Shown here: one piece after another, positions 1 through 38,422 of the stretch
Layout of the letters: each line of letters opens with the position of its first letter
Position numbering within the stretch: position 1 is the stretch's first letter
Virus record (IMG/VR): IMGVR_UViG_2925919700_000005
Span: 1 to 38,422 of that record
Length of the DNA stretch: 38,422 bases
Source: a virus
Taxonomy: Duplodnaviria > Heunggongvirae > Uroviricota > Caudoviricetes
Reading direction: 5' to 3' (one strand)
Position numbers and translations under genes: made by a program
The notes under the pieces: model-generated
Databases searched by the model: none
What the model was told of the DNA's origin: nothing
What the model saw: only the letters and a program-made list of their open reading frames with translations

Positions 1-10
1 CACCCGATTT

Positions 11-44
11 CCAATAAAAAAGCCCCATCACAAGGACAGGGCTT
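11..44 (-). terminator. Rho-independent terminator downstream of the 63..368 gene
   Basis: Inverted repeat AAGCCC (20-25) / GGGCTT (39-44); on the minus strand it is followed by a T-run (A-run 13-20 on plus). Confidence 0.5.
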
Positions 45-62
45 AGGAATCAATTACTTACA

Positions 63-368
63 TCACTTAATATCTTTCATTTTACGGATACGCGCGCTTG
101 CTTCCGGTAGTTCATCCAGTGTTACGTGATAAGCAAGCATACAGACAGGAGTCGGATCAAATCCCTCATGAGTATTGATCAGATGGCTATTCCCGCCTTT
201 AAACTCATCCTGTCCATCCCACATAGCGTACACGTCATCTTCTGCTACATAGATAATCAATCCAATAGGGGAGTTAGTAAGCTGGAAGATGCAGCCAGTA
301 GAATCAATGCGATGTTCCCGAACGTCATCAACAGTTTCAAAGTCAATCTTAATATCTTTAGTCTTCAT
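63..368 (-). CDS. hypothetical protein (101 aa)
   Basis: ORF with GAGGG Shine-Dalgarno ~7 nt upstream of the ATG (minus strand) and a terminator after the stop; no recognisable family. Confidence 0.55.
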   Translation of the reverse strand: MKTKDIKIDFETVDDVREHRIDSTGCIFQLTNSPIGLIIYVAEDDVYAMWDGQDEFKGGNSHLINTHEGFDPTPVCMLAYHVTLDELPEASARIRKMKDIK

Positions 369-667
369 GATTTGCCCTCGCGTGAAAAATATTTTCGATT
401 ATTTATAAAAAAGACTTGACAAAATCAAAAGGTACTGATCCACGGGTGAAATAAAGCGAGTTTTCGGCACCCCGGTTTTTGATGTGCGTGTGAGATTTCA
501 AAACAGGTGCAGTGCAGCCCACCAGCGCGGTCGCTACGCGACTATTAACACCAGCCAATCCCTTTCCTCGCCTCGATCTTTCCCTTCGTTATAAAGCGTT
601 TTAGGCGCTCTCCTGAATGCGCAGATCAGATAAATAATTTTACGCAAATTTAATGGAGGATAACCGG

Positions 668-1222
668 ATGAAAGAAGAATTAACCCTTACAGAAATTTCC
701 CGCTTATACGGCTATACAATTAACGCCGCTAAGAAATGGCAAGAACGAGGAATGCCATTTAACACCAATACACGACGCGTACCGCTCAAGGAAGGGACCG
801 AATGGATAGCAAAAAATATCATCAGTCCACTCAGGGAAACTACTGTCAAAGAACAAATTGACGTAGAGAAATTACGCCGCGAGAGAGCATTAGCGGACGC
901 AGCCGAACGAGAGAACCAGGAAGCAATGAATCTCCTGATTCCCGTCGGTTATATAGAACAGCAACTAGCGGAATATTGCGGGAAAGTGAAGCAGACTATT
1001 TTGCAGATCGCCACAATCGACGCTTTAGAAATTATCGAATCTGCCACTGACCAGAAAACATTGAAGAATAAGCTAAGGGAGATCATCGAGCGTCGTTTAA
1101 ATGAAGTAGGGGACTTGTTCGAAAATGCAGATTTGGGAGAAGACGAGGAAGAAGAATTACCATTAATGGATGAACCGGAAGAACAAGAACCAGAAGAAGA
1201 CGATGAATTTGATGTGTCTTAA
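668..1222 (+). CDS. terminase small subunit-like DNA-binding protein (lambda Nu1-like N-terminus, acidic C-terminus)
   Basis: N-terminus LTLTEISRLYGYTINAAKKWQERGMPF resembles the Nu1 winged-HTH (Nu1 has ...IRTIQNWQEQGMPV, recalled from memory). Start moved to ATG 668, which has a GGAGGA SD; the track start is 653. Confidence 0.55.
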   Translation: MKEELTLTEISRLYGYTINAAKKWQERGMPFNTNTRRVPLKEGTEWIAKNIISPLRETTVKEQIDVEKLRRERALADAAERENQEAMNLLIPVGYIEQQLAEYCGKVKQTILQIATIDALEIIESATDQKTLKNKLREIIERRLNEVGDLFENADLGEDEEEELPLMDEPEEQEPEEDDEFDVS

Positions 1223-1316
1223 AACGCGTTATAAATAATAGTGAGAAAGATGTTGAACGGGTCAACGTCTACGGGGGAGAACATCCCCCGCTTAACTTTT
1301 AAGAGGATATAAAACT

Positions 1317-1601
1317 ATGGCTACTTTTATTACCTATGCTGTCATCATTACTATTCTGGCTGCTATCTCTGCTTATAAACTCGGAACCGAACCGAAAGAA
1401 CGAGGCGAATTATTCTTAGGTGCGTTTGTTGCATTTGCTAGCCTTGCGTTAATTGTCGAAGGAATTTCTTATATTGTTGGCCTAGTTAGTATGACACTTT
1501 TTAACTTCCATCCAACTATTGCTATGCATTTGATGCTGACCGTACTTTGGGTATATTGCTTAATCGAATTTTTAACGTTTGTTTTCAAACAGACTAAATA
1601 A
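1317..1601 (+). CDS. small integral membrane protein (94 aa)
   Basis: AGAGGA SD; translation is dominated by hydrophobic helices. Confidence 0.6.
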   Translation: MATFITYAVIITILAAISAYKLGTEPKERGELFLGAFVAFASLALIVEGISYIVGLVSMTLFNFHPTIAMHLMLTVLWVYCLIEFLTFVFKQTK

Positions 1602-1758
1602 TATTGTAATCTGCCATTTCTCCTTATGTGGTTTTAACAGGGAATTTTCGAAAGAGAGTTCCCGATTAAAAGCCATAAAACACATTCAGTACAGTGTTTT
1701 CATAGTCAGTGACTATACAACATAAAAACATAACAAGTATAGATTGAGTATTAATCCT

Positions 1759-1785
1759 CCCGCCCTTCGGGGCGGTTATTTTTCT
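1759..1785 (+). terminator. Rho-independent terminator (UUCG-loop hairpin + T-run)
   Basis: CCCGCCC-TTCG-GGGCGG followed by TTATTTTT. Confidence 0.7.
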
Positions 1786-1851
1786 GGCTTTACTAGATAA
1801 TGTAGCATTATAACCTCATCTTTGTTGTGCAAACCTAACCTAAACTTACTA

Positions 1852-1877
1852 GGGACTCTTCGGAGTCCCTTTTTTTA
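1852..1877 (+). terminator. Rho-independent terminator (UUCG-loop hairpin + T7)
   Basis: GGGACTC-TTCG-GAGTCCC followed by TTTTTTT; abuts the 3' end of the leftward gene 1875..2816. Confidence 0.7.
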
Positions 1878-2816
1878 TTGGCAGTAAGAAAAGTTAGTAC
1901 CGTACATTTCATCATGAAGCATTGCAGCATTGCGTTTCTGTTCTTCTTCCTCATCTTCTACATCACTAGAAAAATGAGATTTGCCCTTAAAAGAACGAAG
2001 TAATTGCAGTGCAGCCATCGGATCACGCATCACATCGATTTTCAATTCTACTTCATCATTTGCGGCCTCATCAGCCGCGTTTTCAACTACTGCTACCGGA
2101 GCAACTTCTTTAGCTTTCAGTTCTTCAATCTCAGATTTCTGTGCTTCGATAATCTGGTCTTTTTCTTCCAGTGCAGCTTTCAGTTCTGCGATCTGTGCTT
2201 CCAGTGCAGCAAAGCGATCTTCAACAACCGGAGAAACAGCATTCACCTGTGCTTCCAGTTCCAGAAATGCTTCGCAAGATTCAATACGTTCTTTCTCTTC
2301 ACCTTCATAAGCAACCAGTTCTACAACTTCTTTTTCGGTAGCGTGGCTGTTAAAGAATACAGCAAAGTAAGGATTGCCAGATTTAGTGAAGTTCAGTTTA
2401 GCTTTTCCGGTAACTTCTTTACGACGACCGAAGGTGATCTGGCAATCAGCGGTATCCTGAAAATCCATGTTAGGAGCGGAAACGATAGCAGTATCACCAG
2501 CAATAACCAGGTGGAACAGTTCAGAAGAGTTCTTAACGGTAAAAGTAACGATGTGGTCTACTGCAACGTCTTTAGCAGGTTTAACGCGGTCGATTGCTTT
2601 ACGAATGCCGTTAGGCAGTTTACCGTCAACACCAAAGCCAGCCGCGATCAGTGCTTCACGATGTGCTTTAAAGCCAGCGAAAGCGGATTTCTGCTGTGCA
2701 AAGGAAACATGAGCAACAACTTTCGGCTGAATCTTCTTGTTTGCTTCTGTGCCAAATTTGATAACTGCTTTAGCGTTGGTTACTTCGTTAGTGAAAAAGT
2801 TAGCGGAAAATAACAT
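1875..2816 (-). CDS. hypothetical protein (313 aa) with central coiled coil and acidic C-terminal region
   Basis: Long ORF with strong AGGAG SD 9 nt upstream of the ATG; heptad-like segment EAQIAELKAALEEKDQIIEAQKSEIEELKAKE; plus-strand ORFs inside it are treated as shadows. Confidence 0.7.
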   Translation of the reverse strand: MLFSANFFTNEVTNAKAVIKFGTEANKKIQPKVVAHVSFAQQKSAFAGFKAHREALIAAGFGVDGKLPNGIRKAIDRVKPAKDVAVDHIVTFTVKNSSELFHLVIAGDTAIVSAPNMDFQDTADCQITFGRRKEVTGKAKLNFTKSGNPYFAVFFNSHATEKEVVELVAYEGEEKERIESCEAFLELEAQVNAVSPVVEDRFAALEAQIAELKAALEEKDQIIEAQKSEIEELKAKEVAPVAVVENAADEAANDEVELKIDVMRDPMAALQLLRSFKGKSHFSSDVEDEEEEQKRNAAMLHDEMYGTNFSYCQ

Positions 2817-2859
2817 TATAAATACTCCTGTGGAAAGTTAGTTTTAATTGTTCATTTCA

Positions 2860-2899
2860 AGCCTCCTTTGCTGCAACAAGGGAGGCTTTTTCTTTTTTA
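2860..2899 (+). terminator. GC hairpin with T-run between two leftward genes (plus-sense terminator or mRNA structure)
   Basis: AGCCTCC ... GGAGGCT followed by TTTTTCTTTTTT. Confidence 0.4.
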
Positions 2900-2928
2900 A
2901 AGCCATCATATAATTCTCAGTCAAAGTA

Positions 2929-3111
2929 TTAGTAAACCTCTGCGGTTATCTTTACTTTAATGTCATACTTCTTTAAGAGTTTGTGGAAGGTTGATTGATC
3001 AATACCTTCACCTTTAAACCATTCACCCATCACTACATCAGGTGTCAGTTCAAAATAACGCTTTGCCATTTCTAAAACGATTTCACGAGTGAACTTAACA
3101 GGTCGTGCCAT
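2929..3111 (-). CDS. small hypothetical protein (60 aa)
   Basis: AGGAGG SD immediately upstream (minus strand); ATATAAATAATAGTGAG box ~55 nt upstream. Confidence 0.55.
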   Translation of the reverse strand: MARPVKFTREIVLEMAKRYFELTPDVVMGEWFKGEGIDQSTFHKLLKKYDIKVKITAEVY

Positions 3112-3246
3112 CTTGAATCCTCCTAAATCTGGATTAATGATTTCTTAAAAAAGAGCGTTAACCGCTCACTATTATTTATATGGGGATTGTATTTTATTTT
3201 TCAACCCCTCACACTTATCTCTTATATATGTATTTATAACAGAGAT

Positions 3247-3403
3247 ATGTTAAAATGTTATTCAGATGTTATCAGACGTGTTAAATGTGTTAAACCGCAG
3301 CACGAATTGCTAAAGCGGAGAGCACGAATTAACCAAATTGATGTATATTCAATCAATTTAGCAAAAAGGCATAGCACTTTTTGCTAAAGCGGTGAGCATT
3401 AAT
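3247..3403. repeat. Phased TGTTA repeats plus two ~24-bp direct repeats (TTGCTAAAGCGG(A/T)GAGCA...)
   Basis: TGTTA recurs five times at ~9-12 bp spacing (3248-3293); TTGCTAAAGCGGAGAGCACGAATT (3307-3330) and TTGCTAAAGCGGTGAGCATTAATT (3380-3403). Confidence 0.6.
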
Positions 3404-3630
3404 TGAGCTATGAATTGTAAAGATTTGTTACAAGATTTTCTCTCAGATCCAAATCTTCACAGGCATATAACAATTTAACACGGTGATAACAATAGGAAGG
3501 AAAATCGGTAAATTTTCACTTTCAATACAAATATTATAACATATTTATCTCGAATTTTCAAGTATACCACCGATCCTACACAGTGTCAACAAAGGATTTT
3601 CAAACCTACACTAGCCCTACACTATGAAAA

Positions 3631-3870
3631 TTGCCCCTGAATTTTGCCCCTGAACCAAAATCCCCTAGATTTCACTATCCCATTTTTGCCCCTGAAACCT
3701 ACTATTTTTGCCCCTGAAATTCTGGGAAACAGTGATTTTGCCCCTCATTTTTGCCCCTGAAATGCCAATAATTGCCCCTGAAAATCTAATTTTTGCCCCT
3801 GAAATTTGCCCCAGAAAAGGATTGGTGAGAAAAACTCTTTATAAAACATTAACTTAGCGAGGGGCAAAAG
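3631..3870. repeat. Iteron-like array of ~9 direct copies of TTTTGCCCCTGAA with one inverted copy
   Basis: Copies at ~3631, 3642, 3683, 3705, 3736 (variant CTCA), 3748, 3772, 3790, 3805 (variant CCAGAA); inverted copy GAGGGGCAAAAG at 3859-3870; spacers are 10-30 bp and irregular. Confidence 0.8.
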
Positions 3871-4012
3871 CGGGGGATCGGGTGTGCATAGATATTATAT
3901 AACACATTCGCTACGCTCATGTGTAAAACCAAAAACAACAAATAACCAAAAAGATATTAGGAGGGCGTAGCCCGACTGCGCGAAGCGCTAACCAATTACT
4001 TCTAGTAACACT

Positions 4013-4240
4013 AATTTAAACTAGATGATACTAGATGGTCTTAGAAGGAATTAACTAGTTTGCTCGCTCGCTTCGCTCACTCTCAAACGTCTGCGACGCC
4101 ACTGCGTGGCATCGAGAATCACTTCTGAAAGGATTTTCTTGAAAGGGATTTTAAACTAGTTACTAACTGATTCTAGAAAGATAGTAATAATCACTTTGAA
4201 GATAATAGTAGTTAACTGGTTACTAGATGATTCTAGATCA
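4013..4240. repeat. Three copies of a ~17-25 bp ACTAGATGAT(A/T)CTAGA-type direct repeat flanking a GC-rich structured core
   Basis: ACTAGATGATACTAGATGG (4020-4038), AACTAGTTACTAACTGATTCTAGAAAG (~4153-4180), AACTGGTTACTAGATGATTCTAGATCA (~4212-4238); GC-rich inverted repeats in 3961-4110. Confidence 0.6.
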
Positions 4241-4266
4241 CTTTAATGATCATGAAAGGTATTGGT

Positions 4267-4296
4267 TATCCCTTCGGGATTGCAACCTTCGGTTGC
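4267..4296 (+). other. Two tandem UUCG-tetraloop hairpins
   Basis: ATCCC-TTCG-GGAT and GCAACC-TTCG-GTTGC back to back. Confidence 0.5.
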
Positions 4297-4500
4297 TAAA
4301 TTGCTTCCGGATTATTATTTCTCCAAAAGAAAGATTCTTATATTCTAAAGATACTTCTTCGTTTTGATGATGATTTAATCAAAATCTATGAAGGAGGCGA
4401 AGCCGACTGAATACCAATTCCTTTCAAATTAGACAAAAATTTCTCGTTATAAATAATAGTGAACTTACTTTGATTCACTTTCTTTTAGAGGATTTCCACT

Positions 4501-4953
4501 ATGATCAATACTAAAACTCCTTTCATTCTTCTGGGTCTGAACCATGATGATAATCTGGCTATGATGCATGTTTTCGCTAATCGTGGTTATAACATCATTC
4601 GTCATTCCGAAGACTCCAATTTCTCAACTGCTTTCTATGCTCTTAAACGTAATGGTCGCCCTACGGTGATCGTAGACTGCTTTACTGATGAAGGTCGTGA
4701 ACAATACAACAACATTCCGGCAATTATTGTTCGTGATGACCTGCCGTTTGATGTTCGTGAATATGACGTTGATTTAGGCTCTTACTATGGGATCGCCGAT
4801 CTTGACCAGATTATGGCTGATTATGGTAAACAACCCGCTCAGGAAGCCCCAGAACACGATGAACAAGACGAAGATGACGACGACTACACACCAATCTGTT
4901 TCTCTTCTCACGGTGGCTTCTACGGTTACGATGAAGGCTTAGATATGCTGTAA
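4501..4953 (+). CDS. hypothetical acidic protein (150 aa); N-terminal pattern faintly resembles a receiver/flavodoxin-like fold
   Basis: GAGGA SD; CGTTATAAATAATAGTGA box 40 nt upstream; C-terminal run EHDEQDEDDDDY; alternating hydrophobic strands FILLG / YNIIRH / VIVDC / PAIIV. Confidence 0.6.
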   Translation: MINTKTPFILLGLNHDDNLAMMHVFANRGYNIIRHSEDSNFSTAFYALKRNGRPTVIVDCFTDEGREQYNNIPAIIVRDDLPFDVREYDVDLGSYYGIADLDQIMADYGKQPAQEAPEHDEQDEDDDDYTPICFSSHGGFYGYDEGLDML

Positions 4954-4975
4954 TTTAGGTCAACCCTTTGGCGTC

Positions 4976-5017
4976 TTGTCAAGGGGTATTGACAAAATTT
5001 TCTGACTTTTTTATGAT
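4976..5017 (+). promoter_or_regulatory. Sigma70-like promoter (TTGACA, 17 bp spacer, TATGAT) overlapped by an inverted repeat TTGTCAA-N6-TTGACAA
   Basis: -35 TTGACA at 4989-4994, -10 TATGAT at 5012-5017; inverted TTGTCAA at 4976-4982; further TTGACA-like boxes at 5026 and 5045. Confidence 0.45.
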
Positions 5018-5073
5018 TATCGCACTTGACAATTTTGAACCTATTTGACCTAGATTTGTAAAGAGGATGTAAC

Positions 5074-5406
5074 ATGAAAGAATTTACCATCACTAAATCC
5101 CTGTATGACTGGACTGTTAAAATCTCCGGCAAAACCGTTTCTGTAAGCCCTAGCCATGTAGAAAATGATTGGGGCGTATCCCGTGAAACTATCTCCCGTA
5201 GTATGCATGTTCCGTTTGATCTGATGTCCTTAACTGGTATTCATGCAATGCTGGAAGTTCGCGAACAATTCGAAGCTGGTAATCACAATGCGACTCCAGT
5301 TAGCAATCACCTTCTTACTAATGAAGAACGTGAAATCATCGAAAACTGGCGTTATGAATATGCGATTCCTTATTATGAAGAAGACCAAGTAGAAATCGAT
5401 TGGTAA
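5074..5406 (+). CDS. hypothetical protein (110 aa)
   Basis: AGAGGA SD; compact ORF; no recognisable family. Confidence 0.6.
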   Translation: MKEFTITKSLYDWTVKISGKTVSVSPSHVENDWGVSRETISRSMHVPFDLMSLTGIHAMLEVREQFEAGNHNATPVSNHLLTNEEREIIENWRYEYAIPYYEEDQVEIDW

Positions 5407-5502
5407 TAAATTTCTATCATAAATAAAAATGTTCCGGTGGTGATGCCGGAACTAGGAGGACCAATATCATTATCGCAAAACCGTTTAAGGGGAATTACTA
5501 CT

Positions 5503-6333
5503 ATGAATACTGTTACTGCTATGAATACTGCTGTTAAAACTGCTTCCGTGTCTCTGGTTGTTGATAACACCAAACCGCTGACCATGTCTACTTTGCAGAT
5601 CGCGCAAATGATGGATCGCGTAGACCGCCACCGTGATATTAAGCGAACTGTTGACCGTCTCGTTTCTTCCGGTGTAATTGTCCACACGCCAACGGCGCGC
5701 GAACAACTGGAAGATAAATTTGGTCGTTCTCGTGAAATTGAAGTTTATCTTCTTGATGAACGTTCGTCATATATTGTTGTTGCTCAAATTTCGCCAGAAT
5801 TTACCGCTTTTATCGTTGATGAATGGAAGCGACTGAAAGAAGAAAATGAAAAACTTCGCTCTACTCCGGTTAACCCGTATGCAGACTTTGAAGAAACCGA
5901 TTGGATCGAACTGGCATTAAAGAAAACTCGCGAAAATAAAAAGCTGATTGAACTTCATGTTCGCAAATCCGTAGATAGCCATTCAATGACCCGTCTGTTA
6001 GGAGCTAAAAAGGGCGCTACGAAGGTTAAAGAAGCACTGACGGCCTTGCGTACTGCTGGCTACATTGAGCGCGTCTACGATGAAAATAACAAGCCGTGTG
6101 GGTATGTTGCTAATGACTCTTCTCTGTCTTTCTGCCGCATGAATGCTCACTACCAACTTGAGTTTACTGTTGATGTTCTTCCTGTGCTGGTTGAATTGGG
6201 TGTTCTGGAAGAAGAACAAAAAGCAACTCTGAATCTTCCTAAGCCGAACAACACTATTCTGATTCAAAATAAAGCTGCTAAACAGATTCGTGAATCAGGT
6301 AACGTAATTTCCCTTGTTGATTTTGGGATCTGA
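5503..6333 (+). CDS. Rha-family phage regulatory protein / antirepressor-like
   Basis: N-terminal segment LTMSTLQIAQMMDRVDRHRDIKRTVDRL matches the Rha-type DNA-binding pattern as I recall it; start chosen at ATG 5503 (AAGGGG SD) rather than the track's GTG 5437. Confidence 0.55.
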   Translation: MNTVTAMNTAVKTASVSLVVDNTKPLTMSTLQIAQMMDRVDRHRDIKRTVDRLVSSGVIVHTPTAREQLEDKFGRSREIEVYLLDERSSYIVVAQISPEFTAFIVDEWKRLKEENEKLRSTPVNPYADFEETDWIELALKKTRENKKLIELHVRKSVDSHSMTRLLGAKKGATKVKEALTALRTAGYIERVYDENNKPCGYVANDSSLSFCRMNAHYQLEFTVDVLPVLVELGVLEEEQKATLNLPKPNNTILIQNKAAKQIRESGNVISLVDFGI

Positions 6334-6339
6334 TTAATC

Positions 6340-6374
6340 GCCCGGCGCATAATTGCGCTGGGCTTTTTGTTTTT
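6340..6374 (+). terminator. Rho-independent terminator
   Basis: GCCCGGCGC-ATAATT-GCGCTGGGC (one G-U pair) followed by TTTTTGTTTTT. Confidence 0.7.
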
Positions 6375-6469
6375 ATAGATAACAGCATTTTTGCTGGCAT
6401 CTATAGACCAGTCAAGATTTGGACTCAGCTTCGAGATGAGCGCAGTTTTGCGCCGATTGTTTTACATAC

Positions 6470-6493
6470 AAAAAAGCCACTCCGAAGAGTGGC
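6470..6493 (-). terminator. Rho-independent terminator for the leftward gene pair
   Basis: GCCACTC-CGAA-GAGTGGC preceded by A6 on plus (T-run on minus). Confidence 0.65.
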
Positions 6494-6508
6494 AAAGAGA
6501 ATCAAAAC

Positions 6509-6742
6509 TCAAAAACCTGTTGCTTCTACGATCTGACCATCACCGATCTGAACATAGAATTTAATGTCTAACTTCTTAATATTCTTATAGAATTGGGCGA
6601 TTGAGATCCCATGTTCACTAAGAATCTGTTCTTTCGCTTCCTTACCACGATCCGCTGTATAATAAGCGTAGGCAATATCAGCCATTTGTTCAGCGTTAAA
6701 ACGGGCAGGACGACCGCGAGTAGCTTTAGTAGTCATAGTCAT
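6509..6742 (-). CDS. small basic protein with RGRP (AT-hook-like) motif; putative DNA-binding
   Basis: GGAGA SD; N-terminus MTMTTKATRGRPARF. Confidence 0.5.
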   Translation of the reverse strand: MTMTTKATRGRPARFNAEQMADIAYAYYTADRGKEAKEQILSEHGISIAQFYKNIKKLDIKFYVQIGDGQIVEATGF

Positions 6743-6770
6743 TTCTCCAAATTAAAGTGAATGTTCACCT

Positions 6771-7373
6771 TTATTTAGAGGACTTACATTTTATCGGAAA
6801 AAGTTCTCCATCGTCAATACTCATAAAGAACTCTGCCTTAATCCCGTACTTCTTCAACCGTGAATAGTATGTACCCCGACTTATATCAACCTTGCGAAGC
6901 ACTTCAAAGAACCCTTTAGGATCGTTGTAATAGTGGCTATAACGCACGTTAGCGAGTTCAACGAATAGTTCCCTTGTATCACCATAGCCTTTCTTGAAAG
7001 CCTCGTTACGATAGCGTGTAATTGCGTGATTCAATCTCTTCTGTTTCAACACTTCTCGGATCGGCTTCCACTGCAACCGATAGATAGGACCGTCATCCAC
7101 TCGATAATAACGCTTGATATCAAAATCAAACCAATCTCGGACTCTCCGAAACTCTGTATGTGATGTTCTATGCTTCTTAAAGAAGTTGTGAACGTCTGTA
7201 TAACCATTATCGCGGTAAAACTCTATTAAAATCTCTTTCGCTTCCTCACGACTAAAGCCAGATGTTGTGTAGTCGGTTTTTAAATGCTTATGCTTAACTG
7301 GTAAACGATATTCATGATCGGTACAAGACAAGGCTAATTCTAATTCATCTCTTTGTTGCTGATTAATTAGCAT
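6771..7373 (-). CDS. hypothetical protein (200 aa), transcribed divergently from the terminase large subunit gene
   Basis: AAGGGGGG SD upstream of the ATG (minus strand); basic and Tyr/Arg-rich; no recognisable family. Confidence 0.6.
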   Translation of the reverse strand: MLINQQQRDELELALSCTDHEYRLPVKHKHLKTDYTTSGFSREEAKEILIEFYRDNGYTDVHNFFKKHRTSHTEFRRVRDWFDFDIKRYYRVDDGPIYRLQWKPIREVLKQKRLNHAITRYRNEAFKKGYGDTRELFVELANVRYSHYYNDPKGFFEVLRKVDISRGTYYSRLKKYGIKAEFFMSIDDGELFPIKCKSSK

Positions 7374-7458
7374 ACAACCCCCTTTAATTAATACCCGTAT
7401 TTATCAAAATATCAACAATTTAATAAATACCTTCATATTTCGTAATGAGGGTAATTAC

Positions 7459-9363
7459 ATGAAACTGATTTCAAATAAGGCAAAATTAAAAAAGATTCTT
7501 AAAAATATCTCTGCGGCAATTCGCCCACCTAAAACGATGAAACCTAGCGAATGGGTAGAGGCTAATGTAGTTGCAACCGATGGTGTTAAAGCCGGATCGC
7601 TAATTAAATTGCATCCCTTCCAACGTGGAATGATGGACGCGATCACCGAAGACCGTAGAAAAATTGTGTTTAAATGTTCGGCACAGTTGGGTAAGACCAT
7701 GATTCTTAACGGAATTATCTTCCATCGGATCGCGAGTAACCCTACTAATATTGGGGTGTTGCAAAGTAACGTTAGAGAACTAAATTCTTGGATCGCTGGT
7801 AAGGTGAAGCCAGTATTAGAGGCAACGCCAGAATTAAAGGCGATGATCACCGACAAATCAGACCGTAATGCCGTTAACAACTCATCGATTATTCAGCTTC
7901 GTAACGGATCATTCATGTATTTCATGTCGCTGAACAGTCCATCACACTTGCGCGGTAAAACACTCCCTTTGATTATTCTTGATGAAGTTGATGCGGCTGA
8001 TGAGTCAGACGAAGGGAACCCGATCCAGCTAGCGGAACAACGCGCAACCACTTTCGGGGAAGATGCAAGGATCGTAATTGCTTCCACTCCAACCGCTCGT
8101 GATGGGGCGATTAACCAACAATGGGAACTCTCGGATAAGAGAAAATATCATGTCGTTTGCCAGCATTGCGGACACAAGCACGTAATGGAATGGAGTAACG
8201 TACATTTCGATTGGCATACGATTAACGGTAAATCATTACCCAACCCAGATACAGCCGTTTACCGTTGCCCTGAATGTGAAACCGACTGGACCGAAGGGGA
8301 TCGCCTACGTGCTGTTGCTCAGGGAGAATGGGTCGCCACCGAACCAAACGCGGAAGTAATCGGTTTTCATGCTAACCGCCTTATGTCTCCGTTTAGTTCT
8401 ATCCGTGCGTGTGTGGTGGACTTTGCTGATAGCTACGCGAATATGTCGCTGGCAACGTTCTATAATGTGGTGCTCGGTGAAACCTTCGATGATCTTAACG
8501 AAGACCGCACAGCCGACGAATTAGAAACGCTGAAAACTGATATTAGCCTAGACAATATTCCTGATGATGTACTGGCTCTGGTTGGTGGAGTTGACCAGCA
8601 AAAAGACCGTCTGGAATCTACCTTGCTGGGTATTTCTCGTAAAGGGCTATGCGTAGTTGATCACCGATCATTCTATGATGTGAACTGCGAACGCCACGAA
8701 TCACCAGCATATAACCAGCTTTACAACTTCCTGAAAGCGAAATTCTATACCCGATCCGGTCAACGAATCCCGATGTTATCTGCTTTCGTGGACTCATCGA
8801 ACGGACGAGCTACAAACGTGATCTATCGATTCTGCACACAATGGCAAAACCTAACAGCCATTAAAGGGGCAAGCAATGTTGATGCTCCAATCCTTCCGGT
8901 CAAGGACACAAGAACGGGTGGTTTTACTCTTAAAATTCTGGGCGTAAACAACCTTAAGACGATGATCCGTGAAATGATTAACCGGAACTTGAGAGACAGC
9001 GATCCTCATACGGTCTTCCAGATTGGTGACGTTCCTGATGACTATTGCGAGCAATTGTTATCTGAACAGTTGAAACGGCAGGGTAATACCACACGTTGGG
9101 TAAAAGTTGGTCAGCAACGAAACGAGGCTCTCGACTGCCTGGCTTACTCCTATGCTGCTTCTCGCCATGTACTCAATAAAATGTCATGGGAAAAACTCGA
9201 AGCCATCAAAGATAGTTTGAACCGTGAACCAGAAGAACCCGTAGAAGCTCCTAAATCGCAATCTAACGAGCAAATAGAAGAAACTAAGCCAATCACACGA
9301 CCGCAACGTCAAAACATCGCCAGACGTCCAAATAGAGGCCGTAGCTGGGTAACATCGTTCTAA
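7459..9363 (+). CDS. terminase large subunit (lambda gpA-like ATPase/nuclease)
   Basis: Walker A CSAQLGKT and Walker B LPLIILDEVD; Cys/His cluster CQHCGH...CPEC; 634 aa, immediately upstream of the portal gene. Confidence 0.9.
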   Translation: MKLISNKAKLKKILKNISAAIRPPKTMKPSEWVEANVVATDGVKAGSLIKLHPFQRGMMDAITEDRRKIVFKCSAQLGKTMILNGIIFHRIASNPTNIGVLQSNVRELNSWIAGKVKPVLEATPELKAMITDKSDRNAVNNSSIIQLRNGSFMYFMSLNSPSHLRGKTLPLIILDEVDAADESDEGNPIQLAEQRATTFGEDARIVIASTPTARDGAINQQWELSDKRKYHVVCQHCGHKHVMEWSNVHFDWHTINGKSLPNPDTAVYRCPECETDWTEGDRLRAVAQGEWVATEPNAEVIGFHANRLMSPFSSIRACVVDFADSYANMSLATFYNVVLGETFDDLNEDRTADELETLKTDISLDNIPDDVLALVGGVDQQKDRLESTLLGISRKGLCVVDHRSFYDVNCERHESPAYNQLYNFLKAKFYTRSGQRIPMLSAFVDSSNGRATNVIYRFCTQWQNLTAIKGASNVDAPILPVKDTRTGGFTLKILGVNNLKTMIREMINRNLRDSDPHTVFQIGDVPDDYCEQLLSEQLKRQGNTTRWVKVGQQRNEALDCLAYSYAASRHVLNKMSWEKLEAIKDSLNREPEEPVEAPKSQSNEQIEETKPITRPQRQNIARRPNRGRSWVTSF

Positions 9364-9435
9364 TAACTCGCCGTCCTTCGGGGCGGCTTACTCCTAAATA
9401 TTGTTAATCCAATAACAATTAAATAAGGGGTAATT

Positions 9436-9930
9436 ATGAGTTTAGAACTAATTCCCTTAGTAATTCGTAAAGGCGAAAAAATCACGCTGGCGAATGAAGA
9501 GGGTGTAACCATTCAGGTCGGAAATAGTAAAGCTATCGTTTATCAAGTCGATGATGCACCGGAAAATCACGAGATTAAAACATTAGATTTTGCCGAGGGT
9601 AAATATACCATCGTAATAACTTTTGATGAAGAACTGGTATCAATGCAGGAATTAACTGTTTTACCAGTCTTTGCCAAACAATCCAAAAAACAGTATCTGC
9701 GGGAAACTATCGCCTTAATCGAGCAAGTTATTTTCGCCCGTTTATCTGGGGACGAAGCCGCATTATCTGCAATGACCGTGAAAGGGAATACTTTCGCCTA
9801 TGAGTCATTGGGTGTTCTCCAGACTCTAAAAGTCGATTATGAACGTCAGTTATCTAAAGTAATTCAAGCCGAACGACGTAAACAGGGAATTAGCCCTATT
9901 AAAAATATCAAATTACGTCTTACGCGATAA
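9436..9930 (+). CDS. hypothetical head-assembly region protein (164 aa)
   Basis: AAGGGGTAATT-ATG initiation region; lies between the terminase and portal genes. Confidence 0.6.
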   Translation: MSLELIPLVIRKGEKITLANEEGVTIQVGNSKAIVYQVDDAPENHEIKTLDFAEGKYTIVITFDEELVSMQELTVLPVFAKQSKKQYLRETIALIEQVIFARLSGDEAALSAMTVKGNTFAYESLGVLQTLKVDYERQLSKVIQAERRKQGISPIKNIKLRLTR

Positions 9931-9940
9931 GGGGTAAATC

Positions 9941-11452
9941 ATGTTTAATCTTTTTCGACGCAAAAAGGCGGTAGAAACTCCAGTTAAAACTAATCACCGC
10001 CAGCAACAACAAAAAATCTTTATCGACAAACAAGTAGAAAAATTCCAGAAAGATTTGTCTAAGCGTTCTTTGGGCTTAGTCGGTGATCGCATTGATGGAC
10101 AGCTTCAACAAGACACCATTACAGGAACCTTCAATAAGGCTCTCAAATCGAACGGTAAGCGCCTTTATGATCAGGGTCGTACTCTGGCTATAAACAATGC
10201 TGTAGGTAAGCGATACAAGCAGTATATCGTTGACCAAGTTGTTGGTACGGGGCTTGATCCGAAACCATCAATCGTTAAATCAAATGGCAAACTTGACACC
10301 GCACTGAATAAGCAGATCGAGAATGCTTTCTGGAAGTGGGCGCAGAGTGCTAAACGCTTCTCTCGCAACGGTCGCTTTAACTTCCGTGAAATGCTGGCAA
10401 TGGCAGAATCTGAACGTGTTCAGGGTGGAGAATGCTTCATCGTTTTAACCAAAGAGAACAATGAGTTACAAGTTTCTATTCTGTCTGCTGATAGGTGCGA
10501 CTGGTCGCTTAGTCGTGAAATAAGCAAAGAACGTGCGATCTATCAGGGGATTGAGTATGACGTAGACACAATGCGCCCTGTAGCATACTGGTTTAGAAAA
10601 ATCAATCTACTGACTCAGACCTACACTGGCGAAAATTATCGCGTAGATGCTTCTCAGGTGTGCCACTACTACCAGCCACTGTGCGCGGAAAGTTTACGTG
10701 GTGTGACTGACTTCCTGCCAGTGATTAAGGATATTGCGCATCAAGAAGCGTTCCGCGAAACCGCGATCGTCCAGAAACGTATTGCGGCTAGTTCTATGGG
10801 CTTTATCGAACGTCCTAAAGATTCTGGTGACGATTTTGATACTGGTGAAGAGGATGAACAATATCAAGCGCCGGAAGTAGTACAGGACTTTGCACCGGGT
10901 ACTATTCAGGAATTGCCGGAAGGGGCAACAATCAAGAGCATTCAATCATCGCAAAATGGCGATGACTTTAACAGCTTCAATGATGCGATGTTCACTAGCG
11001 TATCAATGGGCTTAGGCGTGTTCAAACAGGGCTTAACAGGAGATTGTTCACAGATCAACTACTCAGCCGCACGTTTTGGTGAATTAACTCAGCGTAACCG
11101 CATTAAAGCACTGCAAAACAAATTAATTGAAACAGTGGTATTGCCAATTTTCGAAGCATATCTACGCCATTATTCCGCGCGTGGTATTGTTCCGATTCGT
11201 ATTACTGCAATTCCTCATATTATCGATAACACTACTATTATTCGTCCGCGTTTTGAATCCGTCGATCCTATTAAAGACGTAAACGCCGAGATTGCTTTAA
11301 TTCAAAATGGTCTTAAATCACGTACTGCTGTTATTCTTGAACGTGGTGATGATCCTGAAAAAGTATTCTCAGAGATTCAAGCCGAAAAGAGCGCACTAAA
11401 TATTATCGTTGATGGTGAGAGCAAGGATAACCCTTCTCAAACCGATCCCTAA
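9941..11452 (+). CDS. portal protein
   Basis: 503-aa ORF between the terminase large subunit and the protease/capsid gene, the canonical portal position; size and acidic C-terminus fit. Confidence 0.8.
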   Translation: MFNLFRRKKAVETPVKTNHRQQQQKIFIDKQVEKFQKDLSKRSLGLVGDRIDGQLQQDTITGTFNKALKSNGKRLYDQGRTLAINNAVGKRYKQYIVDQVVGTGLDPKPSIVKSNGKLDTALNKQIENAFWKWAQSAKRFSRNGRFNFREMLAMAESERVQGGECFIVLTKENNELQVSILSADRCDWSLSREISKERAIYQGIEYDVDTMRPVAYWFRKINLLTQTYTGENYRVDASQVCHYYQPLCAESLRGVTDFLPVIKDIAHQEAFRETAIVQKRIAASSMGFIERPKDSGDDFDTGEEDEQYQAPEVVQDFAPGTIQELPEGATIKSIQSSQNGDDFNSFNDAMFTSVSMGLGVFKQGLTGDCSQINYSAARFGELTQRNRIKALQNKLIETVVLPIFEAYLRHYSARGIVPIRITAIPHIIDNTTIIRPRFESVDPIKDVNAEIALIQNGLKSRTAVILERGDDPEKVFSEIQAEKSALNIIVDGESKDNPSQTDP

Positions 11453-11497
11453 TAACCAACGGGGGCGCAATGCCCCCAATTAATTAAAGGTGATTAA

Positions 11498-13507
11498 ATG
11501 CTTAAATTTCGCCGCGATCTTAACGGTTACGGTGGAGTTATTAACGAAGGGCATAACGATCAATACGAGTTTGAAATTGCTTTCTCAAGTACACAGCCTT
11601 ATCAGCGCCAATTTTGGGATGAGCAAAATCAAGAAATGGTGGTATTAGATGAAATTCTGGTACATACACCGGAAGCGGTTGATCTGTCTCGTCTGAATAA
11701 TAACGCTCCGTTGCTGTTCAATCATAATTTCGATAATCACATTGGTGTCGTTTGTAACGCTCGAATCGATGCGGATAACGTAGGCCGTGCTCTGGTTAAA
11801 TTCTCTAAGCATGGGACTTTGGCTAATGATATTCGTAATAAAGTCATTGAAGGTACGATGGAAAAAATTTCTGTCGGTTATGACATTAAAGAATATCACA
11901 TCGACTACGCTAAATCGCAACTCATTGTTTCTAAATGGATTCCTCACGAAATTTCGTGGGTCACGGTGCCAGCGGACGATTCGGTCGGTTTAAATCGCTC
12001 TCTAAATACTATCACAGTTAATTTGGAGGCTAAACGCGATATGACTAAAGAACAAATCGAACAAGTTAAAGACGAAGAAGAAAAAGAAGTCGCTCAGGTT
12101 GAAGAAACTCCGGTAGAAGAAAATAAAGAATCGGAAGTTGAAGAAACTCAAGAGCGCCAAGTTGAAGAGAATGAAGAAAATGAAAATCTCGAAGACGGAA
12201 AAGACGCTGAACATCCTGAAAGTGTTGATGATGATAGTTCAACTGTTCGGGAAGCAGAAGAAATAAAAGAAGAACGTGAAGCTGCTCCGGTTGAAGAAGA
12301 AAAAATCGAAGAAGTGGCTGAACGTTCCGAAGAAGACGAAGAAGAAATTCGCGAAATTGCACGCGAACTAAATATTGATGACGAAGAATTGAAACGCGCA
12401 TTGGCAAATAAAGAAATGACGCCGGAAGCATTCCGCACTAAGGCACTAAATAACATTACCAATGCTCAACGTAATAACGAACAAATTAAGGACTCTAAAA
12501 TGGAAAAAACTTTTGACCTGAACAACGTAATTCGCTCTCTGGTAGATGGTGAAGCTCTGGGTGCTAACGAAGCCGAGTTTTCTGCAATGGCTGCTACTGC
12601 AACTATGCAGCGTGGTCGTGCTGCTCGTGGTGGCTCTGTATTCGTTCCGGCTGCTGCTATGCGTGCTGCTGCTGCTGGTAACACCAAAGCCGATCTGACT
12701 GCTATCACCGACGAAAAACTGATGACTGAATCCTACATCGAAATGCTGATGCCGGAATCTGTTCTGGGTCGTCTGGGTGTGACTGTTTACAGTGGCTTGA
12801 ATGCTCCGACCGCTATTCCAAAAATGACTAAATCCAGCGTTGATGCTTTCGGCTTCGTTGATGAAAACGGTGCTGCGCCGGAAAGCAAAGCTGAATTTGC
12901 GAACGTGAAACTGTCTCCTAAGACTTTCGCTGGTGGCAACCCGATTAGCCGTCAGTCTCTGAAAACCGTTCCGGGTATCGCTACCCTGATCACTGACCAC
13001 ATTAACAAAGCTGTTCGTATCAAACTGGAACAACTGATTCTGTCTGACAAAGAAAATGCTCGTGGTCCGGCTGGTCTGGTTAAACAACTGGTAGACGGTG
13101 GTCGCGTAGAGAAGAAAGCTGCTTTCTCTTACAAAGATTTCCTGAAAGAAATTGCTAAACTGACCGACGCTGGCGTTCCTGCTCAGGCGATCAAGTTTGC
13201 GATGAGCGGTGCAACTGCTGCCGAACTGGAATCTACCCTGAAAGATAACGGCGTTTCCGGTTATATCATCGAAAACGGCAAACTGGCTGGTTACGAAGTA
13301 GTTACTTCTGGTGTTATTCCGGCAGATCACATCGTTCTGGGTGACTTCTCCGGCATCACTATCGGTGAGTGGGGCGGTCTGGAACTGGATATGGACGACA
13401 CTACCTACCGTGCACAGTCTGCTATCGTTCCGCGTATCTGGGTAGATCTGGATTATGTTGTTACTCAGCCGGAAGCTCTGAAAGTTCTTCACCTCTCCGC
13501 TGAATGA
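11498..13507 (+). CDS. prohead protease - scaffold-like acidic linker - major capsid protein fusion (HK97-type)
   Basis: N-terminal ~170 aa carry an S78-protease-like motif HEISWVTVPADD; aa ~190-330 are an E/K-rich coiled coil; the C-terminal ~330 aa look like an HK97-fold capsid protein; terminator follows. Confidence 0.75.
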   Translation: MLKFRRDLNGYGGVINEGHNDQYEFEIAFSSTQPYQRQFWDEQNQEMVVLDEILVHTPEAVDLSRLNNNAPLLFNHNFDNHIGVVCNARIDADNVGRALVKFSKHGTLANDIRNKVIEGTMEKISVGYDIKEYHIDYAKSQLIVSKWIPHEISWVTVPADDSVGLNRSLNTITVNLEAKRDMTKEQIEQVKDEEEKEVAQVEETPVEENKESEVEETQERQVEENEENENLEDGKDAEHPESVDDDSSTVREAEEIKEEREAAPVEEEKIEEVAERSEEDEEEIREIARELNIDDEELKRALANKEMTPEAFRTKALNNITNAQRNNEQIKDSKMEKTFDLNNVIRSLVDGEALGANEAEFSAMAATATMQRGRAARGGSVFVPAAAMRAAAAGNTKADLTAITDEKLMTESYIEMLMPESVLGRLGVTVYSGLNAPTAIPKMTKSSVDAFGFVDENGAAPESKAEFANVKLSPKTFAGGNPISRQSLKTVPGIATLITDHINKAVRIKLEQLILSDKENARGPAGLVKQLVDGGRVEKKAAFSYKDFLKEIAKLTDAGVPAQAIKFAMSGATAAELESTLKDNGVSGYIIENGKLAGYEVVTSGVIPADHIVLGDFSGITIGEWGGLELDMDDTTYRAQSAIVPRIWVDLDYVVTQPEALKVLHLSAE

Positions 13508-13647
13508 AATAACGTAGAACCTTCTGTACCTTCCCCCGATTTGGGGGAAGAAAATCTGATTCCATCTCAGGAAGAAGAATCCCAGACGGTTACGGCGAAA
13601 GCCCCAGCTAAAAAGGTGGGACGTCCACCGAAAGCAAAATAATAATT

Positions 13648-13676
13648 AGCCCTGCCTAACGGTGGGGCTTTTTTGT
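13648..13676 (+). terminator. Rho-independent terminator after the capsid gene
   Basis: AGCCCTGCC-TAAC-GGTGGGGCT stem followed by TTTTTTG. Confidence 0.7.
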
Positions 13677-13704
13677 ATGTAAATACTCCATAAAGGGGGT
13701 AACT

Positions 13705-13995
13705 ATGTTCAAATTATCAGAATCACAATTATCAAGAATGTTCCGAAGTGCTCCTGTATTTTCGGTGGAAGGTGGTAAATCAATTCGTGCTTATCATGAA
13801 ATTACTACTACCGACGAACAAGGGGTAATGACAGAAACAGAGTTTCTATTTTGTCGTGAGGGAGACTTAAAGCAAGGTGATATTGTCATTGTAGAAAATC
13901 AGCGTTTCAAAGTTCAATACGTTAAGCGCAATGGTGACAATACAACTGATTGCTTTATCACTCTGGCAGGGGGTACACATGCTCGCTACCGTTAA
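13705..13995 (+). CDS. putative head-tail connector/adaptor protein (96 aa)
   Basis: AAAGGGGGTAACT-ATG; position directly after the capsid gene; functional call is by position only. Confidence 0.5.
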   Translation: MFKLSESQLSRMFRSAPVFSVEGGKSIRAYHEITTTDEQGVMTETEFLFCREGDLKQGDIVIVENQRFKVQYVKRNGDNTTDCFITLAGGTHARYR

Positions 13996-14401
13996 TAACA
14001 TGCCTAGACTGAAAATCAAACGCGCCTTGCAAGATATTATCGAACAAGATTTAGGTCTGGCTTTAAACGTAGAACAAACTCAGCAAGGCTTTAGTGATGA
14101 CGTGGTTTGTTGGATCACCGGAATGAATGAGACTTACACGCGTGTTCGTGGCGGTAATGCAATGCAAGCTGAATGTGTTATCGAAATGCAATTGTATTCT
14201 CAGATTCATGAAACCAAAATTCATGAGGGTATTTGCCAGATAATCCAGATTCAGCCGGATAACCCACGATTTAAAGATTTGGGCTTCTCTATTTCAGATA
14301 TCACTCCAGTAGCTTCTAATACCGATTATGACGATGATTCTAGTGATGGGGGTATCGTTGGGACACTTAGCCTTAAATTTTCTTATCTAGCGCGTTTTTA
14401 A
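13979..14401 (+). CDS. putative head-tail joining / tail terminator-like protein (140 aa)
   Basis: ATG 13979 has an AGGGGG SD and overlaps the upstream stop (coupling); the track's 13931 start is in the same frame. Confidence 0.5.
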   Translation: MLATVNNMPRLKIKRALQDIIEQDLGLALNVEQTQQGFSDDVVCWITGMNETYTRVRGGNAMQAECVIEMQLYSQIHETKIHEGICQIIQIQPDNPRFKDLGFSISDITPVASNTDYDDDSSDGGIVGTLSLKFSYLARF

Positions 14402-14410
14402 GGGGTAATA

Positions 14411-15244
14411 ATGAATATTACACAAGATAACTTAGACATTTTCACGGGGTCGCATGTTGAAGTCTCCGTGTCTACTATGGTGGATAACCAGCCGGATTTT
14501 TTCGATCCTGCATTTAGTCCTATCGAGAACATCGCAGCATTCCCGACGATAACCGAATCCACAGAGATCCAGACGTTAGAAGAGTATGATCAGGACGCTA
14601 CGGGTAAACTTGCTGGCTATCGTAAACTTGAATCAACTACGTTAGTAGTAAACCGTGTTCTGGATGACGAACATCAAGACATGTTGATGAAAGCGGTGAA
14701 TGATAAAACTCCTTTACGCTTTCGTATGTTCTATGTTGTGAACTCTGGTTACAGTGCTGCTAACACAGGTTACTACGTCATCTTTGACGCTTTCGTCTCG
14801 TCACATAAAACAAAATCCGGCGATAACAAAGCTGTAACACTGGAATTTAAACTTGAACCAGATGGCGGGATTTTGGCAAGGGGTATTGCTACCGAAGGCC
14901 GGATCTTACGTCAGGGTGATTTTGGTATTGGTGCTGGTGTAAATCCATTCACTGGTCCGATTGATAGCGAAGCATTAGCCGGAAACCGTTTCGTAACTTA
15001 TCAGGGATCAAGCGCATCTAATCCATTTAGTGCTGATACTTCACTAATTCACGTTCAACCTAATGAAGATGGTGGATGGCAATTAACTTGCACCGCTTCC
15101 GGCGCACCACGTTTACGAGTTCGCACAGTCCAGAAAGACGGTAATTCGGGATGGGTGAAAGTGTATTCCACAGAAGAAAAACCGACACCAGCCGAGATTG
15201 AAGCCGTTTCTATCCATGACCGGATCGATTTCGGGGAATACTGA
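14411..15244 (+). CDS. virion structural protein (277 aa); C-terminus shares a KPTPAEI motif with the tail fibre
   Basis: AAGGGGTAATA-ATG; C-terminal EEKPTPAEIEAVS versus fibre DKPTPAEIGAYS; hairpin and T-rich tract follow. Confidence 0.55.
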   Translation: MNITQDNLDIFTGSHVEVSVSTMVDNQPDFFDPAFSPIENIAAFPTITESTEIQTLEEYDQDATGKLAGYRKLESTTLVVNRVLDDEHQDMLMKAVNDKTPLRFRMFYVVNSGYSAANTGYYVIFDAFVSSHKTKSGDNKAVTLEFKLEPDGGILARGIATEGRILRQGDFGIGAGVNPFTGPIDSEALAGNRFVTYQGSSASNPFSADTSLIHVQPNEDGGWQLTCTASGAPRLRVRTVQKDGNSGWVKVYSTEEKPTPAEIEAVSIHDRIDFGEY

Positions 15245-15317
15245 TTGCTTCTCTAAATAAAACATGACGCGGGAGGTTAACGCCTCCCTTATTCCTGTTT
15301 TATAGTGAGGTGATTCG

Positions 15318-18300
15318 ATGCAGTCGATCCAATTTAAACGAACAAATGTTTCTGGCAAAAAACCAACGCCGGAACAATTACAGGTCGGTGAGGTGGCAAT
15401 CAACCTTAAAGACCATGTTATTTTTACCAAAGACCGAGATCATGAAGTAGTTCAAATCTCTGTTTCTCCTGAAACTCACGCGGCACTAGAATCTAAAGTT
15501 GATGCTAACAAACAAGAATTGGATAGCACAATTGCAGTAAATGACCGCAATATTCACGCTAAAGTAGATGAAATTAAACAAACTACTGATTCTACTATCG
15601 CAGCAAATCACGCAGAAATTAACAATAAAGTTGATGTAATTAAACGCGAAACCGACGCGACAATCGAGGCCAATAAAAATAAAGCTGCTTCCGATCTTGC
15701 TGGTGTTAAAGCTGAATTGTCGGATACTATCAACGCTAATAAAAATGCGGCTGCTGTAGCAACTCAGGAACTGGACACCCGCATCAATAAAAAAGTTGAT
15801 GATATTAAATCCCGTACTGATGCAACCATCGCAAGCAATCACAAAGCAATCAATGACAAGGTTGATTTGATTAAGGCAGAAACTGACCGCACTATCGCAG
15901 CAAATCAAGCCTATGCGGAAAATCAGTTAACTGACACCTACAATAACCTTACTGGTGTGATTGCAGCTAATAAGCAAGAGGCAGCGGATAGCGTCGCAGC
16001 ATTAACCCGTGATGTTGAAGCCAAAAATTCAGCAATTCATAGCAAAGTTGACAATAACAAGTCTTACACTGATTCTGAACTTGCACGTTTAGAAAGCCGT
16101 ATTGATGCAGCCGATGGATCTGCTGATGGCAAGTACATCAAAAAACACGTAAACACTTATACTGATGGTTATTTGCTGTCTAAGACCGCAAACTATTTTG
16201 ATGATCCAAATGCGCGTAATCTTAATTACTTTGGTGCATTCCGCATGAATGACCTGGCGGGTCATATTGCAATGATCTTGCATGTTCCGCATCCATCTGG
16301 TGTTAATCATGCTCGTGGCTTTGAGTTCACTTATGGGTCTAATCCGGTTCATACGGTAAGAACATACGGCTATGATGAATTGGGTCATTTGGCATATTCT
16401 CACCGCATGTATCATGAAGGTGATAAACCTACTCCTGCCGAAATTGGCGCATATTCGAAAGCAGAAATTGACCGACTGTTCCAGAAGACGCTTAATTTTG
16501 GGATCGAGGGTGGTTGGTTTAAACTAGGCACTTTGACAATGCCACAGCAACACGGTCGTAGTGCTAAGATCCGCTTAGTTGGTGGTAACGGTTATAACGT
16601 CGGGATGAATGGACAAGCCAATATTATCGAATTGGTGATTCGATGCGGCAACAATAGCCCGAAAGGTGTTGTATTCAATGCGTATTATACTATTTGGCAT
16701 TATGAACAACATTTTTGCGCTATTCCAACCGATGGCGACAATTACGATCTTTACGCTTACTACGGTGCACATACAGGATTTGTTTTAGCAGAATATCAAG
16801 TTTCTTCCGGTGGTGTTTCTTTAAACCTGTTGGATACTCCTGAATATCTGGGTGGTGAAAAACCTGTTGCAGATGAAATTTTTGATGCTCTTAACATTTC
16901 ATCGTTCACTAACTTTAGCAACCGTGGAACGTTAAATTTTGCGGGAAACCATCAAGGCCAATATGACATTGAGCATTTGAACGAACAACAAACTAACAGC
17001 AAAAAGATGTTGCGTCGCTTCCGTAGTTCTGCTCCTGCCACTATCTGGCATGAGACAGTTGATGATAACGCATATCGTCTTGCTACTGGATACGAAGATA
17101 CAAATCAGGAATTATTGCTGACAGCAACAACCGGGTTACATGTCAAGAGATTAACATTGGATGGTGGTGCTGCTGGTGGAAATGCTGGTATTGATATTCG
17201 TCGAGGACCAAACGAATCAAGCCATTTTAATTTTATGGATTATCGAACTGGTCAAGATGTTCGTAATGGCTGGTTTGGTTTTGGTGATTTGACGACCAAA
17301 GATTTTATTTGGTGGAACGATAACGGTCAAAACTCGATAAACTTGATCGAAAACGGTGAATTGCATATTACTGGCGGTAAAGGCCAGAAAATTGTAATGA
17401 ATAGCGAAGTTGCATTATCTGAAAATGCTCGTTTGGCTGTTAAAGGTGGCAATTATGGCTTAATTTTTAGAAATGATGGTACTGGTTTCCATATACTGAC
17501 TACCGATTTAAAAGATTCTTTTGGAAATTGGAATAATCGTAGACCATTCAGCTATAATTTTGATGATGGTGGACTATATTTAGGTGGCACTGAAACTGCT
17601 CGTTGTTTGCATCTGGGAATTGATGGTAGCACCCGTCTTGAGGAGAACTTAGTTTTCAGGGCGGGATCTCGTCAATCAATGGACTATATTGAAATGATCC
17701 ATTGGGGTAACAGTAATACCGCTCGTGACAACGTTTTGAGTATGAAAGACTCGAAAGGATTCCTTGCTGAATTTGAACGCGTGGGTGGGACTAACGGCGT
17801 TAAAACCAGATTCTTTGGTGAAACCTTCACTGACGGTACATTATACCTAAATCAGATGAATAATAGCTCTGAACGATTCTCTATCAACAATTGGGGAAAT
17901 TCAGAAGTTGGACGCGCGGCAGTAATGGAAATCGGTGATTCCAAAGGTTATCACTTCTATACTGAACGCAGGACAGATAACAGTTTGGCGTTTGATGTTG
18001 CTGGCGCTTTTACTGTGCATGGACCTAACGGAATAACCATCAAAAACTCAACTGGTGCACGCCATATCTGGTTTAGAGATGATAGCGATGCAGAAAAGGC
18101 TGTTATCTGGGCTACAGATGAGGGTATTTTACATATACGAAATAATCATGGGGGTTCATTTAGTCATCACTTCCAGGGTGCAATGATTAAAGCGGGAGAG
18201 CAAGTTCCTTATAATAGTGAATACGCTCTTATCCGTGGTGAGGTTTCTGGTGGTGCATGGGATGACTGGCGCAACCGTCCTGCTGGTATTCTCTTAGATT

Positions 18301-18839
18301 GTCAGGATTCACATACCCAAGCATATTCAATTTGGAAAGCAACTCATTGGGGTGTTGATCATCTTGCGGCAATGGGTGTTCATGCTGGCGGTGGTCAAGC
18401 TACCGTAATGATGCATATGAACAAAGGCGGCTGGTATTCATGGTCTGCAAATGGTGATTTCACATCTAGTGCGTCGGTTTACTGTAACGATGTTTATATT
18501 CGTTCCGACCGTCGTCTGAAAATTAACGTTGAAGACTACGAAGAAAATGCGGTAGATAAGGTAAATAAACTAAAAGTTAAAACCTACGATAAAGTTAAGT
18601 CTCTTTCTGACCGCGAAGTCATCGCACATGAGATTGGTATTATCGCACAGGATTTACAAGAAATTTTACCGGAAGCTGTTAGCACTTCTAATGTCGGATC
18701 TCTTGATAACCCAGAAGAGATTTTAACAATTTCTAACTCTGCTGTGAACGCGCTTTTAATTAAAGCGGTCCAAGAAATGAGCGAAGAAAATAAACTTCTT
18801 CGTGAACGTCTTGCTGCAATTGAAGCTAAATTAGGGTAA
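15318..18839 (+). CDS. long tail fibre with C-terminal S74 intramolecular chaperone (autoproteolytic) domain
   Basis: N-terminal ~250 aa of ~22-residue repeats (KVDxIKxxTDxTIAANxxxIN); C-terminal YIRSDRRLKINVEDYE...LLIKAVQEMSEENKLLRERLAAIEAKLG is the S74 signature with a predicted cleavage at S|D. Confidence 0.85.
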   Translation: MQSIQFKRTNVSGKKPTPEQLQVGEVAINLKDHVIFTKDRDHEVVQISVSPETHAALESKVDANKQELDSTIAVNDRNIHAKVDEIKQTTDSTIAANHAEINNKVDVIKRETDATIEANKNKAASDLAGVKAELSDTINANKNAAAVATQELDTRINKKVDDIKSRTDATIASNHKAINDKVDLIKAETDRTIAANQAYAENQLTDTYNNLTGVIAANKQEAADSVAALTRDVEAKNSAIHSKVDNNKSYTDSELARLESRIDAADGSADGKYIKKHVNTYTDGYLLSKTANYFDDPNARNLNYFGAFRMNDLAGHIAMILHVPHPSGVNHARGFEFTYGSNPVHTVRTYGYDELGHLAYSHRMYHEGDKPTPAEIGAYSKAEIDRLFQKTLNFGIEGGWFKLGTLTMPQQHGRSAKIRLVGGNGYNVGMNGQANIIELVIRCGNNSPKGVVFNAYYTIWHYEQHFCAIPTDGDNYDLYAYYGAHTGFVLAEYQVSSGGVSLNLLDTPEYLGGEKPVADEIFDALNISSFTNFSNRGTLNFAGNHQGQYDIEHLNEQQTNSKKMLRRFRSSAPATIWHETVDDNAYRLATGYEDTNQELLLTATTGLHVKRLTLDGGAAGGNAGIDIRRGPNESSHFNFMDYRTGQDVRNGWFGFGDLTTKDFIWWNDNGQNSINLIENGELHITGGKGQKIVMNSEVALSENARLAVKGGNYGLIFRNDGTGFHILTTDLKDSFGNWNNRRPFSYNFDDGGLYLGGTETARCLHLGIDGSTRLEENLVFRAGSRQSMDYIEMIHWGNSNTARDNVLSMKDSKGFLAEFERVGGTNGVKTRFFGETFTDGTLYLNQMNNSSERFSINNWGNSEVGRAAVMEIGDSKGYHFYTERRTDNSLAFDVAGAFTVHGPNGITIKNSTGARHIWFRDDSDAEKAVIWATDEGILHIRNNHGGSFSHHFQGAMIKAGEQVPYNSEYALIRGEVSGGAWDDWRNRPAGILLDCQDSHTQAYSIWKATHWGVDHLAAMGVHAGGGQATVMMHMNKGGWYSWSANGDFTSSASVYCNDVYIRSDRRLKINVEDYEENAVDKVNKLKVKTYDKVKSLSDREVIAHEIGIIAQDLQEILPEAVSTSNVGSLDNPEEILTISNSAVNALLIKAVQEMSEENKLLRERLAAIEAKLG

Positions 18840-18877
18840 TTGGAAAGCGGGGAGAAATCTCCGCTAAGGATTCTTAT

Positions 18878-19174
18878 ATGGGATATTGGGTAAGTAGTGA
18901 AATTAATACTAAAATCGATGCTTTAAAATGGCATGTGTTTGATATTCCTAATGGATATGTTCCCGGACGTGCTGGTGTTGCCGTTTTGCGGCATACCGCT
19001 CGTGATGGTTGGGGCGATATGCATATTTTCGTTGACGGTGTGGTCGCCGCGCGTCGTCGTGGTGGTGGGGATTGGGGATTTACGGTTAATGCGTTTGTTC
19101 CTGCTGGATGTACTGTCACCTTTGGTCATGGGGGTGTCGGTGGTATTGAATACTTTAAATTTATGGAGTTTTAA
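18878..19174 (+). CDS. glycine-rich small protein, paralog 1 of 3 (98 aa)
   Basis: TAAGGA SD; shares M-x-x-W-V, W[FH]xIPNG[WY], GGGD and a basic aromatic C-terminus with the next two ORFs. Confidence 0.65.
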   Translation: MGYWVSSEINTKIDALKWHVFDIPNGYVPGRAGVAVLRHTARDGWGDMHIFVDGVVAARRRGGGDWGFTVNAFVPAGCTVTFGHGGVGGIEYFKFMEF

Positions 19175-19176
19175 TT

Positions 19177-19482
19177 ATGGCTGGATGGGTTGCTGGAAGA
19201 ATGGCTAATGCCATTAGCATTTATGCTAATGGCGGCTGGTTTGGTATCCCTAATGGTTGGGTGGCGGATTCATGCGGTATTGTGTCTGTTCATGCCGAAG
19301 CCGTTGGTGGCGGTGGTGACCTGGACGCAGAATTATATGTAAACGGTACTCTCGAATCAGGTCATCACGCTGGTAATGCAGGAAGTTGGGGAGCAAGTTC
19401 TTTAGTTGGTGCTGGCGCTACTGTCAGTTTTAGTATTGGTAAAGGAAGTTTAAACCACTTCCAATTTAGGAGAATGCAATAA
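19177..19482 (+). CDS. glycine-rich small protein, paralog 2 of 3 (101 aa)
   Basis: Starts 2 nt after the paralog-1 stop; GIPNGWVADSCGIVSVHAEAVGGGGD. Confidence 0.65.
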   Translation: MAGWVAGRMANAISIYANGGWFGIPNGWVADSCGIVSVHAEAVGGGGDLDAELYVNGTLESGHHAGNAGSWGASSLVGAGATVSFSIGKGSLNHFQFRRMQ

Positions 19483-19784
19483 TGGCATTTTGGGTAGATG
19501 GTGCTTTAGGTAATAGAGCAGGTAAAGCGAATCAAGGATGGTTTGATATTCCTAACGGTTGGACACCTGACGCTTTCGGCACGGTTTCATTTGGTGCTCA
19601 TTCTTCTGGTGGTGGCGGTGGTGACTCAGAATTGCTTTTGCATGGCTTTTGTGTGTCTGGAAGTCATAAGGGTCATGATTGGGGACAGATCCATTCTTGT
19701 ATTGTGCCGCAAGGGGCGGTAATTACCGTTAGCACAAATAGGGGGGTCGCTCATCTTCGTTATAGACGTTTGAGCAACCGCTAA
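19482..19784 (+). CDS. glycine-rich small protein, paralog 3 of 3 (100 aa)
   Basis: ATG overlaps the paralog-2 stop (TAATG); DIPNGWTPDAFGTVSFGAHSSGGGGGD. Confidence 0.65.
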   Translation: MAFWVDGALGNRAGKANQGWFDIPNGWTPDAFGTVSFGAHSSGGGGGDSELLLHGFCVSGSHKGHDWGQIHSCIVPQGAVITVSTNRGVAHLRYRRLSNR

Positions 19785-19838
19785 ATAAATAGAATTACGG
19801 GTATGTGCCCTATTGTTTAAAATAGAAGGAAAAGAATA

Positions 19839-20312
19839 ATGACTACTAAATTTGATATTTTCTCTGGTGGCCTCGTTGGTCTGTTTCTGCAAGAAGACGT
19901 AAGCAATAAAGACCTTGATGCTGAAACCTATCTGGAAATCCCAGAATGCGCAGCGTTCCCGGAAACTGGTGTAGAACGTTCTACGATCGATGTTCCTAAC
20001 TTCTCTGGTGCTTATAACCGTAAGCTGGTTGGTCGTATGTCTGTACCGGATATCGAACTTTCGATCAACTACATGCCGGGTAACGAAGTACACGAAAAAC
20101 TGATTAAAGCAACCGAAGACGGTAAGCGCGTACAGCTTAAAATTGCTTACTACATCGATGCTACGAAAAAATCTGGTGTACATATCGCTTATAACGGCTT
20201 CCTGTCTAAAACTACCATGACTGGTGGTGAGGATGCTGTAGTAGGCCGTACCTTCACCTTTGTAGTAGATGGTGCTCCGGTTAAACAAGCTGTTTTCCAG
20301 AAAGTCGTCTAA
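19839..20312 (+). CDS. major tail tube protein (lambda gpV N-domain-like)
   Basis: Lies directly before the chaperone and tape measure genes; IELSINYMPGN resembles lambda V TSFTLAWMPGE (from memory); AAGGAA SD; strong terminator follows. Confidence 0.6.
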   Translation: MTTKFDIFSGGLVGLFLQEDVSNKDLDAETYLEIPECAAFPETGVERSTIDVPNFSGAYNRKLVGRMSVPDIELSINYMPGNEVHEKLIKATEDGKRVQLKIAYYIDATKKSGVHIAYNGFLSKTTMTGGEDAVVGRTFTFVVDGAPVKQAVFQKVV

Positions 20313-20320
20313 TATTATCT

Positions 20321-20349
20321 AGCCATCCTTCGGGGTGGCTTTTTTGTTT
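20321..20349 (+). terminator. Rho-independent terminator after the tail tube gene
   Basis: AGCCATCC-TTCG-GGGTGGCT followed by TTTTTTGTTT. Confidence 0.75.
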
Positions 20350-20606
20350 CCAATTCTAAATAAACATATCGAATTAACTTAAGAGGAAACAAGAATGAAT
20401 ATTAATGAAATGTTAGCCGCACTCTCTCCGAAACGTGAATCTTTGACCATCGGTGGATTCACTTTCTATGCTCGCCCTATGTCAGTAAAAGAATTTAACG
20501 AACATGTTTTCAATACTGATAAAGAAGACCGTGATGAACGTTCTATTCTTCGTTGTATTGAAGATGAAGACGGTAAGCCAGTATTTGAATCTATGGAACA
20601 AGTTAA

Positions 20607-20615
20607 GGCACTGTA
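20607..20615. repeat. IS10 target-site duplication, left copy (GGCACTGTA)
   Basis: Identical 9-mer immediately flanks both ends of the element. Confidence 0.95.
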
Positions 20616-21944
20616 CTGAGAGATCCCCTCATAATTTCCCCAAAACGTAACCATGTGTGAATAGATTTTGAGTAAGCAGGGTTGCAGCCACGAGTGAGTC
20701 TTCCCTTGTTATTGTGTAGCCAGAATGCCGCAAAACTTCCATGCCTAAGCGAACTGTTGAGAGTACGTTTCGATTTCTGACTGTGTTAGCCTGGAAGTGC
20801 TTGTCCCAACCTTGTTTCTGAGCATGAACGCCCGCAAGCCAACATGTTAGTTGAAGCATCAGGGCGATTAGCAGCATGATATCAAAACGCTCTGAGCTGC
20901 TCGTTCGGCTATGGCGTAGGCCTAGTCCGTAGGCAGGACTTTTCAAGTCTCGGAAGGTTTCTTCAATCTGCATTCGCTTCGAATAGATATTAACAAGTTG
21001 TTTGGGTGTTCGAATTTCAACAGGTAAGTTAGTTGCTAGAATCCATGGCTCCTTTGCCGACGCTGAGTAGATTTTAGGTGACGGGTGGTGACAATGAGTC
21101 CGTGTCGAGCGCTGATTTTTTCGGCCTTTAGAGCGAGATTTATACAATAGAATTTGGCATGAGATTGGATTGCTTTTAGTCAGCCTCTTATAGCCTAAAG
21201 TCTTTGAGTGACTAGATGACATATCATGTAAGTTGCTGATAGGTTTCCAGTTTTCCGCTCCTAGGTCTGCATATTGTACTTTTCCTCTTACTCGACTTAA
21301 CCAGTACCAACCCAGCTTCTCAACGGATTTATACCATGGCACTTTAAAGCCAGCATCACTGACAATGAGCGGTGTGGTGTTACTCGGTAGAATGCTCGCA
21401 AGGTCGGCTAGAAATTGGTCATGAGCTTTCTTTGAACATTGCTCTGAAAGCGGGAACGCTTTCTCATAAAGAGTAACAGAACGACCGTGTAGTGCGACTG
21501 AAGCTCGCAATACCATAAGCCGTTTTTGCTCACGGATATCAGACCAGTCAACAAGTACAATGGGCATCGTATTGCCCGAACAGATAAAGCTAGCATGCCA
21601 ACGGTATACAGCGAGTCGCTCTTTGTGGAGGTGACGATTACCTAACAATCGGTCGATTCGTTTGATGTTATGTTTTGTTCTCGCTTTGGTTGGCAGGTTA
21701 CGGCCAAGTTCGGTAAGAGTGAGAGTTTTACAGTCAAGTAAGGCGTGGCAAGCCAACGTTAAGCTGTTGAGTCGTTTTAAGTGTAATTCGGGGCAGAATT
21801 GGTAAAGAGAGTCGTGTAAAATATCGAGTTCGCACATTTTGTTGTCTGATTATTGATTTTTGGCGAAACCATTTGATCATATGACAAGATGTGTATCTAC
21901 CTTAACTTAATGATTTTGATAAAAATCATTAGGGGATTCATCAG
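20616..21944 (-). mobile_element. IS10 insertion sequence, complete (1329 bp)
   Basis: Ends CTGAGAGATCCCCTCATAATTTCCCC (inside end, 20616) and ...AAAATCATTAGGGGATTCATCAG (outside end, 21944); length 1329 bp; encodes the 402-aa IS10 transposase. Confidence 0.97.
20629..21837 (-). CDS. IS10 transposase
   Basis: 402-aa translation MCELDILHDSLYQFCPELHLKRL...HGYVLGKL matches the IS10/Tn10 transposase as I recall it; start is 107 bp inside the outside end. Confidence 0.97.
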   Translation of the reverse strand: MCELDILHDSLYQFCPELHLKRLNSLTLACHALLDCKTLTLTELGRNLPTKARTKHNIKRIDRLLGNRHLHKERLAVYRWHASFICSGNTMPIVLVDWSDIREQKRLMVLRASVALHGRSVTLYEKAFPLSEQCSKKAHDQFLADLASILPSNTTPLIVSDAGFKVPWYKSVEKLGWYWLSRVRGKVQYADLGAENWKPISNLHDMSSSHSKTLGYKRLTKSNPISCQILLYKSRSKGRKNQRSTRTHCHHPSPKIYSASAKEPWILATNLPVEIRTPKQLVNIYSKRMQIEETFRDLKSPAYGLGLRHSRTSSSERFDIMLLIALMLQLTCWLAGVHAQKQGWDKHFQANTVRNRNVLSTVRLGMEVLRHSGYTITREDSLVAATLLTQNLFTHGYVLGKL

Positions 21945-21953
21945 GGCACTGTA
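21945..21953. repeat. IS10 target-site duplication, right copy (GGCACTGTA)
   Basis: Perfect copy of 20607-20615. Confidence 0.95.
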
Positions 21954-22070
21954 TACTAACGTTCGAAGTGAATTAATCGGTTTAGTTGCTCAAGCGTCAT
22001 TGATGCAAGATCCGGCAGTAATTGAAAACGAGGTAAAGTAAACCCGCTTCTGAATTTCTATTTCCGGCAA

Positions 22071-22412
22071 ATGATGAGATCGGGGCTTAGTAAAGATGAA
22101 ATGGATAATATGCCAATCACTCTGTTTTGGAAATTATACATTTTCGACACCTACTTAGAACCACAAAGCCCCGCGTTTCATGATATGCAGAATGCGATGT
22201 TGCAATATTCCATGTATATGACGTCGCAAGGAATGACACGCGAAACTGCACGTAAACTCAAGCCTAGCCAATTCCAATTAATTAGAGAAGAAAAACTCTT
22301 TAAAACTAAAGAAGAACTGGAAGAAATTGCACGCAAGAAAGAAGAAGAACGTAAAGCGGCAATGCTGAACATGTTTGATCCATCTTTGCTTGAGAAACTC
22401 AGAAGCGGTTAA
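22071..22412 (+). CDS. tail assembly protein (lambda T-like position), possibly the downstream part of a frameshifted chaperone
   Basis: This frame is -1 relative to the chaperone and open from 22026; ends just before the tape measure start. Confidence 0.5.
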   Translation: MMRSGLSKDEMDNMPITLFWKLYIFDTYLEPQSPAFHDMQNAMLQYSMYMTSQGMTRETARKLKPSQFQLIREEKLFKTKEELEEIARKKEEERKAAMLNMFDPSLLEKLRSG

Positions 22413-22423
22413 AGGGGTAATTT

Positions 22424-24853
22424 ATGACAAGACATATAGTAACAATAGAAGGGGATAATAAAGGTCTAAGGAGAAGTACCAATGAAGCCGCCGACCTTCT
22501 CGATAGTTTGTCTGAAAAGGCAAGTAATATTGATTTTGGTGGTGGCTTATCTGGTCTGACTGGGTCTCTTCGTGGGATCGCTGGCTCTGCTGGTTTGGCT
22601 GCTGGTGGTATCGGCTTAGTTGCGACCGCAGTGGTTGCAGCCGCTAAAGCTGGCGCGGAATACGTTAAACAGTATTCAGAAGTATCTAAGGCGACCGGAC
22701 TCTCGATTGAATCCCTTCAAAGACTGGAAAAGGAATTTTCTGGCACTGGCTTAACAGTTGAAAAATTTGGCGATATCAACAAAGACACCTTAGATAAGAT
22801 GGGTGATGCGTGGGCTAACGGTGGTGGTATTGCTGATGACTTAGAATCGGTTGGCCTTAAGTTAGAAAACTATGCTCACTTCATGACAGATCCGCAAGGT
22901 GGTATGAAAGCGGCGATCCAAGTGTTCTATGACATGAAGAAAGCCGGAAAATCAATGGCTGAAATCAAGTTCATGATGGAATCTTTAGCCAGTGATTCAA
23001 GCCATATGACCAGCCAGCTTGAGAAATATAATAGTGCTCAAGAGGCGATGATCGCTATTCAGAATCAATCTGTTAACGTCACCGAAGAAAACGCTAAAAA
23101 ATATGATAAATTTTCTCAGAATATTAATAAGCTGGAAAATAACCTGAAAGGTGTCGGCATGACCATTACTGGTCCTTTGGTTGATAGCTTAAACTGGTTA
23201 TTTGACTGGTTTAATATTGATTGGGAAAAGAGTTCTCTATTCAGGGCATTAGACCGACTGAATAAAGAAGGCAAGACCGCAACTGGCGGTATTCTTAACG
23301 CCAACCATAAAGACGCTCAAAAAATTATTGACAAGTACAATAAAGAAAAGCGTTGGAATAATCTGGCAGATTGGGAAAAGGCCGCGATCCGTGGTGCTGG
23401 TGTCGATCCTCGTACTGCTGGCTTTGATGTAGAAGCATATAAGAAACGTTTTGGTAATTCTTATAAGAAAAATGGCTCTCTGATTGTAGTCGATAACGGG
23501 GAACATCTAACCCGCAAGGCAGATCCTAACCGTGATTTGACTATCCCAACTACACCAACTCGACCAGCTTCATTGGGTAAGTCTGGCAACGAGAAGAAAG
23601 CCGAGGAAGAAGCCAAAAAGAAAGCGGAAGAGGCAGCTAAAAAGGCTAAGGAAGCCGCAGAAAAAGCACAGAAAGAACGTGAGGATGCAATCAAGCGTCT
23701 GAATGCACTTGATGTTAAATTGCAAGGGCAAGTCGCCGCGTCTATTGCTTCTCAAAACAAGCAATTAGAATCCAGTTTGAAAGATTTGGACACTGCTTTA
23801 GATCTGGGCTTAATCTCTCAGCAAGACGCAGCCGCGAAACGCCAATCCTTAATCGATCAGAATACTGAAAACGTATACAAAATGGTTTTAGGTGCTGATC
23901 CGGTTGATGCTTTGAATGCCTTAACACAATTGCAACAAATAAGGGACAACGAGCTAGAAAGCCATAAACGGTTACTTGATGGTAAAGCTATCTCCTACGA
24001 AGAATATATGCGTCGTGTGAACGATACCGAGCAAAACTATTCTCAGATTGAAAATTCTTTACAGGGAATGGATGGTTTTAAAACCAATCAGTTGACCAAT
24101 AGCTTAGACTATCAGGATTCAAATAACCCGTTTGCTAAATTTAATGCAATCGATAAAGAGAAATCGGAAGCGGAACAAGATTATAAAACCGATAAACTCA
24201 AGATTGACGGTATTAATGATCCGGCTAAACGGATGGAAGCATTAGAAAAACTCAATGAAAACCATCAAAAACGAATGGCTGCAATTGAGAAGAAATATGC
24301 TGATGCTCGACAGTCAATAGCCGATGATATGTATGGCGGTTTTGCTGCTGCAATGACTCTCTTCGGGCAGGAAAACACTAAAGCTATGCAGATGGCTTTC
24401 ACTGCTCATAAAGCATTCTCCATTGGACAAGCGACGGTGAACATGTGGACGGCTGCTACCGATGCATGGAACGATCCAACCAACGTAACCACAGGTCAAA
24501 AAATCGCTGCTGCTGCATTGGCTGTTTCTCAGAACATGGGGAGCATCGCAAACATCAAGTCTACTAACGTTAGCGGTATGGCTCATGATGGTATTGATAA
24601 CATCCCTCGTGAGGGTACATGGCTGCTTGATAAGGGTGAACGAGTAGTTGATCAGCGTACTAACGGTGATTTGAAAGACTTCTTATCTGCTCAAAAATCA
24701 GGCGGTGGTAACTCTCAGCCGATTGAAGTTAACGCACCTTTGAACATTAACGGCAACGTTAATAGCTCAGACAAGATGGTCATGGATGCTATCAAACGTC
24801 ATGCTAAGTTAGTTGCTCAGGCGGTAGAAGACGCACAGCGCCGTAAGATGTAA
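22424..24853 (+). CDS. tape measure protein
   Basis: 809 aa, directly downstream of the tube and chaperone genes; N-terminal Gly/Ala-rich hydrophobic segments and long K/E-rich helical regions; AAAGGGGTAATTT-ATG. Confidence 0.8.
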   Translation: MTRHIVTIEGDNKGLRRSTNEAADLLDSLSEKASNIDFGGGLSGLTGSLRGIAGSAGLAAGGIGLVATAVVAAAKAGAEYVKQYSEVSKATGLSIESLQRLEKEFSGTGLTVEKFGDINKDTLDKMGDAWANGGGIADDLESVGLKLENYAHFMTDPQGGMKAAIQVFYDMKKAGKSMAEIKFMMESLASDSSHMTSQLEKYNSAQEAMIAIQNQSVNVTEENAKKYDKFSQNINKLENNLKGVGMTITGPLVDSLNWLFDWFNIDWEKSSLFRALDRLNKEGKTATGGILNANHKDAQKIIDKYNKEKRWNNLADWEKAAIRGAGVDPRTAGFDVEAYKKRFGNSYKKNGSLIVVDNGEHLTRKADPNRDLTIPTTPTRPASLGKSGNEKKAEEEAKKKAEEAAKKAKEAAEKAQKEREDAIKRLNALDVKLQGQVAASIASQNKQLESSLKDLDTALDLGLISQQDAAAKRQSLIDQNTENVYKMVLGADPVDALNALTQLQQIRDNELESHKRLLDGKAISYEEYMRRVNDTEQNYSQIENSLQGMDGFKTNQLTNSLDYQDSNNPFAKFNAIDKEKSEAEQDYKTDKLKIDGINDPAKRMEALEKLNENHQKRMAAIEKKYADARQSIADDMYGGFAAAMTLFGQENTKAMQMAFTAHKAFSIGQATVNMWTAATDAWNDPTNVTTGQKIAAAALAVSQNMGSIANIKSTNVSGMAHDGIDNIPREGTWLLDKGERVVDQRTNGDLKDFLSAQKSGGGNSQPIEVNAPLNINGNVNSSDKMVMDAIKRHAKLVAQAVEDAQRRKM

Positions 24854-24856
24854 TTA

Positions 24857-24903
24857 AAAGCCCTCATAGTGATAAATAATCATAAAACTATGGGGGCTTT
24901 TTC
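24857..24903 (+). promoter_or_regulatory. Hairpin AAGCCCTCATAG...CTATGGGGGCTT that sequesters the GGGGG Shine-Dalgarno of the next gene; also terminator-like (T-run)
   Basis: 12-bp stem with one G-U pair and a 19-nt loop, followed by TTTTT; the right arm GGGGG lies 9 nt upstream of ATG 24905. Confidence 0.5.
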
Positions 24904-24904
24904 T

Positions 24905-25465
24905 ATGTTCAAATCCAAAAATATTAAAATCACAGATTTTACTCTTAAATCAAAACAACCTTTCTTCAAGGCGCAATCTATTTCTGGTAAGTTCCAGCGT
25001 CGCTTTACTGGTATTCATTTTTATGAAGCAGAATTTACAGCTAATTTCATGGCTCAGGATATTAACGAAGTAAAAGAATTTGTAGCACGTCACCTTTTTG
25101 GTCGTCCTTTTAGTGTGCCACTGTCTTACTTTTCAAAATATACAGGTGATGTACGCCAGATGGTTACGGCTGCTGCTGGTACTGCTCGCGGTGGGCGTAA
25201 GGTGAGAATCTCCAACTTCACCGGAACACTGAAAGCGGGAACTATCATCCAGTTTGAGAACCACAAGAAAATCTACACGATCACCGAAGATGTGAAATCA
25301 GGTGGTGAAATGAAACTCTTCCCTAACTTGCGTCAGAACGTCCTGGCGGGTGAGGTGATCAAGTATCAAAACGTAGAAGGCGAATTTGTTCTCAAAACTG
25401 AAAATATCGATTGGAAGATCGCCCAGATTGGCAAGATGAAATTCGAATTAGTGGAGAATGTATAA
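24905..25465 (+). CDS. minor tail protein (lambda gpM-like position)
   Basis: First gene after the tape measure; start chosen at ATG 24905 downstream of the hairpin; functional call by position only. Confidence 0.5.
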   Translation: MFKSKNIKITDFTLKSKQPFFKAQSISGKFQRRFTGIHFYEAEFTANFMAQDINEVKEFVARHLFGRPFSVPLSYFSKYTGDVRQMVTAAAGTARGGRKVRISNFTGTLKAGTIIQFENHKKIYTITEDVKSGGEMKLFPNLRQNVLAGEVIKYQNVEGEFVLKTENIDWKIAQIGKMKFELVENV

Positions 25466-26118
25466 TGGCAACTATTCAGGAATCATTCAGCAAACTATGC
25501 ACTAATCTGGACTTCATCGAGGTCTACAACGACCAGACAGGTCAGAATGTGTCTAGATTGACGCTACCGCAGCTTTTTTCCACTGGATCGATGTTTCACA
25601 TTATCGAAGTGATAACAGCGTCAGGGGACGTTCTACGGCTTACAGATGGGTATTTCGATTTGGACTATAACGGATTTACGTATCTCGCAACGGGTGATTT
25701 TCTTCAAATCTCATCGAATACCGAAGAGAAGGAGATCAACAACAACGGGATCAACGTAACTGTTTCTAACGTTCGCGAAGAATACATTACCCTGATTCGA
25801 AACAAGCAATTCGATAAATCAGATGTGAAAATCGAGATGGTTTTCCTGAACCCTAACACGGGCAAGGTTGAAACCACTTACCCTGTTTTCCGTGGGGTAG
25901 TCGATTCCATCGGGATTAACATCGAACATGAAGATGATGAGTGTAAAAACGAATCAGAATTTCAGCTTAATAGTATCTGGGAAGTTCTAGATAAAAACGC
26001 TCGTAGTCATGCTTCCGATGGTATCCACCGATCCTATGTTGGAAACGAGAACGATCTATTCTTCTCAAGGGCGGGTCGCTGGCAATCGGAAAGCAAGTGG
26101 CATTCATCGAAGAAATAA
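25465..26118 (+). CDS. minor tail protein (lambda gpL-like position)
   Basis: ATG overlaps the upstream stop (TAATG); GGAGA SD; position in the tail tip cluster. Confidence 0.5.
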   Translation: MATIQESFSKLCTNLDFIEVYNDQTGQNVSRLTLPQLFSTGSMFHIIEVITASGDVLRLTDGYFDLDYNGFTYLATGDFLQISSNTEEKEINNNGINVTVSNVREEYITLIRNKQFDKSDVKIEMVFLNPNTGKVETTYPVFRGVVDSIGINIEHEDDECKNESEFQLNSIWEVLDKNARSHASDGIHRSYVGNENDLFFSRAGRWQSESKWHSSKK

Positions 26119-26164
26119 TCCCTTCTCCCTAAGCCTAGTAAATAACAGCATGGAGGTATTCAAC

Positions 26165-26584
26165 ATGCTAAAAACTAGGCTTATCACCGATTACATCAAT
26201 TCTTTAATAGGTCAGGAGTTCGTTCAAGGCGAGAATGATTGCAATCTAATTGCATGTAAGATCATCGATATTCTCGCTGGTACTGACCTATATAATTCTC
26301 TTTATAAAAAATATTCAACTAAAGAAGAAGGCTTGAAAATCTGCAAAGAATTAAGCGGGTATTCAAATATCCTTCAACCAATTAAGAAACATTTCAAATT
26401 AGTCACTGATGATTTACAGGACGGCGACTTACTGGTCACAGCCCACAAATTAGGGAACCGCAAATATTATTCCGTAGTTCCTCATTATTCCGGTTATGGC
26501 CTCGTTGAAGAAGATGGTATCTGGATGACCATTCCTGTTTCAGACATTGAATATGAACAAGTTTATAGATTCGGGGGTGAATAA
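26165..26584 (+). CDS. tail assembly protein with NlpC/P60-like Cys-His motif (lambda gpK-like C-terminal domain)
   Basis: GGAGG SD; QGENDCNLIACKI (candidate catalytic Cys) and a downstream His (TAHKLG); stop overlaps the J start. Confidence 0.5.
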   Translation: MLKTRLITDYINSLIGQEFVQGENDCNLIACKIIDILAGTDLYNSLYKKYSTKEEGLKICKELSGYSNILQPIKKHFKLVTDDLQDGDLLVTAHKLGNRKYYSVVPHYSGYGLVEEDGIWMTIPVSDIEYEQVYRFGGE

Positions 26585-29500
26585 TGGGATTTGAAGTATT
26601 GGTAGGCGCGGTTATTGCTGGTGCGTCTGCTGGGATGGCTGCTGCTGCAACATTTTCTGTTATGACCGCAGTCGCTATCGGTATGGCTGCTGGTGCAATG
26701 ACCTTGATCGCTTCCACTGTAGGCGCACCAAAAACACCTAAAGTACAAAGCCCAGATAATGCGGTGACACTAGGAACATCAAACGATCCTAAGACAGTAT
26801 TACCCGTCCTTTTCGGTACTACCCGCACGGGTGCAATCTGCGTTTACAAAGCAATTTCACAGCGTGAAAACAACAAACTGGTACAAATTTTTGCTATTTC
26901 AGAAGGTGAGATCGATCACTTTAAAGCACTGCACATCGATAATAAAAATGTTCTCATTAGCCAGAATATGACAATTCGTGATGGTGTTCTCGATAAAGGA
27001 AACATTAAAGAAGAATACCGCAAAGTGTTAGAAGTCGAGTTTCGCACGGGTAAAAATCCTAACACCGCATTGGATTTAGCTAAACATCATTTGGGCGCAG
27101 ATTGGGATGATCGGTATCAGGGTAACGGCATTGCGACCATGTGTATTGTTTTACGTCGTGATGACAAATCTTTGGCTGCTGGTGTTGATATTCTCCAGCC
27201 TAATAGCCAGGTAGCGGTCGATGTTATGGGCTTAAAAATCCGTAACCTCGAAACCAATGCTATTGAGGCAAGCACTAACGGCGTGGACCAGATTTTCCAT
27301 TACCTAACAAATGAAAAATATGGTCTATCAGTACCAATTGAAAACATTAACGTTGATTCATTCCTGAAAGTACGTAAGCAAGTACGCCAGATGGATTTGC
27401 ATTCAAACGGTGCATGTGATCCGAACGCCAGCTTTAAAGAGAACTTGACTAGCCTTATGCAGACTTTCGGCGGGGTAATGTTCGAATCCTTCGGAAGAAT
27501 TACCCTGAAACTGGATGCTCCTGATATTGTTAAGCATACCTTCAATGAAGACAATATTATGATGGGTAAAGTATCACTGAAAACAGGTGGCACTAACGGT
27601 TATTTCAATACCATTAACGCGATGTATCAAGAACCATCAATTGACTATTCCGAGCAAATGCTACGTTATCCGGCTGATGCTGAAAACGATGCTACTATTC
27701 GTCAAGATGGTCGAATTATCGCTAAAGATATTGAATATCGTTTTGTTAAGTCTAAAGCCCAGATTGATAAACTCGCGAGCATTGAGCGAAATAAATCTCG
27801 TATCACTCAGGTTATCAGCTTCATGACTACTGACGCATTCACTGCCGAAGTGTGGGATGTTATTAGCGTTACCTATGATGAATTGAAACTGAATAATTCA
27901 CTTTGGCGCATTACTGCAATTGATCGCTCGATTGATTCTGGTATTGCTGGGATGATGACTATCACCGCCACAGAATATAATTCTCAGGTTTATACTGACC
28001 TGAACTATGCGGCGACTCCAGACAATAGACCTACCGGTTTACCGGATTCAATGACAGTACAGAAACCGACTAATTTCAGAATTAAGGCAACTGGTGAGAC
28101 AATCCACGGTAAAAACGTAACTTTGACATGGGACGCACCGGAAGATTTTAACCGCTACGGTTTCCAGATTGATTATCGTGTGAGTGGATCACCTAACTGG
28201 ATTAAGCTGGGACAGACTTCACAGCAAATTTTCAATATCAATGCACTGGCAAAAGATCGCTCCTACGATTATCGCGTTTGTGCTTTCGGTATTATTGCTC
28301 GTTCCGAATGGGTGGAACTGGTTAACCAGAATCCAGAAGTTACCTATGAACTGCCTACTCCAGTGATCCGCATCAAAAATCAGGGTAGTTCACCTGGTAC
28401 TTTCGAAGGCAATGATCTGATTATCGAATGGGAAAATCAGCAACAATTAGATGTGATGATCAACGGCGAAGCTAACAAGTTTAGTGACCTGTTTGAAGCA
28501 TACATTATCAAGGTGACTAACAAGGCTGGTAAGTCTATTCAGTACCGTACCCGCGATCCTGAATCATGGACCTATACGCTTGATATGAACCAGTTTAACG
28601 GCCTTTCCCGTGAATTGACGGTAGAAGTATCGGCTAAGGGCTATAACAACTCAGAGAGCGCCCCAGCGCGTTTAGTGGCTATCAACCCACAACATAAGCC
28701 GATGAAAGGTTTTAGTGCGCGTGGTGGCTTTAATACTGCGTTTGTTAGCTGGGCGGATGACGTAGAACATGACTATGCAGGGTCAATCATTCAGTATGCA
28801 ACCGATAACACTTTCTCCGATGCAAGGGCAGTGACTACCAATAGCGTTAGTCATACTTCCTTTGATTTGGCTGACGGTGATTATTATATCCGTGGTGCTC
28901 ACTACGATATTTTCGGTATGGATGATGCTGTTTGGTCTGAACCGTATTTCATGCAAATGAAATCTACCATTAGCTGGGACGATCAGGACAAAGAAGCACT
29001 TGAAGACCTGATTGGTTTACAAGATCGCTTAGATGAAACTATCGCGGATGCTATTGCTCAAGCTGGCGCTAATGCCGATGCTAAAATTGATGCAATGCAT
29101 AAGCAAATCACTACCGAAACCGGAAAGACGGTCCAAGCCTCAGCCGATACTCTCAAGAGTCTGATTGCTACCAGCGAGCAAGCTAGCTCCACTAAGATTG
29201 ATCAGGTTAAAGCTGAACTGAAAGGCGATATCACCAATGAAGTTAGCGCATCTGCTACTACCCTGAAACAAGCAATTGCTACCAGTGAGGCAGCAAGCGC
29301 AAGTAAGATCGACCAAGTTCGGGTAGAAATGGATGGCAAGATTGCTGGTGTGAATCAGGAAGCAGATGTAAAAATCGATGCTTTGAAAGGAACCATTAAC
29401 AGCAAATACAATCTAGCGGTTAATGCAGATGGTCGCGTGGCTGGTATTCATATGAGCGCAACCAACGATCCGGCGCAACCGACGAGAATCATCTTTACGG

Positions 29501-30360
29501 CTGATAAAATCGCGGTAGCTCCACAGAACGGATCGGAAGTATGCCCGTTTGGTATCGAAGATAACAAAGTTTATCTCGATAATGCGATGATTCGTAATGC
29601 TGCAATTGGCACAGCCCAGATTAGTGATGCTAGTATCACCACGGCTAAAATCGGCACAGCCCAGATTAACGGCGCTCACATCCAACACGCACAGATCGGA
29701 ACAGGTCATATTATTGATGGCTCTATCGATAATGCTAAAATTGGTAACTATATCCAGTCTTATAACTGGAATGGTAACGATGGATGGTATATCGGGAAGG
29801 ATGGCACTTGTCATTTTAGACACGCTAACATTCGTGGTCATTTGGTGGCTGATTCCGGCGAAATGAACAACGTAACGATTAATTCAAGTTGCCGCATTTT
29901 GGGTATGCTTGATGCTAATCAGGTGCGTGGTGACTTCGTGAAAGCTATTGGTCGTCGATTCCCACATTGGGACGAAAACCCATCATTGGGCTATCCCGGT
30001 TATCCGCAAGGTACAATCACTGTTCGAATTGAAGATGATCACCCGTTTGATCGTCAGATTATCGTTCCGGCTATTAGCTTTGGTGGTCTTAATGCGCGTG
30101 AAGGCTCGAATAACAATACTTACTATGATAACTGTCGCTTGATTGTTCGCAAGAACGGTGCTGAATTATATAACCGTGCATATGGTAGACAGACTGGATT
30201 GTATAGTGCTGTTATTGATATGCCAGCCGGACACGGACCAGTTACGCTAACTTTTGAAGTAAGTTCAAGCGCAATCAACAACTGGACTCCCAGCACATGG
30301 ATCAGCGATCTAACGGTAATGGTAACTAAGAAAGCCGCTACTGGTATTTCTGTTTCTTAA
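26584..30360 (+). CDS. central tail fibre / host specificity protein (lambda J-like) with an N-terminal gpI-like Gly/Ala-rich segment
   Basis: C-terminus DDHPFDRQIIVPAISFGG...MPAGHGPVTLTFEVSS...DLTVMVTKKAATGISVS closely parallels the lambda J receptor-binding C-terminus (from memory); fibronectin-III-like repeats mid-protein; N-terminal 90 aa resemble the lambda I C-terminal region. Confidence 0.9.
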   Translation: MGFEVLVGAVIAGASAGMAAAATFSVMTAVAIGMAAGAMTLIASTVGAPKTPKVQSPDNAVTLGTSNDPKTVLPVLFGTTRTGAICVYKAISQRENNKLVQIFAISEGEIDHFKALHIDNKNVLISQNMTIRDGVLDKGNIKEEYRKVLEVEFRTGKNPNTALDLAKHHLGADWDDRYQGNGIATMCIVLRRDDKSLAAGVDILQPNSQVAVDVMGLKIRNLETNAIEASTNGVDQIFHYLTNEKYGLSVPIENINVDSFLKVRKQVRQMDLHSNGACDPNASFKENLTSLMQTFGGVMFESFGRITLKLDAPDIVKHTFNEDNIMMGKVSLKTGGTNGYFNTINAMYQEPSIDYSEQMLRYPADAENDATIRQDGRIIAKDIEYRFVKSKAQIDKLASIERNKSRITQVISFMTTDAFTAEVWDVISVTYDELKLNNSLWRITAIDRSIDSGIAGMMTITATEYNSQVYTDLNYAATPDNRPTGLPDSMTVQKPTNFRIKATGETIHGKNVTLTWDAPEDFNRYGFQIDYRVSGSPNWIKLGQTSQQIFNINALAKDRSYDYRVCAFGIIARSEWVELVNQNPEVTYELPTPVIRIKNQGSSPGTFEGNDLIIEWENQQQLDVMINGEANKFSDLFEAYIIKVTNKAGKSIQYRTRDPESWTYTLDMNQFNGLSRELTVEVSAKGYNNSESAPARLVAINPQHKPMKGFSARGGFNTAFVSWADDVEHDYAGSIIQYATDNTFSDARAVTTNSVSHTSFDLADGDYYIRGAHYDIFGMDDAVWSEPYFMQMKSTISWDDQDKEALEDLIGLQDRLDETIADAIAQAGANADAKIDAMHKQITTETGKTVQASADTLKSLIATSEQASSTKIDQVKAELKGDITNEVSASATTLKQAIATSEAASASKIDQVRVEMDGKIAGVNQEADVKIDALKGTINSKYNLAVNADGRVAGIHMSATNDPAQPTRIIFTADKIAVAPQNGSEVCPFGIEDNKVYLDNAMIRNAAIGTAQISDASITTAKIGTAQINGAHIQHAQIGTGHIIDGSIDNAKIGNYIQSYNWNGNDGWYIGKDGTCHFRHANIRGHLVADSGEMNNVTINSSCRILGMLDANQVRGDFVKAIGRRFPHWDENPSLGYPGYPQGTITVRIEDDHPFDRQIIVPAISFGGLNAREGSNNNTYYDNCRLIVRKNGAELYNRAYGRQTGLYSAVIDMPAGHGPVTLTFEVSSSAINNWTPSTWISDLTVMVTKKAATGISVS

Positions 30361-30378
30361 AATTTAATTCTAATAATT

Positions 30379-30418
30379 AATCCCGCTTAATTCTTTTGGG
30401 TTAGGCGGGATTATTTTT
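30379..30418 (+). terminator. Rho-independent terminator after the J-like gene
   Basis: AATCCCGC ... GCGGGATT followed by TTATTTTT. Confidence 0.7.
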
Positions 30419-30462
30419 ATCTAAATAATTCTGCCATTAAATTATAAAATATCGGGGGCGTA

Positions 30463-30741
30463 ATGACTGAAATTATATATGGCGGTATCGGTGTTATCGC
30501 CTTAATTTGTGGTGGTCTTTGGAGACTTCACCGAAATCAATTAGCAACAGAAAATAGATTGTCGAAATTAGAGTCCAATGATGCATTGTTTAATCAGAAG
30601 TTTGAAACAATGCAAAGTAACCACGACCAGATCGCCGAGAGAGTTTATCGCATGGAACAAACACTACACGGTATAGAGAAGAAAGTGGTTGCGATGGACG
30701 CCAAATTTGACCAAGTTCTCGACATACTCAAACAAAAATAA
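30463..30741 (+). CDS. membrane protein with one N-terminal TM helix and a coiled coil (holin- or spanin-like)
   Basis: TM segment IIYGGIGVIALICGGLW followed by a coiled-coil region; ATCTAAATAATTCTG box upstream; lies four genes upstream of the endolysin. Confidence 0.5.
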   Translation: MTEIIYGGIGVIALICGGLWRLHRNQLATENRLSKLESNDALFNQKFETMQSNHDQIAERVYRMEQTLHGIEKKVVAMDAKFDQVLDILKQK

Positions 30742-30759
30742 TAATAAAGGGGTGAATAT

Positions 30760-30930
30760 ATGAAGAATAAACTTAAGAAATATTTTGGTTATCTCTTGAT
30801 TATCGCCCTCACTTATAACGTAGCAATTAGACCTCTGCTAACGTCCTTTGGGCTTGAACTCCCGGCTATGACCGTGGATGAGCAATTGCTAAGGACACTG
30901 GCGGGGGTCTTTTCGTTATTAGGGGGCTAA
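30760..30930 (+). CDS. small membrane protein (56 aa), below the ORF-track cutoff
   Basis: AAGGGG SD 8 nt upstream of the ATG; translation MKNKLKKYFGYLLIIALTYNVAIRPLLTSFGLELPAMTVDEQLLRTLAGVFSLLGG; stop abuts the next start. Confidence 0.45.
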   Translation: MKNKLKKYFGYLLIIALTYNVAIRPLLTSFGLELPAMTVDEQLLRTLAGVFSLLGG

Positions 30931-30931
30931 C

Positions 30932-31615
30932 ATGGCAACCAGTACCAATAAACGAAACGCTCTAAGGACTAAGAAAGCGTTACGCCAATGGACTGATAAA
31001 GCAACCGATACATTCGAAAGGGCGATAGGGGAAGGGGCGATCTTTGCTTCCAGAGCACTCCAGAAGAAGATTAACAAGAATGTTGATAGACCTACTCGCT
31101 GGACTCAGCAAGCTGTAGGTAATACCAACTACAAGAACCGATCAGGGACGAGACACCAAATCTTCATCAAGGGCGCAAGGGATAAGGACAAGAAGATCGG
31201 CAGTCAAGACGACTATCTGAAACACTATTTCGATGGTGGCAAAATCAATAAGCTAGTGCCAATAGCTAACGGTAAGGTCTTAGACTCCCACGGGAACATT
31301 AAGGCCATTAAAGGCGGTAAGATGATGCGTAACATCGAAAATGGCAACTTCATCAAGGTAGAGAACAAGGAAGGGACTTTTATCATGAAGAAGTACAAGC
31401 CTAAGAAATCCCGAACCAAACGCGCTAGGAATGGATCGGCGGTGGCAAAACGTCGCTTAGAGAAACGCATACAGAAACAGAGCAAGCGAATTGTTGCCGT
31501 TAAGTCAGATAAAATTTCTACTCGTTATTCGACGCTAGGATCGTGGGAAAGCAACGAGGAAATGATGCTTAAGAACATTAATAAGCACATTAAATCGCGC
31601 ATGAGATACGTTTAA
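30932..31615 (+). CDS. highly basic hypothetical protein (227 aa)
   Basis: AGGGGG SD; Lys/Arg-rich throughout; no recognisable family. Confidence 0.6.
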   Translation: MATSTNKRNALRTKKALRQWTDKATDTFERAIGEGAIFASRALQKKINKNVDRPTRWTQQAVGNTNYKNRSGTRHQIFIKGARDKDKKIGSQDDYLKHYFDGGKINKLVPIANGKVLDSHGNIKAIKGGKMMRNIENGNFIKVENKEGTFIMKKYKPKKSRTKRARNGSAVAKRRLEKRIQKQSKRIVAVKSDKISTRYSTLGSWESNEEMMLKNINKHIKSRMRYV

Positions 31616-31653
31616 TCCATAAATACCCTCATAGAATCTTATGGGGGTATAAC
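31616..31653 (+). promoter_or_regulatory. Second copy of the CCCTCATA...TATGGGGG hairpin, sequestering the SD of the 31654 gene
   Basis: ACCCTCATA-GAATCT-TATGGGGGT; the right arm is the SD 7 nt upstream of ATG 31654. Confidence 0.45.
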
Positions 31654-32001
31654 ATGGCTAAAAATATTTTTACTGAATTTCCTACTTATCCGGTCGATCA
31701 GCTTTCCGGTATTTTTATTAATGGCATTAGCCCAGAATCCATGACACATGATTTTGAGGCGAAGAGAGTTAAACATAAACAATATAAAGAATGTATCCGC
31801 GATCATGAAAAAGGGACCGTGTTTTGTGTCGCTACATTGGCTAAACGTCCTAAGTATCGTTTTCGTGTAGGACAAGAAGTTGATGTGGTTAATCCTTATA
31901 GCTTTAACTGTCTGGGCGATGCACGCGCGGTGTGTGTAGGCACTGCTCCTTATTATATCAAGGGTATGCGCTTTATTGGTTATATCTTCGAAATGATCTA
32001 A
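31654..32001 (+). CDS. hypothetical protein (115 aa)
   Basis: ORF with GGGGG SD; Cys-containing; no recognisable family. Confidence 0.55.
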   Translation: MAKNIFTEFPTYPVDQLSGIFINGISPESMTHDFEAKRVKHKQYKECIRDHEKGTVFCVATLAKRPKYRFRVGQEVDVVNPYSFNCLGDARAVCVGTAPYYIKGMRFIGYIFEMI

Positions 32002-32010
32002 GGGGGTAAT

Positions 32011-32364
32011 ATGTTAAGTAAGCATTTTTCTCGCAAGGAATTTAAATGTAAATGCGGAAAATGTGATTATGATACAATCGACGCTGAATTACTGGTGATT
32101 CTTGAGGATGTACGCGAACACTTCGGGAAACCAGTAATTATTAACAGTGGGAACCGTTGTCCGACTCATAACAAGAATGTAGGCGGTGCAACCAACAGCT
32201 ATCACGTTCGAGGTCGTGCGGCTGACATTGTGGTCAAGGGTGTCTCCCCTGATATTGTCCATGCTTATCTTGATGGGAAATATCCTACTCAATACGGCTT
32301 AGGCAAATATAAAACCTTTACGCATATTGATTCCAGATCAAAAAAATCACGGTGGAATGGATAA
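32011..32364 (+). CDS. endolysin, peptidase M15 family (zinc D-Ala-D-Ala carboxypeptidase / L-Ala-D-Glu peptidase type)
   Basis: SYHVRGRAADIVV (S-x-H-x-x-G-x-A-x-D) and a downstream THID motif form the Zn-binding H-D-H pattern; N-terminal FSRKEFKCKCGKC is typical of this family; AGGGGGTAAT-ATG. Confidence 0.8.
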   Translation: MLSKHFSRKEFKCKCGKCDYDTIDAELLVILEDVREHFGKPVIINSGNRCPTHNKNVGGATNSYHVRGRAADIVVKGVSPDIVHAYLDGKYPTQYGLGKYKTFTHIDSRSKKSRWNG

Positions 32365-32396
32365 AACAAAAGCGCCTCTAGTGGGCGCTTTTTTGT
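32364..32396. terminator. Bidirectional rho-independent terminator between convergent genes
   Basis: AAGCGCC-TCTAGT-GGGCGCTT flanked by an A-run upstream and a T-run downstream. Confidence 0.7.
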
Positions 32397-33886
32397 TATA
32401 TGGCAATTGTTTTAGTTGCATAGCTGAACTTGTCGGTTAGATAATAGCGGATTCTCTCAAGTGCATGTTTTACCGCATAATTTTTATGCTTGACTTTTCC
32501 GTTACGACCGAATATACACAGATGATCGATAAGATCCCAGACCGTTGCAATGTCTTTCGAACCATGTTTACGCAATGCACGACCGATACTCTGACGAACG
32601 ATAGTTGATTCCTTCACGGGATGACCGAAAATAACATGGTGCAAATTCTTAATTGAAACACCAGTAGAGAAAACACCATAGGATGCAACGCAAATGATCC
32701 CTGTTTCCCCTTCCGCTAATTTCTTAAATTCATCACGTTCTTCTGTCTTAACTCCACCGTCAATATAATAAACCTTGTCGTGTACCTTCTGTAACGCGTC
32801 ATACATAAGTTTTCCGTGCTTAGTATTGCGGAACATCAGGAATACGTTTTCTCCCTTCTTAGCGAGTTTTAGCGCCAAATTACAAGCAAACTTATTTCGT
32901 CGTGGATTAGACGTAATATACTTGATCTCTTCCGCATATTCTCTACCCTTAACCGCGCTACATTCCTCATCGGTATAACGAAGGAAAAGACAGTTAATTT
33001 TCAGTTTTGTCACCTGCCCTTCTTCCATCAGGCGGTCAATACTCACGATCTTAGAAATATCACCGAAAAGCCCGACATACTGCATTAAATGGCACTTTGA
33101 TTCTTTCGGGGAACCAGTCATGCCGATCTTAAATTGGCAATGATTCATTCCGTTAATGATATTGGTAATATTTTTGGCACTAGCCTTATGCGATTCATCA
33201 ACTATCAACATTCCATATTGTTTGAACCATTCAGGAGGCATCTTGCACGCTGATTGCCAGGTACTAACCGTGATTAACCTGTCTCCCGGATGTTTCCCGC
33301 TACCACTCATCATTGTATGAATTGCTTCATAAGGGAATAGCCTATAATCGATGAAATCATCCCTCATTTGAACCACTAGCGATGTAGTAGGGACAATGAT
33401 TAACACTTTTCCGGTGTAATGCTCTAAGTACCAACGAGACAGCATACAAGCAATCAATGACTTACCCGCACTGGTAGGAAGAACCAGCATTCTACGGCGA
33501 TTATGAATACCCTGAAAGACTGCCTCCCTTTGATACCAGTAAGGATTGATTTTATTGGAACCGGAATACACTTCTAGGGAATCAATCCATTCATTAATCG
33601 CGTCTTTGGTTACATCTTCCTTCTCAAGCAATCGCGGGTCAATCCAGACTGAATAGCCCATATTTTTAACGAAGACACCCAACGTTTTTAATAGTCCAAT
33701 TGGTAGGGTATTTTCATGCGTAAACAGTCTTATTCGTCCATCCCAGCCGGAATACTTGTAGCGGGGGCTAAACCTAGCCCCTTCAACCTCAAACGAGAAA
33801 TAATCCCTTAATTCCATTCCGATAGAAGGAGAGCAATCAACCTTAACGAAACTGTAATCTTGAAAATGAATTTTAATATCTTGCAT
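32396..33886 (-). CDS. UvsW-like SF2 DNA helicase
   Basis: Walker A LPTSAGKS, IIVPTT, DExH box IVDESH and VWDLIDH; overall resemblance to T4 UvsW as recalled; start set to ATG 33886, overlapping the upstream stop. Confidence 0.8.
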   Translation of the reverse strand: MQDIKIHFQDYSFVKVDCSPSIGMELRDYFSFEVEGARFSPRYKYSGWDGRIRLFTHENTLPIGLLKTLGVFVKNMGYSVWIDPRLLEKEDVTKDAINEWIDSLEVYSGSNKINPYWYQREAVFQGIHNRRRMLVLPTSAGKSLIACMLSRWYLEHYTGKVLIIVPTTSLVVQMRDDFIDYRLFPYEAIHTMMSGSGKHPGDRLITVSTWQSACKMPPEWFKQYGMLIVDESHKASAKNITNIINGMNHCQFKIGMTGSPKESKCHLMQYVGLFGDISKIVSIDRLMEEGQVTKLKINCLFLRYTDEECSAVKGREYAEEIKYITSNPRRNKFACNLALKLAKKGENVFLMFRNTKHGKLMYDALQKVHDKVYYIDGGVKTEERDEFKKLAEGETGIICVASYGVFSTGVSIKNLHHVIFGHPVKESTIVRQSIGRALRKHGSKDIATVWDLIDHLCIFGRNGKVKHKNYAVKHALERIRYYLTDKFSYATKTIAI

Positions 33887-34455
33887 TAGTTCCACTCCAC
33901 ACTTGCAATATTCTTTATATTGTTTAGTGATTTATTGCAGTAGTGGAATGTTTCAGTTTTGCCGTATTCAATCCCGCCTATACCCACATCCAGTAATCTC
34001 TTTATTGCTCTTTCAGTGGCTAAAGCATGTTTCATTGATGGCATTTCACCAGCAAAGACAATATCAAAGTTATGACCGGGATTGCGTACACCCAGATTAA
34101 TGCGTCGCTTGATGATTGACTTTGTTACACCAAATTTACCAATATCCCCTGATTTCATTACATAGAGATAAGGCACACCCGCTTTATATTGAAAGTAATC
34201 ACTTTTGAGACATGCACAGCGTTTACCTTCATTAAGCAGGTTGGTAGCTGATTTGTCGGCTCTATTGCCGCATCGGGTACATGTAAGAGCAATTCTTGAA
34301 TGAAGCCCTTTAAACTCACCCAGAAAGCCATGAAAGACTAACGGTAAGTCCTTCTCTTTGATGTGAGTCAGAATGCGTTGTTCTAATGCCGATGGAGTTA
34401 CAGCACGGGAGGATTTAGGAGTAAAAACAATATCTTTAGCCATTACTGGAATCAT
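33886..34455 (-). CDS. GIY-YIG-like (T5orf172-type) protein with N-terminal zinc ribbon; possible homing endonuclease or DNA-binding nuclease
   Basis: CTRCGN...CAC Cys cluster followed by YLYVMKSGDIGKFGVTKSIIKRR (GIY-YIG-like Y-x-Y...K-F-G-x-T...R pattern). Confidence 0.5.
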   Translation of the reverse strand: MIPVMAKDIVFTPKSSRAVTPSALEQRILTHIKEKDLPLVFHGFLGEFKGLHSRIALTCTRCGNRADKSATNLLNEGKRCACLKSDYFQYKAGVPYLYVMKSGDIGKFGVTKSIIKRRINLGVRNPGHNFDIVFAGEMPSMKHALATERAIKRLLDVGIGGIEYGKTETFHYCNKSLNNIKNIASVEWN

Positions 34456-34609
34456 ATAGACCTCACTTTTTTAACTTATAGGCATAACCTCAATATGGTT
34501 GGTTTGGGATTTAGGGTCGCGTATTATACACATTCAGATAGAGAATGCAATAGTAAGACAATTTTCTCTAATAAATAGTAGTGAGCTTATTATTTTAGAG
34601 GAAACTACT

Positions 34610-35785
34610 ATGAAACTTGCTTACGCTGCCGAAATTCCTTTTGTTAAGAAAACTCGCGGTTTATCGCCGGAAGAGTACCAACAACGAATCATCGCTAAAC
34701 TGGAACCTGCTTTCGTATTTGGTGGATTTATCCTACCGTGGAAGGGTAATCACACTTACTTTCGAATCTACAATTTAGATACACAAGAATATAAGGACTA
34801 CAAATTACGCAAACTGGAAGATACTAACGGGGGTGAGTTACTCCAGACTGAAAAGGCTGTATGGTTGAAAATGGAATCTCGTTGTAATGAGAAGGGAAAG
34901 AAATTCCTCGGATGGCAAGGAGAATGGAAAGGGCGCAACAAGACAAAATCCCGTGTTTTGTGCCCTGAACACAATCAAATCATGACGCCATCTCTATTAC
35001 ATGCTCTCAAAGATGATTTCGATTTTGATTGCAAAATCTGTATGGCTGAAAAATCCCAACGGGTAAGAAGTGGCAAGACTTTTGATGAAGTTATTAAGGA
35101 CAAAGAGACAATCATCAATGCACGTTGCGAGAGTACGCCTTACACCTTCAAAGGATTCATCATAAACACCCCACACCTAAAGGATGTTAAATTTAAAACC
35201 TATTGCAAGACACATAATCACGAATGGGAATCTCATTTAAGATGTGCTGATTCTTTCACTTGTCCGCTTTGCATTAAAGACCAACTGGTGCAACTGTCTA
35301 ACCGGACTTATCAGGGTAAGGCTAGTTTCTATATTCAATTATTAGATGACAAATTTATTAAATTTGGAATCACTACCCGGAAACCAGAAGAACGAATGAG
35401 AGAGCAAACCAGAAAGAGCAACTTCACTCACCGCTTAATCTTTACTCATGAGTTTGAGGATGGTTGGAAAGCCGTTGATTTAGAGCATGAAGTAAAACAA
35501 CGCTTCAAGACTCATGCAGCACCCTACAAAGATTTCAAGGATGGATGGTCGGAAACTCTGACTATTGATGAGTTACCACACTTACAGCAACTGGTTTATG
35601 ACTACCTAACCAATCAACCGGACGAGGCTAATATGTGGGTATCCCAGAAAGATGTATTTGATGACGATACATTCAAGCTACATACTCACTTCTACGGCAT
35701 CAATAAACCGGAATTTTTCTGTATTGATGACGACAGTCCTGATTTAATGGATGAATACTTTAATACTCTCTTAGACGCTGTCTAA
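34610..35785 (+). CDS. multi-zinc-finger protein with C-terminal GIY-YIG/T5orf172-like domain
   Basis: Several C/H clusters (CPEHN...CKIC; CKTHNHEWESHLRCADSFTCPLC) then FYIQLLDDKFIKFGITTRKPEERMREQ; TAATAAATAGTAGTGAG box 25 nt upstream; start set at ATG 34610 (track start is TTG 34499). Confidence 0.55.
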   Translation: MKLAYAAEIPFVKKTRGLSPEEYQQRIIAKLEPAFVFGGFILPWKGNHTYFRIYNLDTQEYKDYKLRKLEDTNGGELLQTEKAVWLKMESRCNEKGKKFLGWQGEWKGRNKTKSRVLCPEHNQIMTPSLLHALKDDFDFDCKICMAEKSQRVRSGKTFDEVIKDKETIINARCESTPYTFKGFIINTPHLKDVKFKTYCKTHNHEWESHLRCADSFTCPLCIKDQLVQLSNRTYQGKASFYIQLLDDKFIKFGITTRKPEERMREQTRKSNFTHRLIFTHEFEDGWKAVDLEHEVKQRFKTHAAPYKDFKDGWSETLTIDELPHLQQLVYDYLTNQPDEANMWVSQKDVFDDDTFKLHTHFYGINKPEFFCIDDDSPDLMDEYFNTLLDAV

Positions 35786-35795
35786 CGCAATTAAA

Positions 35796-35832
35796 TTAAA
35801 AAGGGGTACATCTGTACCCCTTAACTGTTTTA
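35796..35832. terminator. Palindromic hairpin GGGGTACA-TC-TGTACCCC between convergent genes (terminator-like)
   Basis: Perfect 8-bp inverted repeat around a central TC, A-run upstream and T-rich downstream. Confidence 0.55.
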
Positions 35833-35858
35833 GCTCGTTATACGTCGATTTAGGCCGC

Positions 35859-37538
35859 TTAAATTCCAAATTCCTGTAATGGACCTGGTATTTCCTCTTC
35901 TGGTTTCCAGTTCTTATCTGTCAGCATGTCTAAACATGGATGCAGAACAAGCCCGTTACTCTCCAGAATCTGCCTATCATTGATAGTTTTCAAATCGACA
36001 AAGATTTGTCCTTTCCTCGTTCCTCTTGAATTTTCTATTACAACTCTCTGGGTCTTTCCATCGATGTATTCCAGTACAAACAAGTTTTTGTTTCTGTCAA
36101 TCCTGCTACACCCGATCCGCTTTAGAGCTTGCTTAATCTTAAACCGGACCTTTAGTCGTTCCTCGTTGTAAACATCTTCTAAATCAAATTCTGCGAGCTT
36201 CTCCCAGCCTTGAGAGTCAACAGAATACATTTCCTCTTCTGCCATCTTGATCTGATTGTAGAGTGTTTCACGCTCGCTATTGAGGGTAGTAATCTGATCG
36301 GCTAGTTCCTTCGTTGCTCCTGTCATAGCAGAAAGGGCAATCAGGTTATCAATCTTGCGTGATATTTCATCAACCTGTACTTTCAACGCCGGAACCGGAT
36401 TAGCCTTATCCTCAGCAATCCAGATTTTATCAGCCAGCAATTGCAATACAGCTTTCTCTAATTGATCACCTCGAAAACTCCAGTTTGGATGCTCGCAATC
36501 AAGTCTACGTGAACGGGTCGCATCACATGTATAACGATACTGGTCAGAACGTTTGTTCGTTCCCTTCACTTTAACCATAGCGCAACCGCAATGATCACAT
36601 TTCAATAGGCCAATACCACTAAGCAGGGGGATCGGTTTAACTTCTTCCTTGTCTCCAAAGTTCCATGCTCTAGCACCAATATTTTTCTTAAGGTGATAGA
36701 ACGTAGCATCATCAATAACACGAGGGTAATAATCCTTTAACTCATAGTTAACACCATCAACAGAGACCTCCTTGATACCAATCAAAGCGCGGGTATGAAA
36801 CAACCTTTCAACCATTGCCCGTGACCATTTTGAATGCTTCTTGTTGCTTACTGCTGGTGGTGGTGCATATGTCTCGTTAAGGTGATCCAGTATTTCGGCG
36901 GTTGAACGTCCATTCTTCCGTAATTCCACAATCTCCTGAACAACAGGGAAGTACACCGGATGAGGCAGCACATAACCGGAAGTGGTATCAGTCCACCACA
37001 TATTCTTTCCAACTTCCTCGATTGCCACTGCCGGATTCTGGGGATTTTCTTGATGCGATTTAATCTTAATCAGTGCGCTTGAATTAGTACGATTGCGCTT
37101 AGTCTGGCTTTCCTCATTACCACGGATGAATAAAAGGATGGAGAACATCAGGTCCATCGGGTTAGCGGTAACAGTATCCAGCGAGTAGATCTTGTTATCC
37201 ATGCCAGTAACAATGGTTATCCCCCTACGGATTATCGAAAGGAATAACTCCTGCGCACTGACAATATCGGCACGGGATAAACGGTCCAAGTTTTCAATGA
37301 ATAGCCAGCTACCAACAGGAACGGATCTACCAATTGCATCAAGGAAACGAGATAGCGCCCCTGTTTTAGAGTTAGCACCTTTAAACGCAGATACACCCAG
37401 ATCCTGATAATCATTTACCAGTTCTAAGTCATACTTTGCCGCAATCTCTCTCGCCATCCTGATTTGTCGTTCATAACTCGAACCATCACTCTGACGCATA
37501 GACGAGAAGCGAATATACGAATATAGTTTAGTTTTCAT
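35859..37538 (-). CDS. large serine recombinase (resolvase/invertase-type catalytic domain + recombinase domain + zinc ribbon)
   Basis: N-terminal YIRFSSMRQSDGSSYERQ (catalytic Ser motif), ENLDRLSRAD, Cys cluster CDHCGCAMV...YRYTCD, C-terminal coiled coil; 559 aa. Confidence 0.85.
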   Translation of the reverse strand: MKTKLYSYIRFSSMRQSDGSSYERQIRMAREIAAKYDLELVNDYQDLGVSAFKGANSKTGALSRFLDAIGRSVPVGSWLFIENLDRLSRADIVSAQELFLSIIRRGITIVTGMDNKIYSLDTVTANPMDLMFSILLFIRGNEESQTKRNRTNSSALIKIKSHQENPQNPAVAIEEVGKNMWWTDTTSGYVLPHPVYFPVVQEIVELRKNGRSTAEILDHLNETYAPPPAVSNKKHSKWSRAMVERLFHTRALIGIKEVSVDGVNYELKDYYPRVIDDATFYHLKKNIGARAWNFGDKEEVKPIPLLSGIGLLKCDHCGCAMVKVKGTNKRSDQYRYTCDATRSRRLDCEHPNWSFRGDQLEKAVLQLLADKIWIAEDKANPVPALKVQVDEISRKIDNLIALSAMTGATKELADQITTLNSERETLYNQIKMAEEEMYSVDSQGWEKLAEFDLEDVYNEERLKVRFKIKQALKRIGCSRIDRNKNLFVLEYIDGKTQRVVIENSRGTRKGQIFVDLKTINDRQILESNGLVLHPCLDMLTDKNWKPEEEIPGPLQEFGI

Positions 37539-37550
37539 ACCATTTCCAAA

Positions 37551-37587
37551 ACAAAAAGCCCCTACCGCGTATTATAACGATAGGGGC
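37551..37587 (-). terminator. Rho-independent terminator immediately upstream of the recombinase start
   Basis: GCCCCTA ... TAGGGGC with a T-run on the minus strand (A-run 37551-37557 on plus). Confidence 0.55.
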
Positions 37588-37603
37588 ATTGGTTAGTAAG
37601 TCA

Positions 37604-37849
37604 TTAATATTTCTTTCCAGTTAGTTTTGCATCACGTTTATTAATATCCTCGATATGACTCCATACACACGCAGTAATAAAGTCGTCATCGTCACCAACT
37701 CCGGCAACCTGTGCTAATTCAGTACACAGTTGATTTAAAGAAGGTGCAACGGCAGCACGCTTGACACTATCACCCTGTACATATTGTTCGGCATTTGCAG
37801 CACCAACCAAACCCAGAGCAAGAACGATACCAGCGATAATCTTTTTCAT
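37604..37849 (-). CDS. small secreted (periplasmic) protein with signal peptide
   Basis: MKKIIAGIVLALGLVGAANA|EQ: classic signal peptide with AxA cleavage site; two Cys in the mature part; AGAGGA SD. Confidence 0.65.
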   Translation of the reverse strand: MKKIIAGIVLALGLVGAANAEQYVQGDSVKRAAVAPSLNQLCTELAQVAGVGDDDDFITACVWSHIEDINKRDAKLTGKKY

Positions 37850-37890
37850 AATTGAATCCTCTTTGAATGAATTACGATATATTTATATCG

Positions 37891-38016
37891 TTAAAAATTG
37901 ATGCTAATTACCAGACCAAACACAACCGCACCAATCAAATCAATCCAGTTAATACACAATCCGCTATATTCTTTCTTGAATGTCTTGGATGAAATGCCAT
38001 CATGAAATTGTTTCAT
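37891..38016 (-). CDS. small membrane peptide (41 aa), below the ORF-track cutoff
   Basis: GGGGTGAG SD; translation MKQFHDGISSKTFKKEYSGLCINWIDLIGAVVFGLVISINF with a C-terminal TM helix. Confidence 0.4.
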   Translation of the reverse strand: MKQFHDGISSKTFKKEYSGLCINWIDLIGAVVFGLVISINF

Positions 38017-38022
38017 TGCTCA

Positions 38023-38100
38023 CCCCATACTAACGACAAGACAAGAAAGACTAATCATAGTTGTGAGACTTCCTCCCACGAATGAGATAAAAGCTAACAT
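38023..38100 (-). CDS. small hydrophobic peptide (25 aa), below the ORF-track cutoff
   Basis: GGAGA SD; translation MLAFISFVGGSLTTMISLSCLVVSM (25 residues; stop 38023-38025 included); a terminator-like hairpin (38115-38135) lies upstream on the minus strand. Confidence 0.35.
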
Positions 38101-38152
38101 GTTTGATTCTCCATTTAAAAAGCGGTGGGAATTGCACCCACCAAATTAGAAA

Positions 38153-38422
38153 TTACTTCTTGCTAATAAACTCTTTGTGGATAAAATCTAAGACTTCCTT
38201 TAACTTCTTATCGGTGTCAATCATCGCCGGAAGTTCTTCTTTAATATCGCGAGGAAGATACACATTACCTTTCCAGAACAAGCAACCACATTGAGCAATC
38301 GAATAGCTGAACATCCATTCACAATCTTGTTCTATCTCCCAGAATCTAACCTGCTCATCTTCGAGTTGAAGTTCGATTCCACGGCGGCGAGCATAGTTAT
38401 GGATTGCTTTGGTAATGTTCAT
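38153..38422 (-). CDS. hypothetical protein (89 aa or longer; start at or beyond the window edge)
   Basis: ORF runs to the last base of the window; Cys-rich (CEW...CGC); may be 5'-truncated by the window. Confidence 0.45.
   Translation of the reverse strand: MNITKAIHNYARRRGIELQLEDEQVRFWEIEQDCEWMFSYSIAQCGCLFWKGNVYLPRDIKEELPAMIDTDKKLKEVLDFIHKEFISKK

Follow-up and report, generated by a model that had tools for sequence, protein, structure and literature searches.

How does a lambda-type packaging enzyme come to be encoded by two genes that lie kilobases apart? Adjacency of the terminase genes is a near rule, and annotation often relies on it to identify small subunits, which are hard to recognise from sequence. 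In the 38,422-nt viral DNA stretch analysed here (the window), a Nu1-like and a gpA-like gene are separated by 6,236 bp from stop to start, in agreement with the ~6.2 kb given by an earlier, sequence-only reading. That reading left two explanations: either the Nu1-like protein has diverged and binds DNA in some other role, or an early/accessory block has been inserted into the packaging operon. The leftward genes, membrane protein, acidic protein and Rha-like regulator that it placed between the two genes are all present (Table 1). The non-coding segment is present as well, but it measures 1.39 kb rather than 1.1 kb.

The window corresponds to a complete prophage inserted in the E. coli gene ycdX, about 37 kb in size plus an IS that lies within the tail module of this copy. 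A large serine recombinase integrase is encoded at the right end, and the element is a temperate prophage that integrates into ycdX by means of this enzyme. Prophages of its clade were found in 63 of the 5,426 complete E. coli genomes, and also in Salmonella and other hosts. A megablast search of cultured phages with positions 1-12000 gave no match, the phage collection includes neither a virion nor an induced phage from this prophage family, and a literature search on ycdX prophages returned nothing relevant; the clade of enterobacterial prophages with this layout is previously uncharacterised. A UvsW-like helicase, CapR-domain proteins and the integrase are encoded at 32.4-37.5 kb, outside the terminase gap, and on the circular map the small terminase gene is close to the integrase and attachment site.

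The large-subunit gene encodes a protein with matches to Pfam GpA_ATPase (E 5.2e-62; 210.1 bits versus a cut-off of 25.6), GpA_nuclease (E 2.2e-45; 155.6 bits versus 22.5) and phrog_15 (E 6e-141). It is the first gene of the structural operon, followed by a head-tail joining gene at the gpW position and by a portal gene of the lambda type. The head-tail joining protein (phrog_5774) is its sole same-strand neighbour; the genes upstream are on the opposite strand and show no terminase signal in Pfam, phrog or NCBIfam. No rival small subunit, which the sequence-only reading had named as part of a possible refutation, was found among these neighbours.

The open reading frame of the Nu1-like gene spans 653-1222 and encodes a 189-aa protein. 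Its homologues start at MKEE, and a GGAGGA sequence precedes the ATG at 668 by 7 nt, which makes 668 the probable start. The protein matches the terminase small-subunit family phrog_57 over its full length (residues 2-173, E 2.2e-16), and its relatives align over residues 1-184. The Pfam model Phage_Nu1 (PF07471) scores 15.2 bits, under the 30-bit gathering cut-off; the same model is matched by 23 of the 53 distant relatives recovered by profile search, with a best E of 9e-18. With hhalign, the family profile matches lambda Nu1 at 89 % probability (E 2e-6), a match that reaches into an ExxRLxRAxADAxE helix, and the profile also matches 6hn7_B (2.7e-14) and 1j9i (6e-12). An AF2 model contains an N-terminal winged helix-turn-helix (residues 9-60, pLDDT about 85) and long helices at 45-157, then a disordered acidic tail closed by a conserved EFDVS, a predicted architecture that fits a self-assembly region and a tail that binds the large subunit. 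The best Foldseek matches, with weak E-values, are 1J9I, which is the DNA-binding domain of lambda Nu1 and superposes with an rmsd of 2.3 over 52 columns, and 6HN7_B (a phage TerS). When the small-subunit sequence was searched by itself against PDB sequences, it gave chance matches only. The exact protein sequence is not on record, and the protein is labelled just "hypothetical protein" in most of these prophage genomes. By homology, the predicted product of 668-1222 is a full-length member of the small-terminase family, and the alternative allowed by the sequence-only reading, a diverged DNA-binding protein that acts elsewhere, is not supported; in outgroup prophages its homologues lie directly upstream of the gpA gene and overlap it.

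Gene order was compared among loci gathered through single-protein searches and a large-subunit alignment. The two genes are split, with gaps of 5-6.9 kb, in every relative whose large subunit is at least 45 % identical (in Escherichia, Salmonella, Buttiauxella and Atlantibacter). Sixteen close loci keep the split, with gaps of 6.2-6.9 kb, as do the Buttiauxella and Atlantibacter genomes and 5 IMG/VR loci whose TerS is ~40 % and whose TerL is 46-51 % identical, with gaps of 5-6.3 kb. In 13 more distant enterobacterial prophages, as well as in distant loci that include alphaproteobacterial ones, the terS homologue is adjacent to or overlaps the gpA-type terL. The canonical small-subunit position, immediately before the gpA gene, is thus occupied in the outgroups and holds no such gene in the window. 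The gap block is present, with a fixed backbone order, in all split-clade loci where both genes are visible; it does not have the distribution of a moron or accessory island, which some relatives would carry and others lack. Because the split is found in every close relative, synteny indicates a derived, fixed, clade-wide architecture rather than a recent accessory insertion.

Table 1 Features in and around the terminase gap, with positions in the window
Feature	Position	Strand	Basis or remark
Conserved ~100-nt DNA element upstream of terS	418..523	+	nhmmer profile
Block GCGGTCGCTACGCGAC, partly palindromic	524..539	+	Aligned sequences upstream of terS
Small terminase subunit, Nu1 superfamily	668..1222	+	phrog_57, AF2, Foldseek, hhalign, outgroup synteny
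94-aa membrane protein, downstream of terS	1317..1601	+	Slot varies among relatives
313-aa protein, candidate iteron-binding initiator	1875..2816	-	Co-variation with iteron type
60-aa helix-turn-helix-like protein, first in leftward operon	2929..3111	-	BLASTP paralogy
Non-coding control/origin-like region, 1.39 kb	3112..4500	.	
150-aa acidic protein, first in rightward operon	4501..4953	+	
110-aa protein	5074..5406	+	
Rha/Ant-like regulator, 298 aa	5437..6333	+	phrog_63, E 5.6e-15
77-aa helix-turn-helix-like paralogue	6509..6742	-	Similarity to 60-aa and 200-aa proteins
200-aa protein, divergent from terL	6771..7373	-	Matches 77-aa paralogue, E 6e-4
Large terminase subunit, lambda gpA type (ATPase + endonuclease)	7459..9363	+	Pfam, phrog_15

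Within the gap, two divergent operons flank the non-coding region, and terminator-like hairpins follow terS at 1272-1290, 1760-1775 and 1851-1870. None of the gap proteins has a match in NCBIfam, and the 150-aa acidic protein and the 200-aa protein have none in Pfam or phrog either. Homologues of the 298-aa protein carry PF09669, and its RefSeq relatives are named "Rha family transcriptional regulator". The 60-aa and 77-aa proteins are paralogues (BLASTP E 3e-6), and the former is related to the 200-aa protein via the latter. Alleles of the 60-aa protein range from 55 to 98 % among relatives, and those of the 150-aa protein from 37 to 100 %. The divergent operons share a 15-nt motif, TATAAATAATAGTGA, which occurs at both edges of the non-coding region (3166-3180 on the - strand and 4448-4462 on the + strand) and appears promoter-like.

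The non-coding region contains an AT-rich stretch at 3200-3600 (GC 0.32; 0.32-0.36 over 3201-3800), three CCTACAC repeats at 3573-3625, and GC-rich hairpins with ACTAG-type repeats at 3850-4330. Between these, at 3631-3816, is an array of iterons, TTGCCCCTGAA, with seven exact and two near copies in a single orientation, at a roughly helical spacing of 13, 21-22 and 42-43 nt. No exact copy is present elsewhere in the 38 kb; at up to two mismatches, the other matches are scattered single sites (19 in total versus 8.8 expected, and no shuffle reached 19). An iteron array that is next to an AT-rich stretch and unique in the genome is a feature expected of an iteron origin. DnaA boxes are not enriched, the one TTWTNCACA site in the region being at chance level.

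The 313-aa protein encoded by the leftward operon has a beta-rich N-terminal part, a coiled coil and an acidic C-terminus. It shows no homology to known families in Pfam, phrog or NCBIfam, and tblastn against phages and a PDB search were empty. Its homologue search returned, among the matches listed, only ~99-100 % identical E. coli copies, and single-sequence AF2 gave an unusable model (pLDDT 45). Across 14 typed loci, the type of this ~320-aa leftward protein co-varies with iteron type without exception: type A occurs with TGCCCCWGAA iterons (4-8 copies, 7/7 loci), type B with CCTACAC iterons (6-12 copies, 5/5), and type C with neither (2/2). Counted by presence, all 10 loci with a homologue of the 313-aa protein carry TGCCCCWGAA iterons. 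The 60-aa gene, situated between the ~320-aa protein gene and the iterons, assorts independently of both. The locus table rules out that the iterons follow the allele of this gene or of the small subunit: loci L005 and L009 have similar terS alleles (86-87 % identical to the window) and different iterons, and Salmonella locus L019, with a terS of 71 %, still has the same iterons as the window. Because protein type and iteron type co-vary in the 14 typed loci, they suggest an initiator/origin pair; linkage could explain part of this co-variation of neighbouring sequences, and the array could instead be a small-subunit binding site or a centromere.

A second conserved DNA feature lies upstream of terS, with the layout TTGACA .. 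AGGTACT, about 22 variable nt, then GCGAGTTTTCGGCAC .. TGTGCGTGTGAGATTTCAAAAC. An nhmmer profile built from 11 seeds has one upstream match per locus, always on the + strand and before the terS homologue, about 130-235 nt from the small-subunit start. The element is kept in split and adjacent relatives alike. A borderline extra match (E 0.006) is located just downstream of terS in locus L023, and no match was found near terL in the loci searched. The strict pattern has 1 match in the window versus 0.03 expected. RNA folding of the region, in the terS leader, is not significantly stable (z = +1.6), and Rfam returned nothing credible for the element. The adjoining block GCGGTCGCTACGCGAC does not vary from E. 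coli to Salmonella relatives, in contrast to its diverging flanks, and is possibly a terminase or regulator site. We infer that the upstream element may act either in packaging recognition (cos/cosB-like) or as a late promoter/activator site. Homology to lambda cos is unsupported, since the profile gave an E of 0.76 at an unrelated position of the lambda cos junction. By eye, the element bears some likeness to the lambda left end.

Other readings of the locus must be weighed against these data. Nu1, Xis and MerR have a common winged-helix fold, and the 189-aa protein might be an excisionase (recombination directionality factor) or other winged-helix regulator, with packaging carried out by gpA alone or with an unrecognised partner. 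Such a role would suit the proximity of the gene to the integrase and attachment site, the Pfam Nu1 score under the cut-off, and the presence of Xis and RdfS among the weaker Foldseek matches. However, it is very unlikely, given that the homology is full-length and extends beyond the helix-turn-helix, that the Nu1 match continues into the ExxRLxRAxADAxE helix, that the outgroup homologues overlap the gpA start as a canonical small subunit does, and that neither phrog, NCBIfam nor the terL neighbours yielded an alternative small subunit. A packaging site (pac/cosB) or partition centromere within the iterons and non-coding region 3112-4500, with virion ends inside the gap, also seems improbable. 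Small subunits bind direct-repeat arrays, such as the lambda cosB R sites and P1 pac, and the array here is the only one in the genome, but iteron type tracks the ~320-aa protein and not the small-subunit allele (L005/L009, L019), and it is another element, conserved with the outgroups, that accompanies terS.

The block could also be a dispensable accessory island, that is, a moron or separate mobile element inserted in the packaging operon, with the early functions residing at 32.4-37.5 kb. Adjacency in the outgroups does imply that something was inserted or moved, and the gap has a GC content of 0.32-0.40 versus 0.45-0.50 in terL. Its gene content is mosaic and not uniform among distant clade members, where HNH endonucleases and endonuclease VII occur, and the helicase lies outside it. 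We nevertheless consider an island unlikely, as the block is never missing among the clade members examined, no integrase, transposase or flanking repeats bound it, and the only iteron array, long non-coding region and regulator-like genes in the genome lie within it; elsewhere, the analysis found no candidate for a repressor, an initiator or an origin. The sequence-only proposal of an insertion into the packaging operon is upheld in so far as outgroups have the genes adjacent and the separation is derived, and the words "accessory" and "island" do not fit a block that every examined clade member carries in the same order and that contains the only candidate origin and regulatory genes.

The explanation that we favour, and hold to be likely, is a lambda-type Nu1/gpA holoenzyme whose genes are split clade-wide by an early control/replication block, with terS keeping its own upstream element. 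In the ancestor, terS and terL would have overlapped as in present-day outgroup prophages, and in one clade a rearrangement would have put the early region between them, after which the layout became fixed. The 6.2 kb gap would then be an early control and replication block of two divergent operons around an origin-like region, and the ~320-aa protein encoded in the leftward operon would bind the iterons, a role proposed from co-variation and not from homology. Because a leftward gene lies upstream of terS and terminator-like hairpins lie downstream, terS is probably transcribed apart from the structural operon. The upstream element could serve as the nucleation site at which the small subunit recruits terminase (cos/cosB-like), or as a promoter that sets when terS is expressed. 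With separate transcripts, the two subunits would come together in trans, as they do in other phages whose terminase genes are not adjacent.

One E. coli element (L017/L018) carries terS (54 % identity), the early block and the helicase, with no terL or virion genes. By analogy with PICI TerS/Rpp, terS, its upstream element and the early/origin block might form a self-contained replication/packaging-recognition unit that persists without structural genes, and L017/L018 might be a satellite that redirects the gpA and capsids of a related helper via its own small subunit; we regard this as speculative and rather unlikely. If true, the clade-wide split would be an architecture that makes such satellite piracy easy to evolve.

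A fairly common prophage clade in which a lambda-type pair is stably split by an early region provides guidance for annotation, and it adds to the layouts known for packaging modules without overturning current understanding. A comparison of split and adjacent states, which have an upstream element in common, could reveal whether it is terS or terL that the packaging site accompanies. The clade also offers three exchangeable protein/iteron pairs, from a protein family without known relatives.

Several known systems share parts of this arrangement. Like the iteron origins of lambda (O/ori) and plasmids (Rep/iterons), the region has short repeats in the same orientation, near-helical spacing and an AT-rich neighbour, and the repeat sequence and the neighbouring protein vary together as a module. 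The origin-like region here, recognised from its sequence, is in contrast intergenic and not inside the initiator gene, and no homology of the candidate initiator to O, to Rep or to any other family was detected. The terminase genes M and P of P2 are non-adjacent, flanking capsid genes, yet functional, whereas here it is an early/replication block that splits a Nu1/gpA pair. Separated terminase genes with a working terminase have also been described in Yersinia phage PY100 (ORF2/ORF18) and Pseudomonas phage PaP3 (orf1/orf3) (PMC3488191). Those of PY100 are on opposite strands, unlike the same-strand pair here, and those of PaP3 are one gene apart; in PY100, PaP3 and P2 alike, protein families or layouts differ from the present pair.

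A close parallel in composition is cos-nu1-A of lambda, which likewise combines a Nu1-type winged-helix small subunit with a gpA-type large subunit, and has the gpW-position head-tail joining gene and the portal after terL. In lambda, cos is 190 nt upstream of nu1, a distance comparable to that of the conserved non-coding element from terS, although the element and lambda cos are not significantly alike in sequence. The nu1 and A genes overlap (711 versus 736), whereas the genes here have the early region between them, and it is a serine recombinase that integrates the present prophage. Outgroup enterobacterial prophages, such as those of Yersinia pekkanenii (L032), Pluralibacter gergoviae (L041) and Kluyvera ascorbata (L043), differ in that terS overlaps terL, and in outgroups the serine integrase, where visible in the flank, is about 9 kb upstream of terS. 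They nevertheless have a homologous small subunit, at 24-36 % identity and with tblastn E-values from 1e-7 to 1e-18, a homologous large subunit (37-45 %) and the same DNA element upstream.

Among 5,426 complete E. coli chromosomes, 63 carry a match to the sequence, with 80-99 % identity; no close match was found among cultured phages. In strain ETEC1703 the match begins 22 bp past a truncated ycdX gene, and a large serine recombinase lies at the window's right end, so the window is an entire prophage, from attL to attR. ORF listing and family scans confirmed that the genes for the small (terS) and large (terL) terminase subunits are separated, as described in the sequence-only reading, and that the genes listed there occupy the gap. 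The non-coding segment noted between them is also present, but is 1.39 kb rather than 1.1 kb long. The true start of terS is probably the ATG at 668, not 653, because its homologues start with MKEE and a GGAGGA lies 7 nt 5' of this ATG.

Genes and non-coding region from the left end of the prophage to the large terminase gene
Feature	Position	Direction	Source
101-aa gene	63-368	leftward	ORF listing
Small terminase, 189-aa ORF	653-1222	+	ORF listing, family scans
Membrane protein, 94 aa	1317-1601		ORF listing
313-aa gene	1875-2816	leftward	ORF listing
60-aa gene	2929-3111	leftward	ORF listing
ORF-free stretch, 1.39 kb	3112-4500		
Acidic 150-aa gene	4501-4953	rightward	ORF listing
110-aa gene	5074-5406	rightward	ORF listing
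Rha/Ant-like 298-aa gene	5437-6333	rightward	phrog_63 E 5.6e-15
77-aa gene	6509-6742	leftward	ORF listing
200-aa gene	6771-7373	leftward	ORF listing
Large terminase, gpA-type	7459-9363	+	GpA_ATPase 5e-62, GpA_nuclease 2e-45

Family matches 3' of terL identify a head-tail joining protein and a portal of the lambda type, together with a fused protease/capsid protein and genes for the tail. A single 669-aa ORF (11498-13507, +) matches both "major head protein" and "major head and protease protein" families (phrog_617, phrog_4523) and appears to encode protease, scaffold, and capsid as one fused protein; neither protease nor scaffold has a gene of its own between the portal and the tail genes. A 1173-aa protein (15318-18839, +) matches families of the T4-type long tail fibre distal subunit (phrog_1699, 5e-135). 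Its gene follows those for head completion and precedes the tail tube gene, an odd place for a fibre gene. A DDE transposase (PF01609, 1.5e-24; 20629-21837, -) lies within the tail cluster, with the tail tube gene on one side and the tape-measure region on the other. It is absent from relatives, CP063332 and CP178634 among them, and the prophage copy in the window may be defective. Non-structural genes outside the gap are limited to those for an M15 endolysin, a UvsW-like helicase, two CapR-domain proteins, and the integrase. The T4 UvsW-type helicase (UvsW_N 2e-34) and the CapR-domain proteins, one with a GIY-YIG-like MUG113 domain, lie between the lysis genes and the integrase (32396-35785), an unusual replication/recombination complement for a 37 kb temperate phage.

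The separation could mean either that the Nu1-like protein has another role or that a block has entered the packaging operon. The terS product has a full-length match to phrog_57 ("terminase small subunit"; E 2.2e-16); its Pfam Nu1 score, 15.2 bits, falls short of the 30-bit cut-off. A profile search of 1.8 billion representative proteins recovered 105 relatives, mostly of 160-200 aa; among 53 that were aligned, 23 match Pfam Phage_Nu1 and 7 match DUF1441, and their joint profile matches PDB TerS/Nu1 chains (2.7e-14 and 6e-12). The close terS family aligns by hhalign with lambda Nu1 (probability 89 %, E 2e-6) over the helix-turn-helix and the next helix, ExxRLxRAxADAxE; the first 101 residues of the Nu1 sequence used agree with the PDB profile-search output. 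An AF2 model built from 14 family members combines a winged helix-turn-helix with three long helices and a disordered acidic tail. Its two top Foldseek matches, with weak E-values, come from lambda Nu1 (DNA-binding domain, 1J9I) and a phage TerS (N-terminal domain, 6HN7). A rival small subunit beside terL was looked for and not found: the 3' gene encodes the head-tail joining protein (phrog_5774), and the genes 5' of terL are on the opposite strand and gave no terminase signal in family scans.

Gene neighbourhood is the strongest argument that terS encodes the small terminase, ahead of the sequence and model matches. A terL-alignment scan with one genome per species yielded 35 loci. The layout is adjacent in 13 other Enterobacterales loci (TerL 37-45 % identical; Yersinia, Leclercia, Phytobacter, Rouxiella, Pseudocitrobacter, Enterobacter, Mangrovibacter, Buttiauxella, Pluralibacter, Pseudescherichia, and Kluyvera) and in alphaproteobacterial and other distant loci (about 28-31 %). 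In all of these, an ORF matching small-subunit profiles terminates inside or just past the terL start, and a tblastn search with the window's terS protein recovers the enterobacterial ones among them (E 1e-7 to 1e-18). Since its homologues abut terL, the terS product is most probably the cognate small subunit, and the reading as a protein with another role is rejected.

The split layout is found in all close relatives. Sixteen close loci, from E. coli and Salmonella, have gaps of 6.2-6.9 kb with a constant gene order: terS and a variable slot come first, followed by a leftward gene for a ~320-aa protein, the 60-aa gene, a non-coding stretch of 1.2-1.4 kb, the 150-aa gene, in some loci a 110-aa gene, and then Rha, the 77- and 200-aa genes, and terL. 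Buttiauxella gaviniae and two Atlantibacter genomes from the scan are also split (TerL 45-53 %), as are five IMG/VR contigs (by 5-6.3 kb; TerS about 40 % and TerL 46-51 % identical), whose gaps encode HNH endonucleases, Rha/Ant-like proteins, and endonuclease VII and likewise include a non-coding stretch of about 1.3 kb. Because more distant loci are adjacent, these comparisons indicate that the split is the derived state, fixed throughout one clade. The proposal of a block inserted into the packaging operon thus survives as an old, fixed rearrangement, the reading we accept, but the "accessory island" is rejected, since every clade member examined carries the block with its backbone in the same order.

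Another arrangement occurs in PQ671644.1 "Escherichia phage DCP80" (our loci L001/L002), a 141 kb record labelled as T4-like Gaprivervirus. Its first ~26 kb (1-26300) carry a gpA terL (44.5 % identical), portal, tail genes, and endolysin, with a terS homologue (33 %) at 25760-26251 and T4-like genes directly after. The record looks like a chimeric assembly of two phages; terS and terL lie at opposite ends of its non-T4 part.

Conservation 5' of terS starts abruptly at TTGACA (415). A profile of region 418-523, built from 11 seeds, has one upstream match per locus, always on the + strand and 5' of terS, in split loci, adjacent outgroups, and outgroups outside the seed set; L023, another of the relatives' loci, has a borderline additional match (E 0.006) just 3' of terS. 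No match was found near terL in split genomes. The core consists of AGGT(A/T)CT, about 22 variable nt, GCGAGTTTTCGGC, and a T-rich/GTGTG segment, and the window has a single match to its strict pattern, where 0.03 would be expected. Structured RNA was not detected in this region by the available tests. By eye the element resembles the lambda cos junction AGGTTAC-GGGGCGGCGACCT-CGCGGGTTTTCGC, and it lies 130-235 nt 5' of the small-subunit start, comparable to the spacing of nu1 from the left end of lambda (190 nt); lambda cos is not a significant match to the profile (E 0.76), so we do not claim homology. The element is a candidate packaging-recognition site or late promoter. GCGGTCGCTACGCGAC, at 524-539, does not vary among the E. 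coli and Salmonella relatives, despite diverged flanks. Because a leftward gene, the attachment site, and the leftward integrase lie 5' of terS in the circular form, and terminator-like hairpins 3' of it, gene layout alone would place terS outside the terL-to-lysis operon.

The gap consists of two divergent operons flanking the non-coding region. The 15-nt TATAAATAATAGTGA occurs exactly three times in the window (1230-1244, +; 3166-3180, -; 4448-4462, +) and is partly conserved among relatives; since each copy lies 40-90 nt 5' of a gene start, it is probably a common promoter or operator of early genes. Besides an AT-rich part (GC 0.32), the non-coding region includes three repeats of CCTACAC and nine copies of TTGCCCCTGAA in a single orientation (3631-3816), spaced by 13, 21-22, 30, or 42-43 nt; no exact copy was found in the rest of the window. 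At about 4386-4412, a conserved TGAAGGAGG is followed by a short hairpin, with compensatory stem changes across relatives (GGC-GAA-GCC, GGGC-TTT-GCCC, GTGC-GATA-GCAC), and an invariant GACTGAA, possibly a structured site in the rightward operon leader. The 60-, 77-, and 200-aa proteins form a small paralogous family to which family scans gave no assignment; the 77-aa protein matches the 60-aa protein through RP.(K/R)F ... Y..(L/I)KK.DIK and the 200-aa protein more weakly. The 60- and 77-aa alleles vary widely among relatives, like immunity-type genes.

Repeat type tracks the type of the ~320-aa leftward protein. Type A, that of the window, accompanies 4-8 copies of TGCCCCWGAA in all seven typed loci (10/10 when counted by homologue presence), including a Salmonella copy only 68 % identical across the N-terminal 229 residues; type B accompanies 6-12 copies of CCTACAC (5/5 loci), and type C neither repeat (2/2). 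What separates the protein gene from the iterons, namely the 60-aa gene and the left portion of the non-coding region, assorts independently: relatives L007 and L009 combine type A with a 58 % 60-aa allele, and L005 and L011 type B with a 93-98 % allele. Simple linkage is therefore an incomplete explanation, and the pairing is the pattern expected from exchangeable initiator/origin modules, from which we infer that the ~320-aa protein may be an initiator. Family scans, phage tblastn, and PDB sequence searches found no known family related to the 313-aa protein, a homologue search gave only ~99-100 % identical E. coli copies among the matches listed, and structure prediction gave no usable model.

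A related element without terL occupies a different chromosomal site in two E. coli contigs (L017, DAOCVT010000021, 9989-18542; L018, ERR2019142_136, 6379-14932). It carries terS (54 % identical) and the 94-aa gene, a pair of leftward genes of ~370 aa, a non-coding stretch of about 1.4 kb, homologues of the 150- and 110-aa genes, and a truncated Rha, and lacks GCGGTCGCTACGCGAC. This block is fused directly to a UvsW-like helicase and a CapR gene, and terL and the structural genes are absent. Both contigs stop soon after the CapR gene, so the element is seen without its right border; it is either a deletion remnant or a satellite-like derivative.

In P2 the terminase genes are not adjacent. Adjacency holds in nearly all tailed phages, with exceptions including PY100 and PaP3 (PMC3488191). 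The terminase module described here differs from PY100, PaP3, and P2 in that a Nu1/gpA pair is divided by the early block, and in that a whole clade has the split as a fixed feature, with adjacent outgroups on hand for comparison.

Follow-up and report, generated by a model that had tools for sequence, protein, structure and literature searches.

A probable lambda-type packaging recognition region upstream of a Nu1-like small terminase gene in an uncharacterized family of temperate phages

The DNA at ~480–650 of the window—which denotes the whole stretch of 38,422 nucleotides (38.4 kb) analyzed here—is judged, by a narrow balance of probability, to be the terminase packaging recognition region (cos) of a lambda-type temperate phage. 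As read from sequence comparison, this region would be cosB-like, would probably contain or adjoin cosN, and seems to overlap the promoter of the gene for the small terminase subunit (TerS). Packaging recognition is the best explanation because the region is exchanged together with the DNA-binding domain of TerS, because the site is unique, strongly selected, and placed upstream of TerS, and because of the protein families involved. The same enzyme class acts in lambda on a cos located directly upstream of Nu1.

The ~38 kb window is a complete E. coli prophage inserted in ycdX, with the attachment site at its left end and a large serine recombinase (integrase) encoded at its right end (35859–37538). 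Its head and tail genes comprise a gpA-family large terminase subunit (TerL), a lambda-type portal, a fused protease/capsid protein, a tape measure protein, and tail fibers; an endolysin is encoded as well. In E. coli UTME-12, homologous DNA begins 22 bp past the truncated ycdX, and the insertion locus of the Salmonella relatives is likewise ycdX. This locus is used in most E. coli and Salmonella hosts, and hicB in strains PE15 and L3Cip3. The prophage family is present in about 60 of 5,426 complete E. coli genomes (about 1%) and also in Salmonella. The phage collection yielded neither DNA-level similarity to any record nor a virion sequence from this family, and the nearest TerL in it is 44.5% identical; a literature search with both strands of the core and with the ycdX prophages returned nothing relevant and no paper with the sequence. 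It is an uncharacterized family of temperate phages.

Within this family two lineages are distinguished by the DNA upstream of TerS—type A, to which the window belongs, and type B. The elements discussed below are the following, in window coordinates:

408–421, plus strand: left edge of the conserved cassette, AAAAAGACTTGACA, where the homology of relatives with differing left genes begins
459–476, no strand assigned: first GC-rich patch, GAGTTTTCGGCACCCCGG, common to E. coli types A and B and variable in Salmonella and the P0065 lineage (alignments)
~480–900, plus strand: exchange tract, consisting of upstream DNA 480–667 and TerS codons 1–77, the DNA-binding domain (L3Cip3 comparison, DNA and protein alignments)
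507–526, no strand assigned: tandem 5-mer pair GTGCAGTGCAG-CCCACCAGC in the GC-rich core (alignments, direct reading)
527–542, no strand assigned: invariant 16-mer GCGGTCGCTACGCGAC with the dyad GTCGC-TAC-GCGAC, arms at 530–534 and 538–542 (37 type A sequences)
560–567, no strand assigned: CCCTTTCC with the first CTTTCC (562–567); CCCTT[T/A]CC conserved in type A
575–591, no strand assigned: GATCTTTCCCTTCGTTA with the second CTTTCC (578–583); conserved in E. coli type A, with only GATCTT kept in Salmonella
602–609, no strand assigned: TAGGCGCT, invariant in type A, a 13-bp gap in type B
618–646, plus strand: inverted repeat TGCG(C/T)A...TACGCA around TAAATAA, common to types A and B, with TAAATAA and TACGCA invariant
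668–1222, plus strand: TerS, small terminase subunit, with a Nu1-like winged-helix N-terminal domain, a coiled middle, and an acidic tail; ribosome-binding site GGAGGA at 655–660
7459–9363, plus strand: TerL, large terminase subunit of the gpA family (Pfam GpA_ATPase 5e-62, GpA_nuclease 2e-45)

The upstream DNA was compared in 38 distinct E. coli and Salmonella sequences from RefSeq E. coli, IMG/VR, metagenomes, and assemblies, whereby the counts of invariance refer to the 37 complete type A sequences. In every one of the latter—whatever its left neighbor—a cassette of 257–261 bp (408–667 in the window) extends from the A-tract at 407 to the ATG, and 41% of its columns are invariant. The longest invariant run is the 16-mer, which is identical in 37/37 sequences (run-length permutation p = 3e-5), followed by TAGGCGCT (602–609), TAAATAA (631–637), and TACGCA (641–646). 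Outside the 16-mer, the cassettes of E. coli and Salmonella are 57–63% identical, and the non-coding DNA that flanks the 16-mer is 57–78% identical; between the same hosts TerS is ~66% and TerL 58% identical. The GC-rich core to which the preliminary description had drawn attention does hence hold the strongest conserved non-coding element of the cassette.

This 16-mer, which occurs once in the window even if three mismatches are allowed, is a candidate for the primary terminase recognition element—a first TerS site and/or cosN. Beyond the family, the collections contain it at chance-level counts in unrelated, mostly GC-rich DNA. Two unrelated viral contigs (L082, ~4636–4651; L083, ~1750–1765), which share the short motif CTTCACTACGCTG, carry exact copies in hairpin-rich DNA that is non-coding; this is probably a coincidence.

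Further elements surround the 16-mer. At the left cassette edge, TTGACA (416–421) is a perfect −35-like hexamer preceded by an A-tract; it is unique in the window, and CTTGAC is invariant. The patch GAGTTTTCGGCACCCCGG could be a cosQ- or cosN-like part. The two members of the 5-mer pair shift in concert between lineages (TGCA/TGCA, TTTA/TTAA, ATCA/TTCA), and TAGGCGCT includes GGCGCT, which is similar to GGTCGCT inside the 16-mer. Closer to the gene, the −10-like hexamer at 635–640 reads TAATTT in the window and TAAAAT or TACAAT in relatives; together with the inverted repeat at 618–646 it probably forms the TerS promoter and operator.

The distinction of the region does not lie in all of the properties that had initially been ascribed to it. 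The GC enrichment in the ~230 bp before the Nu1-like gene is real, but it is narrow and confined to about 435–585: the interval 420–652 as a whole has 46.8% GC compared with 41.8% for the window, and about 13% of all 233-nt windows equal or exceed this value. The GC-rich string quoted as an example, CAGCCCACCAGCGCGGTCGCTACGCGAC, sits at 515–542 (75% GC). The best 28-nt window (506–533, 75% GC) falls into the top 0.05% and the best 60-nt window (503–562, 61.7% GC) into the top 0.2%, and the remaining intergenic stretches of the window have 27–46% GC. The reported CTTTCC direct repeats are present at 562–567 and 578–583, yet at chance level—10 repeated 6-mer pairs were observed in the region and 6.1 were expected from shuffles, 15% of which reach 10. 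The pair is also not kept, as E. coli subtype A2 retains only the second copy and the Salmonella relatives only the first; as candidate binding sites of the small subunit these repeats are not supported. With regard to cosB-like repeats, the alignments show the conserved blocks 527–542, 560–567, 575–591, and 602–609, and no motif is clearly repeated at least three times. Nor is the label 'structured' supported: RNA folding z-scores are +1.24 on the plus strand and −0.22 on the minus strand, RNAalifold on 37 relatives yields only two short palindromes that score equally on both strands, with no compensatory changes in the consensus fold, and Rfam gives no match at E ≤ 1.

The gene downstream of the region had been named a Nu1-like small terminase, an assignment that profile comparisons bear out. 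Along its full length, TerS matches PHROG 57 ('terminase small subunit'; E = 2e-16). The TerS family profile aligns with lambda Nu1 in hhalign at 88% probability (E = 3e-6), the alignment spanning residues 4–87 (84 columns) and Nu1 residues 2–105, and the helix-turn-helix segment alone gives E = 4e-5 in BLASTP. On the grounds of these matches the Nu1-like identity is reasonable. As a difference from lambda Nu1, TerS hits no Pfam family at E ≤ 0.01, Phage_Nu1 included; no NCBIfam family matched, a PDB sequence search gave nothing useful, and a search of the genome collection with TerS peptides confirmed no distant relatives. Translation more probably starts at 668 than at 653 (open reading frame 653–1222), because relatives carry this start in RefSeq/PGAP and because GGAGGA is found at 655–660.

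The predicted TerS model (pLDDT 76) displays an N-terminal winged helix followed by long helices. Its fold search returned weak, non-significant matches (E > 0.3) to MerR-type domains and to 6hn7/6hlk chains. One of these chains, 6hn7_B (probability 0.82, 24% identity to the TerS N-terminal domain, E > 0.3), is taken by us to be a small-terminase DNA-binding domain; the search output shows the entry title only. The same weak matches (E > 0.3) link this domain to Rpp-TerS (6hn7, 6hlk) of the cos-packaged E. coli phage-inducible chromosomal islands. Unlike the situation in these islands, the cassette was never found without TerS in 5,426 E. coli genomes, and neither there nor elsewhere in the searches was a satellite carrying the site encountered.

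An argument for a role in packaging comes from the natural exchange of this DNA between lineages. Strain L3Cip3 is 97–100% identical to the window at 60–~480 and again beyond ~900, and only 40–67% identical at ~480–900—with the exception of the promoter-like stretch, which is shared. Besides the GC-rich core and the blocks downstream of it, the exchanged tract contains residues 1–77 of TerS, i.e., the winged-helix domain, whose recognition helix is YTINAAKKW in type A, as opposed to YSLPAVTKW in type B. Type B, which comprises L3Cip3, ETEC1739, CFSAN061761, and the more distant P0065 lineage, lacks the 16-mer throughout and carries ACACTCCACAACGAGC or ACGCTCTAGAACGAGC in its place. Site and domain match without exception: 29/29 distinct type A domains are accompanied by the 16-mer and TAGGCGCT, and 5/5 type B domains by the B core and no TAGGCGCT. 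The recognition DNA hence co-varies with the TerS DNA-binding domain, to which it is physically linked. With the site only 126 bp away from TerS, linkage alone could yield such a co-exchange; against pure linkage stands the right boundary of the tract, which coincides with the end of the DNA-binding domain.

TerL varies in a different manner. It is mosaic within the family and exists as two types that are 59% identical but share their first 16 and last ~45 residues (window; L001, 27387–29294), and it is plausible that TerS and the portal are contacted by these identical tips. Site and TerL types occur in all four combinations—A/1 in the window, A/2 in UTME-12, B/1 in CFSAN061761, and B/2 in L3Cip3—so that the core, judged from these sequences, tracks the TerS DNA-binding domain and not TerL. 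The 16-mer is hence more likely a TerS-specific element than a TerL-specific nicking site, as one TerL type accompanies two unrelated cores.

This pattern is what the lambda/21 paradigm predicts for cosB and the N-terminal domain of the small subunit. Between lambda and phage 21, packaging specificity pairs cosB with the small-subunit N-terminal domain. By analogy, the recognition DNA and the DNA-binding domain of TerS appear to be swapped jointly in the natural variants described here, and the C-terminal part of TerS and TerL assort independently. The two cases differ in that cosN is common to lambda and 21, while the tract swapped here takes in the GC-rich core, which is the most conserved part.

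The comparison with lambda cos (cosQ–cosN–cosB) can be extended to the entire layout. In both systems, a GC-rich element with a partial dyad lies upstream of a Nu1-like TerS gene, further conserved blocks follow between core and start codon, and a gpA-type TerL (here with the Pfam matches given above) and a lambda-type portal are present. The 16-mer lies directly upstream of its TerS gene and ends 126 bp before the ATG, compared with 190 bp for lambda cosN. On the other side, the core is unrelated to GGGCGGCGACCT, a clear triple R-site repeat is missing, and the IHF consensus WATCARNNNNTTR has no match at 400–670. TerS and TerL do also not form one operon starting from cos as in lambda: unlike in known lambda-type systems, 6.2 kb lie between them, occupied by unrelated genes of either strand—including an Ant/Rha-like gene (5437–6333)—and this separated layout is kept in the E. 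coli and Salmonella relatives.

No contig ends within the region were found by exact-pattern scans of viral and metagenome collections or among contigs encoding TerS variants. The ends of phage-sized contigs (35–37 kb) lie to the left of TTGACA, at a distance of about 130 bp, where the attachment site is presumed to be. The preliminary description had placed a cohesive-end site and small-subunit binding sites in this segment as their expected location in a lambda-type system. The binding sites fit the co-exchange with the TerS DNA-binding domain, while the missing IHF consensus, the distance of TerS from TerL, and the lack of contig ends weigh against a full lambda-type cos. The place was right and the reason broadly right; what speaks for it is the invariant dyad core and its co-exchange, not repeats or 'structure'.

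Packaging could then proceed as follows. The winged-helix N-terminal domain of TerS would bind the lineage-specific DNA, that is, the GC-rich core with the dyad 16-mer (527–542) and the blocks at 560–609, and would thereby position the gpA-type TerL. TerL would make its staggered nicks at the core or immediately to its left, and packaging would run through the TerS gene towards the right. The final ~50 bp (618–660) might double as promoter/operator and ribosome-binding site of TerS. The nicks could fall in or beside the 16-mer if they are directed by TerS; symmetric nicks 5' of each GTCGC arm, which would give 13-nt ends, are pure conjecture. A more far-reaching version, which we hold only tentatively and would sooner doubt than adopt, regards the ~420 bp tract (~480–900) as a self-contained packaging-specificity cassette that moves independently of TerL and is placed by attP rather than by TerL. 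Hereby, recognition would occur wholly via TerS on the dyad core without IHF, and the gpA-type nuclease would cut with little sequence preference.

Among the alternatives, a pure transcription control region deserves the most attention, even if we regard it as rather improbable. It would comprise a promoter with operators for a phage regulator or for autoregulation by a MerR-like TerS, and the packaging site would lie elsewhere. A promoter must indeed be located within 369–667, because the genes left of TerS are on the opposite strand or belong to the integration module, so that no upstream late operon can read TerS. The conserved TTGACA, the −10-like hexamer, and the inverted repeat that flanks it are candidate signals, and a winged-helix protein that binds upstream of its own gene would give rise to the same co-variation. 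However, the promoter-like part (618–660) is common to types A and B, whereas the lineage-specific part is found 60–190 bp upstream of the ATG, with TTGACA even further left. TTGACA has no usable −10 at 16–18 bp and the −10-like hexamer only a weak −35; accordingly, a sigma-70 scan of 1–1400 (−35/−10, 16–18 bp spacing) finds no complete promoter. Operators usually recur at several promoters, while the 16-mer is unique. No other GC-rich conserved non-coding element was seen, and the stretch before TerL is 85 bp long with 27% GC. A pac-type site, at which TerS binds and TerL cuts imprecisely for headful packaging with no defined cohesive ends, is unlikely as well. The gathered evidence does concern TerS-linked specificity rather than cutting, and the core is not tied to a TerL type, as such a site would have it. 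Yet the site precedes the TerS gene, which is also the case in lambda, and is not contained in it, and gpA-family large subunits and lambda-type portals, both encoded here, are associated with 5'-cohesive-end packaging.

Two further explanations leave packaging aside. The Nu1-like protein might be an excision or recombination directionality factor for the neighboring serine integrase that would bind the conserved blocks close to the attachment site. After excision, the TerS gene adjoins attP and the integrase on the circle, and the N-terminal fold weakly resembles Xis/Rdf-type winged helices. This role is very unlikely, as the full-length match is to a small-terminase family, the Nu1 similarity extends past the winged helix, no alternative TerS candidate was found in the prophage despite its complete head genes, and the conserved blocks are 250–500 bp away from the junction. 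Serine integrases are not known to need accessory sites. Least credible of all is a role at the RNA level, as a structured leader or as a small RNA. The hairpin GUCGC-UAC-GCGAC, rich in GC, and another inverted repeat speak for it; the non-significant folding z-scores, the strand-equal consensus fold free of compensatory changes, and the lack of an Rfam match described above speak against it. An accessory site of attP was considered and rejected, given the attachment site at the left end of the window. LexA, CRP, FNR, and DnaA boxes gave poor matches only (by eye), and of a T4-type late promoter, TATAAATA, TAAATA alone is conserved.

If the packaging reading is confirmed, it would provide the packaging site and the specificity determinants for an uncharacterized temperate phage family. 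Types A and B would then represent two natural specificities on otherwise near-identical backgrounds, on which the DNA choice of Nu1-like proteins could be tested, with a possible use in the design of cos plasmids or transduction tools. Should also the specificity-cassette version hold true, the family would offer a naturally occurring means of re-targeting cos packaging. What is generally understood of lambda-type packaging would stay as it is; the element would be an ordinary lambda-style one in an unstudied phage family.

Several minor observations were made along the window. IHF consensus matches are found at 48–60 (AATCAATTACTTA), near the left junction, and at 7410–7422 (TATCAACAATTTA), in the 85 bp (27% GC) that separate TerL from a leftward gene. 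A copy of IS10 (~20570–21900; transposase 20629–21837, minus strand; RNA-OUT 21830–21899) is inserted inside the tail gene block, and the prophage copy in the window may be defective for this reason. The C-terminal part of a tail fiber protein of 1,173 aa (15318–18839) matches distal subunits of T4-type long tail fibers (PHROG 1699, E = 5e-135), and genes of T4-like (Krischvirus) phages share 73–87% identity with short stretches at 171–272 and 9233–9288. Among phage records, the single related one, 'Escherichia phage DCP80' (PQ671644.1, 141 kb, filed under Tevenvirinae), bears a ~26 kb lambda-like structural module that is related to the window prophage and joined to T4-type genes. It contains rIIA twice in opposite orientations and is either a hybrid or a chimeric assembly; it was checked for termini, and its layout, with the lambda-like module beside T4-type genes, gave none that are usable. 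A replication origin at the upstream site was rejected, the better candidate being an array of about nine copies of TTGCCCCTGAA at 3631–3817, which lies within 1.4 kb (3112–4500) devoid of open reading frames of at least 90 aa and resembles either origin iterons or an array of binding sites for a regulator.

Follow-up and report, generated by a model that had tools for sequence, protein, structure and literature searches.

The element and its four near-identical boxes

The window, that is, the whole 38,422-nt stretch of DNA analysed here, is a complete siphovirus-like 38.4-kb element inserted in ycdX of E. coli, with the two halves of ycdX at its ends. The element carries an integrase and the genes for small and large terminase, portal, protease–capsid fusion, tail tube, tape measure, tail tip, fibres, and endolysin. 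No replication or repressor genes are recognisable in it. Its G+C content is 41%, and that of phage RB49 is 40.5% (PMC1524935). The element family is present in ~1% of complete E. coli genomes, and its core genes include those for three HTH-like paralogues and a Rha-family protein.

A sequence-only reading of the window had described near-identical boxes of 17–19 bp upstream of four genes, and the sequences are found at those positions (Table 1). The 15-mer TATAAATAATAGTGA occurs exactly at 1230–1244 (+), 3166–3180 (−), and 4448–4462 (+), and a fourth copy at 34570–34584 (+) has two mismatches. With up to three mismatches allowed, the window contains nine matches to TATAAATAATAGTGA, compared with 2.5 ± 1.7 in shuffled sequences, none of which (0/100) reaches nine. 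All four boxes face the start codons assigned to them (1317+, 3111−, 4501+, and 34610+), and lie 72, 54, 39, and 25 nt from them, in agreement with the proposed spacing of 25–75 nt. Box 1 is followed by two stem-loops (1252–1266 and 1272–1290). The predicted start site of box 2 coincides with the first base of a hairpin (3153–3167), which is followed by a T-run (3147–3152). The octamer of box 4 is AATAAATA; an A at −13 is present in 9 of 50 T4 late promoters (PMC2988020).

Table 1 Boxes, further TAAATA-type sites, and the genes behind the boxes. Start sites are predicted by analogy, following the T4 rule (~6 nt beyond the octamer).
Feature	Position	Strand	Sequence and context
Box 1, class A	1227–1245	+	cgtTATAAATAATAGTGAg; octamer 1230–1237; upstream of ORF 1317–1601; predicted start G1243
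Gene behind box 1	1317–1601	+	94-aa predicted membrane protein, no known family
Box 2, class A	3165–3181	−	aTATAAATAATAGTGAg; octamer 3173–3180; upstream of ORF 2929–3111 (−), then 1875–2816 (−); predicted start G3167 (−)
Genes behind box 2	1875–3111	−	60-aa HTH-like protein (2929–3111); 313-aa coiled-coil protein (1875–2816)
Box 3, class A	4445–4462	+	cgtTATAAATAATAGTGA; octamer 4448–4455; upstream of p150 (4501–4953); predicted start G4461
Gene behind box 3	4501–4953	+	p150: alpha/beta domain, disordered acidic linker, conserved C-terminus ...GLDML
Box 4, class A, A(−13) variant	34569–34585	+	tAATAAATAGTAGTGAg; upstream of nuclease gene 34610–35785; predicted start G34583
Gene behind box 4	34610–35785	+	391-aa nuclease, CapR + MUG113/T5orf172 domains; RefSeq annotation GIY-YIG
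Class-A-like TCTAAATAAAGGTGA	6765–6779	−	Upstream of 77-aa HTH-like ORF 6509–6742 (−)
Full TATAAATA	400–407	−	31 nt upstream of ORF 63–368 (−), p101, homologue of a Krischvirus ORFan
Second full TATAAATA	3231–3238	−	Upstream of box 2, same leader; conserved in L002, L140, L143
Full TATAAATA	37880–37887	−	30 nt upstream of signal-peptide ORF 37604–37849 (−); conserved in L147–L149
Divergent ATAAATA pair	7396–7429		7398–7405 (−) to p200 (6771–7373, −); 7422–7429 (+) to large terminase 7459–9363
Class B CTAAATA	9394–9400	+	Directly after terminator 9371–9386; 35 nt upstream of ORF 9436–9930
Class B tgTAAATA	13678–13685	+	After terminator 13660–13677; 19 nt upstream of ORF 13705–13995
Class B CTAAATA	15253–15259	+	Upstream of tail-fibre gene 15318–18839
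Class B CTAAATA	20356–20362	+	After terminator 20322–20347; upstream of ORF 20395–20619
Class B CTAAATA	30421–30427	+	After terminator 30378–30413; upstream of ORF 30463–30741
Class B caTAAATA	31618–31625	+	Upstream of ORF 31654–32001
gaTAAATA	629–636	+	16 nt upstream of small terminase gene 653–1222

Distribution, classes, and conservation of the TAAATA sites

The four boxes stand out as the closest matches within a larger set of sites. Among the hexamers in the 100-nt stretches preceding the 40 ORFs, TAAATA is the commonest, with 20 occurrences in the forward orientation and three in the reverse complement. The count in dinucleotide shuffles is 5.6 ± 2.3 and reaches at most 14 in 1000 of them, and the 43 regions upstream of flanking host genes contain five occurrences. 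With ~20 TAAATA-type sites preceding genes along the whole element, the original count of four is too low; a scan of the whole genome recovers the four boxes and adds members that had been missed, namely TATAAATA three times, TCTAAATAAAGGTGA, and ~12 (C/A)TAAATA sites before the structural genes. The perfect octamer TATAAATA occurs seven times in the element, and five of these copies are correctly placed upstream of genes.

The sites fall into two classes. Class A has the full TATAAATA at accessory genes, often followed by nTAGTG, and class B has CTAAATA or ATAAATA at structural genes. The full TATAAATA is present at 17 of 29 non-structural-gene sites versus 3 of 28 structural-gene sites (Fisher p = 2e-4), and a GTG follows the octamer by three to four nt at 13/29 versus 1/28 (Fisher p = 4e-4), in accordance with the suggestion of a distinct promoter class. 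Across 37 distinct sites, the class A flanks take the form aaAaa-N9-11-TAAATA-nTAGTG, which places an A-tract 10–13 nt upstream. These flanks (A-tract and TAGTG) are not found in 50 kb of RB49, suggesting that a further element-encoded factor may be involved.

The sequence-only reading doubted that the spacing to a −35-like hexamer is sigma-70-like, and no −35 element is conserved: the position table over 20 sites is flat from −20 to −3. Boxes 1, 2, and 4 are not called in a sigma-70 scan, and no box has a TG upstream of the octamer. Box 3 gives a weak fit (10/12, as TAGACA-16-AATAAT). The boxes lack the features of a sigma-70 promoter, namely a TTGACA-like −35 hexamer at a spacing of 16–18 bp from a TATAAT-like −10 element carrying T at −7, or a TGn extended −10. 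Sigma-70-like sites are rarer in the window than in shuffles. In the ATAGTGA variant, the AATAAT stretch matches the sigma-70 −10 hexamer at five of six positions.

The octamer TATAAATA is fixed, with drifting flanks, in relatives from E. coli, Salmonella, Proteus, and metagenomes. It is the invariant part of the box in relatives from four genera, which bears out the likeness to T4 late promoters noticed earlier. Identity over 15–19 nt is lineage-specific; in relatives the extensions drift independently at each site (ATAGTGA, CTAGTGT, TAAGTGA, ATATTAG, and GATATGT). Box 1 reads TATAAATAATAGTGA, TATAAATAAATGTATGA, or CTAAATATATGTGA in relatives. The octamer of box 2 is invariant in 16 distinct variants, all of which retain the hairpin and the T-run, with compensatory changes in the stem. 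The octamer is also invariant upstream of p150 orthologues, where the flanks diverge (nine E. coli loci, Proteus, Salmonella, and a metagenome contig), and upstream of HTH60 orthologues (E. coli, Proteus, Salmonella, and metagenome relatives). Sites orthologous to the class-A-like site are CTAAATAATAGTGT in Proteus and CTAAATATAAGTGA in Salmonella. In L147 and L148, two relatives, box 4 stands before different cargo genes. The divergent ATAAATA pair is present in Proteus, Salmonella, and metagenome relatives as well. The gaTAAATA of the small terminase gene is conserved in L140 and Salmonella L151; at the same gene, metagenome L153 has tcTAAATA and Proteus L150 has gaTAAATA farther upstream.

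Relationship to T4-like phages and the T4 late factors

T4 late promoters are a textbook system, regarded as belonging to T4-related phages that encode gp55, gp33, and gp45, and are read by RNA polymerase that carries gp55, together with gp33 and the sliding clamp gp45. Such a promoter has an 8-bp TATA box that spans −13 to −6 and lacks a −35 element, and CTAAATA is the promoter form in phage Aeh1 (PMC2988020, PMC1524935). The element has the same octamer or its documented variants (A at −13, as in AATAAATA, or C at −12, as in CTAAATA), no conserved −35 element, and sites close upstream of genes and often behind terminators. RB49 late genes carry TATAAATA (genes 51 and uvsW), CTAAATA (gene 26 and uvsY.-2), and AATAAATA (uvsW.1 and inh), and the late promoter annotated in the RB49 record is tCTAAATA. 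Unlike T4 late promoters, the sites of the element lie on an integrated siphovirus-like element without gp55, gp33, and gp45, the full consensus is found at accessory rather than structural genes, and class A has the A-tract and the TAGTG start region unseen in the sampled RB49 DNA.

The element has recent DNA in common with RB49-like (Krischvirus) phages, with which it has exchanged DNA repeatedly. Its uvsW is 84% identical in nucleotide sequence to that of these phages, and its tail-fibre tip is 84.5% identical to phage G37-3 over 3.4 kb and up to 96% identical to other T4-like phages. Protein p101 has 60% identity to an ORFan found only in Krischvirus, and the nuclease of box 4 has its best phage relatives in Krischvirus and T5-like phages. 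The nuclease and uvsW are variable cargo, missing from many relatives. In Krischvirus, the p101 homologue lies behind sigma-70 promoter-plus-stem-loop promoters, and the phage genomes searched contain no homologue of the p150, HTH, and Rha genes, which indicates that the promoters did not just arrive along with T4-like genes. In a set of 50,697 phage genomes, the capsid finds its best match, at 43%, in the chimeric DCP80 record, where a syntenic structural module with gtTATAAATAa after its terminators is co-assembled with a T4-like genome. The record is scrambled, and its meaning is uncertain.

A T4-like genome encodes its own gp55, gp33, and gp45, whereas no homologue of them is found in the element by PHROGs, Pfam, or NCBIfam. 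In accordance, phmmer --max searches with authentic gp55, gp33, and gp45, covering all six-frame ORFs of 40 aa or more from the window and 14 related loci, yield no E-value better than 0.47, and no sigma-like structure in the PDB matches the AlphaFold models of p200 and p150. The conserved acidic tail of p150, with its C-terminal ...LDML, resembles the clamp-binding tails of gp33, gp55, and gp43. A novel regulator or replication initiator could be among p313, p150, p110, HTH60, HTH77, p200, and Rha. An iteron array at 3618–3816 may be a sign that the element has its own origin. No copies in excised or episomal form are seen, and no relative has been isolated as a phage.

Possible readers of the sites

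We infer that the sites act as T4-late-type promoters. The best explanation is that they would be read in trans by the late machinery of a T4-like helper, as in a satellite or provirophage, which we propose tentatively, as somewhat short of an even chance. Each box would consist of one −10-like element, with TATAAATA spanning −13 to −6, and would lack a −35 element. The four boxes would represent the full-consensus class A serving accessory and regulatory genes, with a family-specific A-tract and nTAGTG at the predicted start, and the ~20 TAAATA sites would wire the whole element, its structural operons being placed on the weaker CTAAATA/ATAAATA variants behind terminators. When a T4-like phage infects an element-carrying cell, host RNA polymerase would be loaded with helper gp55 and gp33, the helper sliding clamp would activate the loaded polymerase, and the element promoters would fire. 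The accessory genes with the perfect consensus would respond strongest, and the element would then build its own siphovirus-like particles at the expense of the helper. The sequence-only reading called the box genes early, a label that finds no support; the T4 analogy would make them late.

Since the element has T4-type boxes and no T4 late sigma factor, it may depend on a superinfecting T4-like phage. The helper mechanism is suggested by the lack of gp55, gp33, gp45, and a recognisable replication module, together with the repeated exchange of DNA with Krischvirus. The case for helper dependence is circumstantial, comprising the helper-type promoters and the lack of recognised replication, repressor, and late-transcription genes. 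The full octamer at only 3/28 structural-gene sites speaks against a T4-late reading.

The main alternative, which we consider less likely, is that the element is an autonomous temperate phage with an unrecognised late regulator of its own, the T4 likeness being convergent. Host sigma-70 polymerase would use TAAATA, TATAAA, or AATAAT as a weak −10 element, and an element-encoded activator or sigma-appropriating protein would add the rest, with HTH60, HTH77, p200, and the Rha-like protein as candidates. The class A flanks, conserved across the 37 sites and not found in the RB49 sample, suggest a family-specific reader. The AATAAT match within the box, the sigma-70 score of box 3, and the HTH-like and Rha-family core proteins are consistent with it, strong sigma-70 promoters at 3533–3589 (−) and 4989–5017 (+) could drive an early regulatory cascade, and the iterons could be the origin of such a phage. 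However, three of the four boxes have neither a −35 element nor a TG extension, the critical T at −7 is missing from TAAATA, the full set has no conserved activator site, and the variant spectrum matches that of RB49 late genes. In addition, none of the relatives is a phage isolate, the best capsid match is the 43% to the DCP80 record, and no replication genes are recognised.

It is improbable that the boxes are mainly protein-binding or recombination sites, either operators of a repressor silencing the accessory genes or cassette boundaries that shuffle cargo in the manner of the PeSLs of RB49-like phages. Identical 15–18-mers within one genome do suggest gene conversion or cassette exchange, box 4 is retained before different cargo genes, the extension variants are spread as a mosaic among relatives, and the stem-loops after boxes 1 and 2 recall PeSL cassettes, which likewise have a short conserved promoter beside a GC-rich stem-loop, repeated within a genome and bordering variable cargo (PMC2839356, PMC4122927). 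The PeSL promoter, however, is a sigma-70 consensus early promoter (seen in G37-3) next to a stem-loop flanking ORFans; the element has the stem-loop and the cargo, and its promoter is of the TATAAATA type. Dyad symmetry is absent from the box, conservation across genera covers precisely the T4 −10 octamer rather than the whole box, and the orientation (20 forward versus 3 reverse) and the distance to start codons are those of promoters. A role in shuffling would be compatible with promoter function and would not replace it. Least probable by far, and already disfavoured, are inert relics, late promoters carried in passively with T4-like genes and functionless in the element. T4-like DNA was clearly acquired (uvsW, fibre tip, and p101), but the boxes precede family-specific genes with no phage homologue and are conserved across the E. 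coli, Salmonella, Proteus, and metagenome relatives, p101 stands behind sigma-70 promoters in Krischvirus and not behind TATAAATA, and import by this route is impossible for the TAAATA sites before non-T4 structural genes.

T4-like phages usually degrade or silence host DNA, and RB49 carries denA. Host-DNA degradation weighs against a helper reading, as do the AATAAT match, the class A flanks, the iterons, the proteins that may hide a regulator, the variability of uvsW and the nuclease, the lack of excised copies, and the scrambled state of DCP80.

The virophages and provirophages Sputnik and Mavirus are small, have their own capsid genes, and are without transcription or replication machinery. 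They carry the late-promoter motif of the helper virus before their genes, integrate in the host, and are awakened by helper infection. The element may be a bacterial counterpart of the provirophages, without its own replication and late transcription and carrying a Krischvirus-type late-promoter code, which is possible if doubtful. The likeness is by analogy only; Sputnik and Mavirus are eukaryotic systems with unrelated proteins, and the helper dependence of the element is a proposal. Such a counterpart would be a complete particle-forming, siphovirus-like element integrated in the chromosomes of E. coli, Shigella, Salmonella, and Proteus, and its transcription, and probably its replication, would be restricted to cells under infection by a T4-like phage. 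Its full-consensus boxes would drive hijacking genes, p150 among them. Further members would be a second subfamily with AATAAATA promoters and the DCP80 module with TATAAATA promoters.

Phage satellites (PLE with ICP1, PICI, cf-PICI, and P4) are similar to the element in being integrated with an integrase, in the apparent lack of an autonomous cycle, in cargo hotspots, and in the association with one particular helper lineage. Satellites lack most or all virion genes and obtain them from the helper, whereas the element has a complete head, tail, fibre, and lysis gene set; to our knowledge, the known phage satellites have either no such virion genes or just those for the capsid. The element shows no recognisable Pri-Rep or alpha-type replication module. 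The proposed hijack would also differ in working via the promoter specificity of the helper.

The boxes are of interest because the element is not a T4-like phage and has no cognate sigma factor, a point that the sequence-only reading had missed. We found no prior description, and our searches brought up no satellite or hyperparasite of T4-like coliphages. If true, the helper reading would point to a new way to parasitise a virulent phage, by copying its promoter specificity, in a whole family of non-T4 elements that are integrated and lack those factors. A full virion gene set combined with the promoters of a helper would blur the line between prophage, satellite, and virophage, and could explain how virulent and integrated elements pass T4-type tail-fibre tips and further genes to one another. 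If the helper reading is wrong, the family would still provide, in ~1% of complete E. coli genomes, a late-transcription system yet to be characterised.

The four boxes and the T4 late promoter

The four boxes picked out by the sequence-only reading are all present when the sequence is re-read (see the table). Three carry exact copies of the 15-mer TATAAATAATAGTGA, box 4 carries a variant, and boxes 1 and 3 have 18 nt in common (CGTTATAAATAATAGTGA). Each box is oriented toward its gene, the start codon of which lies 25-72 nt downstream. When up to three mismatches are allowed, the 15-mer has 9 matches in the window, compared with 2.5 ± 1.7 in shuffled sequences, and 9 is reached by no shuffle. 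Exact matches in the viral contigs scanned are mostly single chance matches in AT-rich contigs; several copies occur only in relatives of the element, the integrated siphovirus-like E. coli element that fills the window.

The box core contains the octamer TATAAATA. The T4 late promoter consists of this 8-bp sequence at -13 to -6, without a -35 element; gp55 recognises it together with gp33 and the gp45 clamp. Position -13 is A in 9 of 50 T4 sites, its T is poorly conserved among RB49 and other relatives, and CTAAATA is the form used by phage Aeh1 (PMC2988020, PMC1524935, PMC3184105). Among RB49 late genes, 51 and uvsW have TATAAATA, 26 and uvsY.-2 have CTAAATA, and uvsW.1 and inh have AATAAATA; in the RB49 record, tCTAAATA is the sequence annotated as the late promoter. 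The sites of the element show the same mixture of variants as these genuine late genes, and the resemblance to the T4 late promoter suggested earlier holds for the octamer and its variants.

A T7-like promoter, first suspected as the reverse complement is CTCACTAT, is rejected because the orientation of the boxes tracks that of the genes and the element does not belong to the T7-like phages. By-eye comparison with consensus sequences finds no fit to an IHF site, alternative host sigma factors or a MotA box. The spacing had been called not obviously sigma70-like; in accordance, only box 3 of the four receives a sigma-70 fit, and a weak one. Sigma-70-like sites are rarer in the window than in shuffles.

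Features of the window discussed in the text
Feature	Position	Strand	Detail
ORF p101	63-368	-	101 aa
Small terminase	653-1222		PHROGs/Pfam
Box 1	1227-1245	+	TATAAATAATAGTGA at 1230-1244; gene start 1317 (+); predicted transcription start (T4 rule) G1243
Candidate small RNA	1594-1790	+	~175 nt; terminator 1760-1785
TATAAATA at start of ORF 1875-2816 (-)	2817-2824	+	
HTH60	2929-3111	-	HTH-like
Box 2	3165-3181	-	TATAAATAATAGTGA at 3166-3180; gene start 3111 (-); predicted start G3167 (-)
ORF-less stretch	3190-4440		1.3 kb
Strong sigma-70-like promoters	3533-3589	-	sigma-70 scan; two in tandem, near consensus, aimed left
Iterons	3618-3816		~8 direct repeats of TTTTTGCCCCTGAAA
Box 3	4445-4462	+	TATAAATAATAGTGA at 4448-4462; gene start 4501 (+); predicted start G4461
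p150	4501-4953	+	
Strong sigma-70-like promoter, third and last	4989-5017	+	sigma-70 scan; aimed right
HTH77	6509-6742	-	HTH-like
p200	6771-7373	-	200 aa; two HTH-like modules
Large terminase, lambda gpA-type	7459-9363		PHROGs/Pfam
TAAATA-type sites immediately after terminators	9394, 13678, 20356, 30421		
CTAAATA sites in capsid fusion gene	12003, 12369, 12447	+	coding strand
Distal long-fibre gene and three small genes	16404-19800		
Three tandem paralogous genes	18878-19784		~100 aa; period 302 nt
IS10	20626-21944		DDE transposase 20629-21837 (-); RNA-OUT 21830-21899
Endolysin	32011-32364		PHROGs/Pfam
Cargo hotspot	32396-35785		endolysin to integrase
Box 4	34569-34585	+	AATAAATAGTAGTGA at 34570-34584; gene start 34610 (+); predicted start G34583
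Large serine recombinase	35859-37538	-	PHROGs/Pfam

TAAATA sites across the element family

A motif scan of the whole window bears out the boxes themselves, but a membership of four is too narrow, as the TAAATA motif is genome-wide. The window has 33 copies, 21 of them within the intergenic 11% of the sequence, and nearly all intergenic copies face a start codon at a distance of 10-120 nt. TAAATA is the commonest hexamer in the 100 nt upstream of 40 ORFs (20 forward versus 3 reverse-complement copies), at 12 times its genome-wide frequency; among 1000 dinucleotide shuffles the count is 5.6 ± 2.3 and reaches 14 at most. Adjacent host genes have 5 occurrences in 43 upstream regions. The base directly before the hexamer is A at 12 sites and C at 6, the one preceding it is mostly T, and the full set has no conserved position farther upstream.

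Sites at accessory and regulatory genes are distinguishable from those at structural genes. In a sample of the window and its Proteus, Salmonella and metagenome relatives, full TATAAATA occurs at 17 of 29 non-structural and 3 of 28 structural sites (Fisher p = 2e-4), and GTG follows the octamer by three to four nt at 13/29 and 1/28, respectively (Fisher p = 4e-4). The consensus of class A (full-octamer sites at accessory and regulatory genes), from 37 distinct sites, is aaAaa-N9-11-t(t/a)(a/c)TAAATA-n-TAGTG. Class A flanks are specific to the element family, because no TAAATAnTAGTG is found in the 50 kb of RB49 scanned. T4-like late promoters of the DCP80 record (PQ671644.1, 'Escherichia phage DCP80') commonly have GT immediately ahead of the predicted start site. 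Therefore, the boxes, proposed earlier as a distinct class, define a real subclass, with the full consensus and family-specific flanks.

Nine E. coli loci, Proteus, Salmonella and a metagenome contig all have an unchanged octamer upstream of their p150 orthologues, amid differing surroundings. Upstream of the 60-aa HTH gene, TATAAATA is retained in 16/16 distinct variants, all of which have a GC hairpin and T-run 5-9 nt after the octamer, with compensatory stem changes (GAGCG/CGCTC, AGAGC/GCTCT, AAGGGC/GCCCTT). The ATAGTGA extension drifts (CTAGTGT, TAAGTGA, ATATTAG, GATATGT, AATGTATGA) and has a mosaic distribution among relatives.

Some sites may serve other ends. The three CTAAATA sites inside the protease-scaffold-capsid fusion gene, kept in the related locus L140, could act as promoters within the gene or reflect codon usage alone. 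The TATAAATA copy that abuts the start codon of ORF 1875-2816(-) overlaps the SD-ATG spacer (AGGAGTATTTATAATG on the minus strand), and it is probably conserved as part of the ribosome-binding site rather than as a plus-strand promoter. CTAAATAatattgtaa, within the 3' end of ORF 1317-1601 and kept in L140 and L141 as CTAAATAATAGTGTAA, is aimed into an ORF-less stretch with strong RNA folding (z = -5.8) that ends at a terminator and is a candidate small RNA.

The element and its T4-like connections

PHROGs and Pfam also identify a portal protein, protease-capsid fusion, tail tube, tape measure, tail tip and fibres. The same element is placed between two ycdX halves in E. coli ETEC1703 (NZ_CP122923); therefore, the 38,422-base window is the whole element. 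Strain UTME-12 is another carrier. The uvsW match had suggested part of a T4-like genome, which is rejected, as the structural genes are siphovirus-like and ycdX halves bound the window. Of 5,426 complete E. coli genomes, 63 carry the element's first 8 kb. Relatives are inserted at ycdX, hicB or codB, and further ones are found in Salmonella, Proteus columbae and metagenome contigs; none is found in the GTDB species-representative genomes scanned. No excised or episomal copies are seen in public assemblies, where the ~40-kb contigs checked have chromosomal flanks.

No replication gene or repressor is recognised in the element with PHROGs, Pfam, NCBIfam and PADLOC, and PADLOC and NCBIfam return nothing meaningful for the accessory proteins. 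The conserved ORF-less stretch between boxes 2 and 3 could be an origin, packaging site or control region. IS10, the RNA-OUT of which is the single Rfam match in the window, interrupts the tail module and is absent from the ETEC1703 copy, so the window's copy may be defective. The cargo hotspot holds uvsW, a 189-aa CapR-domain protein and a 391-aa nuclease; in relatives L147-L149 it holds other genes or none.

The uvsW gene is 84% identical in nucleotide sequence to RB49-like phages (Krischvirus). The long-fibre segment is 84.5% identical to Krischvirus G37-3, and parts of it reach 96% identity with other T4-like phages, which indicates recent exchange of receptor-binding modules. P101 has 60% protein identity to an ORFan limited to Krischvirus (JSE, G37-3, G2494, others); the Krischvirus copy lies in an early region behind sigma-70 promoters of the PeSL type (promoter-plus-stem-loop cassette), whereas the element copy has a perfect TATAAATA. 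The box-4 nuclease has Krischvirus and T5-like homing endonucleases as nearest relatives. All other accessory proteins lack a homologue in the phage collection searched; therefore, the promoters were not imported with T4 genes. The G+C content is ~41% for the element and 40.5% for RB49 (PMC1524935).

The best capsid match among 50,697 phage genomes (43%) is to the DCP80 record, which is labelled T4-like Gaprivervirus but is scrambled. With rIIA in triplicate, genes 46 and 47 in duplicate, T4's own gp23, and spackle and rpbA in both orientations, it looks like a chimeric or scrambled assembly. It opens with a syntenic, siphovirus-like module of 25 kb that shares 30-50% protein identity with the window and is joined to a T4-like genome. 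The module has TATAAATA promoters, its operons being preceded by gtTATAAATAa after terminators; the T4-like part has repeated gtTATAAATAaa(a/t)gtatgaaaac cassettes. A second subfamily (IMG/VR contigs L160-L166, isolate genomes) has gtAATAAATA upstream of genes. In L160-L166, 9-18 such sites lie on the gene strand versus 2-5 on the other, the capsid shares 59-65% identity with its counterpart in the DCP80 module, and G+C is 39%.

Candidate readers and possible lifestyles

The profile libraries PHROGs, Pfam and NCBIfam detect no gp55, gp33 or gp45 homologue in the element. With the authentic proteins from the T4-like part of DCP80 as queries, phmmer --max against six-frame ORFs of at least 40 aa from the window and 14 related loci gives a best E-value of 0.47. 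HTH60, HTH77 and p200 have an HTH-like motif in common (...STFHKLLKKYDIK, ...IAQFYKNIKKLDIK, ...GTYYSRLKKYGIK), and none matches a known family or fold. The conserved p200, which adjoins the terminase gene, is modelled by AlphaFold as two repeats of three helices and a beta-hairpin, and the p150 model combines an alpha/beta domain and an acidic, disordered tail; neither model has a Foldseek match in the PDB at E <= 0.001.

After its acidic linker, p150 ends in a motif, [G/A/S][L/F][D/E/Q]ML, conserved in E. coli (...GLDML in the window), Proteus (GLQML), Salmonella (AFDML) and a metagenome relative (SLEML(R)). The motif is similar to the hydrophobic-acidic tails with which gp33 (...TLDFLL), gp55 and gp43 bind the clamp (PMC2988020), and it loosely fits a beta-clamp motif. 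This putative clamp-binding tail is consistent with trans-activation, but only as a lead. The Rha-like protein also has a conserved hydrophobic C-terminal motif, (S/T)L..FG(I/L).

We tentatively favor a reading of the sites as late promoters of the T4 type, with a superinfecting T4-like phage serving them in trans. Against it, the flanks of class A are specific to the family, uvsW and the nuclease belong to the variable cargo, and a T4-like infection may destroy host DNA. In addition, the proteins of no known family and the iteron array could give the element autonomy; an autonomous system with an unrecognised regulator is, on balance, unlikely. Box 4 is retained before different cargo genes in L147 and L148; that the boxes are operators or cassette elements only seems improbable, and that they are inert relics hardly credible.

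The promoter type is known. In the literature covered, which was not exhaustive, no account is found of its use by a family of integrated, non-T4 elements without cognate factors, of this family itself or of T4-type promoters on a prophage-like element; the closest in concept are PeSL cassettes (PMC2839356, PMC4122927), virophages and satellites of virulent phages. Under trans-activation, a superinfecting T4-like phage, probably of Krischvirus type, would supply the factors serving the element's promoters, and the element would be a particle-forming satellite that depends on a helper, comparable with a provirophage. The finding might mark a new lifestyle, a suggestion we regard as less likely than not but with a substantial chance of being right.

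Follow-up and report, generated by a model that had tools for sequence, protein, structure and literature searches.

An invariant, bipartite array of TGTTA boxes in an exchangeable non-coding cassette of an Escherichia coli prophage, with the host regulator ArcA as candidate reader

What reads the short TGTTA repeats in the gene-free control region of an E. coli prophage, and what would be controlled through them? The stretch of DNA analyzed here (the window, 38,422 nucleotides) corresponds to about one complete 38-kb prophage. The same prophage, 98% identical over positions 2800 to 4600, is inserted in ycdX in ETEC1703, and the truncated ycdX halves flank it just outside window positions 1 and 38422. 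Its gene content includes portal, capsid, tape-measure, and tail genes, a T-even-like long tail fibre, IS10, and a large serine integrase; neither a CI-type repressor nor a classical replication initiator was recognized among the prophage genes. Members of the family use the large serine integrase and occupy ycdX, hicB, or codB (window ends and loci L002 and L060-L063). The small and large terminase genes lie 6 kb apart, with the control region in between. Over 15318-19800, the gene for the long tail fibre and the small genes that follow it match lytic T-even-like Straboviridae at 84 to 96% DNA identity, which indicates a recent exchange of a host-range module between temperate and lytic phages. 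The IS10 copy (20626-21944) lies among the tail genes and shares 98.7% identity with a deposited record of IS10 transposase; in relatives, IS2 or IS3 elements are found at positions other than that of the IS10 in the window.

The boxes lie in a gene-free stretch of 1.39 kb (3112-4500) within which no RefSeq relative has an annotated gene; the region is 30 to 38% G+C. A homologous control region (2800-4600) is present in 56 of 5426 complete E. coli genomes, and additional relatives were taken from IMG/VR and metagenomes. Searches of phage and plasmid collections for near and distant relatives gave no DNA homologue of the control region, save for a stretch of ∼80 nt (4310-4392) that shares 76 to 81% identity with intergenic, unannotated DNA in lytic phages of the RB49-like group (Krischvirus), in which the counterpart occurs at one to three places per genome. 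Two adjacent TTCG-loop hairpins, CCCTTCGGG and GCAACCTTCGGTTGC, precede this stretch, the whole spanning 4269-4392. Several copies of CTAG-rich repeats, ACTAGATGATTCTAGA and AACTAGTTACTAACTGATTCTAGA, are found at 4019-4237, upstream of ORF150, where they may be a further set of operators. Both edges of the gene-free region (3166-3180 and 4448-4462) carry TATAAATAATAGTGA, a perfect 15-nt inverted repeat, each copy ∼40 to 55 nt upstream of the first gene on its own side; it may be a promoter or operator element common to the divergent operons. The features discussed below are collected in Table 1.

Table 1. Coordinates of features in the window; promoters, the terminator, and marbox-like sites are predictions
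Feature	Position	Strand	Remarks
Small terminase subunit gene (terS)	653-1222
Leftward operon	1875..3111	-	ORF60 (2929-3111) and ORF313 (1875-2816)
ORF60	2929-3111	-	Left border of gene-free stretch
Terminator-like hairpin GAGCGGTTAACGCTC, then TTTTTT	3153..3167	-	In leader, just upstream of ORF60 ribosome-binding site
Left array, five direct 10-bp elements with TGTTA core	3247..3296	+
Left elements 1 to 3	3247-3256, 3255-3264, 3266-3275	+	ATGTTAAAAT, ATGTTATTCA, ATGTTATCAG
Left elements 4 and 5	3278-3287, 3287-3296	+	GTGTTAAATG, GTGTTAAACC
Promoter-like TTAACA-18-TAACAT	3255..3284	-	Made of boxes 4 and 2; 9/12 consensus matches; inferred start ∼3248
Second version, TTAACA-16-TAACAT	3293-3266	-	Consensus prediction
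Duplicated element copy 1, marbox-like 20-mer GCAGCACGAATTGCTAAAGC	3297..3316	+	Core GCACGAATTGCTAAA; exact core consensus match
Perfect 12-bp inverted repeat TTTAGCAAAAAG / CTTTTTGCTAAA	3357-3368 / 3377-3388		8-nt loop; right arm in copy 2
Duplicated element copy 2, marbox-like 20-mer ATAGCACTTTTTGCTAAAGC	3371..3390	+	One mismatch to AYnGCACnnWnnRYYAAAY
Ninth, isolated box TTGTTACAAG, between arrays	3425..3434	+	Core at 3426
Right array, three inverted elements TTGTTATCAC, GTGTTAAATT, TTGTTATATG	3464..3492	-	Spacings 11 and 8 bp
Sigma-70 promoter-like TTGAAA-17-TATAAT	3561-3533	-	11/12 matches
Sigma-70 promoter-like TTGACA-17-TATACT	3589-3561	-	11/12 matches
Iteron array, 7 to 9 TTTTGCCCCTGAA iterons	3629..3817	+	Separate exchangeable module, 140 bp from boxes
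ORF150	4501-4953	+	Right border of gene-free stretch
Large terminase subunit gene, gpA-type (lambda)	7459-9363

The initial annotation had described five recurring TGTTA pentamers, and these are real: on the plus strand, the pentamer starts at 3248, 3256, 3267, 3279, and 3288 (span 3248-3292). Five same-strand copies in 45 bp are the maximum for the window; the maximum in 600 first-order Markov simulations of 38 kb was three, and chance clustering, which never reached five, was rejected. The boxes had been placed at intervals of ∼9 to 12 bp, which is correct for the intervals of 9, 11, and 12 bp but not for the first, which is 8 bp. Their proposed position on roughly one face of the helix holds, since at 10.5 bp per turn every box lies within 0.24 turn of the face of box 2. 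An inverted set, absent from the initial annotation, completes the layout: TAACA at 3468, 3476, and 3487 (last base 3491) forms an imperfect inverted copy of left boxes 3 to 5, spacers included. The arrangement is bipartite, five boxes plus three inverted ones, the two clusters being about 176 to 200 bp apart in opposed orientation. In IMG/VR, more than 120 environmental contigs were matched by a pattern of four TGTTA boxes spaced at 11 bp.

Conservation of the arrays was examined in 21 distinct array-carrying relatives. None of 40 box positions varies, compared with 13 of 42 spacer positions (Fisher p = 8e-5), and no indel is present in either cluster, so that the spacing is fixed. In the right array, the cores are invariant while the spacer at 3481-3485 varies in up to 9 of the 21 relatives; the ninth box, which like the 12-bp inverted repeat of Table 1 is not in the initial annotation, is likewise invariant (alignment columns 187-191). 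Invariant pentamers at fixed spacing, separated by variable spacers, are the hallmark of a factor that recognizes both the pentamer sequence and its register, and purifying selection acts specifically on the eight to nine boxes. The open reading frame at 3187-3387, which overlaps the left array, had been judged non-genic, and comparative alignment bears this out: the frame, which opens with TTG, is shortened by frameshifts to 3 to 32 codons in 6 of the 21 relatives, and no RefSeq relative has a CDS annotated there. A protein-coding reading was rejected. We conclude that the boxes make up a genuine bipartite operator array, which is under selection and sits in an exchangeable non-coding cassette; that this array is bound by a protein is, on the strength of this pattern, likely.

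The exchangeable character of the cassette is apparent from a comparison of 54 loci, the window counted, in which the segment between ORF60 and the iterons takes two mutually exclusive forms. In type A (22 loci, the window among them), TGTTA occurs six times on the plus strand and CTG-N10-CAG is absent; type B (32 loci) lacks the TGTTA arrays and instead has LexA-like palindromes whose positions are fixed, at 113, 198, and 216 from the ORF60 start. CTG-N10-CAG is the consensus of the LexA (SOS) box (PMC8072944). The type B boxes score 8.3 to 20.9 bits, against 13.3 to 27.6 bits for the known SOS boxes from which the same matrix was built. The CTG and CAG ends of boxes 1 and 2 are invariant, box 3 is degenerate in some loci, and the centres vary. 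Examples from L012, L015, L025-L033, and others, ∼113 to 235 nt from the ORF60 start, are CACTGTATGTTTAGCCAGTG and TGCTGTATGAATTAACAGTG. The presence of these boxes suggests direct SOS control in type B, in a phage without an evident CI repressor; no promoter under their control was identified in the type B locus inspected. In the gene-free region of the window, no LexA-box match reaches 10 bits. The type of cassette shows no dependence on the alleles of ORF60, ORF313, terS, ORF150, ORF110, Rha, ORF77, and ORF200, nor on iteron type. One type A and one type B prophage that share the hicB site are collinear, with matched blocks mostly 90 to 98% identical. Type A is represented in 26 genomes; strain H2 (NZ_CP028733.1) has a type B leader, and its prophage is otherwise collinear with that of E275a.

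The cassette lies in an untranslated leader, with strong predicted leftward promoters on one side and the ORF60-ORF313 operon on the other. The tandem sigma-70-like sites at 3533..3589, which are consensus predictions, point leftward through the box cassette; the TTGACA-17-TATACT site is also found in a type B locus, and type B has an equivalent of the terminator-like hairpin. The right cluster falls at about +35 to +58 from the inferred start of the nearest strong promoter and does not overlie that promoter. ORF60 is read as a helix-turn-helix-like protein; it has no match in Pfam, PHROGs, or PDB, and its relatives are absent from species-representative genomes. ORF313 gave only chance-level matches in Pfam, PHROGs, and PDB. 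It has 396 homologues, and among the 120 matches listed all are hypothetical proteins, nearly all from E. coli; its AlphaFold model (pLDDT 45.6) is too poor for use. In the family loci compared (L007-L059), each iteron type (GCCCCTGAA, CCTACAC, or TCCCCG) goes without exception with its own type of protein encoded downstream of ORF60; the three types of protein, of about 313 to 341 amino acids, are unrelated, and that of the window is ORF313. Such perfect co-variation implies that the leftward operon encodes an iteron-binding protein, presumably a replication initiator or a master regulator, and the cassette upstream of it would therefore be well placed to gate the lytic programme.

Could the reader of the boxes be encoded by the phage itself? 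A DNA-binding protein that coats the direct repeats and represses or switches early promoters might be of the ribbon-helix-helix or winged-helix kind (Cox/Apl/Xis or ParR type), or might be ORF60, ORF77, ORF200, or Rha. Proteins such as P2 Cox, 186 Apl, and R1 ParR (at parC) typically work on arrays of short repeats phased at ∼10 bp; the 8-bp spacings fit small ribbon-helix-helix dimers better than they fit ArcA, the host regulator considered below, genes read as helix-turn-helix flank the region, and box-specific conservation is compatible with any protein. No gene co-varies with the cassette, however. ORF60 is 98% identical in L012, a type B locus in which the boxes are absent; ORF200 is at least 91% identical in both types wherever it was matched (no match was obtained in L015, L016, and L026); and the alleles of Rha, ORF77, and ORF150 assort freely. 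The whole type A and type B prophages that were compared show no A-specific gene, bar an extra ORF beside the endolysin gene of the type A prophage, which the window lacks, and no credible small ORF was found within the cassette. We therefore consider a phage-encoded reader unlikely. A host factor explains the boxes most economically, given that the alternative cassette would be read by a host protein, LexA, and that no phage gene follows the TGTTA cassette; we favor this explanation with moderate confidence on the basis of these comparisons, and the regulator is probably not phage-encoded.

Explanations in which the boxes are something other than operators fare less well. The initial annotation had linked the repeats to cooperative protein binding or DNA bending beside promoters or origins; cooperative binding and bending are presumed properties, and promoter-like sites are indeed adjacent. 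A role as accessory to a replication origin, in which the boxes would serve the adjacent iterons as an unwinding element, as bent DNA, or as a landing pad for a host factor, would agree with the G+C content of the region, with the 140 bp that separate it from the seven to nine iterons, and with the short A-tracts that the boxes carry about one turn apart; ArcA-P is also reported to bind oriC. The cassette nevertheless reassorts independently of the iterons and of the iteron-linked gene, a LexA-box cassette replaces it in sister phages, and selection falls on exact pentamers, not on AT-richness; an origin function is accordingly improbable. As origin iterons or accessory repeats, the boxes were rejected, because the TGTTA cassette occurs with either iteron/protein type, whereas the true iterons co-vary with the gene. 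A structured leader or small RNA, in which the inverted clusters pair and close a 175-nt domain with internal hairpins, might be expected from the folding energies, which beat those of shuffled sequences on both strands (z = -7.1 and -6.5), and from the strong predicted promoters that read the region leftward toward a terminator-like hairpin. These z-scores arise because the region is full of inverted repeats, however, and the clusters are complementary because the same motif is present in both orientations. When covariation was counted in 18 sequences for the long-range box-to-box helix and four local hairpins, 1 cell in 973 was compensatory, no better than in shuffled or slid controls, and variable helix positions mostly break pairs (for example, unpaired in 10/18 and 12-13/18 sequences). 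An Rfam search at a permissive threshold gave only chance-level matches. RNA structure was rejected as the reason for the conservation, and we regard this reading as very improbable. A packaging site like P1 pac or lambda cosB, with boxes for the small terminase subunit flanking the cleavage site, is brought to mind by the lambda gpA-type large terminase, by the small subunit encoded nearby, and by the bipartite 5 + 3 layout, which is analogous to the 4 + 3 hexamers of P1 pac. Yet terS is 96% identical in the type B loci L015 and L016, which lack the boxes, and the collinear A/B pair is ∼93% identical across the block that includes terL. A cos or pac site was rejected on these grounds and has the slightest likelihood of the readings considered.

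Which host factor, then, might read the TGTTA boxes? ArcA reports the redox state of the quinone pool and hence oxygen, and its phosphorylated form, ArcA-P, is the best candidate, a tentative assignment. DeoR, GntR, PhoP, OmpR, CpxR, TorR, IHF, CRP, FNR, and TyrR were dropped for a mismatch in motif or in its symmetry. The ArcA-P element consists of 10-bp direct repeats, ATGTTAAAAA-1-ATGTTAAAAA, with an 11-bp centre-to-centre distance and TGTTA as the most conserved part; sites have two to five repeats, most chromosomal ones three to five (PMC4173790; PMC3798270). Spacings of 9, 10, 12, and 22 bp and opposite-strand copies are also documented (Park et al. Table S4; PMC3798270). We rebuilt an ArcA repeat matrix from the 66 two-repeat sites of Park 2013 Table S4 (training median 7.8 bits) and an 18-bp ArcA-box matrix from 115 real boxes (Table S3), which themselves score 9.6 to 21.5 bits. 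All eight array boxes fit the direct-repeat element at 6.6 to 12.0 bits: left boxes 1 to 5 score 12.0, 7.5, 7.0, 8.5, and 6.6 bits, and the right boxes score 7.5, 9.6, and 8.4 bits. The ninth box scores 9.7 bits. Each cluster has one canonical 11-bp pair, 3256/3267 on the left (3255-3272, plus strand; 13.5 bits with the 18-bp matrix) and 3491/3480 on the right (3475-3492, minus strand; 14.7 bits). Boxes 2 to 5 lie at 0, 11, 23, and 32 bp, and the 12- and 9-bp spacings are among those documented for ArcA. Two pairs of boxes are 8 bp apart; no such spacing is documented for ArcA, and two winged-helix monomers would probably not fit at that distance. The ArcA matrix is rich in A+T and carries little information, and single 18-bp matches that score equally are found inside genes of the window, e.g., 17.9 bits at 23921; five or more matches in 55 bp occurred in ∼1% of mononucleotide shuffles of the AT-rich region. 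Both the ArcA and the marbox resemblances were noticed first and tested afterwards, which leaves some post-hoc bias. A narrow, keyword-based look at review literature mentioning ArcA found no ArcA-controlled prophage switch. A weaker minus-strand cluster of ArcA-matrix matches with degenerate cores (TTGTTGATATTTTGATAA, 14.9 bits) lies at 7400-7460, between ORF200 and the large terminase gene.

The second repeat in the region, TTGCTAAAGCGG(A/T)GAGCA, is present twice as had been described (3308-3325 and 3382-3399), with 17 of 18 nt identical. The duplication extends to 32 nt at 81% identity (3299-3330 and 3373-3404); what had been called a 24-bp element is genuinely duplicated but is better described as two marbox-like sites, one of which is kept throughout the family. 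The consensus of the mar/sox/rob box is given as AYnGCACnnWnnRYYAAAY or gcannwwntgnnaaa (PMC3709825; PMC12052159), and the full 20-mers of both copies have one to two mismatches to it. The exact core GCACnnWnnRYYAAA occurs in the 38-kb window only at 3300-3314 and 3374-3388, where 0.42 to 0.65 occurrences are expected. The core of copy 1 is invariant in 54 of 54 loci, types A and B alike, with variation confined to unspecified positions and flanks; copy 2 is found in type A only. Class I marboxes lie in reverse orientation at -56 to -85 (PMC3709825; PMC12052159). Copy 1, which is also reversed, lies inside that range, at 58.5 bp upstream of the start inferred for the box-made promoter, the start itself being a prediction. 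Copy 2 was matched to no predicted promoter, and its geometry is neither class I nor class II (forward, over the -35). Many sequences satisfy the highly degenerate marbox consensus; loosely defined, it gives 17,730 candidate sites in E. coli (PMC12052159). Because of this degeneracy, and because copy 2 fits no predicted promoter, the marbox reading is a lead only, and the assignment of the duplicated element to MarA/SoxS/Rob is doubtful. The right arm of the 12-bp inverted repeat falls within copy 2. Its perfection depends on a 1-bp insertion at 3362 (the extra base in TTTAGCAAAAAGG) that is missing from 20 of 21 relatives, so the perfect hairpin is peculiar to the copy in the window; the repeat shows no compensatory upkeep, the foot of its stem being unpaired in 12 of 18 sequences.

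Taken with the predicted promoters, the ArcA reading leads to a possible, as yet tentative, model in which a cassette on the leader of the leftward early operon is a host-read operator with ArcA-P as its reader. Dimers of ArcA-P would bind cooperatively along one face of the helix and would cover the box-made promoter-like hexamers (TTAACA-18-TAACAT) from about -44 to +1 relative to the predicted start, which is the usual geometry of repression. The two clusters could be bridged by ArcA-P, which would also hinder transcription entering from the upstream promoters. The early-left operon would be shut at low oxygen and released upon dephosphorylation of ArcA, and the marbox-like site of the duplicated element could allow activation by MarA/SoxS/Rob. 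More broadly, an exchangeable non-coding "sensor cassette" may place the early-left, iteron-linked operon of the prophage family directly under host regulators, with the LexA allele for DNA damage, the ArcA allele, an unusually strong array, for respiratory or redox state, and the common marbox for oxidative or antibiotic stress; this generalization is speculative.

The usual account of prophage induction invokes a repressor of the phage that is tied to the SOS response. Should the model be correct, host transcription factors would directly govern a common prophage of gut E. coli, and an exchange of ∼400 bp of non-coding DNA would set which host signal, DNA damage or oxygen/redox, wakes each sister prophage. 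Such a prophage would be a concrete and readily testable case of SOS-independent, environment-specific induction at the transition from gut to outside, and the two types would offer a natural pair of otherwise near-isogenic phages for comparison. Even if the binder is not ArcA, the box-specific conservation defines an eight-site operator. The natural swap between LexA and TGTTA cassettes is the most interesting aspect of the locus and is directly testable.

Several known systems share parts of this design. Two clusters of short repeats flank a central segment in R1 parC (5 + 5 repeats) and P1 pac (4 + 3), as they do here; unlike at those sites, no partition genes were recognized, there is no co-variation with terminase, and the repeat spacing is irregular. 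Class I marbox promoters are resembled in the match to AYnGCACnnWnnRYYAAAY and in the reverse orientation of copy 1 ∼58 bp upstream of the predicted start, but here the start is a prediction, copy 2 lacks a matching promoter, and the consensus is degenerate. The ArcA-P sites of E. coli (icdA, astC, cydA, appY, and gcvA) have the same 10-bp element with a TGTTA core in direct repeats of ∼11 bp (PMC3798270; PMC4173790), and they share with the prophage array the range of two to five repeats, occasional spacings of 9 to 12 bp, opposite-strand repeats, and overlap with promoter hexamers, the last of which is predicted here. Unlike the chromosomal sites, every prophage repeat has a perfect core, and the five left boxes sum to ∼42 bits with our own matrix, against Table S4 values of 24 to 33 for three chromosomal five-repeat sites. 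The prophage sites, which are candidates, differ further in having two 8-bp pairs, a second, inverted cluster, and a location in a prophage leader. The PY promoter of plasmid R1 has an ArcA site, TGTTAAGTAAATGTTAA, of the form TGTTAA-N5-TGTTAA, through which a mobile element reads host ArcA (PMC7303359). This F-like plasmid thus resembles the prophage as a mobile element with TGTTA-type ArcA repeats, binding in the prophage being predicted, but the R1 site has only two repeats, at -76 to -60, compared with the prophage arrays. At PY, moreover, ArcA acts with TraJ to counter silencing by H-NS, whereas in the prophage it would presumably be a repressor. LexA boxes control early or antirepressor promoters in the prophages 186 (tum), CTXphi, and GIL01. 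Like these phages and like its own type B sisters, the prophage would have boxes for a host repressor in the phage control region; it shows no evident CI-type repressor, and within this one phage family the LexA-like boxes of type B occupy the same slot as the TGTTA array. Where type A departs from the LexA systems is in the motif and in the signal that it implies, which would be redox instead of DNA damage.

Follow-up and report, generated by a model that had tools for sequence, protein, structure and literature searches.

The window analysed here, a stretch of 38,422 nucleotides, comes from a prophage integrated in E. coli ycdX. In its left part, a leftward operon of the p60 and p313 genes is followed by a gap of 1389 bp (3112-4500) that is empty of RefSeq annotation and holds an array of direct repeats. 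The genes around the gap and the features in its left half are the following (positions in the window):

653-1222: gene for the Nu1-like small terminase
1875..2816, minus strand: p313 gene, encoding a 313-aa protein (WP_087514619.1), the putative cognate binder of the array, ~0.8 kb to the left of it
2929..3111, minus strand: gene for p60, a 60-aa HTH-like protein (MARPVKFTRE...), in the same leftward operon and always upstream of the large protein
3533..3589, minus strand: two tandem sites resembling sigma-70 promoters, each with TG: TTGACA-17-TATACT and TTGAAA-17-TATAAT
3575-3581, 3605-3613 and 3616-3624, plus strand: three copies of the motif CCTACAC(TA) of type-B arrays; the type-B protein is absent here
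3629..3816, plus strand: direct-repeat array, nine copies, consensus (A)TTTTTGCCCCTGAAA
3629, 3642, 3684, 3706, 3736 (degenerate, ...CTCAT), 3749, 3770, 3791 and 3804 (...CAGAA), plus strand: starts of the 13-mer copies
3859..3869, minus strand: inverted partial copy of 11 nt, GAGGGGCAAAA, the reverse complement of TTTTGCCCCTC
5437-6333: gene for the Rha-like protein
6509-6742: p60 paralogue, an RGRP-motif protein

Direct reading, a repeat search and a pattern search concordantly gave nine plus-strand copies of TTTTGCCCCTGAA at 3629-3816, all in the same orientation. The 11-nt core TTGCCCCTGAA is perfect in seven of them (at 3631, 3644, 3686, 3708, 3751, 3772 and 3793) and degenerate in two, with one mismatch at 3806 (TTGCCCCAGAA) and two mismatches at 3738 (TTGCCCCTCAT). 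Eight copies with at most one mismatch were observed against 0.55 expected (sd 0.76), a number reached in 0 of 100 shuffles, and no further copy at this threshold occurs outside 3629-3816 in the whole 38.4 kb. Clearly, the array of near-identical 13-mers that had been reported from the letters of this DNA is real. Its spacing had been called irregular, which holds for the uneven start-to-start distances (13, 42, 22, 30, 13, 21, 21 and 13 bp) but not for the arrangement as a whole, since the cores at 3644, 3686, 3708, 3751, 3772 and 3793 follow a 21/22-bp lattice (steps of 42, 22, 43, 21 and 21 bp), to which three copies offset by 13 bp are added. The array thus has the form expected of origin iterons, namely at least three direct repeats in one orientation at multiples of the helical repeat, and a 21-bp lattice matching the DNA helix suggests recognition at the level of DNA rather than RNA.

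The relatives that carry the same array, called type A, differ within it by indels of whole units, 22 and 66 bp, so that the copy number varies unit-wise. As a 22-bp indel would disrupt any open reading frame, the stretch is non-coding, in agreement with the original prediction and with the empty RefSeq gap. Among 13 type-A relatives, variable columns make up 3% of the repeat cores and 17% of the spacers; the cores are the most conserved DNA of the region and are under the strongest constraint. The inverted copy that was thought to close the array does exist, but only as a partial one, and it is the least conserved patch, with 8 of 11 columns variable in the same relatives (73%, as compared with 3% in the cores). 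An inverted copy was also seen after the arrays of two other related loci, L086 (AGGGGCAAA) and L058 (GTGGGGAAA).

The search of related genomes that had been proposed as a check showed that the array is conserved, with 35 E. coli genomes and about 14 IMG/VR contigs carrying it. The prophage lineage is present in 57 of 5426 complete E. coli genomes (~1%), and each of the 61 places in E. coli lies on a chromosome, with 0 on plasmids; the cassette described below was not found in the plasmid collections searched either. The lineage has no cultured representative, and its entire early region is annotated as "hypothetical". Close DNA relatives were not found among cultured phages, the similarity to which is limited to 80 bp at 4310-4392 (RB49-like phages) and to a tail-fibre exchange with T4-like phages. 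The phage with the nearest TerL, DCP80, has a record that looks chimeric, and it has no array. Motif matches of another period (L006, L008, L011, L014, L018 and L023) turned out to be unrelated coding tandem repeats or isolated matches, as did all matches from a scan of genome contigs, and a lone distal motif copy in relatives (L003, 5620) is half of a terminator hairpin. An Rfam search of 2800-4700 gave no credible family, and the literature yielded nothing relevant on ycdX prophages or on the motif. GC skew was uninformative, since it follows gene orientation.

To find the partner of the repeats, array types were compared with gene content in 25 or more related prophages of mosaic backgrounds. 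The only gene that co-varied with array type was p313, present in 14 of 14 type-A loci and absent from all 11 type-B loci; p60, p150, p110, Rha, p200, p77, the Nu1-like protein and TerL all reassort relative to it. On the strength of this co-variation, p313 is very probably the protein that binds the array. The idea of a multi-site binding array is upheld by the constrained cores, by their conservation and by the co-varying protein gene, and iterons of an origin, the other reading offered at first, are a possible form of it; the three binders named at that time are not upheld (see below).

Sister phages have a different N-terminal domain and a different array at the equivalent position. Type-B proteins, which have an unrelated N-domain and the same coiled-coil architecture, pair with CCTACACTA in six to eight copies, and in type C the partner motif is (A/T)TCCCCG, in about 20 copies. 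A p313 homologue of 50% identity pairs with seven copies of TTTTTGCCCCTC, and one of 28% identity with about ten copies of TAGCATTTGAA/GGCATCCGAA, in which 7 of 11 positions are common to the motif of the window. Loci with two large proteins carry two motifs. Altogether, there are at least six natural specificity variants (TTGCCCCTGAA, TTTTTGCCCCTC, TAGCATTTGAA, CCTACACTA, TCCCCG, GATGTACAAG and others). The helical lattice in one orientation was also found in type B, L034 and L054, and several types (C, L061 and L086) have two repeat blocks on either side of an A/T-rich spacer. Judging from these comparisons, the array and p313 most likely form an exchangeable specificity cassette, a protein with its own predicted sites, placed in a divergent early control region.

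The structure model of p313, of moderate confidence (pLDDT 62), has a beta-rich N-terminal domain (residues ~1-170), a long coiled coil (~178-237), an acidic linker and short C-terminal helices. Fold comparison gave no match for the protein, and it has no named homologue; sequence searches of Pfam, PHROGs, NCBIfam and PDB with it and eight sister proteins gave no match beyond coiled-coil noise. An exhaustive search of 1.84 billion proteins returned only 12 cluster representatives. No known initiator or DNA-binding domain resembles p313 in sequence or predicted fold, and p313 contains no ATPase or helicase-loader domain and no NTPase motif. The similarity between A-type and B/C-type N-domains was not significant in hhalign. 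The p313 family is one of previously undescribed proteins without a known DNA-binding domain.

The predicted promoters at 3533..3589 point leftwards, away from the array and into the p60-p313 operon. An equivalent promoter, matching 11-12 of 12 positions, lies 35-200 bp from the respective arrays in L033, L058 and L086, and the distance between the array and a predicted rightward promoter exceeds 500 bp. These calls come from consensus scans only, which could miss weak or activator-dependent promoters. To the right of the array, the gap contains further elements:

3925..3959, plus strand: A-rich tract with strand asymmetry, right of the array and left of the first hairpins, a candidate unwinding element
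3963..3988, plus strand: hairpin pair with top-strand GNA loops, GGGC-GTA-GCCC (3963-3973) and GCGC-GAA-GCGC (3978-3988)
4088..4110, minus strand: hairpin pair with bottom-strand GNA loops (starts 4088 and 4098), CGTC-GCA-GACG and GCCAC-GCA-GTGGC, z = -2.7
4268..4296, minus strand: hairpin pair with bottom-strand GAA loops (starts 4268 and 4282), ATCCC-GAA-GGGAT and GCAACC-GAA-GGTTGC, z = -4.15

The hairpin cluster begins about 150 bp to the right of the array, with the top-strand hairpins first and the bottom-strand ones after them, and this switch from the top to the bottom strand was present in every one of the 17 loci compared, among them relatives whose TerL is only 51-55% identical. Six of the eight C.G-closed GNA-triloop palindromes of the 38-kb prophage are located at 3963-4296, where six, or seven in another count, stand against 0.19 expected for the non-coding region. 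Compensatory changes preserve the stems: the first pair has counterparts GGCC-GTA-GGCC in L086 and ACGGC-GTA-GCCGT in type B, and the second one GTCCC-GTA-GGGAC in L086 and ACGCC-GTA-GGCGT in type B. The third pair, both hairpins of which contain a CCGAAGG core, has a variant in the loop N in L033 (GCAACC-GCA-GGTTGC). Thus, stems covary between types while the G and A of the loop are invariant and N is T, A or C, which fits the definition of d(GCGNAGC)-type mini-hairpins: a short G/C stem and a C.G pair closing a G-N-A triloop with N free (PMC13037366). Such mini-hairpins occur at the complementary-strand origins of G4, St-1 and alpha3 and in ssiA of RSF1010, with the core CCGAAGG (PMC13037366). 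Their extra stability in single-stranded DNA cannot be scored by nearest-neighbour folding. By analogy, the hairpins of the window may be single-strand initiation (ssi) signals; alternatively, they could be RNA elements of convergent transcripts. The A-rich tract is conserved among type-A relatives, in which 8% of the columns at 3870-3955 are variable.

We propose, at about an even chance, that the array consists of iteron-like sites of a new initiator and is the core of a lytic replication origin similar to oriV of RSF1010. Oligomers of p313 would coat the repeats of the 21-bp lattice, which lie on the same face, and the coated array would destabilise the flanking A/T-rich DNA, with extra negative supercoiling supplied by the strong promoter, which points away from the array. 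Unwinding would then expose stable mini-hairpins of the d(C-GNA-G) type, top-strand ones at the left and bottom-strand ones at the right, as signals for the host primase or primosome, and DNA synthesis would proceed outwards. What speaks for an origin is a real, clustered and selected array, its perfect co-variation with p313, the iteron-like 21/22-bp geometry in one orientation and the strand-switching GNA hairpins, which lend indirect support by analogy. Also, searches of PHROGs, Pfam and NCBIfam revealed a UvsW-like SF2 helicase as the only recognisable replication-related gene of the phage, and no initiator, helicase loader, primase or polymerase.

Other observations count against an origin. 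In addition to the lack in p313 of any initiator similarity, ATPase or loader domain, the non-coding region of the window has no DnaA box with at most one mismatch (0 versus 0.46 expected) and no IHF consensus, and at 7 other loci such sites are at chance level, with no consistent pattern. As the cassette never occurs on plasmids, autonomous replication is without a natural witness. The AT-richest 40-mers lie to the left of the arrays, beside the promoter, with the A-rich tract at 3925-3959 on the right, which makes the position of an unwinding element uncertain. Finally, there are many specificity types among near-identical phages, and a diversity of this kind is a classical feature of immunity regions.

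The strongest rival reading, which we consider possible though rather doubtful, takes the array for operators. According to it, p313 would be a repressor or switch protein like c of Mu that polymerises on the repeats and sets the choice between lysogeny and lysis as well as superinfection immunity, and the array types would be heteroimmune groups. The only divergent early control region, flanked by the leftward p60-p313 operon on one side and by early genes read rightwards on the other, contains the array, and at least six to eight specificity types in otherwise near-identical phages are the signature of classical immunity modules. In the c repressor of Mu, the N-terminal domain binds DNA, a leucine-zipper-like domain serves oligomerisation and the C-terminal tail is regulatory, an order that p313 resembles, and Mu operators O1-O3, like those of the P2 C or Cox type, are multi-copy, partly direct repeats between divergent transcription units, as is the array. 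Moreover, no repressor is recognisable in the phage, and the CapR-domain genes near the integrase, considered for this role, are homing-endonuclease-like with no obvious repressor among them; therefore, the argument that p313 is the only candidate serves immunity as well as it serves replication. The one clear double lysogen, UTME-9, combines types A and B, as heteroimmunity would allow, but such cases are too few.

However, repressor sites, including those of Mu, overlap the early and repressor promoters that they control, as the array does not: it lies 35-200 bp upstream of the strong conserved promoter, at a distance to the -35 element that varies between flank variants, and the predicted rightward promoter is more remote still. 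Sites numbering 8-20, all in the same orientation and on a helical lattice, are atypical of operators, and near-consensus tandem promoters behind a terminator-containing leader would drive p313 in a manner unlike that of a maintenance repressor. Additionally, p313 has no homology to the winged-helix domain of Mu c, the conserved strand-switching hairpins are left unexplained and have no counterpart in Mu, and one genome, BS74R-D, apparently has type A at two places.

That the array is bound instead by a neighbouring small regulator (Rha-like, or the RGRP-motif p60/p77) or by a host protein, and that its link to p313 is due to chance, is very unlikely. Although p60 is HTH-like and always adjacent, and the Rha family is annotated as regulatory, alleles of p60, p77 and Rha are independent of array type. 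The identity of p60 is 55-98% across both array types and 93-98% in the type-B loci L027 and L033, which indicates that p60 is not the specificity determinant; no p60 homologue was found in cultured phage or plasmid collections. The Rha-like, RGRP-motif and Nu1-like proteins, originally suggested as binders, are not supported, as all of them assort independently of array type. A host factor could not explain a motif that changes with a phage protein, and the consensus sites of DnaA and IHF are missing.

Slighter still is the chance that the array is a packaging site (cosB- or pac-like) for the small terminase, or that p313 itself is TerS-like, with a DNA-binding domain, an oligomerisation coiled coil and a TerL-binding tail. 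The cosB site of λ is a set of repeated gpNu1 sites, and this phage has a λ-type GpA terminase, GC-rich elements close to the array, and in p313 a domain order superficially like that of small terminases. Nevertheless, in A and B alike the Nu1-like protein has 85-98% identity and does not co-vary with the array, and p313 of 99% identity combines with TerL alleles of 98%, 59% and 56% identity. Sites of a λ-type cosB adjoin cosN and terS and are specific for the cognate TerS, whereas the array is separated from terS by 2.4 kb and from terL by 3.6 kb, and genes of opposite orientation intervene. A separate conserved GC-rich non-coding region upstream of terS is a likelier location of cos. The weakest alternative, a centromere-like partition site or nucleoprotein scaffold (parC/ParR- or TubR/tubC-like) or an RNA-level repeat "sponge", draws on helically phased spacing and on the 10-12-bp direct repeats in two blocks of types C and L061, which resemble R1 parC, but is hardly tenable, given the chromosomal location of 61 of 61 places with no extrachromosomal lifestyle, the absence of a partner NTPase gene of the ParA, ParM or TubZ type from the phage and, for the sponge, no predicted promoter that transcribes the array.

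Among known systems, the proposed origin is most like oriV of the IncQ plasmid RSF1010, where iterons of one orientation are followed by an A/T-rich stretch and by hairpins on opposite strands (ssiA and ssiB), as they are in the window, with the ssi action of the hairpins here inferred. Its RepC is a plasmid-specific iteron-binding initiator that, like p313, has no ATPase domain, and the CCGAAGG core of the GNA mini-hairpin of ssiA (PMC13037366) is the same as that at 4268-4296. The differences are that the window belongs to an integrated temperate phage rather than a plasmid, that its hairpins form three tandem pairs, as against two ssi sites in RSF1010, and that its repeats are of 13-16 bp, on a 21-bp lattice with 13-bp-offset copies. 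Homologues of RepA helicase, RepB' primase and RepC were not found in the phage (PHROGs, Pfam and NCBIfam), and priming here would need host enzymes. Tentatively, and with less confidence than in an origin as such, we suggest a kind of phage origin not described before, in which an orphan non-ATPase initiator family, with a swappable N-domain whose fold has no detectable relatives, a coiled coil and an acidic tail, would assemble on the iteron lattice and lay bare paired GNA hairpins of opposite polarity; the hairpins would recruit the host primase or primosome directly, for RSF1010-like, leading-strand-primed replication.

In lambdoid phages (λ, phi80, 82 and P22), the N-terminal domain of O is exchanged between mosaic temperate phages together with its iterons, the two co-varying as one module; A/T-rich DNA adjoins these iterons, and activation of ori needs nearby transcription. 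The joint swapping of specificity domain and repeats is common to these modules and the cassette proposed here. However, the lambdoid ori is inside the O gene and O is paired with a P-type helicase loader, whereas the array is intergenic, 0.8 kb away from p313, with no partner like P or DnaC, and p313 has no similarity to O in sequence or fold. Iteron plasmids and phage-plasmids (P1 oriR-RepA, F, R6K, pSC101 and RK2) share with the window direct repeats about two helical turns apart, an adjacent gene for the cognate initiator (putatively p313 in the window), variable repeat number and type-specific, incompatibility-like specificity. The Reps of these elements belong to Rep_3 and related winged-helix families, and DnaA boxes and IHF sites are usual in the origins; the window lacks all of these, and no p313 homologue was found on plasmids. 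Many direct repeats of 6-12 bp in two blocks around an A/T-rich centre, as in types C, L061 and L086, are found in R1 parC-ParR and in SaPI ori-Rep, and in SaPIs, too, Rep-ori specificity differs between elements. In contrast to these, the window has neither a ParM/ParA partner nor a plasmid lifestyle, and while the Rep of SaPIs is a helicase, p313 contains no NTPase motif.

The predicted pair of p313 and its repeats offers a concrete, testable route into the replication or immunity of these phages, and the panel of natural variants could serve to work out a new DNA-recognition code. If the array is part of an origin, it would be a rare case of GNA mini-hairpin ssi signals at the origin of a double-stranded phage and would provide a compact toolkit of orthogonal initiators and iterons. 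If the origin is moreover of the undescribed kind outlined above, E. coli temperate phages devoid of a loader, primase and polymerase could replicate via host priming.

The exchange of cassettes has probably left a trace in the window itself. The type-B motif copies at 3575..3624, immediately left of the type-A array, are probably a recombination remnant, and the same left flank was found in L040, where it runs into a full type-B array.

The direct repeats that the original prediction had described as near-identical and same-stranded were recovered by direct reading and a repeat search, in nine copies, seven of which have a perfect core. They lie in an unannotated gap of 1389 bp (3112-4500), flanked on the left by a leftward operon encoding a 60-aa HTH-like protein (p60, 2929-3111) and then a 313-aa protein (p313, 1875-2816), and on the right by rightward genes for a 150-aa, a 110-aa and a Rha-like protein. 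The elements of the gap are as follows:

3153-3167, terminator-like hairpin, right before the start of p60
3299-3404, duplicated AGCAC(G/T)AATTGCTAAAGCGG motif, in the leader
3357-3388, 12-bp perfect inverted repeat, in the leader
3589 to 3533, leftward, two tandem near-consensus sigma-70 promoter-like sites (consensus match) directed into the p60-large-protein operon
3629-3816, array of nine direct repeats (T)TTTTGCCCCTGAA(A), all on the same strand
3859-3869, partial inverted copy GAGGGGCAAAA, from the repeat search
3925-3959, A-rich tract between the array and the hairpins
3963 and 3978, top strand, GNA mini-hairpins
4019-4045, 4154-4177 and 4214-4238, repeats of a second family, ACTAGATGATNCTAGA (rich in CTAG, in part palindromic), between the hairpin pairs
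4088, 4098, 4268 and 4282, bottom strand, GNA mini-hairpins
4396-4404, top strand, weaker GNA hairpin

The perfect 11-nt core, TTGCCCCTGAA, starts at 3631, 3644, 3686, 3708, 3751, 3772 and 3793, and degenerate cores start at 3806 (one mismatch) and 3738 (two mismatches); a pattern search of the 38,422-bp window found no copy with one mismatch or fewer outside the array (0.55 expected). The start-to-start intervals are 13, 42, 22, 30, 13, 21, 21 and 13. Thus, the spacing is less irregular than had been claimed: six copies occupy a 21/22-bp (two-turn) lattice, and only the other three are displaced, by 13 bp. The repeat is neither absent from related genomes nor unconserved in them, as a matching array with its internal spacing kept occurs in about 14 IMG/VR prophage contigs. 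In a 13-sequence alignment, variable columns made up 3% of the cores, 17% of the spacers, 63% of the left flank and 73% of the 11-nt inverted copy. L017 lacks 22 bp and L021 lacks 66 bp, in each case by deletion of whole units, as is typical of repeat arrays. Together, the low variability of the cores and the unit-wise deletions show selection on the direct repeats. The inverted copy does exist and also trails the arrays of the related loci L086 and L058 (one each), but it is not under the kind of constraint seen on the direct repeats. Because any reading frame would be disrupted by an indel of 22 bp, the array region is probably non-coding, as proposed.

Related loci (n = 60) were gathered with TerL as an anchor. 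Relatives without TTGCCCCTGAA carry another array at the equivalent position: in type-B sister phages it consists of 5-8 copies of CCTACACT(A), and more distant phages have still other motifs. We compared ten neighbouring proteins with the array type in 14 type-A loci (the kind of the window) and 11 type-B loci. The 313-aa protein was present in 14/14 type-A loci, at 91-99% identity, and undetectable in 11/11 type-B loci. Both types include alternative alleles of each of the p60, 150-aa, 110-aa, Rha-like, 200-aa and 77-aa proteins, of the Nu1-like small terminase and of TerL, so the association of the array with p313 outlasts many recombination events; recombination between loci has swapped the p60 gene and the 500 bp between the array and the 313-aa gene. 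The type-B protein at the same position (331-341 aa) has an N-terminal part of about 175 aa unrelated to that of p313, but shares its architecture of coiled coil, acidic linker and C-terminal motif, the last being similar in the two. A third N-domain accompanies about 20 copies of (A/T)TCCCCG, spaced 11-12 bp, in type C (L058/L049). L086, also in ycdX, has a 50%-identical p313 homologue and seven copies of TTTTTGCCCCTC; L034 has a 28%-identical homologue and an array of some 10 copies of TAGCATTTGAA/GGCATCCGAA, a motif matching that of the window at 7/11 positions. L058 and L061 have composite arrays and two large proteins each. The relatedness of the motifs thus follows that of the large proteins, strong genetic evidence that p313 is, very probably, the cognate binder of the array. 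The binders proposed originally all fail the comparison with array type: Rha-like alleles assort independently of it, and the RGRP-motif proteins p60 and p77 and the Nu1-like small terminase are rejected by their alternative alleles.

Neither p313 nor any of eight sister proteins had a match in sequence and domain searches (for p313, Pfam, PHROG, NCBIfam and PDB sequences). When p313 was searched exhaustively against 1.84 billion cluster representatives, only 12 hits resulted, two of them diverged full-length relatives, and its structure was predicted as a model of moderate confidence. The 77-aa RGRP-motif protein (6509-6742, minus strand) is a paralogue of p60 (minus strand; 33% identity over 52 aa), and each belongs to a two-gene leftward unit, the former with a 200-aa unknown protein and the latter with the 313-aa unknown protein. 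A second large coiled-coil family, with the conserved tail RPTLR(L/I)VA, is found at L058:2071-3072, L061:2225-3316 and L033:1746-1988; type-B loci retain only an 80-aa remnant, the window has none, and the motif CCCC(C)GG(T)ATTAG is common to the loci with this family. Three copies of the type-B motif CCTACAC(TA) lie directly left of the type-A array (3575-3624), where the type-B protein is absent, and one lies inside the array of L086. Most likely, recombination within arrays left these stray copies behind, but they may have some function.

To the right of the A-rich tract are perfect mini-palindromes whose 3-nt centre is always G-N-A, C.G-closed, on one particular strand. The gap holds seven whose stem is 3 bp or longer (0.19 expected); with stems of at least 4, one 330-bp stretch (3963-4296) holds 6/8 of those in the whole prophage. 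The stems show compensatory substitutions between types (GGGC/GGCC/ACGGC; GCCAC/GTCCC/ACGCC), and in the loops only N changes, G and A being the same throughout. The cluster lies right of the repeat array in every relative examined, among them L033 (type B), L086, L034, L051, L052, L054, L056, L060, L062 and L068, and the order of top strand, then bottom strand, holds in 17/17 loci examined, including relatives with only 51-55% identical TerL, each bearing a short array of its own, 100-250 bp left of the hairpins. Folding of the pairs as ssDNA gave tandem triloop hairpins. Such d(GCGNAGC) mini-hairpins are unusually stable and occur in G4/St-1/alpha3 primase start sites, RSF1010 ssiA (core CCGAAGG) and N4 vRNAP promoters (PMC13037366). 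The CCGAAGG core occurs twice in the window hairpins.

That the repeats are either origin iterons or a protein-binding array had been proposed; the co-varying pair very probably stands, and the origin part is the reading we favour, at roughly even chances: the array would be the iteron core of a lytic origin. In this model, p313 would bind the iterons, the DNA would unwind, and priming would follow at the ssi-like hairpins, the left top-strand and right bottom-strand ones being placed on the leading-strand templates of forks moving outward. The closest parallel is RSF1010 oriV, with an initiator-like gene, same-face direct repeats, an A-rich tract and opposite-strand ssi-like hairpins; as in lambdoid O/ori and plasmid Rep/iteron systems, protein and iterons co-vary as a module. 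Pfam, PHROG and NCBIfam searches recognised no phage-encoded initiator, loader, primase or polymerase, and therefore an origin recruiting host enzymes is needed somewhere. Finally, cos is better placed in the GC-rich region upstream of the Nu1-like terS than in the array. These points underlie our preference. A site scan found neither DnaA nor IHF sites with the arrays. A cognate protein/repeat cassette, probably initiator and iterons, is a known kind of thing; literature searches found no description of the p313 family, its natural specificity diversity or its link to a polarity-switching GNA hairpin cluster.

The main rival, possible but rather unlikely, is that the array consists of operators for an immunity or regulatory protein. 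It sits in a divergent control region, there are many specificity types, and no other repressor candidate is recognisable. However, the sigma-70 promoter-like site (consensus match), kept in all types, faces away from the array at a distance that ranges from about 35 to about 200 bp, and the two therefore do not overlap; operators do not typically have sites in this number and geometry, and the hairpin cluster is left unexplained. Readings of the array as a packaging site (cosB), a partition site or an RNA sponge each lack a defining feature that was checked: the Nu1-like protein does not co-vary, the region is chromosomal only, with no plasmid occurrence, and the promoter scan (consensus matches) predicts no transcription of the array.

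Besides the array, which we place in a candidate origin, the gap holds a leader of about 440 nt behind the tandem promoters (3112-3590, minus strand). Its terminator-like hairpin has a counterpart in L086 (7438-7452) with compensatory changes, and the leader suggests attenuation/antitermination control or an abundant leader RNA. The ACTAGATGATNCTAGA repeats, which type-B and type-C loci have as well, could be sites of another regulator. An 80-bp non-coding element (4310-4392), directly upstream of the first rightward gene and terminating in a GGCGAAGCC hairpin, is 76-81% similar to intergenic sequence in T-even phages of the RB49 kind (Krischvirus), which have such DNA in up to three places per phage; it brings to mind the mobile 'promoter-early stem-loop' cassettes known from RB49. 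Conserved GC-rich non-coding DNA upstream of the Nu1-like small-terminase gene (420-650) is a candidate cos region; GTCGC-GTA-GCGAC (530-542, bottom strand) is the only other strong GNA mini-hairpin of the window.

The window is a complete prophage, 100% identical to that inserted in ycdX of E. coli KSC64 (NZ_CP018840.1). Besides portal, fused protease-capsid and siphovirus tail genes, a T4-like distal tail fibre, an M15 endolysin and a UvsW-like helicase, it carries:

7459-9363, lambda-type GpA terminase
20629-21837, IS4-family ISVsa5 transposase, amid the tail genes
35859-37538, large serine recombinase, at the far end of the prophage

Because of the ISVsa5 insertion, the prophage may be defective. 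The region was found in 57/5426 complete E. coli genomes, every time chromosomal, and was absent from plasmids and all cultured phages in database searches. The UvsW-like helicase gene adjoins two divergently oriented CapR-domain (T5orf172 homing-endonuclease-like) genes (32396-35785; for CapR, see 10.1101/2020.11.28.402263). The distal tail-fibre gene and the following small genes (16181-19800) have 79-96% DNA identity to T4-like phages (Krischvirus, Tequatrovirus), so that here a temperate siphovirus-like prophage and virulent myoviruses have exchanged DNA horizontally. The nearest cultured relative of the window TerL (44.5% aa) is that of Escherichia phage DCP80 (L001/L002, PQ671644.1), in a siphovirus-like structural block of about 25 kb within a 141-kb 'complete genome' with T4-like genes; this record has the look of a chimera or a mixed assembly. 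UTME-9 (NZ_CP157110.1) carries type-A and type-B prophages at separate chromosomal sites, and in BS74R-D (NZ_CP063332.1) the type-A protein gene was matched at two places.

Follow-up and report, generated by a model that had tools for sequence, protein, structure and literature searches.

The CTAG repeats and small GC-rich hairpins between positions 3961 and 4300 are best read as DNA-level architecture that straddles two modules, and not as a gene. With a probability of roughly one in three, we propose that this segment flanks a modular iteron origin like the oriV of RSF1010 and serves there for priming and the formation of structures, a proposal built on sequence layout and on analogy. Its left half (3963 to about 4120) is best read as the right end of a swappable specificity module, and the protein and repeat-array module adjoining the segment is probably the replication origin of the prophage. 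The window (the whole stretch analysed, 38,422 nucleotides) is an E. coli prophage of about 38 kb with ycdX as its insertion site, and the repeats and hairpins lie within a gene-free gap of 1.4 kb (3112-4500) with divergent genes on either side, in which the control logic of the prophage family must sit. The features of this region are as follows.

1875-2816, minus strand: variable protein of 313 aa (beta-rich N-terminal domain, long coiled coil, acidic tail)
2929-3111, minus strand: conserved 60-aa protein that opens the leftward operon and is found in all relatives (53-98% identity)
3533-3589, minus strand: two tandem sigma-70-like leftward promoters, each matching 11/12 consensus positions
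3629-3876, plus strand: iteron array of TTTTGCCCCTGAA, about 9 copies at spacings of 13, 21-22 and 42-43 bp
3920-3959, plus strand: A-rich tract of 22% GC ending in AAAGATATTA, directly before the first hairpin
3963-3988, plus strand: left arm, hairpins GGGC-GTA-GCCC (hp1, 3963-3973) and GCGC-GAA-GCGC (hp2, 3978-3988) with GACT between them
4020-4049, plus strand: R1, three tandem 10-bp CTAGAT-type units, ACTAGATGAT / ACTAGATGGT / CTTAGAAGGA
4062-4113, minus strand: right arm (GC core), with its GNA loops on the bottom strand
4126-4150, plus strand: two TGAAAGG(N)ATT boxes, with more at 4253-4263 (plus), 4416-4426 (minus) and 4515-4525 (minus)
4154-4177, plus strand: R2, CTAG-rich, AACTAGTTACTAACTGATTCTAGA
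4214-4237, plus strand: R3, AACTGGTTACTAGATGATTCTAGA, the second copy in a tandem duplication of about 60 bp
4268-4296, minus strand: tandem hairpins ATCCC-GAA-GGGAT and GCAACC-GAA-GGTTGC in bottom-strand reading, both containing CCGAAGG
4310-4392, plus strand: AT-rich promoter-like cassette TTGATG-17-TATGAA with an internal palindrome, TTTTGAT..ATCAAAA
4396-4404, plus strand: hp1', GGC-GAA-GCC followed by GACTG, a direct-repeat copy of the 3963 module
4430-4457, plus strand: sigma-70-like promoter matching 10/12 consensus positions, for the 150-aa gene at 4501-4953

The leftward promoters point away from the repeats and hairpins, so that a stretch of about 0.85 kb (about 3590-4430) lies between divergent early promoters; no sigma-70 promoter of at least 9/12 facing into the repeat and hairpin segment was found in the window. 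Small open reading frames in 3850-4500 have only 22-46 codons and are unconserved, and no tRNA or tmRNA genes were found.

Relatives of the prophage occur in 57 of 5426 E. coli genomes and on IMG/VR and metagenome contigs, and about 1% of complete E. coli genomes carry the family. They fall into four interchangeable module types (A, B, C and D), each with its own iteron array and its own protein of about 300-340 aa; a metagenome scan returned the same four types only, and two scans of one genome per species gave no wider relatives. The family has no close isolated relative, its best terminase and capsid matches reaching 43-45% identity. Likewise, 3950-4310 has no nucleotide relatives in isolated phages and plasmids (E of at least 0.3 in phages), and 3961-4300 has no significant match to isolated phages. 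Between prophages that are otherwise 87-97% identical, a block from window position 1879 to about 4217/4254 is swapped, in which the variable protein, the iterons and the GC hairpins travel together, the 313-aa protein and the iteron array being replaced as one block; the TerS-like and TerL genes show no covariation with this block. This exchange argues for an origin, as does the order of the module, in which the gene of the variable protein of about 313 aa is followed by iterons that are helically phased in the window (21-22 and 42-43 bp), an AT-rich tract and GC mini-hairpins. The iteron array itself leads into an AT-rich stretch at 3818-3858 and one inverted copy at 3859-3876, and relatives carry arrays of CCTACAC, AAATCCCCAAGATTCCAC or TCCCCG at this position, the number of repeats being high (9 to about 25). 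Type D iterons are spaced by multiples of 11 bp in two clusters either side of an AT-rich stretch, which is the arrangement of SaPI origins. The tract at 3920-3959 (GC 0.225, AT skew 0.55) is, judged from its composition, a candidate DNA-unwinding region, and in all four module types AAAGATATTA or AAAGAATAC is followed by a GC hairpin, a further point for the origin reading. The four swappable protein and iteron specificity cassettes make this family a natural system in which to study incompatibility or immunity swapping.

The 313-aa protein is a candidate iteron-binding protein, either an initiator or a regulator. It has no Pfam, PHROG or PDB sequence match, and tblastn against plasmid and phage collections found none; among the matches listed in a search of 5.8 billion proteins there were only copies of about 99% identity. 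An exhaustive HMMER search gave 11 matches, in which the sole full-length relatives (38-56% identity) are likewise unannotated; multi-stretch matches to giant repeat proteins in that search were spurious. Its AlphaFold2 model has a pLDDT of 58, and Foldseek against PDB and BFVD returned nothing at E ≤ 0.001. By sequence, profile and structure searches the protein thus resembles no known initiator, which counts against the origin reading; the 60-aa protein, too, has no family match. Further points against an origin are that no DnaA box (TTATCCACA, up to 1 mismatch) occurs within 3112-4500, that GC skew tracks gene orientation and gives no origin signal at the gap, and that covariation of protein and repeats would be equally expected of a regulator/operator module. 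In its favour, the 38 kb encode nothing else that can be recognised as a replication initiator, primase or helicase loader, a UvsW-like helicase apart, and across the prophage family neither a replication initiator nor a repressor is recognisable. In addition, two LexA-like boxes precede the variable-protein operon in many relatives, which points to a function switched on at induction and not to a lysogeny repressor.

The hairpins are concentrated and ordered. Seven of the 16 C-GNA-G mini-hairpins of the window lie in 3963-4404, including most of the longest-stemmed, and they are partitioned by strand, the two leftmost belonging to the top strand and the following four to the bottom strand, an arrangement that speaks for the origin reading. 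GC content is 58-63% at 3960-3999 and 4060-4119 vs 22-35% in the flanks. The right arm consists of GCGAAGC (complement of 4070-4076), CGTC-GCA-GACG (4088-4098) and GCCAC-GCA-GTGGC (4098-4110), and in the extended stem 4095-4113 a C-A of the top strand corresponds to G-T on the bottom strand. The inverted arrangement of hairpins is also seen in types B and C and at the RB49 locus: the right arm of type B keeps the layout with CGCC-GTA-GGCG and GCGAAGC on the bottom strand, and that of type C has TTTA-loop hairpins there. In type D, which also lacks R1 and R2, a lone GC hairpin stands where the inverted arms would be, and this counts against the origin reading; such relatives are presumably viable, so that the arms are either module-specific or dispensable. 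In the left arm the loops vary (GTA, GAA, TTT, TTTA) while the stems are kept, the outer pair being G-C in type A and C-G in type B. As variants of hp1' there are GGGC-TTT-GCCC, GGGC-TTTA-GCCC and TGGC-TTTA-GCCA; in the third of these, from relative L028, G-C has been replaced by T-A, a compensatory change. Reading the pair types of hp1-type stems by hand from pooled hairpin sequences, we saw the outer pair as G-C, C-G or T-A and no broken stem among about a dozen distinct sequences. Since stems are kept, loops vary and changes are compensatory, the comparison supports selection for pairing in the small local hairpins. Folding energy bears on them unevenly: 4268-4280 and 4282-4296 have DNA fold z-scores of -4.1 and -4.3, and for the 3963-3988 hairpins and the 4062-4116 core, shuffled sequences of equal composition fold as well (z -0.4 to -1.3), so that the evidence for the latter two is comparative. 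These energies, together with left- and right-arm stems of only 4-5 bp, count against the origin reading.

The original prediction described the hairpins at 4268-4296 as two tandem UUCG hairpins; both are real, at 4268-4280 and 4282-4296, but their loops have 3 nt, and cUUCGg tetraloops were rejected because the pairing register gives triloops (C-TTC-G; on the other strand C-GAA-G). In relatives their counterpart has another sequence and the same two-hairpin layout, with loops TAGG, AGG and TGGA. Also predicted was a long-range inverted repeat, GCGAAGCG / CGCTTCGC, which exists (3974-3987 against 4069-4082, 86% of 14 nt), but its pairing is lost in relatives: it is mismatched where the hp2 loop is GTA and absent in type C, and a long-range RNA helix between these positions was rejected. 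Nor do the repeats bracket both of its arms, the left arm lying to the left of R1. The covariation across relatives that had been suggested as a check is present in the compensated stems of local hairpins, and neither the long-range helix nor the number of repeats is kept.

Mini-hairpins of the d(GCGNAGC) type recur at replication-initiation sites of phages and plasmids, such as the G4 origin and RSF1010 ssiA with CCGAAGG, and bind SSB poorly (PMC13037366), and RSF1010 oriV combines RepC iterons with two 40-nt hairpin ssi signals on complementary strands, the primer starting 3' of the hairpin (PMC8567376). Both parallels argue, by analogy, for the origin reading. As in the oriV of RSF1010/R1162 (IncQ), the prophage has an iteron array beside an AT-rich segment and, at the level of sequence layout, hairpin signals inverted on complementary strands (top 3963 and 3978; bottom 4088, 4098, 4268 and 4282), and the CCGAAGG mini-hairpin of ssiA recurs on its bottom strand at 4268-4296. 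However, annotation and Pfam/PHROG scans of the window found no RepA helicase, RepB' primase or RepC homologue, and the element is therefore at most an analogue of the IncQ oriV and not a member. Its hairpins are also shorter (4-6 bp vs about 10 bp) and more numerous, it has no sequence similarity to ssiA/ssiB beyond the mini-hairpin, and type D is without the inverted pair. In common with G4-type ssi signals, it carries GCGAAGC and GCGTAGC motifs and, 2 nt 3' of hp1 and hp1', CTG, the trinucleotide that is the start motif of DnaG; G4 oric, by contrast, has three larger hairpins, and in the prophage family neither the bottom-strand hairpins nor hp1 of type B are followed by CTG. The short phased repeats, AT-rich neighbour, candidate initiator gene beside the sites and swapped specificity modules recall lambda ori/O, plasmid Rep-iteron systems and the SaPI ori. 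Unlike those systems, the prophage has a 313-aa protein without detectable similarity to Rep, O or Pri-Rep families, no DnaA boxes, iterons outside the gene and a high repeat number.

On the origin reading, the variable protein would bind its own iterons and melt the adjoining A-rich tract, aided by negative supercoiling from the divergent promoters. The exposed single strands could then form C-GNA-G mini-hairpins, those of the top strand at 3963-3988 and those of the bottom strand at 4088-4110 (and 4268-4296), which might serve host priming as single-strand initiation signals of opposite orientation and send synthesis outwards in both directions. The 10-bp-phased CTAG arrays R1-R3 and the TGAAAGGNATT boxes are putative sites for phage or host proteins, which may organise the origin complex and control the rightward promoter.

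Direct repeats of the ACTAGAT type had been predicted at about 4020, 4153 and 4212, and they are indeed there, R1 being only partly like the others: it consists of three 10-nt units and matches R3 over 17 nt at 94%, whereas R2 and R3 are 88% identical with starts 60 nt apart. Exact ACTAGATGAT occurs in the window only at 4020 and 4222, and the exact 22-mer of R2 occurs in IMG/VR only on contigs of the prophage family. CTAG is rare in the window (59 found vs 94.7 +/- 9.5 expected), and 8 of the 59 lie inside the 235 nt of 4002-4236, where about 0.3 would be expected (Poisson p ~1e-9), a concentration of about 25-fold for a word avoided elsewhere in the genome; the clustering and the repeats are not due to chance. 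They form a second repeat family distinct from the 13-mer array, as had been proposed, and a third family, TGAAAGGNATT, lies at 4126, 4140 and 4253 on the plus strand and at 4416 and 4515 on the minus strand, with 11 matches in the window vs 4.9 +/- 2.0 expected and all exact matches in this region. Related TGAAAGG-type boxes occur in all module types, and a direct repeat of about 45 nt (hairpin-GACTG-ACCAATT, 3960-4001 and 4393-4423) brackets the whole segment. Among the functions offered for the repeats, that of regulator sites is favoured by the 10-bp phasing, as would be expected of protein sites, and that of recombination signals by their behaviour as recombination joints: homology breaks at about 4119, 4179, 4217, 4228 and 4254, coinciding with ATCACTT, R2, R3 and TGAAAGG motifs. 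We read the short homologies at the repeats as probable sites of module exchange. In relative L016 precisely one 10-nt unit of R1 is missing; deletions of 10, 21 and about 40 nt occur, the copy number of R-units and of the 60-bp duplication varies freely, and R3 is missing or replaced in many type A relatives. Type C has a related three-unit array and an extra R2 copy at the position of R1. Type D is without R1, R2, the GC core and both left hairpins, its homology resuming exactly at R3 (position 4217).

The right part of the segment leads to a different group of phages. The promoter-early/stem-loop cassettes (PeSLs) of T4-type phages join sigma-70-like promoters to G(n)-loop-C(n) stem-loops that end transcription and through which modules are shuffled (PMC2839356, PMC4122927). 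In the prophage, the 4310-4392 cassette has 76-81% identity over 74-83 nt to intergenic DNA of RB49, Phi1, JSE and others, T4-like Krischvirus phages (E down to 1e-8; the matched RB49 locus is at 97.7 kb), and two copies stand 149 nt apart in T4-like contigs. Beyond the cassette, collinear similarity to RB49 is only suggestive (p about 0.02). Similar to the PeSLs of RB49/phi1, the region is AT-rich with -35/-10-like boxes, has G(n)-loop-C(n) stem-loops nearby and repeated elements, and exchanges modules, with insertion, deletion and replacement at the repeats; GGGC..GCCC-type hairpins adjoin both promoter-like sites. It differs in being carried by a temperate prophage and not a T4-type phage, and in its imperfect promoter boxes (8/12, the -10 without its final T and CATGAA in relatives), where RB49 PeSLs have near-perfect TTGACA-N17-TATAAT; the RB49 copies of the cassette read TTGATC-17-TATTAA. 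That this prophage and RB49-type phages have a cassette in common shows directly that regulatory DNA outside genes passes between temperate and virulent coliphages.

These likenesses feed a close rival of the origin reading, itself doubtful, in which the segment is transcriptional punctuation plus operators with no replication role: hairpins would be terminators or attenuators and AT-rich cassettes PeSL-like promoters, together keeping read-through out of the iteron array and the rightward early promoter, with R1-R3 and the TGAAAGGNATT boxes as operator arrays for an early-transcription regulator. The Krischvirus cassettes and the mosaic joints at repeats, as described for PeSLs, favour it, as do the terminator-like calls in relatives, namely a leftward one at type B hp1 (ACGGC-TAC-GCCGT then ATTCTTTTTG) and a rightward, plus-strand one at the type C counterpart of the 4282 hairpin, the TGAAAGGNATT boxes flanking the 4430-4457 promoter in inverted orientation, and the bottom strand of R2 and R3, which reads TAGAAT. 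In the window, however, no hairpin of 3961-4300 passes the terminator scan, because the T-runs begin at too great a distance from the stems; as its plus-strand -10 the cassette has TATGAA or CATGAA, an unconserved box without the crucial final T, the matched RB49 cassettes are oriented against their flanking genes, and the switch of GNA loops from one strand to the other between the two arms is left unexplained. Were the segment only such punctuation, it would be ordinary. It is improbable that the segment is largely debris without function, made up of duplications and of scars from recombination at short homologies, in a hyperplastic intergenic region where palindromes persist passively. This view would account for the free copy numbers and small deletions, the bracketing direct repeat and the thermodynamic weakness of several hairpins, but compensatory changes preserve stem pairing, four module types of differing sequence repeat the ordered layout, of which there is also a hint in RB49, and CTAG, avoided elsewhere, is concentrated here.

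A discrete non-coding RNA, which had headed the list of predicted functions, is unlikely, whether leftward (about 385 nt) or rightward (about 340 nt, 3961-4300), as an origin primer, antisense RNA or regulator. The leftward version would start near 4335 (TCATCA-17-TAGAAT), carry two 5' GAA-loop hairpins and end at the 3988-3963 hairpins and a U-rich tract. Consistent with an RNA, either strand folds better than its shuffled versions (z -4.0 and -5.0), the GNA loops of four of the six hairpins in 3961-4300 are on the bottom strand, one hairpin having G-U there vs C-A on top, stems show compensatory changes, type C has a 10/12 leftward promoter at the equivalent position, and type B has a leftward terminator-like site at the left boundary. 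Yet palindromic DNA will give z-scores that are alike on its two strands, the promoter candidates of the window reach only 8/12, and the body varies from about 150 to 420 nt as repeats are gained and lost, its interior being unalignable between module types. Type C has lost the long-range pairing, and the covarying long-range secondary structure that a structured RNA would conserve was not found, only local hairpins of 4-6 bp being kept. Rfam returned nothing relevant at gathering and permissive thresholds (none better than E 0.03 in 3100-4520, far below gathering), the only gathering-score match in the window being RNA-OUT of IS10 at 21830-21899. A single conserved RNA gene is thus not supported. 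Least probable by far is a packaging (cos/pac) or other site-specific recombination signal, with the GC core as cleavage site and the repeats as terminase-binding sites. The prophage does encode a lambda gpA-type large terminase (7459-9363), and a GC-rich core with flanking repeats and partial two-fold symmetry recalls cosN/cosB. Type D, however, dispenses with the core, R1, R2 and the left arm while its terminase genes remain the same at 91-95% (TerL 94.6%, TerS-like 90.7% identity), the core co-varies with the 313-aa protein and not with the terminase, and a serine recombinase acts at the prophage ends. A lambda-type cos site was rejected since the proposed site is not conserved among phages with the same terminase.

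Returning to the modular origin, a bolder form, which we consider a long shot, would posit a phage origin of a new type, with the segment as the half concerned with priming; a swappable initiator/iteron cassette would be coupled to C-GNA-G DNA mini-hairpins, partitioned by strand, that recruit host priming without phage primase or helicase loader; the module would be shared horizontally with lytic Krischvirus phages, and RB49 would have, in its homologous 414-bp intergenic region, an origin or priming site that has escaped recognition. Counting against a role in replication, the RB49 homologue sits in a hyperplastic region, and T4-type phages use their own primase for priming. If the mini-hairpins are priming signals, this would be a small temperate phage that replicates via host enzymes and one protein, and d(GCGNAGC) hairpins would gain a biological role in a double-stranded DNA phage. 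At the right edge of the segment, the promoter at 4430-4457 overlaps a 15-nt element, TATAAATAATAGTGA, of which an inverted copy lies at 3166-3180.

The repeat and hairpin segment sits inside a 1.4 kb gap without genes (3112-4500). It combines small structure-forming hairpins that are under selection, CTAG repeats in helical phase and operator-like boxes, and it marks the point where an exchangeable iteron/protein module meets the conserved control region belonging to a rightward early promoter. The divergent promoters enclose the iteron array and the segment (~3590-4430). The description that fits the segment best is a variant on architectures known from origins and control regions; its function is putative.

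Elements of the control gap and its flanks
1875-2816, leftward: 313-aa protein, second in the operon left of the gap
2929-3111, leftward: 60-aa conserved protein, first in the same operon
3589-3533, leftward: strong sigma-70-like promoters
3963, 3978 and 4396, top strand: C-GNA-G hairpins
4088, 4098, 4268 and 4282, bottom strand: C-GNA-G hairpins
4126-4150 (+), 4253-4263 (+), 4416-4426 (-) and 4515-4525 (-): TGAAAGGNATT boxes
4430-4457, rightward: sigma-70-like promoter
4501-4953, rightward: 150-aa gene right of the gap

The direct repeats of the original prediction are present as described and exceed chance. R2 (4154-4177) and R3 (4214-4237) are 88% identical, 60 nt apart and part of a ~60-bp tandem duplication that also includes ATCACTTT, while R1 (4020-4049) consists of three 10-nt units in exact register, ACTAGATGAT, ACTAGATGGT and CTTAGAAGGA. 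CTAG is under-represented in the genome (59 found vs 94.7 +/- 9.5 expected), and eight copies fall within 4002-4236, at ~25-fold the background density. The GC content reaches 58-63% at 3960-3999 and 4060-4119, vs 22-35% in the surrounding DNA. Two further elements had escaped the original prediction, namely a direct repeat of the form hairpin-GACTG-ACCAATT (3960-4001 and 4393-4423) and a third motif family, TGAAAGGNATT, which is restricted to this region (11 window matches vs 4.9 +/- 2.0 expected), with plus-strand boxes at 4126, 4140 and 4253 and minus-strand boxes at 4416 and 4515. Its copies at 4253-4266 and 4413-4426 form a 14-nt inverted repeat enclosing hairpins and the AT-rich cassette. 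In addition, a perfect 15-nt inverted repeat, TCACTATTATTTATA / TATAAATAATAGTGA, occurs at 3166-3180 and 4448-4462, each copy ~50 nt upstream of a divergent start codon (3111, 4501), which suggests that the two divergent operons are co-regulated; inside it is TATAAATA, the T4 late-promoter consensus.

The tandem hairpins at 4268-4296 fold well above shuffles (z about -4.2) and are real, but their loops have three bases, so that the UUCG tetraloops once proposed there are ruled out. By nearest-neighbour energy alone, the 3963-3988 pair and the 4062-4116 core were no better than shuffles. A scan of the whole window found 16 C-GNA-G triloop hairpins against 13 +/- 3.6 expected, of which seven, including most of the longest-stemmed, fall in 3963-4404.

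Relatives drawn from IMG/VR, E. coli genomes and metagenomes all have the same gene order, with a gap of 1.2-1.5 kb, and carry one of four interchangeable modules, each pairing an iteron array with a different ~300-340-aa protein.

Module types
Type A: iteron TTTTGCCCCTGAA; this window and others
Type B: CCTACAC-type iteron; loci L012-14, L020-26, L028 and L070
Type C: iteron AAATCCCCAAGATTCCAC; locus L019
Type D: ~25 TCCCCG units at 11-bp multiples, in two clusters flanking an AT-rich stretch; loci L009, L027, L029, L030 and L067

The exchanged block runs from 1879 in the window to ~4217 (type D) or ~4254 (type B) and includes the ~300-340-aa protein, with one or two paralogues, whose architecture is common between types at just 16-35% identity; for the two database relatives P0122 and P0125 the figures are 47% and 27%. 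Since this block is swapped while the TerS-like gene and TerL maintain 87-95% identity across types, protein and array vary together, and the swapped module takes in the left half of the segment. These are coiled-coil proteins of no recognised fold, many end in ..AA or ..VA, resembling ssrA-type degradation tags, and types C and D have two paralogues. The window also retains three type B CCTACAC cores (3576-3623) overlying its leftward promoter.

All types keep one order: an A-rich tract with a terminal AAAGATATTA or AAAGAATAC, one or two GC hairpins, a GAAGGGATTT-type box, the CTAG array, ATCACTTT, TGAAAGGTATTGG, two tandem hairpins, the AT-rich cassette, a hairpin followed by GACTG, and the rightward promoter. 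In types A, B and C there is also a second group of hairpins, with loops complementary to those of the first: the GNA loops of types A and B are top-strand in the left group and bottom-strand in the right one, as are the TTTA loops of type C, and type D has a single hairpin in place of the two groups. What had been read as a long-range inverted repeat is this complementary arrangement; the proposed pairing of 3974-3987 with 4069-4082 is mismatched wherever the second left hairpin (hp2, 3978-3988) has a GTA loop and has no type C counterpart. A role as a cos or pac site is contradicted by type D and is very improbable.

Stems and loops were counted by hand over about a dozen distinct variants, the pooled alignment being too ragged for automated counting, and no disrupted stem was seen among them. 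The stems of hp1 (3963-3973) and hp1' (4396-4404) appear as GGGC/GCCC, GGC/GCC, ACGGC/GCCGT (type B) and TGGC/GCCA (L028), with loops GTA, GAA, TTT, TTTA or TA, and the outer pair occurs as G-C, C-G and T-A; hp2 has GAA, GTA or TTTA loops on a constant GCGC stem. Two versions of the right-hand tandem hairpins occur, unrelated in sequence, the second with TAGG, AGG or TGGA loops. The repeats themselves are fluid in number: precisely one 10-nt R1 unit is missing from L016, six type A relatives are without the R3 duplication, 21 nt are deleted in two relatives, and an additional R2 copy is present at left in type C. Homology breakpoints coincide with ATCACTT, R2, R3 and TGAAAGG. In L028 (~3150-3180) the AT-rich cassette is inverted, and L012 (4439-4484) has a private 20-bp perfect hairpin (GGGATACCAATCACTTTC..GAAAGTGATTGGTATCCC) made from ATCACTTT and TGAAAGG motifs, which point to frequent inversion or template switching in the region. 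That the segment is passive debris is unlikely, as both the compensatory changes and the recurrence of the same layout in unrelated sequence contradict it.

On sequence similarity, part of the segment is common to T4-like coliphages. Intergenic DNA from RB49, Phi1, JSE and relatives matches window 4310-4392 at 76-81% identity (E down to 1e-8); in RB49 the match falls between ORF164 and ORF165, in a 414-bp gap of the gene 24-hoc region (NC_005066 97,434-97,848). The cassette is present twice in this gap, which also contains, ordered as in the window, a CCGC-GTA-GCGG hairpin, ACTTCTAGTAA (25 nt after the hairpin vs 24 nt in the window), TCGCTTCGC and a CTCC-TAC-GGAG hairpin. A 25-nt RB49 stretch is 80% identical to the type B arm, with differing bases that preserve stem pairing. 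As collinear shared 9-mers or 8-mers like these occur in ~2% of shuffles, the likeness beyond the cassette is only suggestive. The promoter-like cassettes of the RB49 gap are oriented against the flanking genes, its GTA/TAC-loop hairpins are inverted and the record has no annotation there; so far overlooked, the gap may serve Krischvirus phages as a regulatory or replication element. RB49-group phages are noted for PeSLs, in which sigma-70-like promoters are combined with G(n)-loop-C(n) stem-loops that act as terminators and through which modules are shuffled (PMC2839356, PMC4122927).

We put at roughly one in three the probability that the variable module and the hairpins are an origin-type element resembling RSF1010 oriV. 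The layout of the variable module favours this role, with the gene of a specific protein, then phased iterons, an A-skewed AT-rich tract and GC hairpins, and so does the fact that no other initiator, primase or loader is recognisable in the genome. In RSF1010 oriV, RepC-bound iterons open the DNA, which exposes two 40-nt hairpin signals, ssiA and ssiB, one on each of the complementary strands, and priming occurs 3' of the hairpin (PMC8567376). The C-GNA-G hairpins, divided between the strands, are reminiscent of these signals, and the CCGAAGG of ssiA recurs on the bottom strand at 4268-4296; d(GCGNAGC) mini-hairpins, to which SSB binds poorly, have been reported from sites of phage replication initiation (PMC13037366). 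Priming would then take place on the top strand at the left arm (3963-3988) and on the bottom strand at the right arm (4062-4113), with synthesis outwards both ways. A third point in favour of an origin-type role is the presence of LexA-like boxes ahead of the operon in the alternative arm of many relatives, which argue that the variable protein would be produced at induction and against its being the lysogeny repressor. Against an origin, the stems are short and thermodynamically unexceptional by standard parameters, a single hairpin suffices in type D, and the covariation of protein and array suits a regulator equally well. There are no DnaA boxes in the gap (3112-4500), GC skew is uninformative on an origin, and all identification searches with the 313-aa protein were without result.

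Transcriptional punctuation, with terminators or promoters and operator boxes, is a possible reading, almost as good as the origin and compatible with it: hp1 of type B is flagged as a leftward terminator and the type C counterpart of the 4282 hairpin as a rightward one, the rightward promoter is flanked by TGAAAGGNATT boxes, and TAGAAT occurs on the bottom strand of R2 and R3. A discrete RNA, most plausibly leftward from near 4335 to the 3988-3963 hairpins and their U-rich tract, is unlikely, since its candidate promoters in the window are weak and its body is unconserved. A single structured RNA, one of the options in the original prediction, is likewise without support, as the sequence between the hairpins allows no alignment across types.

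In an alternative version of the gap's left arm, the 60-aa gene is preceded by two LexA-like boxes (CTG-N10-CAG, e.g. CCACTGTATATTCGATCAGTGG), close to the E. coli uvrA box (L009, ~3828-3849 and ~3912-3933; also L012, L019, L020, L023, L024, L068 and L070); the left arm of the window lacks them and in their place has a pair of strong promoters. Left arms are reassorted independently of iteron type: in L021 and L022 a window-like arm is joined to type B, and in L068 a LexA arm to type A.

Nucleotide matches to the window were confined to E. coli chromosomes (56-57 of 5426 complete genomes), with none in the plasmids and isolated phages searched. Strain ETEC1703 carries the homologous DNA as a ~38 kb prophage interrupting ycdX. 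One end of this prophage encodes a large serine recombinase, and its other genes include those for a large terminase of the lambda gpA type, for portal, capsid, tail and lysis functions, for a UvsW-like helicase and for GIY-YIG/CapR nucleases; the nearest isolated-phage proteins are just 43-45% identical. The TerS-like gene (653-1222; phrog_57, E 2e-16) is 6 kb away from the large terminase (7459-9363), with the entire early and control region between them, and directly upstream of it is an extra mini-hairpin, GTCGC-GTA-GCGAC (530-542, bottom strand). The UvsW-like gene (32396-33895, minus strand; UvsW_N, E 2e-34) belongs to a temperate prophage otherwise without recognisable replication genes; T4 UvsW unwinds origin R-loops. 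Within its tail-gene region the window has an IS10 copy (20629-21899; 402-aa transposase; RNA-OUT at 21830-21899, 97 bits), which the ETEC1703 relative lacks.

Follow-up and report, generated by a model that had tools for sequence, protein, structure and literature searches.

What does a small and very acidic protein do in the control region of a temperate prophage, and on what does it act? The question is raised by positions 4501-4953 of the 38,422-nt stretch of DNA analyzed here (hereafter the window), which encode a 150-aa protein. About 1% of complete E. coli genomes, together with Salmonella and Proteus strains, carry the prophage lineage to which the window belongs, and the acidic protein is among the few control-region genes that this lineage universally retains, without annotation anywhere. 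An earlier reading of the letters alone, made with no database searches (the sequence-only reading), had suggested a DNA mimic or anti-defence factor with a receiver-like strand pattern. We tentatively favor a different answer, to which we give slightly less than an even chance: a non-enzymatic binding protein of two modules, whose tail docks on a conserved partner.

An acidic gene under purifying selection

The open reading frame matches exactly the 150-aa frame described at 4501-4953 in the sequence-only reading. It starts with ATG at 4501, stops with TAA at 4953 and has a good ribosome-binding site (Table 1). The product contains 21 Asp and 9 Glu against 3 Lys and 7 Arg, for a net charge of -20 and a pI of 4.17. 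The C-terminal third had been called strongly acidic and aromatic-rich, and it is: residues 108-150 have a net charge of -12 and 6 aromatics in 43 positions, and the string EHDEQDEDDDDY is found in this acidic tail. The folded domain has a net charge of -8 and a pI of 4.6. Across 34 unique alleles from related loci, mean pN was 0.19 and mean pS 0.44 (pN/pS ~0.43), with a Jukes-Cantor dN/dS of 0.34. Positions 4501-4953 are a real gene under purifying selection.

Several alleles in related loci are damaged in nature (P0075, P0076, P0073, L031 and L067 6145-6399). In the P0075 allele the N-domain is deleted, with read-through from the 5′ UTR. The L031 allele stops at codon 116 and so has no tail, and the P0076 and P0073 alleles show a shift by +1 into the frame that overlaps at 4787-4942 and a 20-aa internal deletion. 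The tail-less L031 and domain-less P0075 alleles may belong to decaying prophages.

Table 1. Positions of the acidic-protein gene, its parts and the surrounding features. Coordinates are those of the window except for the row on relative L003.
Feature	Position	Strand	Basis or remark
Acidic 150-aa protein, CDS with stop	4501-4953	+	Read from sequence; homologues; purifying selection
Shine-Dalgarno AGAGGA	4487-4492	+	8 nt before ATG
Globular α/β domain, residues 1-110	4501-4830	+	Predicted
Disordered linker and polyacidic run (QPAQEAPEHDEQDED), residues 111-125	4831-4875	+	pLDDT 35-45; alignment
Conserved C-terminal peptide DDDYTPICFSSHGGFYGYDEGLDML-COOH, residues 126-150	4876-4950	+	Alignment
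Overlapping sigma-70-like site TAGACA-16-AATAAT	4430-4457	+	Promoter scan
15-nt box TATAAATAATAGTGA, promoter-like -10 region	4448-4462	+	Exact copy before acidic-protein gene
15-nt box TATAAATAATAGTGA	1230-1244	+	Upstream of 94-aa membrane-protein gene (1317-1601)
15-nt box TATAAATAATAGTGA	3166-3180	-	Upstream of divergent 60-aa gene (2929-3111, -); inverted repeat I1
Box sites in relative L003	about 8094; about 9438	+; -	
Short conserved 5′ UTR (..GATTCACTTTCTTTTAGAGGATTTCCACT)	4463-4500	+	Holds AGAGGA
Iterons TT(T)GCCCCTGAA, 7-8 copies	3629-3817	+	695-870 nt upstream of acidic-protein gene
ACTAGATGATTCTAGA-type repeats	4019-4238		
Nu1-like small terminase	653-1222		phrog_57
313-aa coiled-coil, acidic-tailed protein (cc313)	1875-2816	-	
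GpA-type large terminase (TerL)	7459-9363		
IS10-type insertion, tail-gene region	20629-21899		
DDE_Tnp_1 transposase of the IS10 copy	20629-21837	-	
RNA-OUT of the IS10 copy	21830-21899		
UvsW-like helicase and two CapR-domain genes	32396-35785		Accessory
Large serine recombinase	35859-37538	-	

Predicted fold of the N-terminal domain

Two independent AlphaFold2 runs, with alignments of 25 sequences in one and 38 in the other, agreed on residues 8-107 (pLDDT about 75-91). The predicted elements are b8-11, a19-27, b31-34, a41-51, b55-60, a63-69, b74-76 and a98-107, in the order b1-a1-b2-a2-b3-a3-b4-...-a4. The prediction thus bears out the alternating N-terminal strands that had been noted from the letters, and with them an alternating α/β domain. 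The CheY/receiver or flavodoxin-like identity attached to those strands was not supported. Alternating β-α units are what the domain has in common with CheY-like and flavodoxin-like domains. Pfam gave no match, and the lone profile match, to CheY-3 over residues 4-52, was insignificant (E = 0.3). A receiver pocket could not be recognized in the alignment: strand 1 is followed by Gly12 and not by a conserved acidic pair, the T/S and K expected of a receiver are not conserved, and the prediction has only four main strands. Most homologues have Asn or Gly in place of D59, the aspartate at the end of strand 3, which leaves neither a Walker B acidic residue nor the phospho-acceptor of a receiver. 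For the same lack of conservation at D59, we rejected a Toprim-like DxD reading of VIVDCFTDEGRE.

The predicted topology resembles that of a P-loop kinase, without the P-loop. After strand 1 the window reads G-L-N-H-D-D-N; in the homologues, the loop behind the invariant Gly of this strand is acidic, varies in sequence and is 7-11 residues long. The alignment contains no Walker A motif GxxxxGK[ST] after strand 1 and no Lys-Ser/Thr in the homologues. Compared with P-loop kinases (gluconate kinase 1knq, T4 dNMP kinase 1dek and the MAGUK guanylate-kinase-like domains), the present domain is about half the size, has 7-15% identity and is without Walker A/B, lid or NMP-binding domain. Foldseek searches against BFVD and PDB returned nothing at E below 0.04. 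Both enzymatic readings, P-loop kinase and receiver, appear to be ruled out by the alignment.

Twelve positions of the domain are invariant (L10, G12, R28, N31, N51, T55, R66, Y69, P73, A74, I75 and D102). The domain diverges fast, with pN of 0.41-0.45 in the most distant pairs, and it comes in at least four allelic types, among which recombinants occur.

A predicted disordered tail with a conserved C-terminal peptide

Residues 111-150 had pLDDT below 45 in both AlphaFold2 runs, and the densest negative charge, at residues 115-128, fell at pLDDT 35-45 in the two runs. This predicted disorder could partly reflect the shallow alignment of 38 sequences. The polyacidic run differs in length between relatives and is constant in its acidity. 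Every full-length member shows the tail pattern DDDYxP[IV]xFS[SG], a Gly/Asn-rich turn and G[FY]xGYx[ES][GA][LF][DEQ]ML-COOH. All 38 aligned sequences, which come from three genera, have D128, Y129, P131, Y143 and L150, and the motif is kept down to 37-40% overall identity (E. coli, Salmonella, Proteus). In the most distant pairs, the synonymous sites of the tail are saturated (pS 0.73-0.92) and pN is low (0.22-0.29), showing that conservation acts on the peptide and not on the DNA. In these alignments, the strictly conserved element is an aromatic/hydrophobic peptide and not charge alone. A profile search with the 43-aa tail returned, among the matches listed, only fragments of the same family.

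The layout, with a disordered linker, an acidic run and ..DML-COOH in a pattern conserved in 38 sequences, is that of an SSB-type tail. A disordered linker, an Asp/Glu run and a hydrophobic/aromatic end are likewise found in the tails of SSB, T7 gp2.5 and T4 gp32. These tails are partner-docking elements, and that of E. coli SSB ends ..DFDDDIPF. Unlike SSB, the present protein is α/β with no OB fold and terminates in ..[DEQ]ML rather than ..IPF; compared with SSB-type tails in general, its peptide is longer (25 residues) and has the internal element DDDYxP[IV]xF. The end of the tail can also be set beside β-clamp-binding peptides, for which the consensus is QL[SD]LF (or QLxLxh) and of which the T4 clamp-binding tails read ..LDFL... 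In position and chemistry, [GA][LF][DEQ]ML resembles xL[SD]LF; the hallmark Gln of the β-clamp motif is absent in 38/38 aligned sequences.

A core gene of prophages inserted in ycdX

Family members were found only in prophages of E. coli/Shigella, Salmonella enterica and Proteus mirabilis, in every case inserted in ycdX and annotated as hypothetical. Profile searching widened the family to Salmonella and Proteus and no further, and an exhaustive HMMER search of 1.8 billion representatives gave 9 matches, all to the same family. The acidic protein had no match in Pfam, PHROG, NCBIfam or PADLOC, and scanning the 38 members singly produced scattered insignificant matches only (DUF4835 0.0016, BRCT_3 0.023). 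Sequence and fold searches of the PDB gave no relative, nucleotide and protein searches of plasmids and isolated phages gave no family member, and neither did the GTDB species-representative genomes. Literature searches gave nothing relevant on the ycdX prophage or the RefSeq protein accession.

The gene was present in 55 of 5,426 complete E. coli genomes and this TerL type in 54, with 52 carrying both. The co-presence in 52 of the 54 genomes with this TerL type indicates that the gene is core to the lineage and not patchy cargo. Two prophages have the TerL type only; in the one inspected, the first 28 codons are fused to unrelated sequence (L067 6145-6399), and this exception is a deletion remnant, not a replacement gene. 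Gene order is the same in all three genera: ycdX, small terminase, variable cassette, 60-aa divergent gene and about 1.3 kb of non-coding DNA, then the acidic-protein gene, a small variable gene, a Rha/Ant-like gene and the large terminase. The patchy presence or variable locus content expected of an accessory anti-defence gene was thus not seen, with 52/54 co-presence and a fixed position.

A single temperate prophage takes up essentially the whole 38.4-kb window. On the left, the window is 97-99% identical to E. coli chromosomes, and the element interrupts ycdX there. The window also carries portal, capsid and tail genes and an M15 endolysin. Its large terminase reached at most 44.5% identity in the phage collection and, by sequence, no isolated phage appears to resemble the lineage. 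Only about 10 of 27 related contigs have the accessory UvsW-like/CapR cassette, in which one CapR-domain gene also has a MUG113/T5orf172 domain. The IS10 copy lies inside the tail module, so the prophage copy in the window may be defective.

A promoter-like box shared by control-region genes

The sequence-only reading had the gene preceded by a conserved box and a repeat-rich leader. The box proved well founded. Exactly three zero-mismatch copies of TATAAATAATAGTGA occur in the window, each before a gene and all at a spacing of roughly 40-75 nt from box to gene start; the acidic-protein gene lies 53 nt downstream of its copy. With up to 3 mismatches allowed, 9 matches were found against 2.5 expected, a number reached in 0/100 shuffles. 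In 30+ relatives, Salmonella and Proteus included, the orthologue is preceded by the box, and in Salmonella the same box also stands before two further control-region genes. From this distribution, TATAAATAATAGTGA appears to mark a small regulon of control-region genes that is conserved across genera. The 5′ UTR that follows is near-invariant even where the coding sequence is only 37% identical.

The box starts with TATAAATA, an octamer identical to the T4 late-promoter -10 element; a -35 is not consistently placed. We considered a 5′ UTR hairpin after the box (GTGAA..TTCAC) as an attenuator and dropped it because the hairpin is not conserved in relatives.

Of the repeat-rich leader, only the repeats remain. 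The gene-free stretch at 3112-4500 (1.4 kb) does bear repeats, among them iterons spaced at 13/21/42 nt. They lie upstream of the box promoter, and this places them in a control or origin-like region rather than in the leader of the acidic-protein mRNA. A scan of the upstream region with Rfam gave no meaningful c4-like or other regulatory RNA.

Mosaicism and the iteron cassette

The lineage is extremely mosaic, and nearly every nearby gene has two to four reassorting allelic types. In the loci L001-L066, which share the integration site, there are two types of TerL (about 98% and about 59% identity), three of Rha, four of the 60-aa protein and three of the 77-aa protein. We compared allele distances of the acidic protein with those of 24 other prophage proteins by Mantel tests in 26-27 relatives, pairing gene-side and integrase-side loci per viral contig; with population structure present, this is a weak test. 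For the N-domain, r was about 0 against the 60-aa protein (2929-3111 -), Rha, the 77-aa protein (6509-6742 -) and TerL. The acidic protein gave r = 0.16 with the integrase, 0.20 with the 313-aa protein and -0.04 with Rha. The best value, about 0.5, came from two prophage-end ORFs in few genomes and probably reflects lineage structure. The lack of covariation with variable phage proteins weakly favors a conserved or host-encoded partner, and speaks against a phage partner with matched alleles, for example a repressor, an antirepressor or an initiator.

One pair of elements in the control region does travel together. In the 30 related loci with enough upstream DNA, the iteron array and the cc313 gene co-occur perfectly, with both present in 16 loci and neither in 14; the latter have other genes in that place. 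Together they look like an exchangeable cassette made of a site array and its cognate binding protein, which would be either origin and initiator or operator and repressor. Alternatively, the iterons could be terminase-binding sites. The control region, with its iteron/cc313 cassette, box regulon and mosaicism, may hold more interest than the acidic protein itself.

A docking model and its alternatives

The acidic protein is core to the control region of temperate phages that integrate into ycdX via a large serine recombinase, and we hypothesize that it is a non-enzymatic binding protein. Its gene would be transcribed from its own box promoter, along with at least two small control-region genes. 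Module 1 (residues ~1-110) would be a compact α/β domain of kinase-like topology that has lost the nucleotide-binding loop; module 2 (residues ~111-150) would be a disordered polyacidic tail with a conserved peptide and a free ..DML carboxy-terminus. By analogy with the acidic C-terminal tails of SSB, T7 gp2.5 and T4 gp32, the acidic tail and terminal peptide may bind a conserved partner in a basic/hydrophobic groove. The likeliest partners are a host protein that handles nucleic acids and a conserved phage protein. The globular domain may supply specificity, oligomerization or steric blocking. We infer both that the tail is the functional end and that the partner is a nucleic-acid enzyme, and an early timing of expression is likewise an assumption.

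The DNA-mimic proposal with which the analysis began would have an early protein, like Ocr, ArdA, Gam or gp5.9, fill the DNA-binding site of a defence nuclease by its charge. A net charge of -20 and a pI of 4.2 fit it, as do a strong ribosome-binding site of its own and a conserved promoter; the fast N-domain and mosaic alleles are compatible with an arms race, and acidic disordered tails (SSB, gp2.5, Hfq) can mimic nucleic acid. T7 Ocr, ArdA, lambda Gam, T7 gp5.9 and T4 Arn are also small, very acidic and made by mobile elements. They are, however, rigid folded mimics with ordered carboxylate arrays, whereas the present charge, its densest cluster included, lies mainly in a tail predicted to be disordered. 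PDB searches by sequence and fold gave no similarity to a solved DNA mimic, a group that also includes Ugi and p56, and what the tail conserves is a specific aromatic/hydrophobic peptide rather than charge. The gene is also core and fixed in position, which is unusual for an accessory anti-defence gene (Ocr is likewise core in T7-like phages), and neither plasmid leading regions nor lytic phages gave a relative of it. As originally worded, the DNA-mimic proposal is not supported by these results, and we regard an early mimic or anti-defence factor of this kind as unlikely. Still harder to credit, in our judgment, is a new class of host-takeover or anti-defence factor: a dead kinase-shaped domain would carry the polyacidic tail, and the terminal peptide DDDYxPIxFSS..GFYGY.EGLDML would imitate SSB-like or clamp-binding docking tails and so obstruct or commandeer a central protein of the host's DNA metabolism or immunity.

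A phage-internal role has somewhat better prospects, though we consider it doubtful. The protein could be an accessory factor of the replication or lysis-lysogeny control module, for example a recruiter of the host replisome to the iterons (cf. lambda P, SPP1 G39P), a recombination directionality factor for the integrase, or a factor that assists the downstream Ant/Rha-like antirepressor. The gene has a fixed place between the iterons with their cognate 313-aa protein and the Ant/Rha-like gene, it is core across three genera, and its box is common to other control-region genes; moreover, no helicase loader, primase or polymerase was recognizable among the prophage ORFs scanned. The directionality factors of serine integrases are not known to share a fold. 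Against such a role, the protein does not covary with the integrase, with cc313 and the iterons or with Rha (r values above), and it has no similarity to a known loader or directionality factor. The acidity of the domain (pI 4.6) makes it unlikely to bind DNA itself. Very improbable, in our estimate, is an enzyme or small-ligand binder of kinase-like fold with the tail secondary, whether a remnant nucleotide kinase or phosphotransferase or a sponge for a signalling nucleotide. The conserved polar residues R28, N31, N51, T55, D63, R66 and Y69 could form a small-ligand or catalytic site of a kind invisible to fold searches, but the missing motifs disfavor this reading.

Small acidic phage proteins that work by binding or mimicry are already known; the present one forms an orphan family whose architecture is clear and whose peptide motif can be tested. 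For the docking model, the conserved peptide that ends the disordered acidic tail is a precise experimental handle. A tail that acts on a host protein of DNA metabolism or defence would provide a new scaffold for inhibitors; one that acts on the machinery of the phage itself would help to decode an unstudied replication and immunity module.

Other features of the control region

The small and large terminase genes are about 6 kb apart, and the control region, the iterons and the acidic-protein gene lie between them. Three proteins of 60, 77 and 200 aa (2929-3111 -, 6509-6742 - and 6771-7373 -) share a terminal motif, seen as ..HKLLKKYDIKVK.., ..FYKNIKKLDIKFY.. and ..YYSRLKKYGIKAEF.., respectively. 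None of the three had a family match; from the shared motif, they may be paralogous small DNA-binding regulators.

Within the gene-free region, the motif GGAGG-[short GC hairpin]-CGACTG is repeated at 3960-3980 and 4391-4408 of the window (GGAGGGCGTAGCCCGACTG, GGAGGCGAAGCCGACTG). The same motif occurs in the relative L067 (6041-6060) as GGAGGGCTATGCCCGACTG, with the stem kept and a different loop. It has no match in Rfam and may be a structured RNA or DNA element. UUCG-type hairpins are found at 4268-4295.

Between the acidic-protein gene and the next gene (4957-5060) is a strong sigma-70-like promoter, TTGACA-17-TATGAT, at 4989-5017. It is embedded in repeated operator-like sequences, TTGACAA(A/T)TTT / TTGACCTAGATT, with an inverted copy at 4952-4963. 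Given this promoter of their own, the downstream 110-aa and Ant/Rha-like genes seem to be controlled separately.
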